Source: a virus
Taxonomy: Duplodnaviria; Caudoviricetes
Direction: 5' to 3' (one strand)
IMG/VR virus record: IMGVR_UViG_3300025018_000044
Location: 1-42,272 of that record
Length of the DNA: 42,272 nucleotides
Shown here: positions 1-42,272 of the stretch, piece after piece
Position numbering within the stretch: the first letter of the stretch is position 1
Layout: the number at the start of each line of letters is the position of its first letter
The notes under the pieces: model-generated
The model's database searches: none
The model's input: the letters and a program-made list of their open reading frames with translations, nothing else
What the model was told of the DNA's origin: nothing
Made by a program: the position numbers and the translations under genes

Positions 1-127
1 GCCGTTTGCATTCATCACGAACGAGGTCACGTTTCCGAGTCGACCTTTCGGAATCTTACGGGACTGGTCATCGTATGATTGACGCCGCGCTTGATGCGCT
101 TGCGGCCGAATTCAAGCGCGTTCGCGC
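1..127. repeat. 127-bp terminal direct repeat (identical to 42146-42272); circular assembly overlap
   Basis: Exact identity of the first and last 127 nt. It cuts through coding sequence, and 127 is a common assembler k-mer size. Confidence 0.9.
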
Positions 128-259
128 CGAAGCTCCGGTCGTCCTGGTTCCAGACGAAGACGAACGTTCGCGCATCTTGGCGCGGTCGGAATCATCGTAA
201 GACTTCGGCGCGAAAACGATGCGCTTCGAAGTGAATTGGAAAAGAAATCAACATGTTAA
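75..259 (+). pseudogene. Small hypothetical gene with an apparent 1-nt frameshift near 165-190
   Basis: ATG 75 overlaps the upstream stop (ATGA). The frame stops at 200, but the -1 frame continues FAHLGAVGIIVRLRRENDALRSELEKKSTC to TAA 259, which looks coiled-coil-like. Confidence 0.4.
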
Positions 260-382
260 GCGACATTTGACGCATCGACGGCGCAGGGTTCTAAGCTCTG
301 CGCCGTTAACGTACGGCCTTGCGATTATTGACAAAGTTGTTGTAATACTGAGAGGGTTTTCGCGAACCAGACCAGGCGCGCG

Positions 383-2818
383 ATGCTCAACGCAATCAAA
401 TCGTTTTTTAACAGTCCCGAAACGAAGCGTAACGCCATCGTCGACCCTTCGCGACGCATTACCGCGCTAGACGGTAAAAAGCCTACCACGGCGCTTCAAA
501 ACGCATTCGATGTCGCGCTCGCTCGGACCGGAATCAATTCCTTACCATTACTGCGCGAACAATCCGCGCCAAAAAGCCTTTGGCTTGGCGAAGACGTGTT
601 CCGTTCGCCGGATGGACTTTCGTTCGTCCTTTCCGACGGAACGCGCGACGAAGCCGAATACGTCGGCTCCGGCGTTTCGTTCATTTCAGACCCGCCGACC
701 GGCGACGGCGCCGCCTGGTCCGATGGCATGGTATACAATCGCGACAAGACGCAACGGTTTCTACCGGCCGAGGGTCGCGGACTTATCGCCGACCATGGTT
801 CATTTTATCAAACATACCTGGAATGCGGTCCGTTACGTCGCTCGCACGCGAAGCTCGTCGCTCCGTTGCATACCGGCGTTTGGCGCGTTCGTCCGCCGGA
901 AATAACGGCCGACGATATTCCGCGCGGAATGACGTTGGACCAGGCGCGCACGATGTATCTGCGTCAATCCAAGTTCGCCGAGCGTCGTTTGATGCGCGGG
1001 CTTGAAGGCGGCTTTTCGAAATTCATTCACGAGGCTTCGCTCGGCTTGATTCAGGGCTTTTCGCCGTTCGTCGAACTTTACGCGCCGCCGACGCCTGGGA
1101 ATCCGGCGTTACTTCGTCGACTTCAATACATTTGGCCGTCGAACATCGACCGTTACTTCGTCGACTCCGACGAATCAATCGTCGCGGTTTCGATGTATGG
1201 CGCCGGCGGAACCGACAAAAAGGTCGTCGACGCTTCGCATATGTCCATTTTTTCATGGGATGAGGTCGGCTTAGACCCTGAAGGCAACGGATATGCGCGC
1301 TCGGTCGTCGTATGGTGGGAAATCCTGCAAATGGCGTCGCGGCTCGAAGCAATCGTTAACGAAAAATTCGGCTCGCCGTATGTTTGGGTATCGCGCAAGC
1401 CTGGCGAAAACGCTGGCAAAAAGGAAGACGTCGAAAAGCTTACCGAGGTCATTGCCGCCGCAATCGCCGCCGAAAATCCTATCATTCAACTTCCGGACGG
1501 CGTGTCGATTTCGGTATCAGGCGCGACCGGCGGAATTCCATCGTTCGACGGAATGAAGCGGTTCGCGCTGGAACGCATCAACGAAATCCTGGTCGGCGAG
1601 TCTTCGCTTATCGCCGTCGGCCAAGCCGGTTCGTTTGCGGCTCGTGAATCCGCATCGTCCGACGCAACCGGTTTCGCGCCGCGAATCGCCAAATGGATTT
1701 CGGACAATTTGAACGGCGCCGACAATCGCCGGACGACCGGAATCATTCCGAAGATGGTCGACAACGCCTTCGCCGGCGTTCCGGTTCCTGGTCTGTATCC
1801 TGAAATCGAATTCAGTCTTACCGGCTTCGACGATTCCATCGGAACCGAAAAAATCATCGCAGCGAGCGCGGCCGGCCTGGTCGACGCAAATTACGAAGTT
1901 CGCGTATACATGCACGAGCGCTTGAAGCTTCCGCCGCCGACGCCGCAGGATGAACCGCCGCAGACTTCCGCCAGGGTTGAACCGCCGGCCGCAGGGGCGC
2001 CGCTCGCGTTACCTGCGCCGGCGACTTCAATTCAAGCGGCTTTCAGACTTTCGGACATCGACCCGATAGCAGTATCGAAGTCGCTCGATAGGTTCGACGC
2101 GAAGATGTCGGACTTGATGACGTCGGCCGTCGCCGCATGGACGAAGCGCGTTACCGACGCTCTGGACGTCCAGCGCAGGACGAACGAAATCAACGTCGAA
2201 TTTCTTTTCGCGACGTTTGAGCAGCTTCGACCGACGCTTCAATCGGCCATCTTAGCGGCCGCGCAAGGTTCGGCCGTCGCGACGATGCGGTATGGAGCGC
2301 AAACGCTTGGCGACCAACTTGGACACGCCGTCAACGCCGATGGCGTCGAACTACTTGTCGACTCTGCGGCGCTTACCCTTCGCATTCAGCTTGTCGCGAA
2401 CGAAATCGTTCAAAGGTCCGAAGGGCTTATCGCCGAAAAATTCGTTCAATTTGCGCGCGGCGAAGCGAACATCGGAATTCCGAAGCTCGCCGAATCGACC
2501 ATCGCGTCGGCGGCGTCGAAGGTTACGTCGACCGCATTAAATCTTGGACGCGAGGCGATGATGACGGAAGTAATCGAACGCGCCGCGACGCTCGGAATCT
2601 CGACGAACGTCATCGCGGAACGCTCGGCCGTCATGGACCAGAACACTTGTGCTCAATGCGCCGCGCTTGATGGCGCACGCGTCAAGTTCGGTTCGCGGGC
2701 TTACTTCAACATTTCGCCGCCGAACAAATGCGCCGGCGGCGACCGTTGTCGATGTATTTTCACTTTCATTTTGCCAGACGAAGACGGTTACGCCGATGCG
2801 TTGGCGAGGTTGCTTTAA
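383..2818 (+). CDS. Portal protein (DUF935/Mu gp29-like) fused to a C-terminal MuF-like head morphogenesis domain
   Basis: First gene of the head module. Portal-like segments (GFSPFVELY, EKFGSPY, GSFAARE), a Pro-rich linker, then the MuF-type Cys motif SAVMDQNTCAQCAALDG...PPNKC...CRC. Confidence 0.75.
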   Translation: MLNAIKSFFNSPETKRNAIVDPSRRITALDGKKPTTALQNAFDVALARTGINSLPLLREQSAPKSLWLGEDVFRSPDGLSFVLSDGTRDEAEYVGSGVSFISDPPTGDGAAWSDGMVYNRDKTQRFLPAEGRGLIADHGSFYQTYLECGPLRRSHAKLVAPLHTGVWRVRPPEITADDIPRGMTLDQARTMYLRQSKFAERRLMRGLEGGFSKFIHEASLGLIQGFSPFVELYAPPTPGNPALLRRLQYIWPSNIDRYFVDSDESIVAVSMYGAGGTDKKVVDASHMSIFSWDEVGLDPEGNGYARSVVVWWEILQMASRLEAIVNEKFGSPYVWVSRKPGENAGKKEDVEKLTEVIAAAIAAENPIIQLPDGVSISVSGATGGIPSFDGMKRFALERINEILVGESSLIAVGQAGSFAARESASSDATGFAPRIAKWISDNLNGADNRRTTGIIPKMVDNAFAGVPVPGLYPEIEFSLTGFDDSIGTEKIIAASAAGLVDANYEVRVYMHERLKLPPPTPQDEPPQTSARVEPPAAGAPLALPAPATSIQAAFRLSDIDPIAVSKSLDRFDAKMSDLMTSAVAAWTKRVTDALDVQRRTNEINVEFLFATFEQLRPTLQSAILAAAQGSAVATMRYGAQTLGDQLGHAVNADGVELLVDSAALTLRIQLVANEIVQRSEGLIAEKFVQFARGEANIGIPKLAESTIASAASKVTSTALNLGREAMMTEVIERAATLGISTNVIAERSAVMDQNTCAQCAALDGARVKFGSRAYFNISPPNKCAGGDRCRCIFTFILPDEDGYADALARLL

Positions 2819-3912
2819 TGAATACGTTTTCAGCGGAAATCAAAGCGTTCGCGCCGGCAGGAAATCTTCAATGGTTGCCAGTTATCGCGAAACAAGAGCT
2901 CGTTGCGAAGTCCGGCGAGCGCGCCGAAATGACCTTCGAATATATGCGCGGGCTTCGCGATTCGCTTCGGAAGTATTACGCCGACTTGGCCGAGCTTGGC
3001 ATCATGTACCGGCGACCAGTCATTATTGAGCATATGATTTCGGATTTCGCCGACGACTTGCAACATACGACGGCTCCGACCGGTCGGCGTTCCGGCGACA
3101 TCCTGGACGCCGAAATAAGGATGTATGACGCGACGACCCTTTCGGCCGACGGTCCGGCCGCACGCTGGACGCTATTCCTTAAAGTCGATTGGCGCGACCA
3201 TGCGTTCGCCGCAATCCTGGACAAGACGCTCGAGCACGTGTCAATCCATACATTGCCAACGTATACCGACCCGCAAACCGACATCACATACGAGCCTTTC
3301 ATCCTGGAATTGTCCGAAACCATCAAGCCGATGGTCAAAGATTTTCCGGTTTTTTCCACTGTAGACAACGAGGTTTTGAAGCGGGTCGGTTTGCGACTTG
3401 CGGACGACCCGAAACGACCCGAGGTCAAAATGACACCCGAAGAAATCAAACAATTGTTCGACCAATCCTTTGAAACCGCAATGCTTCCAATCGTGGAACG
3501 CATGAACGCGCTTGAAGCGATGGTCGCCGAAAAGAAACCAGCGGAAGGCGAAGGCGACGGCGACGGCGTCGAAGCCGGCGACGTTCCTGCGGTCGTTCCT
3601 GCGGTCGCTCCTGCGGTCGTTCCTGCGGCGCCGGTTGCGCCTTTGGCCGTCGCAGCAAGCGACAACCAGTCGGCGGTTCTTGCCGAGCTTGCCAAAATCG
3701 GAAGCCGGCTGACAGCAATCGAAGGCGTCCAGGTTGCAGCTTCGAAGGTTCGAACGACTGCGGTTTCGATGTATGGCGCCGGAACCGGCTTCAAAGCAGG
3801 CGACCCGACGAAGCTTTCGGAAGAGGCCGCATGGGCGAAGGCCGAAGCCGAACTCGGTAAGGGTGCGGACATCCGCGCCATCGCGCGCCGCGCTCGTCAA
3901 TTGTCGGCCTAA
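2818..3912 (+). CDS. Prohead protease/scaffold protein (Mu gpI-like)
   Basis: TAATG-coupled to the portal and located between portal and capsid. N-terminal globular part (PVIIEH, ILELSET..P) and a low-complexity Ala/Pro helical C-terminus. Confidence 0.65.
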   Translation: MNTFSAEIKAFAPAGNLQWLPVIAKQELVAKSGERAEMTFEYMRGLRDSLRKYYADLAELGIMYRRPVIIEHMISDFADDLQHTTAPTGRRSGDILDAEIRMYDATTLSADGPAARWTLFLKVDWRDHAFAAILDKTLEHVSIHTLPTYTDPQTDITYEPFILELSETIKPMVKDFPVFSTVDNEVLKRVGLRLADDPKRPEVKMTPEEIKQLFDQSFETAMLPIVERMNALEAMVAEKKPAEGEGDGDGVEAGDVPAVVPAVAPAVVPAAPVAPLAVAASDNQSAVLAELAKIGSRLTAIEGVQVAASKVRTTAVSMYGAGTGFKAGDPTKLSEEAAWAKAEAELGKGADIRAIARRARQLSA

Positions 3913-3971
3913 TCGGCCAAACCGAAACCAGAACAACAACAAAAACGCCGCTTAAATCAGAGAGTTTAAAA

Positions 3972-4682
3972 ATGGTACAGCCAATCAACTTCGCAAAGCT
4001 TTCGACCGTGTCGCTTACTGCGATGCTACTTGTCGGACTTACTTCGACGGCGGACACGTTCGCCCTTACCGCAAACGGAACCGCGCAGGTTCTTGGCGTA
4101 ACCGACGAAGTCGTTACCGCCGACCAATTGGCGCGCAAGGTGCAAACGCTTCATGCGCCGTTCGGCTTGCATCGACTGATTGCGTCGGGCGCGATCCCGG
4201 CTCAATCGCCAATCGCTCCGGCCGCAGGCGGAAAGACGCAGGCGGCGACGTCTGGCGTCGCGAGCTTTAACGTTATCGGAATCGCTTTGACTGCGGCCGC
4301 GGCCGATGGCGATTCGTATTACGCGTTTCTCGGCCAAACGCCGTTGAACGTCGAATCGACGGTCGGAACCGAAGCTGCAAACGCTATCGCCTTGACCTTG
4401 CAGACGAACCTTAAAGGCTCGTTTCAGTACCAGGCGCATTTGATTTTGAATGCGACCGGCGCGATTGCATTGTCGGCGGCTTACACGATGGCCGTTTCCG
4501 GCGGCGGAACCGCAATCTCCACCACGGCGCAGGGTCAATTGACTTTCAGGACTTCCGACGCAGGCGCGGCCGTCTTGACTGTTACCGACGTCTCTGGCTC
4601 GTCGACCGCATCGCTTCGCGTCATGCTTACGCCAATCGGCGTCGCAGGCGCAGCGCATCAAAAGGCTATCACTTTCGCCTAA
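3972..4682 (+). CDS. Capsid decoration/cement protein
   Basis: Between scaffold and capsid. Ala/Gly/Thr-rich beta protein with a GIALTAAAADGD decoration-like motif. Confidence 0.6.
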   Translation: MVQPINFAKLSTVSLTAMLLVGLTSTADTFALTANGTAQVLGVTDEVVTADQLARKVQTLHAPFGLHRLIASGAIPAQSPIAPAAGGKTQAATSGVASFNVIGIALTAAAADGDSYYAFLGQTPLNVESTVGTEAANAIALTLQTNLKGSFQYQAHLILNATGAIALSAAYTMAVSGGGTAISTTAQGQLTFRTSDAGAAVLTVTDVSGSSTASLRVMLTPIGVAGAAHQKAITFA

Positions 4683-4744
4683 TCGCGAGGGTTGATTTCA
4701 TAGTGTAGAAAACAACAAACACGCCGCTTTGCAGGTTTAAAAAT

Positions 4745-5671
4745 ATGTCCGGTTTTTCTCTTCCAACTATCTCGCCCGTTTTTCGGGACAAAATCCACCA
4801 CGGCCTAATCGGAAGCGAAATCTCGCTTTTCGAACAAGTGTTCGGCGTCCAGAACACGCGCCAACTTTCCGGCTCGCTTCCGTACGTTCCGTCGAAGTAC
4901 GAACTCGGTCAATTGAAGGAAAAGACGAAAGTCGGCCTTAAAGCCGAAGCCGAAGTCGAAGATATGGAACTTGCGTCCATGCCCTTTCAAATCGTGTCCA
5001 AGTATGCGAAGGCCGGCTCGGTCCATATTGCAGCAATCGACGCCATGGAAGAAAATTCCGGCGAAGACTTGGCGGCTTTGACGCTGAAACAAGCCGTTCG
5101 AAAGACGGCGTTCGCCATCGACGTTGACGGTAAGGACTACTTGACGAACACGACCCTCAATGGCGTGACAATCAATGGAACGATTACCGTTACCGCCGCA
5201 TGGGCCGACGAAACGAACGCACGTCCATTGAAGGACCTTGATGCGGCTTGCGACAAAGTCGGAAATCCGGACACGATTTGGCTCGGCCTGAACTTCGCGC
5301 GACTGCTTGCATCGCTCCCGAGCATCAAAGCACGCATCGCGAACTTTAACGCCGTCGACGGTCGCGTTTCCTTCCAGGAGCTCGCCGGCGTCATTCAGCG
5401 TCATTACGACTTCATTCGTAACGTCGTCATCGACAACACTTCGTATAATTCCGCCAATCCAATGCAAACGGCCGTGTTCGCGCGAACGTTTGACTCGGTC
5501 GCATGGGTAGGAAATTCCGAGCAAATGAAGTGCGTCGAAAACACGAAGCTTCGTAAAGCCGCGATTTACGCGGACGAACGCAAAGACATCGTCGTGGGCG
5601 AGTCGGTTCGATACCTTACGTTCGCACGTGGCGAAGCTTCGCAGGGTTGCTTGATTCAGGGTATCGCGTAA
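4745..5671 (+). CDS. Major capsid protein
   Basis: Position, 308 aa length, and a capsid-E-like WADETNARPLKDL...PDTIWLG motif. Confidence 0.75.
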   Translation: MSGFSLPTISPVFRDKIHHGLIGSEISLFEQVFGVQNTRQLSGSLPYVPSKYELGQLKEKTKVGLKAEAEVEDMELASMPFQIVSKYAKAGSVHIAAIDAMEENSGEDLAALTLKQAVRKTAFAIDVDGKDYLTNTTLNGVTINGTITVTAAWADETNARPLKDLDAACDKVGNPDTIWLGLNFARLLASLPSIKARIANFNAVDGRVSFQELAGVIQRHYDFIRNVVIDNTSYNSANPMQTAVFARTFDSVAWVGNSEQMKCVENTKLRKAAIYADERKDIVVGESVRYLTFARGEASQGCLIQGIA

Positions 5672-5674
5672 TAC

Positions 5675-5806
5675 GCAAAGGCCGAAGGGTTTGGACCAGT
5701 GCATCGGCGCCTGGTTCGTCGGTTCGATTCCGACCGGTCTGCTTTATCAAATACGGCGATTCGTCGCCGTGAAGCGTCGCACGTAATAGCGGCCGTGCGG
5801 CGTTTC
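5675..5806 (+). ncRNA. Structured intergenic RNA: D-armless tRNA-like element plus two hairpins
   Basis: T-arm GTCGG-TTCGATT-CCGAC (5718-5734), acceptor-like AGGCCG/CGGTCT, helix GGACCAG/CTGGTTC. Then ACGGCGA-TTCG-TCGCCGT and a 13-bp stem at 5771-5806. Confidence 0.55.
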
Positions 5807-5824
5807 GAATTCCAAGGAGAGTGC

Positions 5825-6487
5825 ATGTTACTTTTTTCGAAGCCTGAAAACATCAAAGACCGGATGAACTTCGGAGGTCGCGAGCTTTCGGCTCTGGAAT
5901 CGCCGTCCGGCGTAAGCATCGCGGCCGGCTCGGCATTTTGGGCGCCGCGTGACTGGTACGAGCCGAGGTCGCATTGGGATTGGTTGACGGTCGTCGACGA
6001 CAAAGGAATCGGCCAACGTTTTGAAATTCCGAAAATCCTTACTGACGCAGTCGCGCGGATGGTCGCTCTTTACGGACCATGCGACGGACCGTACGCGATG
6101 GAAATCATCGACGGCGAAGCGTTTGCGAAGGCGGCGCTGTACGATGTCGAATACGTTCCGGCCGACATCGGACCAGACGACGAAGACTACGACGAAGGCG
6201 ACCAGGCCGAAGGCGACGACGATGCGAACGAAGACGATAACAAAGGCGCTTCAATCGATAACGAAGACGGCGAACAAGATATCGACGGCGATTCGAAAGA
6301 TGGCGCCGAAACTTCCGACGAAGCCGAAGGCGGCGCCGACGAGCCTTCCGCCGATGATGGCGAAGGCGATTCCGACGAGCCTGATACGAGCGAATTTAAG
6401 GCCGATACAGACGACGCCGGCGAAGTGGAAGCCGACGACGAAGAGCCGGTCGTCAAACGTCGCGGACGTCCGCGCAAGGCGAAATGA
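5825..6487 (+). CDS. Hypothetical head-region protein with a long acidic tract and C-terminal AT-hook-like KRRGRPRK
   Basis: AAGGAG ribosome site before ATG 5825; Asp/Glu-rich C-terminal half. Confidence 0.7.
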   Translation: MLLFSKPENIKDRMNFGGRELSALESPSGVSIAAGSAFWAPRDWYEPRSHWDWLTVVDDKGIGQRFEIPKILTDAVARMVALYGPCDGPYAMEIIDGEAFAKAALYDVEYVPADIGPDDEDYDEGDQAEGDDDANEDDNKGASIDNEDGEQDIDGDSKDGAETSDEAEGGADEPSADDGEGDSDEPDTSEFKADTDDAGEVEADDEEPVVKRRGRPRKAK

Positions 6488-6921
6488 TGGCAACCGCGCA
6501 CGGAGTGACATCCGACAATGTACTCGACGAGCTTGCAGGCGTTGACGTCCGCAACATCAAAGCCGGGCTTGCGACGAACATTACGCTTACCAAAATATCC
6601 GAATGGATTACCGAGGGCGCCAATATCATGCAAGGCGTGTTCGATTCCATCGGTGCCTCGGTATCTGGCGACGTCGCATTGACGACTTTCGCGCGCGGAG
6701 TCCTGGCGTTCGCAAAATCGCGATGTTACGAACGCTTGAATCATTTGGAACAATACCGCGCCGCGGCCGCTGAATTCGCTTCCGCGAAGGCCGACGCGCG
6801 AAAGACTCCGGTCGAAACCGGCGGCGTTCAATCTGGAATCGTGACGAACGTCAATACGAGCGACCCTTACAAAAAAACATTCGCCGAATCACGAAACGGC
6901 GACGGCTTCAAAGGTTGGTAA
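6484..6921 (+). CDS. Putative head-tail adaptor
   Basis: Position after the capsid gene, 145 aa helical protein, ATGA coupling. Confidence 0.5.
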   Translation: MMATAHGVTSDNVLDELAGVDVRNIKAGLATNITLTKISEWITEGANIMQGVFDSIGASVSGDVALTTFARGVLAFAKSRCYERLNHLEQYRAAAAEFASAKADARKTPVETGGVQSGIVTNVNTSDPYKKTFAESRNGDGFKGW

Positions 6922-6922
6922 T

Positions 6923-7129
6923 ATGAAAACGCTTTTTATCATGAATATGACTGCGCTCGGACACGACATCGGCTCCGAAATCGAACTCGATACGAAGTCC
7001 GAAGACTATCGGACCCTGGAAGGTATCGGCGCGATTCGGCCGAAGCCGGAACCTGCGGCGGAAACTCCGGAACCTGCGGCGGAAACTTCGGAACCTGCGG
7101 CGGAAACTTCGAAGGCCAAGAAGAAATGA
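6923..7129 (+). CDS. Small virion-region protein with PEPAAET repeats
   Basis: Fills the gap between coupled neighbours; contains three 21-bp tandem repeats. Confidence 0.65.
   Translation: MKTLFIMNMTALGHDIGSEIELDTKSEDYRTLEGIGAIRPKPEPAAETPEPAAETSEPAAETSKAKKK
7046..7108 (+). repeat. 3 x 21-bp in-frame tandem repeat
   Basis: (c/t)cggaacctgcggcggaaact repeated three times. Confidence 0.9.
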
Positions 7130-7665
7130 ACCTTGTAGACCTTCGAATAGGCGTGCGCGGCGAACAAGCCGTTTCGCGCAAAATCGGACTTGCGGCCGAA
7201 GTCATCGGCGATTTGCGCGACGTGTTCGACGAGGATTTACATCCGTTCATGTTGGACCATATGAAATCGCAATTCGCGACGTCTGGTCGGCATGGCGGGA
7301 AACCATGGGCTTCGTACGATAAGGAGCCGAAATATACCGCCTATAAAATCGCGCTCGTCGGACATCTTGACGTTTTGCGATGGCAGAAAGGCGGACCGTT
7401 TGAGCGATTGTTTCCATCGCTTGTCGACAAAACCGACGTCGACCATGTTTGGAAGACTTCCGGAAAGTCGGCGCAGTTTGGAACTCGCCTGAAATACGCC
7501 GCAAGGTTGAACGAAGGCGGCGTCGGACCGTTTGGCGAAAGCTATCCTGGTCGAAAAATGTTGGCGATGACGGACCAGCAAAAGAAATTGATGATTACGA
7601 CGATTCAGCGCGGAATCGTTTCCAGGATAGGCGCGAACACGCTTCGAAGAGCAAGGGTCACTTGA
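7126..7665 (+). CDS. Virion morphogenesis/neck protein (Mu gpG-like)
   Basis: Motifs QFATSGR..GKPW, FGTRLKYAARLNEGG and PGRKML are typical of this family. Confidence 0.7.
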   Translation: MNLVDLRIGVRGEQAVSRKIGLAAEVIGDLRDVFDEDLHPFMLDHMKSQFATSGRHGGKPWASYDKEPKYTAYKIALVGHLDVLRWQKGGPFERLFPSLVDKTDVDHVWKTSGKSAQFGTRLKYAARLNEGGVGPFGESYPGRKMLAMTDQQKKLMITTIQRGIVSRIGANTLRRARVT

Positions 7666-8279
7666 TGGCGAACTATATTCCACAACACGTCGCAGAAACC
7701 GCGGCTCTTCGCTTTATCAAGTCTGCGCTTGATTCGTCGTTTGCGGCCGACTTGACGTCGCTTTACGACTTAACCGCCGACCATACCGGAACCGGCGCGC
7801 ATGTCGTTCCTGGCGTTTACCTTCCGGCTCCGGACGATTGGTATATTCAAAGCGGACCTACGAACGACGCGTATAAGGACGTCGGATATAACATCGGGTA
7901 CATCCTTCCGACTTCGCCGGTTCGACAAATTGGAAACGCGTCGAATGCGCTCGCCGACGGCTTCGTATGGCAATGCGAACAAGACTTCGCGGTTACGATG
8001 GTTTTCGGCGTTGCGCCGCAGGCTGAATTGACCATCGACGGCGACGTATGTCGCGAAGAGGAAATCCTTCGTTACCGCGCTTCGTATTACGCCGGCGCGT
8101 TGGCGCATACCTGCTTTGCGCGACTCTTCGGAAACGAAGCTTGTCGCGCAAACATGCCGATTCAACGGACATCGGACCAGGCCGAATTTAAAATATCCGA
8201 ATCAAGTTATGGACTGCTCGGCGTCGCCGAGTGTCAATTTCGGGTCTATTCACAACAATTATTTCCGGCGCATACATAG
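7665..8279 (+). CDS. Putative tail terminator
   Basis: TGATG coupling at 7665; position immediately before the tail tube gene. Confidence 0.5.
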   Translation: MANYIPQHVAETAALRFIKSALDSSFAADLTSLYDLTADHTGTGAHVVPGVYLPAPDDWYIQSGPTNDAYKDVGYNIGYILPTSPVRQIGNASNALADGFVWQCEQDFAVTMVFGVAPQAELTIDGDVCREEEILRYRASYYAGALAHTCFARLFGNEACRANMPIQRTSDQAEFKISESSYGLLGVAECQFRVYSQQLFPAHT

Positions 8280-8302
8280 GCCGGTCGACCAGAGGTTAAA
8301 AA

Positions 8303-9304
8303 ATGCCAAATCAAATTGATTCAACATGTTTCGCGCTGCTTTCGAAAGCCGAAGCGACATATGGAGTCGACCCTGTACCGACGGAAGGGACCGACCTGCG
8401 CGGCGACGTTTCGATTACAATCGATAACCGCGTCGTTCCGGCCGCACGCCTTTGGCATTCGCAAAGTCGTGTCGAACATGGCGTCGTCCCGCATTCCATC
8501 GGATTCTCTTTCACCGTCGGCGTCGGCGGAATCAAACAAGCCGACGCCGGAACGCCTGGCGTTCATCCGTTTTTGGTCGGCTCCGGATATAACGCCGTTT
8601 TGACTGGAACGCTTCTCGCGAACAATTTGTCGGCGGCTTACAATTTGAAGTCGTTTGGCCATCTTTCTTACGCGATGTATGCGCATTATTTCGACAAGAC
8701 TTCCGGCCAAGTCATCCGGCTTAAAATGCTCGGATGTCGCGGAAATTCCGAATTCGTCATGTCGACCGCAGGCGAACTTTTGTTGAACGTTTCCGGAAAT
8801 TGCCTTTATGCGGAATACGAAGCGGCCGCGACCGTTGCGGCGCCGACATCATACGGAAACGGCGTCACTCCGCTTCGTGCGAAGTCGGTAACGCATACGC
8901 TCGGCGGAACCGTCCGAAGAATCAAACAATGGAGCTTGTCGACTAACTGGTCGGTCGGATTCGAAGAGGGTATCAACGGCGCCTATGTCGGAACTGAGGT
9001 CGTACTCGGCCGCGACGGTGCAAACGCGCCTGGCGGCTCGATTGACCCTGTGGCGTTGTCGACCGACTTCGCGGCTTCCGGCTCTCTTCGTGCGCAGTGG
9101 CAAGCCGCAACGGCGCAGGCGCACGCTCTTTCGTTCAACGATGGCGTTTCTTCGTTCGCCTATTCCGGACCGAAGGCGCAAATGTCCGGAACGCCACCTA
9201 TGCAATCCGACGGCGCGTTCAAACGCTTCAACGTTCCATACGTCTTGTCGGCGAATACAACCGCCGGCGATAACGAAGTCTTGATTACATTTGGAGAGGT
9301 ATAA
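8303..9304 (+). CDS. Tail tube (major tail) protein
   Basis: N-terminal KAEATYGVDP motif, a GCRG motif and a C-terminal DNEVLITF; precedes the chaperone and tape measure. Confidence 0.75.
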   Translation: MPNQIDSTCFALLSKAEATYGVDPVPTEGTDLRGDVSITIDNRVVPAARLWHSQSRVEHGVVPHSIGFSFTVGVGGIKQADAGTPGVHPFLVGSGYNAVLTGTLLANNLSAAYNLKSFGHLSYAMYAHYFDKTSGQVIRLKMLGCRGNSEFVMSTAGELLLNVSGNCLYAEYEAAATVAAPTSYGNGVTPLRAKSVTHTLGGTVRRIKQWSLSTNWSVGFEEGINGAYVGTEVVLGRDGANAPGGSIDPVALSTDFAASGSLRAQWQAATAQAHALSFNDGVSSFAYSGPKAQMSGTPPMQSDGAFKRFNVPYVLSANTTAGDNEVLITFGEV

Positions 9305-9306
9305 AC

Positions 9307-9795
9307 ATGTTTGATTTGGCCGCTATTGCCATCTTCGTACTTCCGGAATTCCGCGGACAAAAGGGAGCGCCGCAAGTCCGTTACCGATTGCCGAGCGCGT
9401 TCGAAGCCGTCCAGTATTCGACGGCGGCTTCGGACTTCCGGTTAAGCCGCGACATCGATGTTTTCAAGATGTCGTTCCATGCCGATTTTCCAATGTTCGC
9501 CGCGGAACGAATCGCGGCGTTCGTCGTAGGCGTCGACAACATCGGAAAGGCCGGAAGCCTGGTCGACTGGTCGGACTTGAACGACGAAGCTCGTGTCGAC
9601 CTTTTGTTGCGTCTTGGTACGACTCCGGACGACCGTTTGTTTACCCTTATCAAGCTTGCGCAAACCGTTTTCGTCGGACTTTCCGCCGAAGAAAAAAAAA
9701 GCTTAGAGAATACGTCCGTGCCAGATACGGACCAGAATCAACACGATGCAAATGCTCTTCTTGTACCGGGAATTTTGACGACCGAATCGCATTAG
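9307..9795 (+). CDS. Tail assembly chaperone (gpG-like)
   Basis: Between tube and tape measure; contains the slippery A-AAA-AAA at 9693-9699 (LSAEEKKS). Confidence 0.75.
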   Translation: MFDLAAIAIFVLPEFRGQKGAPQVRYRLPSAFEAVQYSTAASDFRLSRDIDVFKMSFHADFPMFAAERIAAFVVGVDNIGKAGSLVDWSDLNDEARVDLLLRLGTTPDDRLFTLIKLAQTVFVGLSAEEKKSLENTSVPDTDQNQHDANALLVPGILTTESH

Positions 9796-10079
9796 AAATC
9801 CTTCGGCTTCGCGAAGGCGCATGTTTGTACGGTTGCGAATGTGACGAATGCCTCGGCGTTCTTAACGAGTTGAAAGCCGGCGTTTTCAGCTTGGAAAACG
9901 TTCGCATCGAAGCCGGTTGCAGGTTGGTCGACCTGGAAGATGAACGCGTTATCCACTGGTTAGACGTCTACATCAATTATCTGGAAAACGCCGGCGACTT
10001 GATGCGCTACGACGTGCGATTTTCGCAGGTCAAAACAATTTGCGACCAGGAAACGGCGCATCTTCGACGAGGTCGATAA
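9699..10079 (+). CDS. -1 frameshift extension of the tail assembly chaperone (gpGT-like)
   Basis: The -1 frame is open from the A-run to TAA 10079, which overlaps the tape measure ATG. Confidence 0.7.
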   Translation, partial: KLREYVRARYGPESTRCKCSSCTGNFDDRIALEILRLREGACLYGCECDECLGVLNELKAGVFSLENVRIEAGCRLVDLEDERVIHWLDVYINYLENAGDLMRYDVRFSQVKTICDQETAHLRRGR

Positions 10080-12499
10080 TGTCAGAGGGTTTAATCTTCG
10101 AAGTAAGCGCGGAAGACAACGCAACCGCAACGCTCAATAAGGTACAAGGCGAAGTCCGCGAAACGGCCGGAGCGACGAACGAAGTCGGAAATAGCATGTC
10201 CAGCGCTTCGGCGAAGTCCGGCGGCCTTACGTCTAACTTGATGGCGCTTGGAAAGGTTGCAGGCGTCGCGTTCGCAGCGTTCGAAGGCGCGAAGAAAATC
10301 AAAGAGTTCGCCGATATTTCCATCGCATACTCGGTCGTTTCATCCGACTTACAGCAATCAATCAAAAACACGACGCCAGGGCTTAAAGAGCAAGCCGACG
10401 CATGGGATGAAATAACCGAATCGGTCGAACGTGCTTACGAAATGACTGGTACGAAGATTCCAGAGCTTCAACAAATACTCGTCGATTTAAATATCCGGAC
10501 TGGTTCAAGCGCGAATTCATGGGAAAGGCTGAATCGCGTCATGGGCGCCGCGAACCTTACCGGTAAAGGCGCGCGCGAAGTCGCGAAGGGTATCGGCGAG
10601 GCATACACTGGAAACATTGCGCCATTAAAAGAGCTTGGACTTTTGAACGACGCGCAAATCAAGCAATTGATGCTCATAACCGACGCATCGGAACGCGCCG
10701 GCGCCGCATTTGAAATCGCAGATAAGAAGCTCGTCGGATATGCGGAAGGGCTTCCGGCCGCAGAGGTCGCCAATAAGAAGCTCGAAGCGTCATACGAGCG
10801 TTTAAAGGCCGCGATGGGCGCCGCCTTCGTCGCTCCGATTTCCGGCGGAATCGCGACCATCGCCGACGGAACGACCGCGGCCGCGAAAGAAGTCGAATCG
10901 TTCATCAAGATTTGGGAATCCGCGCCGCGCTCAATTGGCGCCGCGATGACTGAATCGCGAAAGCAATTGGAAGACTTCACAAATGACGCCGCGGCCGAAG
11001 CCGCACGCATCAACAAAAAAACCGGCGATTCGCAAATCGAAGGAATCAAGCTCAACGCCGAAACGCGAAAGATGATGATTCGCGAATCGGTCGAAAACGG
11101 CTCTTTGATTGGCTGGATTGCCGAAGAGCAAATGAAGCGCATCGACAAAACTGCAACGATGCAAATCGAATCGGTAAGGCTCGAGCGCGGGCTTTTTGAA
11201 ACGGTAACGCTTACCGAATCGCAAAAACGCGCCGACCTACTTGCAAACGAAATCGCGATACTTTCGGAAAAGAATCCGAAGATAAGAGCAGAGCTAAAAG
11301 CAGAGCAGGAAATCCAGACTTTGAAGGAACGTCAATTTGACGAACTTCAAAACATAACCGACGAAACGACGCGCCAACAATTGCTCGGCGAACACGAGCT
11401 CCAACTTCAAAAAAAGAAGCTTGAAAACGAAAACGCGCTCGCTTCGACGAAGACGGCTTCGACCAAAAAGGCCGAAACGGAATTCGAACGCGAAGCGAAG
11501 GCCATCGAAAAGCGACACGCCGACCGCATGTATTATTTGCGGATTGAGCAGGAAGCCGAAGACGCGCGAATCAAGGCGTTCATCGACGGACAAAACGCGT
11601 CGATACGTGCAACCGAAGAGCTTATCGCAACGCAGGCGAAGGCGTCGGAACTTTGGGAAAACACGAAGTCGCAATTAGGCGCGATAGGCGAAATGTCGGG
11701 CGAAGACGCGCAAATCAAAGCGGCCGGACAATCGCGCAGAATCGAAGCCGTCGCCGGCGGATTGACTGGAATCGGCGCCGGCCTGGAAGCCGGAGCGACC
11801 GGCTTCGATGACGCCGCGGCCGAAGCATCGCAAAAAGCGGCCGAAGCCAAAGACGAGGCGTCTAAGGCTCATTATGAGCAATTGCAGAAAGAGAACGAAG
11901 CGCTCGCAGTCCAAACGCGAAAATACGAAAAGCTCGCGACGTCGGCCGGCGCCTTCGGAAAACAATTGGCCGTAATAGCGTCGAAGCAGTGGAATTTCGC
12001 CGACGCTTCCGAAGCGACAATCGCGGCGCTTGATGCGGTATCGATGGCCGGCGAAGCGATGGCGTCAATCGTTGGCGATTCCGTCCAGGAACAAGCCGGA
12101 ATCCGCGCGGGCTTCGAGTTCGCGTCTGCGGCCGCGGCGCTTGGCGCTGGCTTCATGTTCCAGAATCCGGCGTTCTATGCGGCCGCAGGTCAACACGCGC
12201 TCGCCGGAGGTATGTTTGCGGCGCAAGCAATGGGCGCGTTTGGCGGCGGTTCCGCAGGCGGCGGCGGCGGCGGCTCTGCGGCTTCGATGTATTCGAACGC
12301 GAAGTCGTTCGACGTGTCGGCCGAACGCGAAGCGACTGCGGTTGCATTTGCGGAAAAGCTTGCGGCGATGAACGGAGGCGGCGGACAAAACATCATTTTG
12401 CAAATGGGCACGAATAACGTTTTCATGCGGCGTTCGGACGAATTCGGCCGCGAGCTTCTTGAAACGCTAAATAGTGCTCAACGGAATTTCGGCGGATAA
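10079..12499 (+). CDS. Tape measure protein
   Basis: N-terminal FEVSAEDNATATL, long Ala-rich helical/coiled-coil body, hydrophobic Gly/Ala C-terminal region. Confidence 0.85.
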   Translation: MSEGLIFEVSAEDNATATLNKVQGEVRETAGATNEVGNSMSSASAKSGGLTSNLMALGKVAGVAFAAFEGAKKIKEFADISIAYSVVSSDLQQSIKNTTPGLKEQADAWDEITESVERAYEMTGTKIPELQQILVDLNIRTGSSANSWERLNRVMGAANLTGKGAREVAKGIGEAYTGNIAPLKELGLLNDAQIKQLMLITDASERAGAAFEIADKKLVGYAEGLPAAEVANKKLEASYERLKAAMGAAFVAPISGGIATIADGTTAAAKEVESFIKIWESAPRSIGAAMTESRKQLEDFTNDAAAEAARINKKTGDSQIEGIKLNAETRKMMIRESVENGSLIGWIAEEQMKRIDKTATMQIESVRLERGLFETVTLTESQKRADLLANEIAILSEKNPKIRAELKAEQEIQTLKERQFDELQNITDETTRQQLLGEHELQLQKKKLENENALASTKTASTKKAETEFEREAKAIEKRHADRMYYLRIEQEAEDARIKAFIDGQNASIRATEELIATQAKASELWENTKSQLGAIGEMSGEDAQIKAAGQSRRIEAVAGGLTGIGAGLEAGATGFDDAAAEASQKAAEAKDEASKAHYEQLQKENEALAVQTRKYEKLATSAGAFGKQLAVIASKQWNFADASEATIAALDAVSMAGEAMASIVGDSVQEQAGIRAGFEFASAAAALGAGFMFQNPAFYAAAGQHALAGGMFAAQAMGAFGGGSAGGGGGGSAASMYSNAKSFDVSAEREATAVAFAEKLAAMNGGGGQNIILQMGTNNVFMRRSDEFGRELLETLNSAQRNFGG

Positions 12500-12500
12500 A

Positions 12501-13433
12501 ATGCCATATACACAAGACAAGTTTCTCGCTCGCTTTAACGTTCCGTCCGACGCGCGGTCGTTCGTCGTTCGTCAATCGAGCACTGATTATCAAGTTTCAA
12601 TTACGGCCGGGAACTACTTCGGACATGATGAACTTAGCGCGACGCATCCTGGTTTTTGGTACGCAGTCGTCGCCGCACTTAACGCTCATGGCAGCTTATC
12701 CGGAACCTGGTCCGTTTCTGCGGCTTCGCCGACCCTTTCGTCGGGAATGACAAACGGAGGCGTTAGGCTCGCTTGTACGGCGGCGTTTTCTCTTTCGTTT
12801 GCGCACGCGTCATGGACGATGGATAAAGGTCTTTTCGGATATCCGTCGAATTCAGTCGTAACGCCAACGACCGTTAACGGAGTTTTCGCCGGCGGAACGT
12901 ATGGCGCGACCATGCCATACACGAGGTCGACCGATTGGCTTTGCAGGCCGGAAGCCAAAGACCGCGCAGTTACCGACAAGCGTTCGTTTCCAATCGTTCC
13001 GAAGCTCGTTTCGTCCGATGTCGACCCTCTGCTCGCGGTCGAAATGATTTATGGAAATTCGGCGCTTGAATACGTCCGCACGTATAAAACCGGCCGCATC
13101 TTAGCTGGACACGTGTTCGGCGAACGTTGCCTCGAAGCCGGTTACGCCGCAACCGCAGGCGTTGCAATCGGCGATACCTGCAACGGCTTCGCGGAGCTTG
13201 TATGGAACCGCGCAAAACTGCTCAACGGAACCGCGAACGACGGCGACATCATCATCGTTCACAACGACGTTTCAGACTTGAAGTTTTCGACGCACGATTA
13301 CGACATCGCACGTTTCGAAAAGCCGGCGCATAGAGAGGCATTGCGTAACTTGATGGCCGACCGTCAACTTAACGGCGAAGTGTATTCAATCGAAACCGAA
13401 TTCCGGCTCAAAGTTCGAAATTACAGGCATTAA
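12501..13433 (+). CDS. Tail tip protein (distal-tail position)
   Basis: Immediately after the tape measure gene; beta-rich composition. Confidence 0.55.
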   Translation: MPYTQDKFLARFNVPSDARSFVVRQSSTDYQVSITAGNYFGHDELSATHPGFWYAVVAALNAHGSLSGTWSVSAASPTLSSGMTNGGVRLACTAAFSLSFAHASWTMDKGLFGYPSNSVVTPTTVNGVFAGGTYGATMPYTRSTDWLCRPEAKDRAVTDKRSFPIVPKLVSSDVDPLLAVEMIYGNSALEYVRTYKTGRILAGHVFGERCLEAGYAATAGVAIGDTCNGFAELVWNRAKLLNGTANDGDIIIVHNDVSDLKFSTHDYDIARFEKPAHREALRNLMADRQLNGEVYSIETEFRLKVRNYRH

Positions 13434-13437
13434 AATT

Positions 13438-15813
13438 ATGATTTTTGCAGTTATCGAAGGCGTCTACGGCGACAATCCTGCGACATACACGAAAGGCGCG
13501 GCGATATATAACGGCCAAGCTCCGACCGGCGCGCTTCTTTCGTCTGGTTACGAATGGATTCCGGCCTTGATTGAGCTGCCGAACTTCGCGGCGATGAACG
13601 GCGAACCGTTGCGCGGAGACATAACCGCATCGTCGACCGCGCTTCAAATCAGGCGAACGGATACGCTTGCGAAGCGACTTCTAGCGCGAACCAGGCGTTA
13701 TCCTAAATACCTTCAAAGCGCGATAAGTAGCACGGCGACGACAATCGTCATGGCGCAAACGACGGCCGTTACCGTCGGCTCTGTACTGTACATCGGCGAC
13801 GAATGCGCCATCGTAACGACAGACCATGGCGGCGGAACATTGAGCGTCGTTCGCGGCGTGTTAGGCACGAAGAAAAAGGCGCATCCGGCCGGGCTTTTCG
13901 TGTCCGTAAATTCCGCGAACACGATTGAACTTCGGCGCGTTGAATTATTCGAAGTCCTTTCCGATGGCGTCACAATTAAACAACGTTGGGAAGGACTGGT
14001 CGACCGCATCGACGTCGACAAGATGGTTATTTCGGTCGCGACCAGGACATCGACGGCGTTTTCAGGCGGAAACAATATCAACCGCGACGCCGTCGACTTG
14101 TCGAATACTGGCGACGTTTGGTTCGCAGGACGGAAGACGGACGACGACGGAACATACGTCGATTCGTCGCAGCTTTTCGGCTCGGTATTCTTCGCCGGAA
14201 TTCAAGACGTCGCGTCGCGCGTTTTCAAGCCGTCAACATCGAACAATAAACCATGCGCGATGCGTGTCGGCGAAGCGTTAACAATCGGCCTTGTGCGTGG
14301 AACCGCCGAAATTGAATTCGTCGGCGTTCCTGCGCTACTTGGTTCGGAATTCGAAACGCAGTCCGACCGGATGATTTCGCCGGGGCCTGGCGGATACCTT
14401 CGCGCGCTTGCGGTCGGTCCGATTCGCGAAGTGTTTCTCGTGTCGCAAACGGCGGACCGATGGTCAGAGGCCAACCTTGGCGCCAAAGTGTCGGCGACGC
14501 GCTCTCTTCCTTACCCTTACCATCCGCTTACCATCGTCGCAGCGTTGCTCTTTTCGGACGAATCAAGCGCCGAGGATTTACTTTCATTCAACGTCCTTTA
14601 TCGATGGTTCGGAGCCGACCATCTTCCGTTCACTGCGCAAGGTATTTTGGATTCGATAACGACGCTTATCGAATCGACGGCCGACATGAAGGTCGACACC
14701 GTTTTGTTCGCCTGGTCCGAAAAGCCGGAAGACGTTTGGAAGATATGCCGCTCGCTGCTTAAACAATTTGGTTTCTGGTCGCCGGTCGACGAATACGGCC
14801 GAACCTGGTTCGCGAAATCAGGATTAATCGACGTGTCGGACTACAACGCCGCAGTCGTCGACCAATTGGAGCTCGCGCGTCCAGGCGGCGAACCGACCCT
14901 TATGTTTTCGCCAAACGGTCCGACGCCGAGCGATGCACTTACGCTTGCGGTCGGCGAGCGTCCATGGTCCGAACCGCAGTCCGTAGACGTCACGATTAAC
15001 GGCGTGTCCGACCGGCGCCAACGACTCGGCATCAACAACACGACCGAAATCGACATGTTTGCGTATGACGCCGGCCGAGGCCGAGAATTGAAAGAAGTCT
15101 TTTCGCGTCTGGCGATTCTGTATGCGGAAAATCCGCCGCGCATAACGGTCGAAGTAAAGGCCGTCGGCTCGTCACGATATGGACTCGGGACCATCAAGCG
15201 GCTTCCGGACAATTTGCCATTATGGAACCTTGATTCGCGCTTTGCTTGGCTTGTCGACCGGTCCGGTAACTTGACTGCGGATTCAGGCGCCGAAGCCTTT
15301 ACGGGCCGCGTCGTTTCGTCACGATGGCAACCGGCGAACGGAACGTATGCGCTTGTTTTGGAGCTTACTAATTTTCACGTCGGCGGAATCGCGAAGCTTC
15401 GCGCGCCTTCGATGGTCGTAACTTCGGCCGGAAACGATGGTGTCGCGTCTTATCTTTATTGCGCAGGAGCTTCCGACTTCGGCCTTTCCGTCGCGGATTG
15501 CACTAATTTCCGCGCCGGCGACCCTTGCGAACTTGTCACACTTACCGGCGCGCCGGACCCTGGAAATCCGCTAAATTTTCAAGTCGTTTTGGTCGGCGCA
15601 AATTACGTCAAGCTTAACGGATTAATCGACGAAGCGTCGGCCGTCGGAAAGGTACTCCGCCTTTCATACATTGGCGCCGGCGGATGGGCGAACTTTAACG
15701 CATATCTTGCGAACGTCGCGCGACCATGGACATACTTCGGAACCGCGGAAAACGCCGCGAACGACGCTGATACGGTAAGCGTCTACAATGGACAAGGTGA
15801 CTTCTATGGTTGA
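13438..15813 (+). CDS. Large tail tip/hub protein
   Basis: 791 aa in the tail module. The IGDE...VVRGVLGT...H motif is common in phage tail proteins. Confidence 0.6.
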   Translation: MIFAVIEGVYGDNPATYTKGAAIYNGQAPTGALLSSGYEWIPALIELPNFAAMNGEPLRGDITASSTALQIRRTDTLAKRLLARTRRYPKYLQSAISSTATTIVMAQTTAVTVGSVLYIGDECAIVTTDHGGGTLSVVRGVLGTKKKAHPAGLFVSVNSANTIELRRVELFEVLSDGVTIKQRWEGLVDRIDVDKMVISVATRTSTAFSGGNNINRDAVDLSNTGDVWFAGRKTDDDGTYVDSSQLFGSVFFAGIQDVASRVFKPSTSNNKPCAMRVGEALTIGLVRGTAEIEFVGVPALLGSEFETQSDRMISPGPGGYLRALAVGPIREVFLVSQTADRWSEANLGAKVSATRSLPYPYHPLTIVAALLFSDESSAEDLLSFNVLYRWFGADHLPFTAQGILDSITTLIESTADMKVDTVLFAWSEKPEDVWKICRSLLKQFGFWSPVDEYGRTWFAKSGLIDVSDYNAAVVDQLELARPGGEPTLMFSPNGPTPSDALTLAVGERPWSEPQSVDVTINGVSDRRQRLGINNTTEIDMFAYDAGRGRELKEVFSRLAILYAENPPRITVEVKAVGSSRYGLGTIKRLPDNLPLWNLDSRFAWLVDRSGNLTADSGAEAFTGRVVSSRWQPANGTYALVLELTNFHVGGIAKLRAPSMVVTSAGNDGVASYLYCAGASDFGLSVADCTNFRAGDPCELVTLTGAPDPGNPLNFQVVLVGANYVKLNGLIDEASAVGKVLRLSYIGAGGWANFNAYLANVARPWTYFGTAENAANDADTVSVYNGQGDFYG

Positions 15814-16627
15814 TTTCAGTGGTACTTATTACATCGGACTCGATGACAACATGTTCGGAAACGGTTCGACGGCCGCACGTCCGCTGGACTCGTTCGCCGA
15901 AGCCGCAGTCGCGAACGCCGCCTTTCATCAATTGCAGGGTATAGACGTTGCGGCCTGGTCGCCGCCTTGTAATGGCAACACGTACAACGTCGCGAACAAA
16001 ACAAGGCCGTACGCGTCGGTTCAATGGTTGACGGTCGCGCCGCCTTTCCATATTCGCATCGACCCTGATTCAAGTGAGCTTGTCATAAGCGGACTCGCCG
16101 TCGTCGCGAACGCCGATTCGCCGCCTGCGTTGGATTTCGAAATCGAAGTCGTAATCGTCGGATTCGGCCGCGCTCGATTTACGATGGCAAACACGGCCGG
16201 ACAAATACACGCGTTCCGATGGTCGATTCCGATTCACGTTCCGCCGACCGACGCGGTTTGGACGGTTTGCCAAATATTCGGACAATCGCAAATTGGCGAC
16301 AATATAACCGAAGACGGCGTCGGCGTTTTGACTGGAAACAATGTTTTTACGAACGATACCGGATGGACTGCGACAAGCCTTCCAGGCGCATCAATTACGA
16401 CCGCGGCGAACGAAGTCCGTTGCATCGTGTTACGCGACGCGGCCGACAACAAATCATATTTTGACTCTGTTAAGCTCTGGCAAGATACCGCGATGGCGAG
16501 TCCATTCATGGTTGTTTCGCCGTTTTCCGCGAATCAACTTGGCGCCGGCGCATACGTCGACGAAGCGGCGATTTCATATGTCCAGTTTTTCGGAATGAAT
16601 TTCCAGCAACGTTGGAGGACCGAGTGA
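15806..16627 (+). CDS. Minor tail protein
   Basis: Overlap-coupled beta-rich ORF in the tail module. Confidence 0.55.
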   Translation: MVDFSGTYYIGLDDNMFGNGSTAARPLDSFAEAAVANAAFHQLQGIDVAAWSPPCNGNTYNVANKTRPYASVQWLTVAPPFHIRIDPDSSELVISGLAVVANADSPPALDFEIEVVIVGFGRARFTMANTAGQIHAFRWSIPIHVPPTDAVWTVCQIFGQSQIGDNITEDGVGVLTGNNVFTNDTGWTATSLPGASITTAANEVRCIVLRDAADNKSYFDSVKLWQDTAMASPFMVVSPFSANQLGAGAYVDEAAISYVQFFGMNFQQRWRTE

Positions 16628-17397
16628 CGATTGCGAAAATACCGATTCAGGCCATCGCGGCCGGCCGGTCCGACACGAGCCTCGTTGCGACTAAGCACGC
16701 ATGGAACGAGAATGAACTTCACAAGCGGCCGCGGCTTTTATGGGTAGGTCCGCAAGGCAAATTGAACACTTCCGAAGAAGAGTTTTCGACTTGGAATGGT
16801 CACGTTCGATGGACTTATTGCGACGGCGACCAAGTGTCGGCCGTCAACCTGGAAGACGTTTCGCCGACTTTATTCGCGAACGGTTCCGACATCGAAATCC
16901 GCGGATTCGTCCTTTCCGTTCATCTTGCGCAAAGCTTTTTTTCCATAAATACATTCGAAGACTTGCAGAAAAACGCGACGTCTTGCGAATGGACCATGAC
17001 GGCGACGGCTTCGCAGCTTGCGGACGGCGATGCAAATTGGTCGGCCGCGACCGTCGTCGATTCCGACGCTCGAGTCGTCACTTATTCGCATCTTCCGACT
17101 GATATGTCCGGCGTCTATTTGGCGCTTCAACAACAATACTGGTCGAAATTCGGTTATTCTGGTCGCGACTACGGCTTGACGTATAAAGAGGGTCAACTTC
17201 GCTCGGACGACTTCGGCTTGTTGACGCCGTTTTCGTTCCGCCTGGACTTGTCGACGATGGTTCCTGACATTTCAGTCCGGTTCAATATCAAGGCGCTTCG
17301 GACTGGAACGCCGAAATATGGCATGACGACGAACAATTCAACGGCGAACCTTCGGCTCTTGATGGTCGGAGTCGATGGTTACGAGGTCGCGAAATGA
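16624..17397 (+). CDS. Minor tail protein
   Basis: GGAGG before GTG 16624, with GTGA coupling. Confidence 0.55.
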   Translation: MTIAKIPIQAIAAGRSDTSLVATKHAWNENELHKRPRLLWVGPQGKLNTSEEEFSTWNGHVRWTYCDGDQVSAVNLEDVSPTLFANGSDIEIRGFVLSVHLAQSFFSINTFEDLQKNATSCEWTMTATASQLADGDANWSAATVVDSDARVVTYSHLPTDMSGVYLALQQQYWSKFGYSGRDYGLTYKEGQLRSDDFGLLTPFSFRLDLSTMVPDISVRFNIKALRTGTPKYGMTTNNSTANLRLLMVGVDGYEVAK

Positions 17398-17978
17398 CGG
17401 TTAGAAATTCAGTGCGAACGGCTTCGGCCGTGCTCGATGGCGCCGCCGGCCGGCCGATACGTTATTCGTTTTACGACACAATCGCGGAAAGCCTGAATCA
17501 TCGCTTTTCGCGTTCTGGAATGAGGCATTGTGGTTACGTCTTCGACCCTGCTTACGAGGTCTCCGGCATCACTTACACGACCGCAAGCGCATCGAGCGCA
17601 CGAAGTCTTGACACGCTCTTTCCGACGTTCGTAACGCCGCGACGTGCAGGAACGATGCGGACAAAAATTCGGCTCTTCGGCGCGAACATATATCTTCGCG
17701 TTTTGCCTTGGCGATTTTCGCGGCCGACGTCGGTTTCGACGTTTGCATATTCGTACGCGACCATCGCATCGACTTCGAATGTTTGGTCGGAAGCCGTGTT
17801 TTCGACGACTTGGGCCGGAGTCCATGAAAACGGAAGCGCGGCGAACGAACTTGCGGTTATGGCGCTTCAACTTTCCGCACGGGCTTACAATACAGGCGCC
17901 GGAACCGGCAAGATGTATGCGCTCGATATATATCAGGAATTCATTTCGGCCGGCGACATACCTACGGCCGCGCCTTGA
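17394..17978 (+). CDS. Minor tail protein
   Basis: GAGG ribosome site and ATGA coupling. Confidence 0.55.
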   Translation: MTVRNSVRTASAVLDGAAGRPIRYSFYDTIAESLNHRFSRSGMRHCGYVFDPAYEVSGITYTTASASSARSLDTLFPTFVTPRRAGTMRTKIRLFGANIYLRVLPWRFSRPTSVSTFAYSYATIASTSNVWSEAVFSTTWAGVHENGSAANELAVMALQLSARAYNTGAGTGKMYALDIYQEFISAGDIPTAAP

Positions 17979-18002
17979 CGCGAGTGTCAAGCCTGCTACC
18001 TT
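17974..18002 (+). promoter_or_regulatory. Possible promoter with a palindrome over the -35 box
   Basis: TTGACG-16 nt-TACCTT with TG at the extended -10; CTTGAC-GCGAGT-GTCAAG inverted repeat. Confidence 0.35.
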
Positions 18003-18035
18003 TTGAAAGCCGCACGCACCTTATAAGGACTCAAA

Positions 18036-18434
18036 ATGCCATCATTAACGCAATCAATTGGCGGCGGTACGCTTCCAGCAACGAGCCGACATATCCACGA
18101 AGGCGCCGCGCCGGCGACTGAAACGCAAATCATGACGCTCGGCTCGGCCGGAATCATTTTCGGCGGACATCAAATCGATGCAACGCTCTACGTCGAAGCC
18201 GTAACGGTCGACGTAACGGCTGTTTTGTATGGTCGGATTCTACTTCGCGATTCAAGTGGAACCGAAATCATCGGCGCTTGGAAGGCGCTAAAAACGCTTG
18301 TTGCAACCGCAGGCTCTTCCGCATGGGAGCAGGTTCCGCTCGCCTCGCTTATTAGCGGTCCGAATCAATTCAAAATCCAATGGTCCGGAAACGGCTCCGG
18401 CGCGACTTCGAAAGTAGCCTTAACGCTATCTTAA
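18036..18434 (+). CDS. Hypothetical virion protein
   Basis: TAAGGA ribosome site; beta-rich, 132 aa. Confidence 0.65.
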   Translation: MPSLTQSIGGGTLPATSRHIHEGAAPATETQIMTLGSAGIIFGGHQIDATLYVEAVTVDVTAVLYGRILLRDSSGTEIIGAWKALKTLVATAGSSAWEQVPLASLISGPNQFKIQWSGNGSGATSKVALTLS

Positions 18435-18446
18435 AAAGGCGACGCC

Positions 18447-19022
18447 ATGAGCTTTTTGCAAATCGCGCCGCCGGATAAGTCCGTAAAAATCAACCTTTCT
18501 TCGACGCCGTCGAATGGCGAAGTGTTGGTATATAACGGAACGTCCGGCGAATGGGAACCAGGCTCGGCCGCAGGCGGTTCCGACCCTTGGACGACTATCA
18601 AGCTTGCTTCGAATTTCAGCGTAAACACGAAGGCACAAGCTGCAATAACCGGATGGTCATTCGTTCCATTGGCGAACAAGACGTATGAGTTCGAAGTTCG
18701 CGCGCTCGCGATATGTTCCTCGGCATCGACCGGCGTTCGTCCTGGTTATTTAGCGATGGGCGGAACGATTGCGTGTGGAGCCGAGGTCGTTACACCTAGT
18801 ACGGTATCCGCTTCGGCCTTGCGGAATTTATTCGGGGCGACCGAGCAAAGATCAGGTTCGACCGCGGCGCCGACGACCCTTCCGCATCTTGTCCAGGTCA
18901 ACGGCCTTTTAATTTCCGGCGCGTCGCCTTCCGGAACCTTGCAAATGGCTCTCGCTAGCGAAGTTGCGGCAAGTTACGTCACTTACGCCGCCGGTTCGTT
19001 TTTCAGATACAGAGAGGTTTAA
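18447..19022 (+). CDS. Putative tail fibre-like protein
   Basis: The PSNGEVLVYNGTSGEWEP motif is typical of fibre repeats, followed by a beta-sandwich-like region. Confidence 0.55.
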   Translation: MSFLQIAPPDKSVKINLSSTPSNGEVLVYNGTSGEWEPGSAAGGSDPWTTIKLASNFSVNTKAQAAITGWSFVPLANKTYEFEVRALAICSSASTGVRPGYLAMGGTIACGAEVVTPSTVSASALRNLFGATEQRSGSTAAPTTLPHLVQVNGLLISGASPSGTLQMALASEVAASYVTYAAGSFFRYREV

Positions 19023-19024
19023 AG

Positions 19025-19699
19025 ATGAAAGTAAATTCAAATGGAAAAAACGGATGGGCAATCGACGAACGTAACCGAATATTCTTGGACGTCCGCGGCG
19101 CCGAGCTTCCGTCCGGAACATTCAAAGCCGGCTCGGTTTCTGAAATGACGATGCTTCGTACCAAAGGCGACCCGACATCGATGTCGACGCTTCGGTCGGA
19201 CTTCGGAAAGCATATCGACTCCGCGTCTAAAATTTTTGACGTTCCGGCGTCTTGGATTGCAGGAATGATTGCCATCGAAGCGACGCGGATTCCGAAAACG
19301 CTACATTTCGACCCTGCTTGTATGCGCGACGAAGACGGAAAAAACTTCGTCAAATATTGGGAAAGGCCGCGAAGGATTTCCGCCGGATTAATGCAAACGC
19401 TTATCTCAACGGCGCAAATGATGGCCGAAAAGAATAATTTGCATCCTTCATTCTGCGGCGTCGAACAATCGATTTCGCTCGGCCATCTTTGCGACCCTGA
19501 AATTTCCATCAAGCTCGGCACGGCGTACATGCGTTTTCAAATGGACCGAGGTCATGACGGCGTCCAGGTCGTCGCTTCGTACAACGCCGGCGGACTGTAT
19601 CCGGAAAACGACAACGCATGGAACCTGCGCACGTATGGCGCGACCAGGATTCCGAAATTCGCCGCCTACGCGAACGACTATGAGGCTCTCAATGTTTGA
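19025..19699 (+). CDS. Endolysin, lytic transglycosylase (SLT family)
   Basis: SLT motifs IAIE (catalytic Glu), GLMQ, L.DPE.SI..GT.Y and ASYNAG. Confidence 0.85.
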   Translation: MKVNSNGKNGWAIDERNRIFLDVRGAELPSGTFKAGSVSEMTMLRTKGDPTSMSTLRSDFGKHIDSASKIFDVPASWIAGMIAIEATRIPKTLHFDPACMRDEDGKNFVKYWERPRRISAGLMQTLISTAQMMAEKNNLHPSFCGVEQSISLGHLCDPEISIKLGTAYMRFQMDRGHDGVQVVASYNAGGLYPENDNAWNLRTYGATRIPKFAAYANDYEALNV

Positions 19700-19982
19700 A
19701 AATTACGCATCGTTACTTGTCGCCGGTTTCCTTTGGTCTGGTTGCATCGTCGGATTGACGCAGCTTGCGGCCGCGATTTGGAACATTCCAAAGGCTGGAA
19801 AAATTGGACTTCCGCTCGCCCTTGGCGCCATTACCGGACTGTTTCTTTCGCAACCGGTACTCGCGACAATCGGAGTCGAAGCGTCGACGCTTGGCGCCGC
19901 GGCCTTCTTTGGACTCGGCGCCGGAACGGGCGCGCATACCGTTTACGCGGTTTTCGAATCACGAATTAAAAAAGAAGGTTGA
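19692..19982 (+). CDS. Putative holin
   Basis: 96 aa, about 3 hydrophobic segments, basic C-terminus, overlaps the endolysin end. Confidence 0.65.
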   Translation: MFENYASLLVAGFLWSGCIVGLTQLAAAIWNIPKAGKIGLPLALGAITGLFLSQPVLATIGVEASTLGAAAFFGLGAGTGAHTVYAVFESRIKKEG

Positions 19983-19985
19983 ATC

Positions 19986-21302
19986 ATGTCGCATCGAAAT
20001 GTAGCAGCGTTCTCAACGCGTGATGCTTTGCTCAGGCTTGCAAATTGGATTTATCTTTTAGGTTTTAATGGTGATTTCAAAGACGAAGCTGGAAACGCTG
20101 AATTCGTGAAATTAGGCGCAGGGACGTCCGCTTTCGTTGACACCGTTTCGGACTATTTTCCGGCCGCAGAGGCTGGATGGGATGTCGCAAACAATCTTGC
20201 GCGCGCGAGCGGAGTTGGGCTGGGGACTTCCAATGGTGAATGGTGCGTTGCTTTAATTTACCAACCCGACACAAACAACCCTACACAGCGCATTTGGGAG
20301 GCTATCGACTCGGTTTCATCTTTCGACGTAAGGCGTATTTTCTGGATTCAAGCCGGAATTATTGGGGCCTTTGATGGCGCCACAAGAAACACGGCGCGCG
20401 TTATGTCCTCAGGCAATGAGGCTATGTTTTTTATGCGCGCCAATGGTGCCGAAGGCACGGTCGATTTCTTTGAGAATGGAATCAAATTCGCCACACTCGC
20501 ATTCACGAATGGCGCAATTCCAGGCACCGCGAACCGTCTGTATGGCGTAGGTGATTACAATTTAGTAAGTCCAACCAATCCGGCTTTCGGAATTCATCGG
20601 ATGAGTGGATTAATTGACGGGGCGGTTTCGGATGAAACTATTTATGAAATATTTAAGCAACGAAGCGGCGGCCGGTCGCACGATTGGCTTGGACGTCCCG
20701 CGTTGCAGGAAAATTGTATCTTCCACTTGCCGTTATGGGAAAAAGCCGGAACGCAATTCATCGACGTATCAGGCAATCAGAACCATTCAATCGCAACGGC
20801 CGCGCCTACCGCATACAACCGAGACAGTGTGACGTTAAATGGCTCGCAATCGTTGCCCGCGCCTATTATTAATTTCTTGACAACGTCGTTCACTATGGCG
20901 GTTAAGTTTTCGGTAAACGCAAGCCTTGACGGTATTTTTGGCGTATTTTCGTCGCCTAGCAATTATATTTCCGTCTACACATCAGGCGCTAACATTTTGG
21001 TCCGAGTTTACAATAATAACGCGCCAGACTTGAAAACTATTACGATTCCGCAAGATTTGGACGGGTCGATAAATTCGCTTTGCATCCGCTGGAATCATTC
21101 AACGAATGAAATCGCTGCATGGTATAACGGCGTTGCATATACGCCTTTAATATTCACTGGCGCAGGATTGGCCGCGCCTAACGCTTGTAATTTTGGCGGG
21201 ACTAACGCGAATTTCATCGGCGGATTGGCCGGGATTATAAAAGAGCCTCGCCTGTATAACGTCGCACTTTCTGACGCTCTTTGCTTGGAGCTTTCAACGT
21301 GA
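19986..21302 (+). CDS. LamG/concanavalin A-like domain protein (possible receptor-binding or decoration protein)
   Basis: LamG signatures such as DVSGNQNH, SFTMAVKF, WYNGV and GIIKEPRLYNVALSD; two such domains. Confidence 0.7.
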   Translation: MSHRNVAAFSTRDALLRLANWIYLLGFNGDFKDEAGNAEFVKLGAGTSAFVDTVSDYFPAAEAGWDVANNLARASGVGLGTSNGEWCVALIYQPDTNNPTQRIWEAIDSVSSFDVRRIFWIQAGIIGAFDGATRNTARVMSSGNEAMFFMRANGAEGTVDFFENGIKFATLAFTNGAIPGTANRLYGVGDYNLVSPTNPAFGIHRMSGLIDGAVSDETIYEIFKQRSGGRSHDWLGRPALQENCIFHLPLWEKAGTQFIDVSGNQNHSIATAAPTAYNRDSVTLNGSQSLPAPIINFLTTSFTMAVKFSVNASLDGIFGVFSSPSNYISVYTSGANILVRVYNNNAPDLKTITIPQDLDGSINSLCIRWNHSTNEIAAWYNGVAYTPLIFTGAGLAAPNACNFGGTNANFIGGLAGIIKEPRLYNVALSDALCLELST

Positions 21303-21715
21303 AACATTTCATTCTTTTTTTATTTCTGGCTTCGTGTGCGAGTCGGCCAGACGCGGTGAACGGAGTCTCTGTGCTCGGCGTTCCACATGATGTCGTTCAA
21401 AATGCGGCCGAAGGCGCCGCGATTTGCCTCGGGCTTGGCTTCGAGCTTCCGCGCGACCCTTTCGCCGGCGTCGTCGTCAAAGCTTCGCACGATTTGAATG
21501 CGAAGGGCGAAACGCGCGGTTCGACGATTGAAGTGTCGGCCGAACGCGAAGCCTGGAAGCTTGAACAAGTCTTGTCGCACGAATTTGTTCACGTGGCGTT
21601 GACCAGGTATCGGCCGAACATCGCGAACCATCATCAATTTATGGAACAAGGCGGAATTTGCTTCGGCGGTTGCGAAAGTATGCCGCCCGGCCGTTACACG
21701 AAAGGATGCGAATGA
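21299..21715 (+). CDS. Lipoprotein with an HExxH zincin motif
   Basis: GTG start, lipobox-like FLFLAS-C, and the motif LSHEFVHVAL. Confidence 0.65.
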   Translation: MKHFILFLFLASCASRPDAVNGVSVLGVPHDVVQNAAEGAAICLGLGFELPRDPFAGVVVKASHDLNAKGETRGSTIEVSAEREAWKLEQVLSHEFVHVALTRYRPNIANHHQFMEQGGICFGGCESMPPGRYTKGCE

Positions 21716-22062
21716 TGGACATGTCAGAAACCGTAATTACTGGCGCGCTCGGCGTTATATTCGGCGCCGGCGGACTTGGCGGACTTTGGACGTTCATCGG
21801 GAAGGGTCGCGAAAACGAAGCCGCAATCGTCCGCCAGTATTACACTTCGATTTCCGAGCGCATGGTTAAACTTGAAATCGCGCTCGAAGAGGTCAGAGAA
21901 GAAAACGCCGAGCTTCATGTCCTGAATGCGAAGCTCGAAGCGCGCGAAGTCGCAAGAGAGGCAGAGCAAAAACAACGCGAAGCGCGTTACGAAATGGAAA
22001 TCGAAGTGTTACGTGTCCAGGTTCAAAAGATTGCAAACGATAGCGAGGCGAGTCATGGGTGA
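21712..22062 (+). CDS. Membrane protein with coiled coil (lysis accessory)
   Basis: N-terminal Gly-rich transmembrane segment followed by a heptad-rich helix. Confidence 0.6.
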   Translation: MMDMSETVITGALGVIFGAGGLGGLWTFIGKGRENEAAIVRQYYTSISERMVKLEIALEEVREENAELHVLNAKLEAREVAREAEQKQREARYEMEIEVLRVQVQKIANDSEASHG

Positions 22063-22372
22063 AATCATAGCATTATGTTTCGCCGCAATTGGCTTTTTGG
22101 CGATTTGGATTTCTTCGTTTACGATGACGCGGCGGAACCGGCTTAGACTTCCGGAACCGCGACCATCAACGCCGATGGCCGACACGCAACATGGAGCGTC
22201 GTCGGACATGTCGGCCGAACAAAGGACAATCGATGAAGCCGCTAATTTTGACCCTTCTAACCCTGCTGACCCTGGCGGCGATAGGCTCGACCGCGCACGC
22301 GCAGAGCTTAGAAAATACCGCGCCGCACAAGCTGATACACCTAACGCCGGCGGAGCTTCAAAAGGAAATTGA
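22055..22372 (+). CDS. Membrane-anchored protein (i-spanin-like position)
   Basis: GAGG ribosome site; N-terminal transmembrane segment IIALCFAAIGFLAIWISSF. Confidence 0.5.
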   Translation: MGEIIALCFAAIGFLAIWISSFTMTRRNRLRLPEPRPSTPMADTQHGASSDMSAEQRTIDEAANFDPSNPADPGGDRLDRARAELRKYRAAQADTPNAGGASKGN

Positions 22373-22739
22373 AGCATTCTGCAAAGAAGACGCGGACCAG
22401 GCGAAGCAATTCAGAACGCAGCGCGCTCTCGCCGACCGATGTCGCCAGTCGTTCGACGAATCGACCGGAAAGCTCTTCGCCATCGAAACCGCGCTCGCAA
22501 CCGCCGCGACGCAGGCGCGCAAAGACGCCGAAGAAATCGCAAGGCTCAACCAGGCACGAAAGACCGACGCCGCCGTCGGAATCGTCGCGAACGTCTTCGC
22601 CCTTGGCGCCGGAATCTTGATGACGACGTCGGCCGTTTGCTGGACGTCCGGAGCCGACCCTTATCTTTGCGGCTTTGAAGCCGCCGCCGGCGGCGTTTTG
22701 GCGTTCGGCGTTGTAGCCTTTCACGTTTGGCGGTTTTAA
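22233..22739 (+). CDS. Secreted coiled-coil protein with a C-terminal hydrophobic hairpin (spanin-like)
   Basis: AAGGA ribosome site; signal peptide MKPLILTLLTLLTLAAIGSTAHA; overlaps the previous gene in another frame. Confidence 0.6.
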   Translation: MKPLILTLLTLLTLAAIGSTAHAQSLENTAPHKLIHLTPAELQKEIEAFCKEDADQAKQFRTQRALADRCRQSFDESTGKLFAIETALATAATQARKDAEEIARLNQARKTDAAVGIVANVFALGAGILMTTSAVCWTSGADPYLCGFEAAAGGVLAFGVVAFHVWRF

Positions 22740-23981
22740 ATGGACATCATCAACGAAACGGCCAAAGGCCGAACCTATTCAGTGCATCGCGACTTACAAC
22801 CGCTCGTCGTAAAGATTGACGCCTTGACGTTGGACCCGACGAACGCGCGATTGCATAGCGGCCGAAATATCGAAGAAATCGCGCGCAGTCTTAAAGCGTA
22901 CGGCCAACGAACGCCAATCGTTTACCAAAGGACGGAAGACGGCCGCGCCATCGTGCGAAAGGGTAACGGAACCATCGAGGCGGCGTTGTCTTTGAAATGA
23001 ACGCATGTCGCCGCGCTTGAAATTCGCGAAGACGACACGACGGCCGCGGCGTATGCAATCGCCGACAATCGAACCGCCGAGCTTGCGACTTGGAATTATG
23101 CGCAATTGATTTCGACGCTTGAATCGTTCGAAAGCTTGTCCGGAACCGGCTTCAACGATGACGACTTCCGCGCAGTCCTGGCGAAGTTCAAAACGCAGGA
23201 AAAACTAAGCCGTCGCGAGCCGAACATGGACGAGGCCGACGCCTTCCAGCGGAAATGGAACGTAAAGCGCGGCGACGTTTGGGAATGCGACGGACACGTC
23301 GTCGTTTGCGGCGACTCGATGCAACCGGAATCGTTCGGCCATATCGACGAGCGTTTTTTCTGCGTTGTCGCCGACGCGCCGTACGGCGTTTCGTACGAAG
23401 GTAAAATGCGGAAACGAAGCGAAATCGAGTCTGATGATTTTTCGCCGCTTGAGCTTCGTACGATGCTCGAGCGCGTCTTCGACAACGTGTTGACACGTTC
23501 CGAGCCTGGTTCCGGTTGGTACGTCTTCGGTCCGCAAGGTCCATTGTCCGTCGTGTTCGGCGCGGTGCTCGAAGCGCGCGGACTTTGGCGTCAGTCGCTT
23601 GTATGGGCGAAAAATTCATTCGTCGCAGGCCGAAGCGATTTCCATTATCAACACGAGCCGATTTGGTACGGATGGACGCCGGGCGCTTCGCATCGATATT
23701 ACGGCGACCGGAAGCAATCGAGCCTCTTTAACTTCGACCGTCCGACGTCGTCGAAGGTCCATCCGACCATGAAGCCGGTCGCTCTGGTCGCGTACATGTT
23801 GGAACTTTCTTCGGCGCCTGGCGATGTCGTCGTCGACCCTTTCGCCGGCTCCGGAACGACGTTCGAAGCCGCATGGTCAATCGGTCGCCGTTCGTATTCG
23901 GTCGAACTTGTTCCGGCTTACTGCGCTTGTATTCTGGAACGTATGGCATCAATCGGCATGGAACCGAAGAAAAGAGGTTGA
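22740..23981 (+). pseudogene. ParB-like domain + N6/N4 DNA methyltransferase fusion, interrupted by an in-frame TGA (22998-23000)
   Basis: The ParB motifs NARLH, SLKAYGQRTPIV, GNGT and AYAIADNRTAELATW lie in one frame across the stop. Methylase motifs DAPYG, HPTMKP and DPFAGSGTT follow. Confidence 0.8.
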
Positions 23982-24015
23982 CGCGTTAACGTTTCGCAAT
24001 TAACGTTTGTCTTGT
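23977..24015 (+). promoter_or_regulatory. Repeated early promoter, copy 1 (TTGACG-17-TAACGT)
   Basis: 39 bp identical to 37868-37906 and 40665-40703; sigma70-like spacing. Confidence 0.75.
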
Positions 24016-24048
24016 CGCGACGATGAACGTTGGACGAAAGGACACACC

Positions 24049-24390
24049 ATGAACGTTACACTCTTCAACAATCACACAATCAACTTTGATGCTCCTTTGA
24101 CTTCGGCGGACATCAACGCCATCGCCGACTCGCTGTATGACGAAGGCGGCGTCGGAACGCTTGGCGGCTCCGATGTCGTCAAGTTCGTATTCGAAGTCGT
24201 CGGCGGCGAGCTTTACGCTCGTCGAACGGTCCGTCGAACGTCCGAACTTCCGTATGGAATCAAAGTCGCAGTCTGCGGCGAATTCGTCGGCGTTATTCCG
24301 TCGAAGACGCACGACACAATCGCGTTTCGCTTCGACGACGCGGAATTCGTTTCGATGTCGCCATCGCGTGAAGTGTTTTTCAAGTTCTAA
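24049..24390 (+). CDS. Hypothetical early protein
   Basis: AGGACACACCATG leader directly downstream of the promoter. Confidence 0.75.
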   Translation: MNVTLFNNHTINFDAPLTSADINAIADSLYDEGGVGTLGGSDVVKFVFEVVGGELYARRTVRRTSELPYGIKVAVCGEFVGVIPSKTHDTIAFRFDDAEFVSMSPSREVFFKF

Positions 24391-24411
24391 CCAGTCCGAC
24401 CGACTTCACAA

Positions 24412-24448
24412 TCGCCGCGCCGCTTACAAGCCGCGCGGCTTTTTGCGT
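24412..24448 (+). terminator. Intrinsic terminator-like repeat (identical to 41311-41347)
   Basis: GC-rich stem GCCGCGC.GCT-TACA-AGC.GCGCGGC followed by TTTTT. Confidence 0.65.
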
Positions 24449-24484
24449 GTCGGCATGTCGCCGGCCAAAGGACCAGGACACACA

Positions 24485-25297
24485 ATGGAACGCTCCGAAT
24501 CAATAACCGACCTTGTCGGACGTATGGCGCGGGCTTCGGCCGCAGTGAAGGACCAGAAACCGGAAGGCAAAAACACGCATCAACATTACGCTTATTATAC
24601 GATTCAACAATTCATGCGCGAAGCTCGGAACGTGCTTTCTGGCGCCGGCGTCGCCATCTTTCCGAACGTCGCGGAGGTCGTAGAGTATCCGCAAGTCGGG
24701 AAACAATTTCGCGTCGTCGTCCGGCTTGATGTCATGTTTACGGCCGCAGAATCGGGCGAGTTCATTACGACGAAATGGTACGGCGAAGGGCTTGATTCGT
24801 CCGACAAAGCTTACACGAAGGCGTATACGGCCGCGCTAAAACAATGCCTCCAAAAAACGTTGCTACTCGGCGGCGATGTAGACCCTGATGGTGAAACCAT
24901 CGAGCGCGAAGCATACCGGCCGCGTCAAACCGCCCGTAATGAATCGAACGGACGAACACGACCGAATGCCGGTCCGAGTCGTCAGAATTCAAACCAGGCG
25001 CAAACGGCGAAGCCTAAGACGCCAGAAAAGACCGAGCCGGCCCCGGAAGAATCGCCAGACGAAGAATCAAAAAGGTTCGACAAAGCGTTCGCGGTCGTCT
25101 CTGACATCGTCGCCGACGAAGACGTCGACCGCTTAAAGGAAGCGATTTCGAAGAATCTCGACACGCCGTTCGAAAATATCTCGGCCGACCGTATGCAAAA
25201 TATCGCCAATAAGATTTTGGCGGTCGACGAGCCGGACCGTTACGATACCCTTCGCAGATATATCGACAGATATGCGCCTACAGACGAGGAATTCTAA
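24485..25297 (+). CDS. erf: ERF-family ssDNA annealing protein
   Basis: G.N....Y.Y motif and GEGLDSSDKAYTKAYTAALK...DPD ERF signature. Confidence 0.8.
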   Translation: MERSESITDLVGRMARASAAVKDQKPEGKNTHQHYAYYTIQQFMREARNVLSGAGVAIFPNVAEVVEYPQVGKQFRVVVRLDVMFTAAESGEFITTKWYGEGLDSSDKAYTKAYTAALKQCLQKTLLLGGDVDPDGETIEREAYRPRQTARNESNGRTRPNAGPSRQNSNQAQTAKPKTPEKTEPAPEESPDEESKRFDKAFAVVSDIVADEDVDRLKEAISKNLDTPFENISADRMQNIANKILAVDEPDRYDTLRRYIDRYAPTDEEF

Positions 25298-25713
25298 TGC
25301 TTACGACCAAACGACAAGCCAAGCTCCGCGCGAAGTTCATGCGACACGCTGAATCGCTCGGGCTTCCAAACATCAAAGAGCTTGGCGATAGCCTGCGCCG
25401 GTCTGGCGTTACGAACATTCAACTCATTTTCATTTCGGAAGAGATTACGATGGAAGACAAAGATTTAACGGCTCTCGAAGCAGTCGCCGAAGGGTTTCCA
25501 GATACCGAAGACGATAGCGCGACCATCAAGTCGCTCTGCGTTCGCGCCTGCGCCTGCGGCTTCACACAATCGCAGCTTGCGGACTTGGTCGGAGTAAGTC
25601 CGGTTTCGTTGTCGCGATGGTGCTCCGGCGTCCACGCGCCTTCCAGGCGTAACCTTGAAAGCATTCAATCGACGGTTGCAAAACTGGAAGCCGCCGCCGC
25701 CAAAAACGCATAA
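25297..25713 (+). CDS. XRE-type helix-turn-helix regulator
   Basis: C-terminal GFTQSQLADLVGVSPVSLSRWCSG..APS. Confidence 0.8.
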   Translation: MLTTKRQAKLRAKFMRHAESLGLPNIKELGDSLRRSGVTNIQLIFISEEITMEDKDLTALEAVAEGFPDTEDDSATIKSLCVRACACGFTQSQLADLVGVSPVSLSRWCSGVHAPSRRNLESIQSTVAKLEAAAAKNA

Positions 25714-25823
25714 AAAAACCGAGCGCGGCCTGCATGGTCGCCTCGGTTTGGTCATGACCAGGACAACGACGGAATGAACATCCGTCGTAAATCACGACAA
25801 GCACACATTACACAAGACACACC

Positions 25824-26747
25824 ATGAGCACAATCAGTACAGCGCAAGCGAGCGCAACGGACATCAATCGCACGAAGCGAGGCCGGACCATACAACGGTT
25901 CTGGACTTCGGCGCCGCACGAGCTAACCAGGTCGGCCGACCTTTCCGCGAATGCAAAGCTCGTTTGGATTCTTATCCGCGGCTTTTCGGACGACTACCAA
26001 TGGACACGCGCAGAGCTTCAAACGTTCGCAAACATCGGACATCACGCGTTACGAAAGTCGATGGTCGAACTTCAAAAGGCCGGATGGTTGGAAAAAGAAC
26101 AAATACGCAACGACGACGGAACCTTCGGCGACGTCGCTTGGATAATTCATGAATCGACCGGTAGTACAGAAAGTGTACGTCCGGTTGAATCGACCGGTAG
26201 TACAGAAAGTGTACGTCCGGTTGAATCGTGCCTTTCGGTCGTCGAATCAACGACTTACGAAGAATCGACCGGTAGTACAGAAAGTGTACGTCCGGTTGAG
26301 CCTTCGGAAAGCCGCGCAGAATCTAGCGTTCAGGTGCCTCTCGCGCGCGCGTCTAAAAAAGAACAAGAAAAACAGAGTAGAGCTACTACTACTAAAAACA
26401 TGGCCATGACATTTCCAGAGTTCGAAGCGATGTCCATCAAACGACTTTACGGAGTCAACATATCGCATCCGCCATACCGAACGCTCGAAGTCCTGCAAAA
26501 CCATACTCGGGACCAAATCGAATCGGCATTCGATGCGACATCGAAGTCGAACAAACCGTCGTTCGCATACTTCGCGAAGGTCCTGGAAAACCAGTCCGCA
26601 GGCGTTGAACAACAAACTGCGCATAAACCTTTGACGTCCGGCGAGCGGAATCTTGCCAAGCAATATCGGGACTTCGTAAAGCTTGGAATGCCAATCGACG
26701 ACGAAAAGCAAGCTTTGGTTGATAGGCTGGAACGCGAGTTGAGTTGA
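25824..26747 (+). CDS. Replication initiator (HTH, lambda O-like organisation)
   Basis: N-terminal winged HTH (LSANAKLVW...ELQKAGWL), internal iterons, followed by DnaB. Confidence 0.75.
   Translation: MSTISTAQASATDINRTKRGRTIQRFWTSAPHELTRSADLSANAKLVWILIRGFSDDYQWTRAELQTFANIGHHALRKSMVELQKAGWLEKEQIRNDDGTFGDVAWIIHESTGSTESVRPVESTGSTESVRPVESCLSVVESTTYEESTGSTESVRPVEPSESRAESSVQVPLARASKKEQEKQSRATTTKNMAMTFPEFEAMSIKRLYGVNISHPPYRTLEVLQNHTRDQIESAFDATSKSNKPSFAYFAKVLENQSAGVEQQTAHKPLTSGERNLAKQYRDFVKLGMPIDDEKQALVDRLERELS
26151..26297. repeat. Origin iterons: 3 x 36-bp dyad-symmetric repeats (26151, 26187, 26262)
   Basis: GAATCGACCGGTAGTACAGAAAGTGTACGTCCGGTT, with internal ACCGG..GTACA/TGTAC..CCGGT symmetry. 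An A-rich tract follows at about 26354-26400. Confidence 0.8.
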
Positions 26748-26810
26748 CGGCTTCGGCGAACCGAGCGATTTGTGGAACCTGGTCGATGACTGACCAACGA
26801 AGGACAAAAC

Positions 26811-28148
26811 ATGGAACTCACAGAACTACCAATGGACCGCGAAGCCGAAGAGCGTTTGTTGTCCGCAGTCTTAAAAAATCCGGTACTCGTGTTCGCCGAA
26901 ACCATTACGCGAAATTTTTTCTGGTACGAAGACAATCGCCGAATCTGGTCGGCGATTTGCGAAGCGGTTTCCGAAGGCGTTGAGAATGACATCATTATGG
27001 GCGATGTGCCTTGGCGCATCGAAAAGCAGTACGGACCAGTCATGGTGCATGGTCAACCGCTTAAACGATACATCTTGGACCTTCATTTCAAGTCCGTTTC
27101 GCCCGAAACCGAGTTCGGAATATGGGCGCCGCGCGTTCGGAGCGCATACGTCCGAAGGCTTGTAATTCAGGCTTCACAAAGACTTATCGGCCAAGCGATG
27201 GACGAGCAAAACGGCGACGTAGTCATACGGAATTTTTCGGACGAATCGTCGACCCTGGCGAACTCTTTGTCGAAAAAACGGATGGACATCAAAGGAATCG
27301 CGAAGGACTGGTCGGACAATATCGAGCGCCGATTGCTTGGCGACGGTATCGACGCGACGAAGATTCCTACCGGCGTCTGGCCTATCGACTTTCTTCTTTC
27401 CGGCGGCGGAACCGAAGGCCGGTATACTGTCATCATGGCAAAGAAGAAAATGGGAAAATCGCGGCTTACGACGCGCATCGCTTACAATTGCGCGAAGTCC
27501 GGAGTTCACGTTTTGCATTTTTCCGAAGAAATGACGAACGACGACATGATGTGGCTATATACCGCCGCGCATACCGGCCGCAGTCGCCGCGAATACATGA
27601 AGCCGACCGACGGAAAAACGCCGACGCAAATCGTCGAAATGTCGCGAACCGCGGCGAACGAAATCGCAGAGCTTCCGGTTGCGATGCACTGCGGCCGCGT
27701 CAACGTCCGCGACATCGTATTACGGACGAAGGCGCGAAAGGCGATGGCCGTCGATAGCTCGATTGTCGTCATCGTCGACTATTTGCAATTGGTCGACGGA
27801 CGTCCGGAAGATACGAAGGAATACGACCGCGTGACGTACGTTTCAAAGGAGCTTGCGGCGCTTGCGAAGGCAACCGGCGCATGGGTAGTCGCCTTGTCGC
27901 AACCGAACCGCTGCGAAGGAATGCCGACGCCTGCGAACGCCAGGTCGTCGGGACAAATCGAAAACGACGTCGACGAAATGATTATCTTTCATCGTGCGGC
28001 CGAAGAAGACGAAGATGCGTCGCCGCATGACAAGGCGCAGGGCATTATGTGGCTTGCGCTCAATCGCCACGGCGACACGTTTAAGACGCCGGTCGAATGC
28101 GACTTGCAACGGCTTGAATTTTCACGCCATGACGGTTACAAGTTTTAA
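26811..28148 (+). CDS. dnaB: Replicative DnaB-like helicase
   Basis: AEERLLSAVL, Walker A KKKMGKS, FSEEM, VDYLQLV, LSQPNR, SGQIENDVD, NRHG. Confidence 0.9.
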   Translation: MELTELPMDREAEERLLSAVLKNPVLVFAETITRNFFWYEDNRRIWSAICEAVSEGVENDIIMGDVPWRIEKQYGPVMVHGQPLKRYILDLHFKSVSPETEFGIWAPRVRSAYVRRLVIQASQRLIGQAMDEQNGDVVIRNFSDESSTLANSLSKKRMDIKGIAKDWSDNIERRLLGDGIDATKIPTGVWPIDFLLSGGGTEGRYTVIMAKKKMGKSRLTTRIAYNCAKSGVHVLHFSEEMTNDDMMWLYTAAHTGRSRREYMKPTDGKTPTQIVEMSRTAANEIAELPVAMHCGRVNVRDIVLRTKARKAMAVDSSIVVIVDYLQLVDGRPEDTKEYDRVTYVSKELAALAKATGAWVVALSQPNRCEGMPTPANARSSGQIENDVDEMIIFHRAAEEDEDASPHDKAQGIMWLALNRHGDTFKTPVECDLQRLEFSRHDGYKF

Positions 28149-28177
28149 TCGGCGATGACGCCAACGAAGGACACACC

Positions 28178-28516
28178 ATGAAAGCAAGTGATTTAATCGA
28201 ACGACTGCGACGACTTCCGGCCGACGCCGATGTCGATGTCGAAGTCGTACCTGGACAAACCGTCGGTATATGTTTGGGCGGTTCGACGATTCGGCCTGCT
28301 TACGTGTCCAGCGATAACGAAAACCGCGGCTCCATTATGATTCGTCGAAAAGACGGCGACGCCGTAATTTTGGCGCAAGATGGCGTTGCGATTTGCCGAG
28401 TCGTCATGGCGAAGAAAAGCGGCGGCGTGCGATTCTTCGCGCCGCGCTCAATTGAAATTGTACGCGAAGAGGTCGCGTCAACACGTGGAGTGAAACATGC
28501 TAACGGAATCTTCTGA
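28178..28516 (+). CDS. Protein with a C-terminal CsrA/RsmA-like domain
   Basis: IMIRRKDGDAVIL...APRSIEIVREEV aligns by eye with CsrA LILTRRVGETLMI...APKEVSVHREEI. Confidence 0.6.
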   Translation: MKASDLIERLRRLPADADVDVEVVPGQTVGICLGGSTIRPAYVSSDNENRGSIMIRRKDGDAVILAQDGVAICRVVMAKKSGGVRFFAPRSIEIVREEVASTRGVKHANGIF

Positions 28517-29153
28517 CATCAATCCGGAAACCGGAATCGTTCAAAGCCAAACGGAAAAAGCCGCGTCCAAAATCGCGGCCGCGCAGAAACCGGAACCGAA
28601 GCCGGAAGACAAGCCGGCGCCATCGCGCCGTAAGAAAATCGAAGGCGACGTCGTTCCGCTTCGCGCCGCCGAAGAAAAGCAAAAGGTTTCGGCCAAGCTA
28701 GAGCTCGCCGGCGATAACGCGAAATTGCGTTCGGTATCGGTTGCGAAAATCATCGCGCCGCCTGAATCGAAATCGCCGGACATCGTCGAAGTCGGACTCG
28801 TCATCGACGTTCCGGTTGCAACGACGGACAAGTTTCCGCTCGCCGACCTGGTTCGCCAAATGACGCAGCGCTCGGAAAACGAAGAGCAGGAAGGCCATAG
28901 AACGACGAAGCTTTCGCTCAAACGTACATACGGAACATGTACCGTCGTGGCGAACGACATCTTTCGAAAGAAGTCGGTTAAATTCTGCGCAAAGGTCAAA
29001 GGCTCGCCAGTTACGACCGTCGTCGATGGAAAGGCCGTCATGCGCGTTTGTCTTTTCGGACGAATCGAATTCGCGGCGTTTCAGGACGTTTTGCATATGC
29101 TCAATAACGAGCGCGAATGGATTATTTCGCCGACGCAAGGCAACCTTTTTTAA
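28497..29153 (+). CDS. Hypothetical protein ending in QGNLF
   Basis: GGAG ribosome site, 218 aa, phage-typical codon usage. Confidence 0.7.
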   Translation: MLTESSDINPETGIVQSQTEKAASKIAAAQKPEPKPEDKPAPSRRKKIEGDVVPLRAAEEKQKVSAKLELAGDNAKLRSVSVAKIIAPPESKSPDIVEVGLVIDVPVATTDKFPLADLVRQMTQRSENEEQEGHRTTKLSLKRTYGTCTVVANDIFRKKSVKFCAKVKGSPVTTVVDGKAVMRVCLFGRIEFAAFQDVLHMLNNEREWIISPTQGNLF

Positions 29154-29190
29154 GCTCTGCGACGACCGCAGGACATGACCAGGACGAACC

Positions 29191-29652
29191 ATGAAAACGA
29201 CACGCATTTTTATACTCGGACTCCGCGCCGAACCTTGGTCCGTAAGCATCGGCGAAGGCCGACGCGTGTTCAAAGGCGCGAAGCTTAAACAGTATCAAAA
29301 AGACTTGCGACTTATCGCCGGCGCCAAAGTCCGCGCAATCGACTTCGGAATGCAACCGGTTCGAATGGACCTGCTTGTTATCCGAAAGCGGTCGAAGACG
29401 GCCGCAAAGGCGCGCGCAAAGGATGGAATCAAAGGCGGCTTCGAATGGCATACGCAAACGCCGGACCGCGACAATTTTCATAAAGCTACACAAGACGCGT
29501 TTAAAGGGTTTTGGCCGGACGATTCCATCGTCTGCTCTGGAACGACCGACAAAATGTTCGGACCGGAAGACGCGATTTGCATCATTTTTTCGGAACCGGA
29601 ATCGGTCGACGAAGTTCTTTCATTTTACGGAATATCGGAGGGCATGTTTTGA
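29191..29652 (+). CDS. rusA: RusA-like Holliday junction resolvase
   Basis: Catalytic motif PDRDNFHKATQDAFKG..PDDSIV. Confidence 0.85.
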   Translation: MKTTRIFILGLRAEPWSVSIGEGRRVFKGAKLKQYQKDLRLIAGAKVRAIDFGMQPVRMDLLVIRKRSKTAAKARAKDGIKGGFEWHTQTPDRDNFHKATQDAFKGFWPDDSIVCSGTTDKMFGPEDAICIIFSEPESVDEVLSFYGISEGMF

Positions 29653-30077
29653 ACGTAATTCACATTATGGGAAATCTCGGCGGCGACCCTGAATTGACAT
29701 ACACGCAAGGCGGAACGCCTATTTGCAAATTTAGCGTCGCAACCAAAGAAACTTGGACGGATAAAGCCGGACAAAAACAGGAAAAGACCGAATGGCATCG
29801 CGTCGTATTTTTCGGACGTCGCGCGGAAGTCGTCGCCGAATTCTTCTCAAAGGGTAAGCCGATTTTAATTGAAGGGTCGATGACTTATAATCAATACACG
29901 ACGGCCGATGGCGTCCAGAAAACAAGCTCTGAAATCAAGGGCGAGCGGTTCCATTTCGTGGCAAGCGGCGGAGGTAGCAGTGAAAGACAAGGCAACAACC
30001 AAAGGTCGAACCAGTCGAACCAGTCGGCCGAAGCGGACTTCGACCAGTCGTTCAACGACGACGATATACCATTCTAG
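29649..30077 (+). CDS. ssb: Single-stranded DNA-binding protein
   Basis: GNLGGDPEL, TEWHRVV and C-terminal DDDIPF; TTG start after GGAGG. Confidence 0.95.
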   Translation: MNVIHIMGNLGGDPELTYTQGGTPICKFSVATKETWTDKAGQKQEKTEWHRVVFFGRRAEVVAEFFSKGKPILIEGSMTYNQYTTADGVQKTSSEIKGERFHFVASGGGSSERQGNNQRSNQSNQSAEADFDQSFNDDDIPF

Positions 30078-30324
30078 GAATCCAAAGGTTCCGCCGAAGC
30101 ATACCTGCTTCACTTGCGGCCGCGACACGTTTCACGCTTAATTATCGCGTACGGTTGAAATCAGGCCGAATGGAATCGAAGTGACGACGCTACTCGTCCG
30201 GCGGTTCAACGTCGAAAAAGACGGCGGCGGATGGACACTTCGTTACAACGCCGAGTCGGACCGCGTATCATGCCAACACGACGGCCGCGGCGAATACAGT
30301 CGGCATAATTGCAAGGGTCGATAA
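30078..30324 (+). pseudogene. Zn-finger-like ORF interrupted by an in-frame TAA (30139-30141)
   Basis: Reads HTCFTCGRDTFHA*LSRT...EYSRHNCKGR and ends at a TAA coupled to the terminase small subunit ATG; no clear start codon. Confidence 0.45.
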
Positions 30325-30845
30325 TGGCGCAAAAAACGAAGCTTACGAAGACGGTTACGAAGGACGTTTCCGACCGCTTACTTATTGGAAACTTTCCGAA
30401 AGCTGCGATGGAGTCGCTCGGCTTCAACGTTCGCAATTATCATTATTGGCGCAAGCGCGGCGAAGAGGAAATCGAACGCCGCGAGCTTGGCGAAAAGCCG
30501 AACCGGCGCGAATCGATTTACGTCGATTTTTTTCTTGAAACGCAGCGTGCGAATTCGGAAGCCGAGCACCTTTCGCTCGTGAATATCCGCGACATCGCAA
30601 CGGATAAGAAAGGCGTCGATTCGCGGACCAGGCTTGAAGCCGAAAAATTCTTTATGTCGTCCAGGTTCCGCGAACGATGGGGGCATGTAAAAGCCGACAT
30701 CGGCGGAAAGATTGAATTCGAAGTCGTCATCGGAACGCCTGCAAAATTGAACGTTGCGAAAGACCTTCCGGAAGACGCGGACGACTACGGCGCAGGCGAA
30801 GACTTCGACGGCGAAGTCGGCGACGACGAAGACGAAGACGAATGA
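30324..30845 (+). CDS. terS: Terminase small subunit
   Basis: HTH-like N-terminus, AEKFFMSSRFRERWG motif, directly upstream of terL. Confidence 0.75.
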   Translation: MAQKTKLTKTVTKDVSDRLLIGNFPKAAMESLGFNVRNYHYWRKRGEEEIERRELGEKPNRRESIYVDFFLETQRANSEAEHLSLVNIRDIATDKKGVDSRTRLEAEKFFMSSRFRERWGHVKADIGGKIEFEVVIGTPAKLNVAKDLPEDADDYGAGEDFDGEVGDDEDEDE

Positions 30846-32095
30846 AAACGCGAATCATTCTTCCGACGCTCTACCCTGCGCAACACGCCGCGATTTTTTC
30901 CGAAGCGCGGTATAGCCTAATCGAAGCATCGACGAAGGCCGGGAAGACGTTCGGATGTATGATTTGGCAAATGTCGCGCGTCTTGTCGGTTCCTGGCGAA
31001 CACTGGTGGATTGCGCCGATTAAGGACGTCTCCGGCATTGCTTACAAACGCTGCGTCGAACTTACGAAAGACATCGCGGTTAAAACGAACGATTCCAAAT
31101 ATCAGATATTTTTTCCGAACGGCTCGGTATGGTGGTTTCGCGGCTCTGATAAAACCGATTCGCTTTACGGAGAAGACGTGCAATCGGTCGTAATCGACGA
31201 GGCGTCGCGATGTAAGGACGGCGTTTGGCCGGCGGTCCGGTCGATTATTACGTCGACGCGCGCGCCGGTCCGAATGATTGGAAACGTCCGCGGCCGTAAA
31301 AATTGGTTCTGGAAACTATGCCGAAAAGCCGAGCAAAAACAGAAACGACACACACAAGGCGGTAAGCGTTGGCGTCATGCAAAACTTACCGCATACGACG
31401 CAGTCGCCGGCGGCGTCTTAGCGAAGGCCGAGGTCGAAGACGCGCGCGACTCTTTGGACAAGGCGGTTTTCGAAGAGCTTTACCTGGCGATTGAGTCCGA
31501 CGCGGCTTCGTCGCCTTTCGGGTCGGCGCTCGAGCGTAGAAAGCAAATCGGCCTTGCGCCTGGTCCGGCCGTCGCCTTCGGCGTCGATGTCGCCAAAAAA
31601 TTAGACTTCATGGTTATCATCGGACTGAATGCGCTCGGCGACGTATGTCATTTCGAACGATTCAACCAAATGACATATCCGAACGTCGTCGCCAGAATCA
31701 AGACGGTCTGCGGCGACGTTCGGACGTACATTGATGCGACCGGCGTCGGCGAACCAGTCGTCGACTTTTGCCAAGCTGAAATGTTGGCGTGCGCCGGATT
31801 CATGTTCACGCCGTCATCACGTGTCCGGCTCTTCGACGGGCTTCAAAAAGCTTTGCAGTCGAACCAGACTTCGATTCTTGAAGGCGACTGCTACGACGAA
31901 CTTGATACGTTCGAATATTCCTGGACGAAGTACGGTAAAGATTATCGCCAACTTGAAGGCGTTCACGACGACTGCGCTTGCGCGCACGCGCTCGCCGTCG
32001 CCGCGATGTCGCTTCCGATTATCCACGAAGCTCCGCCGAACTTGTACAGCGCGCCGCAAACCGCAACGCAGGCAATGTTTAAGCAGGGTTGGTAA
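30842..32095 (+). CDS. terL: Terminase large subunit
   Basis: LYPAQ, Walker A TKAGKT, Walker B VVIDEA, nuclease GVDVA, IDATGVG, HDD. Confidence 0.92.
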   Translation: MKTRIILPTLYPAQHAAIFSEARYSLIEASTKAGKTFGCMIWQMSRVLSVPGEHWWIAPIKDVSGIAYKRCVELTKDIAVKTNDSKYQIFFPNGSVWWFRGSDKTDSLYGEDVQSVVIDEASRCKDGVWPAVRSIITSTRAPVRMIGNVRGRKNWFWKLCRKAEQKQKRHTQGGKRWRHAKLTAYDAVAGGVLAKAEVEDARDSLDKAVFEELYLAIESDAASSPFGSALERRKQIGLAPGPAVAFGVDVAKKLDFMVIIGLNALGDVCHFERFNQMTYPNVVARIKTVCGDVRTYIDATGVGEPVVDFCQAEMLACAGFMFTPSSRVRLFDGLQKALQSNQTSILEGDCYDELDTFEYSWTKYGKDYRQLEGVHDDCACAHALAVAAMSLPIIHEAPPNLYSAPQTATQAMFKQGW

Positions 32096-32099
32096 CGAG

Positions 32100-32128
32100 T
32101 TGACATGACAGATGCTCGCAATTAACGT
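32100..32128 (+). promoter_or_regulatory. Early promoter variant TTGACA-17-TAACGT
   Basis: Shares TCGCAATTAACGT with the repeated promoter. Confidence 0.7.
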
Positions 32129-32163
32129 AACGGTTCGGCGATGACGCCAACGAAGGACACACC

Positions 32164-33171
32164 ATGACGCAAATTATACGAATGCCAGAGGCCGAATATC
32201 ATTCACGCGACGAAGTTTCGTCGACGATGCTACGACGGTTCGACCGGTCGCCGGCGCATATGATGATGCCAGTCAAACGAACAAAGTCGATGATTTTAGG
32301 CTCGCTCGTTCACGCGATGGTTTTAACGCCAGACGAAATCGAACTCCACTTCGCGCAGAAACTTCCGGACGTCGAAAAGCCGGACGGTTGCGATTTCCGA
32401 AAGAAGGAATGGAAAGAATGGCGCGACGGCGCCGACGGACAAGCTTATTTACAGGCGGACGAAGACACGAAGGCGGCGAACGCAGAGCTTCAACGTCGCG
32501 CAGACGAAACCGACTTCGAAATCGTTTCCGAGTCGACCTGGAAGACGGCCGAAGCGATGGCGCGCCGCGTGAAAGAACATCCGATTTTCGAAAAGCTGAA
32601 TCCGACGCGGGACCAATGCGAAGTAAGCATCGTTTCCGAATTCGATTCGCCGCGCGGACGCATCAAAGGCCGATGTCGATACGACATGCTCGTCGAACGG
32701 ACGTCGGCCGACATCAAATGTACGGTCGATGCATCGCCAGAGGCGTTTATGCGGTCCGTAATCAAGTTCGGATATCACGTCCAGTTTGCGTTCTATAACC
32801 GGCTCCATATCGAAGAGCACGGCGTTCCGCTGGACGAGTGGTACTTTATCGCCGTCGAAGCGAAGTCGCCGATAGGCGTCGCCGTCTACACCTTACCGCC
32901 GGAAGCCAAGCGCGCCGGCGACGAATATTTAAACCGAATCATGCCGGAATTTTCGCGATGGTACTTCGACGACTATCCGAACGGAATCGCGCAGTCATAC
33001 TCGCCGATTCCGCAGGCGTTACCATGGCCAAGATGGGCCGGCGGATATCAGGACAACCAACGAGAAACCGCGGACGAAACTCCGTACGTCGAAGACATCG
33101 GCGACGAATTCGAAGACGACGACGCGTTCGACTTCGCCGAAGCCGAAGAGCTTGATTTTTCGGACTTCTAA
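32164..33171 (+). CDS. PD-(D/E)XK exonuclease (RecE/exonuclease VIII, DUF3799-like)
   Basis: EYH..VSST.L, GSLVHAMVL, RCRYD, DIKCT, YHVQFAFY, FIAVE. Confidence 0.85.
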   Translation: MTQIIRMPEAEYHSRDEVSSTMLRRFDRSPAHMMMPVKRTKSMILGSLVHAMVLTPDEIELHFAQKLPDVEKPDGCDFRKKEWKEWRDGADGQAYLQADEDTKAANAELQRRADETDFEIVSESTWKTAEAMARRVKEHPIFEKLNPTRDQCEVSIVSEFDSPRGRIKGRCRYDMLVERTSADIKCTVDASPEAFMRSVIKFGYHVQFAFYNRLHIEEHGVPLDEWYFIAVEAKSPIGVAVYTLPPEAKRAGDEYLNRIMPEFSRWYFDDYPNGIAQSYSPIPQALPWPRWAGGYQDNQRETADETPYVEDIGDEFEDDDAFDFAEAEELDFSDF

Positions 33172-33173
33172 CG

Positions 33174-33401
33174 ATGCGAATTCCGCTTCGTCACGATGTC
33201 GACGCACTGCGAAGGCGGTTCCGGCGCCGGAAATATCTTGCGCGATGGCCTTTCGTGGCGATGGCAATTGTCGCCGGCGCCGCTTTTTTCTTTGTCACGG
33301 TTCGCGACAATCCGAACCGGATTTATTCTCAGGAGTCCTTTAATGATGTTCAAAAAACGTGCGAAAGTCGTCGTTTCCTGGCGATACCCTGGCGGTTATA
33401 A
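33174..33401 (+). CDS. Small basic membrane peptide
   Basis: Arg-rich N-terminus, then a single transmembrane segment WPFVAMAIVAGAAFFFVTV; starts 2 nt after the exonuclease stop. Confidence 0.45.
   Translation: MRIPLRHDVDALRRRFRRRKYLARWPFVAMAIVAGAAFFFVTVRDNPNRIYSQESFNDVQKTCESRRFLAIPWRL
33186..33227. repeat. 42-bp perfect inverted repeat, partner at 39081-39122
   Basis: CTTCGTCACGATGTCGACGCACTGCGAAGGCGGTTCCGGCGC is the exact reverse complement of 39081-39122. Confidence 0.95.
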
Positions 33402-33912
33402 CGACGAGCTCTTCGGAACCGAAGTCGGTCAAAAGGTAGAAATAGAAGTCCGTAAAAAAGGCGACTGGAAATGGAATCATTTATGGCTTCCGTTCGTCGT
33501 GTTCATCGTCGGAATCTTCGCGCCGGCATGGCGCAAACGCTGGAACGAAACGTTCGCCGTTACCGTCGGAACGACGTGTTATTTTCCGACGACATCGCCG
33601 AGCGAAGGACTTGTTGCGCACGAAGCTCGTCACGCGTTGCAGTGGTGCCGCGAGCGTTTCCTTTACGTCGCGAAGTATGCTTTTCGCGGCGCCTGGCGTC
33701 TTGCATACGAGGCCGAAGCCGTCGAATTCGGACAACATGCGTTCAATGTTTCAGGAAATCGCGAAGCGCTTATCGAACACTGGTCGCGTGCGTTGTCCGG
33801 CTCGGCTTACTTGTATGCGGCCGACTACGAAACCGCGTACGGTCGATTCAGCTTGGCGACGAAACGGACTAACGTCCAAGTGTTCATGACACAAAAAGAG
33901 CTTTCAACTTAA
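33343..33912 (+). CDS. HExxH metallopeptidase-like protein (DUF4157-like)
   Basis: AGGAG ribosome site; AVTVG...LVAHEARHALQW...YEAEA. Confidence 0.65.
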   Translation: MMFKKRAKVVVSWRYPGGYNDELFGTEVGQKVEIEVRKKGDWKWNHLWLPFVVFIVGIFAPAWRKRWNETFAVTVGTTCYFPTTSPSEGLVAHEARHALQWCRERFLYVAKYAFRGAWRLAYEAEAVEFGQHAFNVSGNREALIEHWSRALSGSAYLYAADYETAYGRFSLATKRTNVQVFMTQKELST

Positions 33913-33946
33913 ACCGTTTGGCGATGACGCCAACGAAGGACACACC

Positions 33947-34984
33947 ATGACAGACGAATTTACGCCGAACGTTTGCGACGTCCGCGAAGGACGGACGGAA
34001 CCGCCTGCGTCGCAACCAGAGCCGACGAAGCTTCCGCCGTCGCCGCGCCTTTCCGAGCTTGTTCAAAAAGAGGGCGCAGAGGTCACGTTTTACGCGGCCG
34101 CATCAACCGAGCTTAAAAAAACGAAGACGAAAAAGCCTTTCGTTTCATGGGAATTTTACGACGGAAAATCGACGATATTCGGAACGCAATTTGATACGTC
34201 CGAAGCCTTCGAAACCGGCGTTTTTAAAGTTCGCGGAAAGTTCGAAAAATATAACGACGTCATGCGGATTCGCGTTTCGAAGGTTCGGCCGGTTGACGAT
34301 TCAGACGACATCGACGCCGACCTTTCGTCGTGGATTGAAATTCGCGAATCGGAATTCGCAGCGGCCGAACTCGTCGACAAGTTCAACGCCGCGCTCGAAT
34401 GGATTTCCGAACCAGTCCGAAACGTCGTCTTAGACATCTTGGAAACGCTCGGACCGGCGTTCGCAGAGGCTCCGGCTTCGGTTCAATATCACCATGCGTT
34501 TACGCGCGGGCTTTTCGAACACACTACATCGATGCTCGGCGCGGCTTCGGCCATCGTCGGACACTATTCGAAAATGTACCCTGCAACGCCAATCAATGCC
34601 GACGTCGTATACTCGGCCATCGTCTTGCATGACGCGTTTAAGGCCATCGACGCGCGTCTTGATGCGGCTGAGTGGATACCTACAAACGAATCGTTTTTGA
34701 TTGGCCATATCGCAGCGTCGGCGCACGCAATCCTTTCGCAGACTTGGCCGGACGGAATCGGACAAGACATCGCGCACGCCGTCCTTTCACACCATGGAAC
34801 GCTAGAATTCGGCTCGCCTGTTCCGCCGCGGACTATTGAAGCGTTCATCGTGCATTCAGTAGACATGCTCGATTCGAAGCTCTTCATGTACCGCGAAGCC
34901 GTCGTCGGCGTTGCGCCTGGCGAAATGTCGCCGTATTCGTACGCGCTGCGAACCGTCGTTCGAAGCGGAAGGGGCGAAGCATGA
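33947..34984 (+). CDS. yhaM: OB-fold + HD 3'-5' exoribonuclease, YhaM/Cbf1 family
   Basis: N-terminal OB fold, then APAS..YHHAF.RGLFEHT, LHD.FK, GHI, SHHG.LEFGSPVPPRTIEA, D.LDSK. Confidence 0.85.
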   Translation: MTDEFTPNVCDVREGRTEPPASQPEPTKLPPSPRLSELVQKEGAEVTFYAAASTELKKTKTKKPFVSWEFYDGKSTIFGTQFDTSEAFETGVFKVRGKFEKYNDVMRIRVSKVRPVDDSDDIDADLSSWIEIRESEFAAAELVDKFNAALEWISEPVRNVVLDILETLGPAFAEAPASVQYHHAFTRGLFEHTTSMLGAASAIVGHYSKMYPATPINADVVYSAIVLHDAFKAIDARLDAAEWIPTNESFLIGHIAASAHAILSQTWPDGIGQDIAHAVLSHHGTLEFGSPVPPRTIEAFIVHSVDMLDSKLFMYREAVVGVAPGEMSPYSYALRTVVRSGRGEA

Positions 34985-35679
34985 AGGCCATAACCATCAA
35001 ACAACCATGGGCGACGCTGATAGCTTCCGGCGTGAAAGGCGTCGAAAATAGAACATGGCCGGTTCCAAAAACAATCCGCGGACAACGCATCGCGATACAT
35101 GCCGGAAAGGGCTTCGACGACGTAGGTTTCGAGGATTTCCTGGAAGGCGTATGCGGTTGCGACGGCGAGTACCCTTATTGTCAGATTTGCAATCTTTGGA
35201 AGTTCGTCGCCGGCGGCGAGCGCGAAAACTGGCACGAGCAAAATGCAATCTTCGAAGCGAACATCGCCCTTTCGAAAACGGTATCGGGTCGCATCCTGGC
35301 AACCGCGCTCGTCGTCGGACAAACCAAACCAGGCGAAGACTTCGTTTCAAAAGGCTCCGAATTCTGGTCGTCGAAACCATGCTTTAATTGCGACGGCAGA
35401 GGCCGGCTTGATGCGCGCCGAATCGTCGGCGAAATGGGAATCGACCAGATATTCGAAACGCTTCCGGATTTCTACGAGTGCGAATACTGCGACGGAACCG
35501 GAAACGGATATGTTTCCGAGGCTGACCTTTTGTTCGCGGAAAAAGATGCATATTCGTGGATTTTGGCCGACGTCCGGTTGACATACGACGAAGCTCTATA
35601 CGTTGGAAAACAAGGCCTTTGGATTGTTCCAGAACCATCAAATGACCATCAAATGACCATCAAAAAGGACACAAAATGA
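34981..35679 (+). CDS. ASCH domain protein with inserted Cys motifs
   Basis: MKAITIKQPWA.LI..GVK.VENRTW, IAIHAG and GKQGLW; two CxxCxGxG motifs. Confidence 0.85.
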   Translation: MKAITIKQPWATLIASGVKGVENRTWPVPKTIRGQRIAIHAGKGFDDVGFEDFLEGVCGCDGEYPYCQICNLWKFVAGGERENWHEQNAIFEANIALSKTVSGRILATALVVGQTKPGEDFVSKGSEFWSSKPCFNCDGRGRLDARRIVGEMGIDQIFETLPDFYECEYCDGTGNGYVSEADLLFAEKDAYSWILADVRLTYDEALYVGKQGLWIVPEPSNDHQMTIKKDTK

Positions 35680-36161
35680 ACGAAGAAATTATCAAGATTC
35701 TGGAAATGTTTCGGACTGGTTTTTTGAACCAAATAACGAACATCGCGCTCGCAATGCACGACCAGGTCAAAGACACGCGCGACGTCGAATATATCAAGGC
35801 GCCTGGCGATGACGTCGCGACGAAGTCGGCCGCAGTCGACGCGATGGCGCTTGTGTCAGCTTGGATTGTCGCGCTCGGCGAGGCTCAATTTTTAGACGCC
35901 GGTTATGTTCGCGTCATCGGAAACGGAAAGCCGTCGCGATGCGCCTTCGAAGCTATCGTCGGACCGTTGCGATTCGAAGACGGCTCCGGACGTCCAGCAA
36001 ACGGCCTACCGGTCGTAGTCGCCGAAGACGACGGCGAGTACTTCGTCGAAGTCCCGGTCGTCGTTCGCGTTCGCGTAAATCCGGATTTTCCGATTGATGA
36101 ATCGTTGCGCGCAAAGGCGAACGGCCTAATCACGCCACAAATTGAAATCATAAAGGGTTGA
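35676..36161 (+). CDS. Hypothetical protein
   Basis: AAGGACACAAAATG start, coupled to the previous gene. Confidence 0.7.
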   Translation: MNEEIIKILEMFRTGFLNQITNIALAMHDQVKDTRDVEYIKAPGDDVATKSAAVDAMALVSAWIVALGEAQFLDAGYVRVIGNGKPSRCAFEAIVGPLRFEDGSGRPANGLPVVVAEDDGEYFVEVPVVVRVRVNPDFPIDESLRAKANGLITPQIEIIKG

Positions 36162-36670
36162 ACATGTCGTCGAAAATTACGCCTGCGCAATTGCGCATAC
36201 TGATTACGTCCGTCGGCGCGATGTCGCACCTTCGGCGGACCGTTGCGAACTACATCGAGCCGGACATGTCACTCGGCGGACTTCCGTCGGATTACGTGTT
36301 AGGAATCCGCGCCGCCTTGATGCGTCAAGCTCGAGTCGAACCTGGCGACTCTATTCACTGCTTGGACATGGTCGCGACCCTTGACGCGATGCGGCCGCAT
36401 TTCGAAACCGGAGGCCGGTTCTGGAACGCTGAAACATACGCCGTCGCCGAAGCCGCCGAAGCCGCCGGAATCGTCACGCGAACGCGATTCGAATACGACC
36501 AAAGAGGAAACATGAACCGAGTACTCGTTACCCTTTCACGCGATACCGTCAAAGCGAGCTATGTCGTCGCATTTCCGGCGGAAGGGTCATCGCATTACAT
36601 TGGCGATACACTTGCGACATACATCAAAGTTTTAGCGCGCGAATCTTTCAACGTGGAGCTCGGCCGATGA
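36158..36670 (+). CDS. Hypothetical protein
   Basis: Coupled ORF; start is TTG 36158 or ATG 36164. Confidence 0.65.
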   Translation: MNMSSKITPAQLRILITSVGAMSHLRRTVANYIEPDMSLGGLPSDYVLGIRAALMRQARVEPGDSIHCLDMVATLDAMRPHFETGGRFWNAETYAVAEAAEAAGIVTRTRFEYDQRGNMNRVLVTLSRDTVKASYVVAFPAEGSSHYIGDTLATYIKVLARESFNVELGR

Positions 36671-37197
36671 ACACTTCAAAAAATGAACCTACGCCAGACG
36701 AATACCGCGCTTTTTGCGCATCGATGTACTGCGCGCCGGATACAGTCGACCGCGACTTGTACGTCGCCTTTTTGCTGGAAGAGGAAACCGGCGAAGTCGC
36801 GAAGCTCTTCGCGAAGGCCATCCGCGACAACGAACACGTCGTCGACCATGACAAGTTGAAAGACGAACTCGGCGACGTCCTGTGGTGCTCTTCGTTCGAT
36901 GGCAAGTCGTCCAAGGTATGGCCGACGTTCAACATCGACGGATTGCCAAGACATACAAGGCCGGTCGAACCTGGCGACGTGTTCAACCGATACGGCCGAA
37001 GCCGCCGGCAATGGTACTACGGCCATATTCTAAGCTTGATGCAAACCGTTCGACACGCGCCGTCGCTTGACGCCGCCGCCGCCAGGCTTTGCGCCGCGCT
37101 TGGCTTCGAGCCGGCCGACGTCGCAGCGCATAACGTCGCAAAGCTCAAAGACCGCAAAGCGCGCAACGTCATCAAAGGCGCAGGCGATGGACGATGA
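36667..37197 (+). CDS. mazG: MazG-like nucleotide pyrophosphohydrolase
   Basis: EETGEVA...LKDELGDVLW...NVAKLKDR...GAGD.R. Confidence 0.8.
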   Translation: MNTSKNEPTPDEYRAFCASMYCAPDTVDRDLYVAFLLEEETGEVAKLFAKAIRDNEHVVDHDKLKDELGDVLWCSSFDGKSSKVWPTFNIDGLPRHTRPVEPGDVFNRYGRSRRQWYYGHILSLMQTVRHAPSLDAAAARLCAALGFEPADVAAHNVAKLKDRKARNVIKGAGDGR

Positions 37198-37442
37198 CTC
37201 CGCCGCTTTCAAAATGCGCATCGTGTCACGCGTCGATTTATTGGGCTTCAACGCGAATCGGCCGAGCAATGCCAATCGACGCCGAGCCGTCCGACGATGG
37301 CAACGTCGCGCTCGTCTGGTCCGAAAGGCTTAACCGCATCGTTTGTCACGTTGTCGCCGACCGCGCAGGCTTCGGCCATCCGCTGCGAACCAGTCACTTC
37401 GCGACATGTCCAGACGCCGACCGTTTTAGGCGCAAAGGGTAG
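37194..37442 (+). CDS. Small Zn-finger protein
   Basis: CASC...MPIDAEP...SHFATCP. Confidence 0.75.
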   Translation: MTPPLSKCASCHASIYWASTRIGRAMPIDAEPSDDGNVALVWSERLNRIVCHVVADRAGFGHPLRTSHFATCPDADRFRRKG

Positions 37443-37501
37443 GATTTTTTGATTTAGGGACGTGGCAAGCTGCGCCGTCTCGCGCGCGACCCTTCGTCGT
37501 G

Positions 37502-37531
37502 TTGACTCTTTCCGATTCTTTCGATTAACGT
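37502..37531 (+). promoter_or_regulatory. Early promoter variant TTGACT-18-TAACGT
   Basis: Same -10 and a tandem TTAACGT, followed by the leader hairpin. Confidence 0.55.
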
Positions 37532-37575
37532 ATTAACGTCGACGATGTCCGTCGGCCATAACCAGGACACACACC

Positions 37576-37842
37576 ATGAACGAACTTGTAATCGGCGCGT
37601 CGTATCGCAGGAAATGAAGCTCGAGCCTGGTCGCGAAATCGTTGTCAGCGGAATCCGACACGTCTACGACGGAATGTTTTTCAAAGTCGCGGACGTGGAA
37701 GATATGCCGGGAACCTACGTTTACACGCGGCCGTTATAGGTACGGCTTGACGCTCGTCGCCTGCGTCGATTACCTTCGGACTCTCTTCGGACGGCGAAAA
37801 CGACTATTCGTCGAACTTCCGGCGCAAACGGTCGACCCTTGA
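37576..37842 (+). pseudogene. Frameshifted hypothetical gene, or a 13-aa leader peptide plus coupled ORF
   Basis: The full leader motif points to ATG 37576, but that frame stops after 13 codons. Protein-like text continues in the 37614-37739 frame. Confidence 0.4.
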
Positions 37843-37867
37843 TTCAGGTCGGCCGTTTGCTTTTCTT

Positions 37868-37906
37868 GTTGACGCGTTAACGTTTCGCAATTAACGTTTG
37901 TCTTGT
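37868..37906 (+). promoter_or_regulatory. Repeated early promoter, copy 2
   Basis: 39-bp identity with 23977-24015. Confidence 0.75.
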
Positions 37907-37938
37907 TGAGGCGATGAACGCCGAACGAAGGACGCACC

Positions 37939-38184
37939 ATGACAGAGCAATACACGACACGATTCACGCAGTTTTGCAAAGCTTTCGACACGACTCCGGA
38001 GTCGATGACGGAACGCGTCAACCGCGAACGGAAGAGGGTCGTCTTTAATGGAATCGACATGCAATGGAACGCAGCGTTTATCGAATGGACGCGCGAAATG
38101 TGGACCAAGTTCGACCCGACGTTGACGACCGGCCAACGTATGATGAAACAAGCCGAGTTTGACGCTTGGCTTTCGAGCCTTTGA
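37939..38184 (+). CDS. Hypothetical early protein
   Basis: Leader motif AAGGACGCACCATG. Confidence 0.75.
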   Translation: MTEQYTTRFTQFCKAFDTTPESMTERVNRERKRVVFNGIDMQWNAAFIEWTREMWTKFDPTLTTGQRMMKQAEFDAWLSSL

Positions 38185-38205
38185 AGTCCGGCGCAAGCCG
38201 AAGCC

Positions 38206-38258
38206 GACCAGGTCGACCGCGAAAGCCGTCGGCCTTTCGACGTGTCGGCATGTCGCCG
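38206..38258 (+). repeat. 53-bp intergenic direct repeat (identical to 38581-38633)
   Basis: GACCAGGTCGACCGCGAAAGCCGTCGGCCTTTCGACGTGTCGGCATGTCGCCG flanks gene 38281-38565. Confidence 0.9.
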
Positions 38259-38280
38259 AACGATTGAACCAGGACACACC

Positions 38281-38565
38281 ATGAGCGAAACCATTCACAA
38301 CCAGACGACATGCGGCGACGACGAGGCGAACCTGCGCGCCATCATTTTTCGCGGCGCTTACTGGTTCGACCTTTCCGTTTCGGAAGCCGCGGACCATGTT
38401 TGGATTTCTGGCAACCGCGCCGGCTCCGAACGGCTTGAGTCGTTACTTGCGGCGCTTGGATATGGCGACAACATCGCCGGCGGAATCAAGCGATACGATA
38501 CCGGAAGCCGGACGGTCGTCATCGAATTCTACTTGGCCGACATCGCCGAAACCCTGGCGTCGTAA
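38281..38565 (+). CDS. Hypothetical early protein
   Basis: Leader motif CAGGACACACCATG. Confidence 0.75.
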   Translation: MSETIHNQTTCGDDEANLRAIIFRGAYWFDLSVSEAADHVWISGNRAGSERLESLLAALGYGDNIAGGIKRYDTGSRTVVIEFYLADIAETLAS

Positions 38566-38654
38566 CCTTCCGAATCTTCGGACCAGGTCGACCGCGAAAG
38601 CCGTCGGCCTTTCGACGTGTCGGCATGTCGCCGGCCAAAGGACCAGGAACGAAC

Positions 38655-39413
38655 ATGAGTGACGAACAAAGGCGGAAGACTCAAGACTTGCAGGCCGAAC
38701 GCGAACGACTTATCCGCGCAGAGGATAGCCTTGCGGCCGGTCCGCCGCCGAAGCCTGCGCACGTATTCAAGGCGTCGGCCGACCGCGCAGGAAAAACCGC
38801 CGCCGCCGAGCTTGAATATTTACGGTCGCAGCTTGAAACGATGTCGCTCGATTTGGCGGCTTCACGCGAACGGACCAGGGTTGCAGAGACGACCGCGAAG
38901 GAATACGCGCACGCATACCAAAGAACAGAGCAGGAACACGCCGAAAGCCGTCGTCAAGTCGATTCGCTTTGCGATGAGCTTCGCTATCGGGTCGATTGTC
39001 GACATCGCGTCGTCAAGCTTGAACGCGCAGTCCGCGATTGCGAAGCCTGCAACCATGTATTGAACACGCTCGCGACTTTTGCGCCGGAACCGCCTTCGCA
39101 GTGCGTCGACATCGTGACGAAGAAAGTCGCGCAGGACTTCGAAGCCGCGAAGCTCGAAAACGAACGGCTCCGCAAATGTTTGGCCGAAGCCGAACGAATC
39201 GCGAAAGCATGGCGTCAAGATGACAATACCGAATGCGCCGCGTGTGGATATGGCGGCTCTGAGTGGTGGTATCATCAACAACCAGGGGACGGACGCCCGC
39301 GGTGTCAAAATTGCCACGAAGTGAACACGTCAAAAGAACGCGACGACATCGAAGTCGGCGGTATGGCCGAGCGCCTTATCAACACGTTTGGAATCGAACC
39401 GGAGGCCGTATGA
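38655..39413 (+). CDS. Coiled-coil protein with CxxC motifs
   Basis: Leader motif; heptad repeats; CEAC, CAAC and CQNC motifs. Confidence 0.7.
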   Translation: MSDEQRRKTQDLQAERERLIRAEDSLAAGPPPKPAHVFKASADRAGKTAAAELEYLRSQLETMSLDLAASRERTRVAETTAKEYAHAYQRTEQEHAESRRQVDSLCDELRYRVDCRHRVVKLERAVRDCEACNHVLNTLATFAPEPPSQCVDIVTKKVAQDFEAAKLENERLRKCLAEAERIAKAWRQDDNTECAACGYGGSEWWYHQQPGDGRPRCQNCHEVNTSKERDDIEVGGMAERLINTFGIEPEAV

Positions 39414-39646
39414 TTGACAACATGAAGGTTAAAACCGAAACCAGAAACGGGCTTATTTATCGTGTCCTGATACTTACCGAAGCCGGCGAAGAGTGGTTAA
39501 TCGAAGAGTCGAACGACGGACATTTGATGATTTCGCTTCGAAGCGACCGCGACGACGAAGCCGGCCGCGGAAAGAATGTTTTCAAGTCGCTTGAAATGGC
39601 GGCGAGCCGATTCCGGCCGACCGTCAAGCTCCGAGGCGTCCAGTGA
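39410..39646 (+). CDS. Hypothetical protein
   Basis: GGAGG ribosome site, ATGA coupling. Confidence 0.65.
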   Translation: MIDNMKVKTETRNGLIYRVLILTEAGEEWLIEESNDGHLMISLRSDRDDEAGRGKNVFKSLEMAASRFRPTVKLRGVQ

Positions 39647-39813
39647 ACGGCGACCGAGGCGTCGTCTGCGTCACGCGGAAGCCTGGTCAATCGATTGTCG
39701 TCACGCTGGAAGACGGCCGCGAAATCATCATTACGGTTCGCAAGATTCGCGGTAACGATACATCAATCGCAGTCGACGCAGATAAGTCGATTGCAATCCA
39801 AAGGGTCCGATAA
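39643..39813 (+). CDS. csrA: CsrA/RsmA-like translational regulator, 56 aa (not in ORF track)
   Basis: Translates as MNGDRGVVCVTRKPGQSIVVTLEDGREIIITVRKIRGNDTSIAVDADKSIAIQRVR. GAGG ribosome site, GTGA and TAATG coupling at both ends. Confidence 0.8.
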   Translation: MNGDRGVVCVTRKPGQSIVVTLEDGREIIITVRKIRGNDTSIAVDADKSIAIQRVR

Positions 39814-40403
39814 TGAAAGTCTTAATAGCTTGTGAATACTCCGGCGTCGTGCGCGACGCGTTCATTTCAGCGGGCCACGAAGCGTTGTCCTGCGACTTGT
39901 TGCCTACGGCGGCCGGACCGCATTTTCAAGGCGACATCAAAGATTTACTCCGAAACGATTCGGATTGGTCGCTCGTCATCGCGCATCCGCCTTGCACCTA
40001 TTTAAGCTCTTCCGGGCTTCACTGGAACGGACGGATTCCAGGTCGCGCGGAAAAGACGGCCGAAGCGTTGGAATTCATCCGGTTCTTTCTCAACTTTGGA
40101 TTCGAACGCCTTGCGCTTGAAAATCCAATCGGCTGCATTTCTTCGAAGATTCGCAAGCCGAATCAAATTATTCAACCATTTCAATTTGGACACGCCGAAT
40201 CAAAGTCGACTTGTCTTTGGTTGCAGAGCTTACCGTTACTCGTGCCGACGGACGTCATCGCAAAGCCTTTATGTGGGCATTGGGAAAACCAAACGCCAAG
40301 CGGCCAAAACAAGCTACCGCCGAGCAAAGACCGCGCGAAGATTCGGTCGCGGACATACGAAGGAATCGCGGCCGCGATGGCGAATCAATGGGGCGCCTTA
40401 TGA
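39813..40403 (+). CDS. Phage-type DNA cytosine methyltransferase-like protein
   Basis: MKVLIACEYSG, SCDLLP, AHPPCTYL, ENP and RS.TY.GIA.AMA.QWG. Confidence 0.75.
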   Translation: MKVLIACEYSGVVRDAFISAGHEALSCDLLPTAAGPHFQGDIKDLLRNDSDWSLVIAHPPCTYLSSSGLHWNGRIPGRAEKTAEALEFIRFFLNFGFERLALENPIGCISSKIRKPNQIIQPFQFGHAESKSTCLWLQSLPLLVPTDVIAKPLCGHWENQTPSGQNKLPPSKDRAKIRSRTYEGIAAAMANQWGAL

Positions 40404-40669
40404 GCGTCGTCGCGCAATGGAATATTGTCCGGACGAGCTACGAAACCGGACCGTACGTCATAACGGCCGTGTTCGGACCGTGTTCCTGCGGGACTATGTT
40501 TTCGGACGAACCGCGCGAGCCTCACTATCATATGGAATGTGAACGCGCCGATACTGGCGAAGGCGGTTTCGGGCTTAACGGTTATCGTCTGGACGGTACT
40601 TCGGTTTCTTCCGATGACACGCTCGAGCTTGTTGGTTCGGTTGTTGGCCAATTGTCGCTTTTAAGTTGA
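40400..40669 (+). CDS. Hypothetical protein ending in QLSLLS
   Basis: ATGA coupling; its stop lies inside the next -35 box. Confidence 0.6.
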   Translation: MSVVAQWNIVRTSYETGPYVITAVFGPCSCGTMFSDEPREPHYHMECERADTGEGGFGLNGYRLDGTSVSSDDTLELVGSVVGQLSLLS

Positions 40670-40703
40670 CGCGTTAACGTTTCGCAATTAACGTTTGTCT
40701 TGT
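40665..40703 (+). promoter_or_regulatory. Repeated early promoter, copy 3
   Basis: Identity with copy 1 extends to 54 bp (40665-40718 = 23977-24030). Confidence 0.75.
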
Positions 40704-40743
40704 CGCGACGATGAACGTCGTTTCAAAACAACCAGGACACACC

Positions 40744-41052
40744 ATGAACAACCAAGACTTGTTTCACTTGCTTTCGGCGATTCAAGCGCGCGTAGAACTC
40801 TGCGAATTCAGCAAAGCGGCCGAAGCCGCCGGCGCCGACTTGGCCGTCGAAATCGCCGGCGCAATTTCCGCCGACTTCGCCGGAGTACTTCGAAAAAGCC
40901 GGCTTGAATCCGTTCGATATCAAAACGAAAAGCTCGATTTGCTGGTCGCCGAACATCAGGAACGTAACGCCGAAGAGCATATCGAACGGCTCGTTACGCT
41001 TATTGCAGCGCTTGGGCCATGGTCGCCGCTCTTCGGAAATAATCGGAAATGA
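40744..41052 (+). CDS. Hypothetical early protein
   Basis: Leader motif CAGGACACACCATG. Confidence 0.75.
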   Translation: MNNQDLFHLLSAIQARVELCEFSKAAEAAGADLAVEIAGAISADFAGVLRKSRLESVRYQNEKLDLLVAEHQERNAEEHIERLVTLIAALGPWSPLFGNNRK

Positions 41053-41288
41053 ACAACACGCTCAATACCGCAACGCAGGCCGAACAAGACCGCGCGACCC
41101 TGATTTACAAAATGCAAAACGCTTCGGTATGGGATATCGAAGACGTCGTTACCGCCGACGGCCGAACGCTGGACATCGTCCCGAGCGACGGCCGATACTG
41201 GTTCCGCATCGACCTTGTCGTCGTGAAGTCGATTCCGCGCGGTCCGTTCTTTACTGCTTGGCTTCGATTCGTCGAAGAGAACGCGTAA
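41049..41288 (+). CDS. Hypothetical protein
   Basis: ATGA coupling to the previous gene. Confidence 0.65.
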   Translation: MNNTLNTATQAEQDRATLIYKMQNASVWDIEDVVTADGRTLDIVPSDGRYWFRIDLVVVKSIPRGPFFTAWLRFVEENA

Positions 41289-41310
41289 GCCGACCGGCTT
41301 CAACCTACCT

Positions 41311-41347
41311 TCGCCGCGCCGCTTACAAGCCGCGCGGCTTTTTGCGT
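41311..41347 (+). terminator. Intrinsic terminator-like repeat, copy 2
   Basis: 37-bp identity with 24412-24448. Confidence 0.65.
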
Positions 41348-41387
41348 ATCAGAGCGACGATGTCCGTCGCCATCGAAAGGGCGAACC

Positions 41388-41888
41388 ATGATTACTTACG
41401 ACCATCAAAACCGGATTCCGAAAAACGACCATGCGGACATGAATCCGGAAGCCGTCCGACTTCACTGGACGCTCGTCGACATCGTCGAAAAATCGGACGA
41501 CGGAACGCATAACGAACATTTGATGTACGACTTGAATACCGGAACGCATGGCGCGCCGAGCGCCGAATGGTTCGCTCGGTTCGTCGTCTGGCAGGCGTAT
41601 TACAGTCGCGACGAATACGCAGCGCTCGACCCTTCGCGCGACCGTCGTCAATTCCTGGTCGAAGTCGTCGACGTCATCAACGCGCACGAGGTCATTTGGT
41701 CGACGCGTGACATCGACTCCGGCCTTACGAAGACACGTCATTACGTCGCGATTCATCCGGATTCCTTTCGGCCGAAGCAAAGCCGCAGGGTCGTCGATAA
41801 CTTCGACGCAGAGTCCGGCCGGTCGCTTGTCGCGTCGGTAACGTATTCGTTCGACCAGGTTCGGCCGGAGGCGTCATGCGACTTCTAA
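41388..41888 (+). CDS. Hypothetical protein
   Basis: Leader hairpin plus AAGGGCGAACCATG. Confidence 0.7.
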   Translation: MITYDHQNRIPKNDHADMNPEAVRLHWTLVDIVEKSDDGTHNEHLMYDLNTGTHGAPSAEWFARFVVWQAYYSRDEYAALDPSRDRRQFLVEVVDVINAHEVIWSTRDIDSGLTKTRHYVAIHPDSFRPKQSRRVVDNFDAESGRSLVASVTYSFDQVRPEASCDF

Positions 41889-42223
41889 TCAATAGCGGGC
41901 ACGTCGACGGTTTCGCGGCGCCTTGCGTGACGATGTATCAAGTCGCCGGCGGCGTGCTTTACGTTGAACTTCAATCAAGCGCGCGCGCCGTTCGCTCGGC
42001 CGACCGTCCAGAGGCCGACCTGGAATCCGCCGCAAGCGTAAAACTTGTCGTACATGGCGACCCTGTACGCGTTCACGTGTTTTCCGGAACGCTTGCGCAG
42101 TGCAACGCCATCGTGTGGAACGCCGGCCTTACCGACCCGAATGTCGCCGTTTGCATTCATCACGAACGAGGTCACGTTTCCGAGTCGACCTTTCGGAATC
42201 TTACGGGACTGGTCATCGTATGA
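41876..42223 (+). CDS. Hypothetical protein
   Basis: GGAGG ribosome site; overlaps the previous gene. Confidence 0.65.
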   Translation: MRLLINSGHVDGFAAPCVTMYQVAGGVLYVELQSSARAVRSADRPEADLESAASVKLVVHGDPVRVHVFSGTLAQCNAIVWNAGLTDPNVAVCIHHERGHVSESTFRNLTGLVIV

Positions 42224-42272
42224 TTGACGCCGCGCTTGATGCGCTTGCGGCCGAATTCAAGCGCGTTCGCGC

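Follow-up and report, generated by a model that had tools for sequence, protein, structure and literature searches.

A short hairpin with an AUG loop recurs in front of many genes of this phage, which raises the question of whether it is an RNA control element and, if so, what recognizes it. The window analyzed here is the whole stretch of 42,272 nt; the source phage is uncultured and comes from groundwater, and its genome is complete. We conclude that the leader is a real element and tentatively favor its use as a CsrA-type two-site RNA operator that would let the CsrA-like dimers of the phage shut off early genes jointly. A reader other than CsrA and a portable cassette that works without a protein are close rivals of this operator.

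Leader copies and their distribution

Each leader consists of a hairpin with a near-constant AUG loop on a varying but paired stem, an A/C-rich spacer, an AGGA Shine-Dalgarno (SD) sequence, and the start codon. When the sequence was rechecked, all 12 hairpins named in the original prediction were located at their predicted positions with the same stems and loops, as was its 7-nt-loop variant at 25766-25788. The distance of 23 to 33 nt from loop A to start codon held as well, and the loop ATG occupies all three frames relative to the gene. A whole-window scan for an ATG loop of 4 to 7 nt closed by at least 4 Watson-Crick pairs and followed by AGGA or AAGG and an ATG found 12 leaders on the plus strand versus 0 on the minus strand; the same scan of 100 dinucleotide shuffles gave a mean of 0.13 leaders and a maximum of 1. 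Without the loop requirement, the scan recovered the set and one extra member that had previously been missed, TCTGCG-ACGAC-CGCAGG at 29156 before rusA, which makes A-(U/C)-G-(A/U)-(C/A or absent) the consensus of the loop. The total of 14 leaders is made up of 12 AUG-loop copies, one ACGAC-loop copy, and one 7-nt-loop copy:

24018..24051, + strand: CGACG-ATGAA-CGTTG with AGGA SD, before ORF 24049 (no assigned function), downstream of the promoter-like site at 23978
24449..24487, + strand: GTCGGC-ATGTC-GCCGGC with two GGA, before the Erf-like annealing gene 24485, after a terminator-like hairpin
25766..25826, + strand: variant with 8-bp stem and 7-nt loop ATGAACA, 50 nt 5' of the replication initiator gene 25824, spacer without GGA
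26780..26813, + strand: TGGTCG-ATGAC-TGACCA, before the DnaB-like helicase gene 26811
28151..28180, + strand: GGCG-ATGA-CGCC, before the CsrA-like gene 28178
29156..29193, + strand: the extra ACGAC-loop member, before the RusA-like resolvase gene 29191
32137..32166, + strand: GGCG-ATGA-CGCC, before the RecE/exonuclease VIII-like gene 32164, downstream of the promoter-like site at 32100
33918..33949, + strand: TTGGCG-ATGA-CGCCAA, before the YhaM-like HD exoribonuclease gene 33947
37538..37578, + strand: GTCGACG-ATGTC-CGTCGGC, before the 13-codon ORF 37576 (which overlaps, or is coupled to, the 41-codon ORF 37614-37739), downstream of the promoter-like site at 37502
37910..37941, + strand: GGCG-ATGAA-CGCC, before ORF 37939, downstream of the promoter-like site at 37869
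38245..38283, + strand: TCGGC-ATGTC-GCCGA, before ORF 38281, after a terminator-like hairpin
38619..38657, + strand: GTCGGC-ATGTC-GCCGGC, before ORF 38655, with a rival UCGG-loop fold predicted
40705..40746, + strand: GCGACG-ATGAA-CGTCGT, before ORF 40744, downstream of the promoter-like site at 40666
41354..41390, + strand: GCGACG-ATGTC-CGTCGC with AAGGG SD, before ORF 41388, after a terminator-like hairpin

The spacer between hairpin and SD is 75% A/C and 3% U. A GGA overlaps the SD in 12 of the 14 leaders (9 nt before the ATG in 11 and 11 nt in 1) and lies 14 to 24 nt from loop A. GGA occurs inside none of the 14 hairpin loops, no A(N)GGAU SD hairpin was found in the whole window, and Rfam 15 covariance models gave no match to the window at E up to 1. 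In independent samples, contig pieces (runs X2, X4, X5, and X7) reproduce the hairpins at 25766, 32137, 37538, 37910, and 41354 letter for letter.

The leader stands at 14 of 15 non-structural starts with a free upstream gap versus 0 of 18 coupled ones (Fisher p = 2e-8) and is absent from structural genes with free gaps, which supports a structured leader, selected for its sequence, that is common to independently translated non-structural genes. AGGA precedes 16/32 non-structural versus 1/21 structural starts (p = 0.0007, the copies not being independent), and the SD sequences of structural genes are mostly of the GAGGU type, without AGGA.

Stem covariation and predicted folding

The 13 short-loop copies carry 9 distinct stems, and 43 of their 45 stem cells are paired versus 27.4 +/- 3.8 with arms swapped (p = 1e-4), so that stem variation with preserved pairing, as originally described, is upheld. 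Because several copies are recent duplicates, there are about 5 independent stem families rather than 12; with one copy per family, 24/25 cells are paired, a value equalled by 1 of 120 permutations. A constant loop on covarying stems from 5 families speaks for a reader that recognizes single-stranded RNA by its sequence. Folding in a 95-nt context predicts most of the first four pairs at a probability of at least 0.7 in 12 of the 14 hairpins. At 38619 the predicted pair probability is 0.01, with the competing UCGG-loop hairpin expected to dominate, and at 33920 it is 0.15, with mostly other predicted folds. The predicted stability of the short-loop hairpins is modest (-2.7 to -9.2 kcal/mol), and some stems contain G.U-type pairs.

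Promoter-like and terminator-like sites around the leaders

Two kinds of putative transcription signal adjoin the leaders:

23978..24006, + strand: sigma70-type promoter-like TTGACG-N17-TAACGT, within a 62-nt repeat also found at 37868 and 40665
32100..32128, + strand: promoter-like TTGACA-N17-TAACGT
37502..37531, + strand: promoter-like TTGACT-N18-TAACGT
37869..37897, + strand: promoter-like TTGACG-N17-TAACGT
40666..40694, + strand: promoter-like TTGACG-N17-TAACGT
24414..24444, + strand: terminator-like hairpin of 7 bp with a C.C mismatch, short cap, and T5, abutting the leader
41313..41343, + strand: second, identical copy of the hairpin at 24414-24444
38210..38235, + strand: terminator-like hairpin built like the two above but with a different stem sequence and a GAAA loop; lies in an identical repeat of 53 nt
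38585..38610, + strand: second copy of the hairpin at 38210-38235

Five of the 14 leaders sit downstream of a TTGAC-N17/18-TAACGT site, and all five such sites have the hairpin at the predicted 5' end, its loop starting 12 to 16 nt past the -10 box and no U tract following it. Four further leaders come right after terminator-like hairpins. Repeats of 36 to 62 nt border small ORFans in the window.

CsrA-like proteins

This one phage carries two CsrA-like genes. A csrA-like gene is reported in 30 of 2517 phage genomes (~1%), its function being described as untested in the available text of that survey (PMC7366521).

28178..28516, + strand: CsrA-like gene 1, 112 aa, with an extra N-terminal part and CsrA-like residues at about 46-104, bearing the leader
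39643..39813, + strand: CsrA-like gene 2, 56 aa, GTG start, translationally coupled, without the leader

Both assignments had been made from the letters alone, and both are supported, that of 28178 more tentatively. The 39643 protein scores 32.2 bits against PF02599, above the cut-off of 27, and falls below both NCBIfam csrA equivalog thresholds (23.7 versus 73 bits and 19.6 versus 70.1 bits). Aligned to CsrA, it keeps the equivalents of T5, R6, and R44 (T11, R12, and R54), is altered at those of Arg31, Pro37, and His43, and stops two residues past the Arg44 equivalent, so that the C-terminal helix is missing. We predict that it has the CsrA fold: its AlphaFold pLDDT is 90.9, and the best 13 Foldseek matches listed are all CsrA, RsmA, or RsmE at a probability of 1.0, but with E of 0.02 or worse. 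Its predicted homodimer score is 0.64 versus 0.00 for the best control, the runs sharing 100% of contacts at a pLDDT of at least 80. Of 30 solved homodimers, 20 attain this mark, as does 1 of 23 single chains; that 39643 passes may stem from resemblance to solved CsrA.

The 28178 protein, whose gene bears the leader as had been claimed, scores 16.4 bits against PF02599 (E 0.009), below the cut-off, and had no match in a PDB sequence search. Its assignment and a putative CsrA-like fold of its C-terminal part come from hhalign against the 39643 family (95%, E 4e-8) and from an Atlas structure model resembling a PF02599 cluster (TM 0.77 by target, 0.47 by query); the AlphaFold model is unusable (pLDDT 37.6). 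It keeps the Arg44 equivalent.

Comparison with other phages

The complete phage with the nearest csrA homologue found (G053; 60% identity to 39643) also has two csrA-like genes, and its homologue has the same changes at the Arg31, Pro37, and His43 equivalents. In the leader slot it carries canonical A(N)GGAU SD hairpins, 7 in all versus a mean of 0.15 in shuffles, located after promoters and terminators of the same kind as here, and 0 AUG-loop leaders. Eight other csrA-positive phages have 0 to 2 AUG/ACG-loop leaders apiece. PF02599 gave no match in 30 records having a single AUGUC hairpin or in 13 records with a G-AUGWM-C hairpin, many of these records being fragments.

In a terminase-related phage represented by two strains (L026 and L028), the slot holds AUGUC, AUGGG, and AGGUC loops and also ACGGA and GAGGAA loops; no csrA-like gene was found in the 19.5 kb examined of the 54.9-kb L028 contig. 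Genes 5' of one hairpin differ between the strains, with identity returning ~20 nt before the hairpin. A search of L026, L028, L465, and L467 against Rfam 15 yielded no match at E of 0.1 or lower.

A proposed CsrA-type operator and its rivals

Under the favored operator, the open, U-poor spacer and AGGA would give host ribosomes free initiation early in infection. As CsrA-like protein builds up, one RNA-binding face would take A-GGA-C, which is single-stranded at the SD and makes a canonical if weak site. In the weakest step, the second face would take the non-canonical upstream loop, a contact for which the more divergent 28178 protein would be the better candidate. The leader on the 28178 gene itself would provide negative feedback, and structural genes would escape shut-off because their SD sequences mostly lack AGGA. 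The leader-bearing genes are presumed early, and the leader would be dispersed among them as a small repeated cassette. T4 RegA/RegB early-mRNA shut-off and the Mu Com-mom hairpin likewise represent phage-encoded translation control at the initiation regions of a gene class. The proteins are unrelated, and no homologue of RegA/RegB or Com was detected in Pfam and other searches of window proteins.

The two-site CsrA operator of the original prediction stands in part. In the available text on CsrA/RsmE operators (glgC, hcnA; PDB 2jpp), an upstream hairpin-loop site is likewise combined with a GGA at the SD (PMC4005645, PMC7652899), and CsrA can bridge sites 10 to 63 nt apart (PMC7652899), a range that includes the spacing here; CsrA-fold proteins with the Arg44 equivalent and possible autoregulation are further likenesses. 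The CsrA-type hairpins of G053 in the same slot also speak for it, as do the mixed loops of L026/L028, the scarcity of csrA-like genes among phage genomes, and the finding below that AUG loops are not generally favored in leaders. For E. coli CsrA, second sites of degenerate sequence held in place by a GGA site have been reported (PMC10729762); those sites are GGN or AGA rather than UGA or UGU. Unlike in those operators, the loop here is A-(U/C)-G-(A/U)-N, binding is something we only infer, and the candidate proteins, one truncated and the other extended, are encoded by the phage along with the sites.

What fared poorly is the accompanying claim of shifted loop specificity. GGA is absent from every loop, and the bases of A(N)GGAX are read via the CsrA backbone and are irreplaceable, according to the available part of PMC4005645; AUGUC departs from AGGAX at two core positions. 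The 60% homologue goes with canonical loops and no AUG-loop leader, and the few such leaders in the eight other csrA-positive phages weigh in the same direction. The SD GGA is required for translation in any case, which counts against the operator, as do the other folds predicted for 38619 and 33920, the lack of PF02599 matches in the records with AUGUC or G-AUGWM-C hairpins, many of them fragments, and that of a csrA-like gene in the 19.5 kb of L028. That a CsrA paralogue, most plausibly 28178 and perhaps as a heterodimer with 39643, was re-tuned from GGA to an AUG-type loop seems unlikely to us.

It is possible, if doubtful, that the loop is instead read by a host RNA-binding or ribosomal factor, the phage ASCH-domain protein 34981, the YhaM-like nuclease, or a small ORFan, which would enhance, protect, or later silence messages while the CsrA-like proteins are limited to the SD GGA or host RNA. 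The constant, GGA-free loop on covarying stems fits such a reader, as do the backbone readout by CsrA (PMC4005645, available part) and the ASCH-like and YhaM-like proteins that the phage encodes. Unrelated phages in which csrA was not detected (L120, L187, and the L115 group) lend it further support, as they carry the same AUGUC hairpin at a promoter-proximal 5' end ahead of an ACACC-ATG start. However, no candidate protein can be linked to the loop. Among 216 leader hairpins from 3.3 Mb, AUG loops are not generally favored (pentaloops, 2 versus 1.5 expected; tetraloops, 4 versus 2.0) and UUCG is the commonest loop, and this lack of enrichment makes a widespread host factor less likely. IMG/VR shows an excess of long stems around AUGUC (13/49 clusters versus 3.0 expected), which a control loop equals in proportion (3/11 versus 0.7 expected; small n).

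Rather unlikely, in our judgment, is a protein-free expression cassette, in which a protective or standby 5' hairpin, an unstructured spacer, and the SD were spread from gene to gene by recombination, the loop being common by descent. The hairpins at the predicted 5' ends of all five promoter-like sites and after four terminator-like hairpins, the A/C-rich spacer, the repeats around small ORFans, and the L026/L028 divergence that ends just before a hairpin all agree with it. The five leaders downstream of promoter-like sites may form units of promoter, stem-loop, and SD comparable to the PeSLs of T4-type phages, in which, in the available text, these parts are repeated before ORFans with gene exchange; there, however, the stem is conserved and the stem-loop, a terminator, lies within the promoter or upstream of it (PMC4122927, PMC2839356). 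Here the hairpin lies 3' of the -10 box without a U tract, its loop is conserved, and it also occurs on core replication genes. The SAS/ESAS elements of Cluster K mycobacteriophages, as far as the available text of PMC3203893 goes, are also SD-containing repeats in one orientation before the ATG of non-structural gapped genes only, some with an upstream inverted repeat, and their function was reported as unexplained since the first description. The leader does not match the 13-bp SAS consensus, and ESAS inverted repeats are 17 bp long with conserved arms, variable spacers, and unsupported RNA pairing (PMC3203893, same text), whereas arms here are compensated and the loop is fixed. Against descent alone, the stems split into 5 families and the loop did not, the opposite of the neutral prediction; the loop is no known extra-stable type on hairpins of modest stability, and gapped structural genes lack the leader.

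A boxB is a small hairpin with a fixed pentaloop, which the leader hairpins recall, and several leaders lie immediately 3' of terminator-like hairpins. An antitermination, pause, or RNase-processing signal along one long early transcript is nevertheless very improbable: leaders come after rather than before terminators and stand at nearly every free start with SD-linked spacing, and stems of 4 to 8 bp are short for RNase III cleavage. Least probable of all is a DNA-level signal, either a single-stranded hairpin for recombination (Erf/RecE shuffling, attC-like) or a palindromic operator for the HTH protein 25297; the phage's Erf-like, RecE-like, and RusA-like genes and the exchange adjoining a hairpin in L026 versus L028 would suit it, but the leader is confined to the sense strand, keeps a fixed spacing to start codons, has G.U-type pairs and variable arms around a fixed center (the reverse of a dimeric DNA operator), sits on essential replication genes, and shows no recombination joints in the source run's contigs, which drop rare variants.

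Implications

With its 14 defined RNA sites and two small candidate proteins, this genome can be set against G053, a natural control phage whose sites are canonical. Even if no protein takes part, the leader remains a portable module for starting translation that lacks an earlier description. Should a CsrA-fold protein with altered loop specificity be at work, it would bear on the rules of RNA recognition and on orthogonal translational switches. Re-tuning, if true, would make the operator orthogonal to host Csr, a tag for joint, self-limiting shut-off on all early genes that are translated independently, and would be an exception to the rule of an RNA code set by the CsrA fold.

Genome organization

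At 42 kb, the window represents a whole phage genome; its ends overlap by 127 nt, and the completeness tool classified it as 100% complete with direct terminal repeats. All annotated genes lie on the + strand:

0.4-22 kb, +: portal, capsid, tail-like and lysis genes
23-42 kb, +: methylases, Erf, HTH protein, initiator, DnaB, RusA, SSB, terminase, RecE-like, YhaM-like, ASCH-like, MazG and many ORFans

The sequencing run that covers the window best is an aquifer metagenome. Identical pieces were also found in further runs from aquifers, groundwater and hot springs, and none of the runs listed as containing window sequence is an RNA run. Terminase searches of IMG/VR and the JGI metagenomes recovered, besides the window, no relative above 53%; terminase proteins at 97% and at 53-54% identity are known as proteins, on other contigs. 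Tetranucleotide comparison was uninformative about the host.

The packaging module is oddly split: the terminase large subunit is separated from the portal by about 10 kb of non-structural genes that have their own promoter-like sites (32096-42272 and 1-383). At 22740-23981, two neighbouring ORFs, one ParB-like and one encoding a DNA methylase, correspond to consecutive parts of phrog_498 and are possibly one split or frameshifted ParB-methylase gene. The initiator gene contains three identical 38-nt repeats (26151-26299), which are likely origin iterons.

A leader with a covarying hairpin

All 12 hairpins of the original prediction were found as described. Scanning for the composite leader gave 12 matches on the + strand and none on the - strand, compared with a mean of 0.13 and a maximum of 1 in 100 shuffles. 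A loop-agnostic scan added a copy with an ACGAC loop before rusA which, counted with the 7-nt-loop copy, brings the total to 14, so that the observation is confirmed and extended. Each leader consists of a 4- to 8-bp stem closed by a loop of the form A-(U/C)-G-(A/U)-N, then a spacer that is rich in A and C (75%) and poor in U (3%; 230 nt counted), and then AGGA; the GGA sits 9 nt before the ATG in 11 of the 12 GGA-bearing copies.

Covariation was scored with a loop-anchored script. Across the 9 distinct stems, pairing is possible in 43 of 45 cells, versus 27.4 for swapped arms (p = 1e-4), and with one copy per stem family 24 of 25 cells pair, the best of 120 permutations. RNAalifold found zero pairs on a MAFFT alignment of the leaders because the gaps put the stems out of register; the resulting model (R1) is therefore sequence-only, and its search of 635 kb found no new member at E < 0.05. 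For the copies at 38619 and 33920, mostly other folds are predicted. The element had been put forward as undescribed, and we likewise found no description in the open-access literature, supplements aside, and no match to the leader in an Rfam search of the window.

The loop AUG was rejected as a conserved start or uORF, since it falls in three frames, has no Shine-Dalgarno (SD) sequence, and an ATGA overlap ends just 4 of 12 uORFs. A general loop-SD pseudoknot was also rejected, as UGUC can pair with GACA in the AUGUC copies only. At 35639-35675, where ORF 35676 has its overlapped start, a short tandem repeat with ATGAC is followed by an AGGACAC SD and no hairpin is present. At 37576-37739, the ORF behind a leader has just 13 codons, and its stop codon overlaps the start codon of a second ORF of 41 codons; this is either a coupled mini-peptide or a broken gene.

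Distribution over genes, promoters and terminators

The leader stands at 14 of the 15 non-structural starts preceded by a gap of at least 29 nt and at none of the 18 coupled ones; the single gapped start without it belongs to a doubtful 47-codon GTG ORF. Structural genes lack the leader and often have a GAGGU-type SD, and AGGA precedes 16 of 32 non-structural versus 1 of 21 structural starts. A hairpin follows all five TTGAC-N17/18-TAACGT promoter-like sites, with its loop 12-16 nt past the -10 box, and would therefore be 5'-terminal on the transcript. A sixth, weaker TAACGT site on the + strand (37747) has no hairpin. The site counts come from our own regex scan, as the scan tool for promoters and terminators did not pick up the TAACGT sites and reported no excess. 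Four AUGUC leaders directly follow terminator-like hairpins of one build (7- to 8-bp stem, C.C mismatch, short GC cap) but with two unrelated stem sequences:

24414-24444, terminator-like hairpin
38210-38235, terminator-like hairpin
38585-38610, terminator-like hairpin
41313-41343, terminator-like hairpin

The marking of gapped starts, together with the position relative to promoters and terminators, identifies the element as a leader shared by nearly all non-structural genes that are initiated independently. Judged from gene content and host-type promoter sites, this gene set is probably early.

At 24007-24046 and 37898-37936, pairing is possible between the AGGACA SD and the bases immediately downstream of the -10 box. 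For transcripts that begin at a more upstream point, the predicted accessibility of this SD drops from 0.69-0.81 to 0.32-0.39, so that translation may be silenced on read-through messages but stay open on those initiated locally. The structural-gene leaders at 3930-3974 and 4706-4747 have in common an A/C-rich stretch, ACGCCGCTT and a start region of the form AGAG/AGG-TTT-AAAA, a possible late-gene motif.

CsrA-like proteins and a putative two-site operator

A fixed loop on changing stems points to something that reads nucleic acid in single-stranded form, and the element's strict association with translation starts indicates that this is RNA. The CsrA-like proteins are the only candidates in this phage with a known two-site mode:

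28178..28516, +: CsrA-like gene 1
39643..39813, +: CsrA-like gene 2

The 39643 protein scores above the cut-off of the CsrA family PF02599 and below the NCBIfam equivalog cut-offs. It keeps the equivalents of Thr5, Arg6 and Arg44, its predicted fold is that of CsrA, and it has neither the CsrA helix nor a leader. Its predicted homodimer score is 0.64 versus 0.00 for the best control; of the solved homodimers, 20 of 30 attain the homodimer mark, as does 1 of 23 single chains, and the pass may be driven by likeness to solved CsrA. The 28178 protein falls below the Pfam cut-off, and its C-terminal part matches the CsrA family by profile and by Atlas structure, AlphaFold having given no usable model. 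It carries the leader before its own start.

A CsrA-type two-site operator, the mechanism originally proposed, is a possible explanation of the leader set that we favor tentatively, and that interpretation is partly supported. In working mode the leader resembles such operators: its SD offers a canonical A-GGA-C site, structural genes avoid AGGA, and the loop-to-SD spacing fits the CsrA two-site range given in PMC7652899. None of the loops, however, contains GGA. Two papers count against an AUG loop being read: backbone contacts dictate which bases stand in A(N)GGAX (Duss et al., PMC4005645), and the degenerate CsrA sites on record are GGN or AGA (PMC10729762). A true shift of CsrA specificity to the AUG loop is unlikely overall. 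Any CsrA-type action would probably be repression rather than activation, because early genes need translation before phage proteins exist.

Alternative readings and occurrence in other phages

That the loop is read by a protein other than the CsrA-like pair is somewhat unlikely; the fixed loop would suit such a reader as well. A PF02599 search that recovered both csrA-like genes of the window found the family in none of the 50 records checked among 79 with an AUGUC match, and, in a second record set, in 2 of 49 and in none of the 13 hairpin-positive ones. A first pattern scan gave 14 matches, none of them a hairpin leader. In a second, stems of at least 5 bp occurred in 9 of 86 clusters versus 3.75 expected, all single copies, among 120 listed of about 310 matches. 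A genome pattern scan gave 31 of 98 clusters versus 15.9 expected, with no control loop beside them, among 120 listed of about 160 matches. Single AUGUC hairpins with stems of at least 5 bp were found in unrelated phages in 13 of 49 clusters (3.0 expected); a control loop gave a similar excess (3 of 11 clusters, 0.7 expected), a weak control with only 12 matches and a rare word in it. AUG loops were not enriched in unselected leaders, and none of seven fully fetched phage records with an AUGUC match held a multi-copy hairpin family.

A cassette that aids expression with no protein bound is unlikely, as the fixed loop points to a reader. A phage family found through terminase similarity (41-46%; strains L026 and L028) has AUGUC hairpins before ACACC-ATG starts, and the same slot also holds AUGGG, AGGUC, ACGGA and GAGGAA loops. 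The genes directly upstream of one hairpin differ between the strains, and the 19.5 kb examined of the 54.9-kb L028 showed no csrA-like gene. This 70% GC phage has repeated promoter and leader cassettes (L028 2636-2733, 3040-3133 and 14790-14885 on the - strand; L026 1-8737) that combine a CCGAACGAACGGA SD with hairpins of the GGA-loop and AUG-loop types, and at these cassettes its strains differ by gene swaps and insertions.

T4 RegA/RegB, Mu Com, boxB and the requirements of RNase III provide further comparison systems. A transcription or processing signal (boxB-like antitermination, a pause or an RNase site) is very improbable given the link to translation starts, although several copies do directly follow terminator-like hairpins. 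A DNA-level signal is marginally more improbable, and a dimeric DNA operator was rejected because the arms vary.

Known systems and csrA-positive phages

The Start Associated Sequences of Cluster K mycobacteriophages have a similar distribution in the portion of PMC3203893 consulted, but the covarying RNA stem is a feature of the window leader. The promoter and stem-loop (PeSL) cassettes of T4-type phages, as portrayed in PMC4122927 and PMC2839356, are repeated likewise, but the window hairpin does not act as a terminator in the way theirs do. Among 2517 phage genomes, 30 have a csrA gene, with no targets assigned in the portion consulted of that review (PMC7366521).

The nearest csrA homologue in IMG/VR (60% identical) belongs to G053, a complete 45.5-kb phage with two csrA-like genes that has just three proteins in common with the window. 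G053 has no AUG-loop leaders. It has seven canonical A(N)GGAU hairpins that overlie SDs and covary, one with an exact ACGGAU loop (shuffle mean 0.15); the promoters and terminators before them are of the kind that precedes the window leaders. Eight other csrA-positive phages (seven cultured, two of these covered to 99%, and G080) have 0-2 AUG/ACG-loop leaders each by a stricter script that recovers 11 of the 14 window leaders and one extra. The canonical hairpins of G053 tie the protein subfamily to early-leader hairpins, yet by analogy they suggest that 39643 itself may read GGA. For CsrA binding in phages, G053 would serve well as a positive control.
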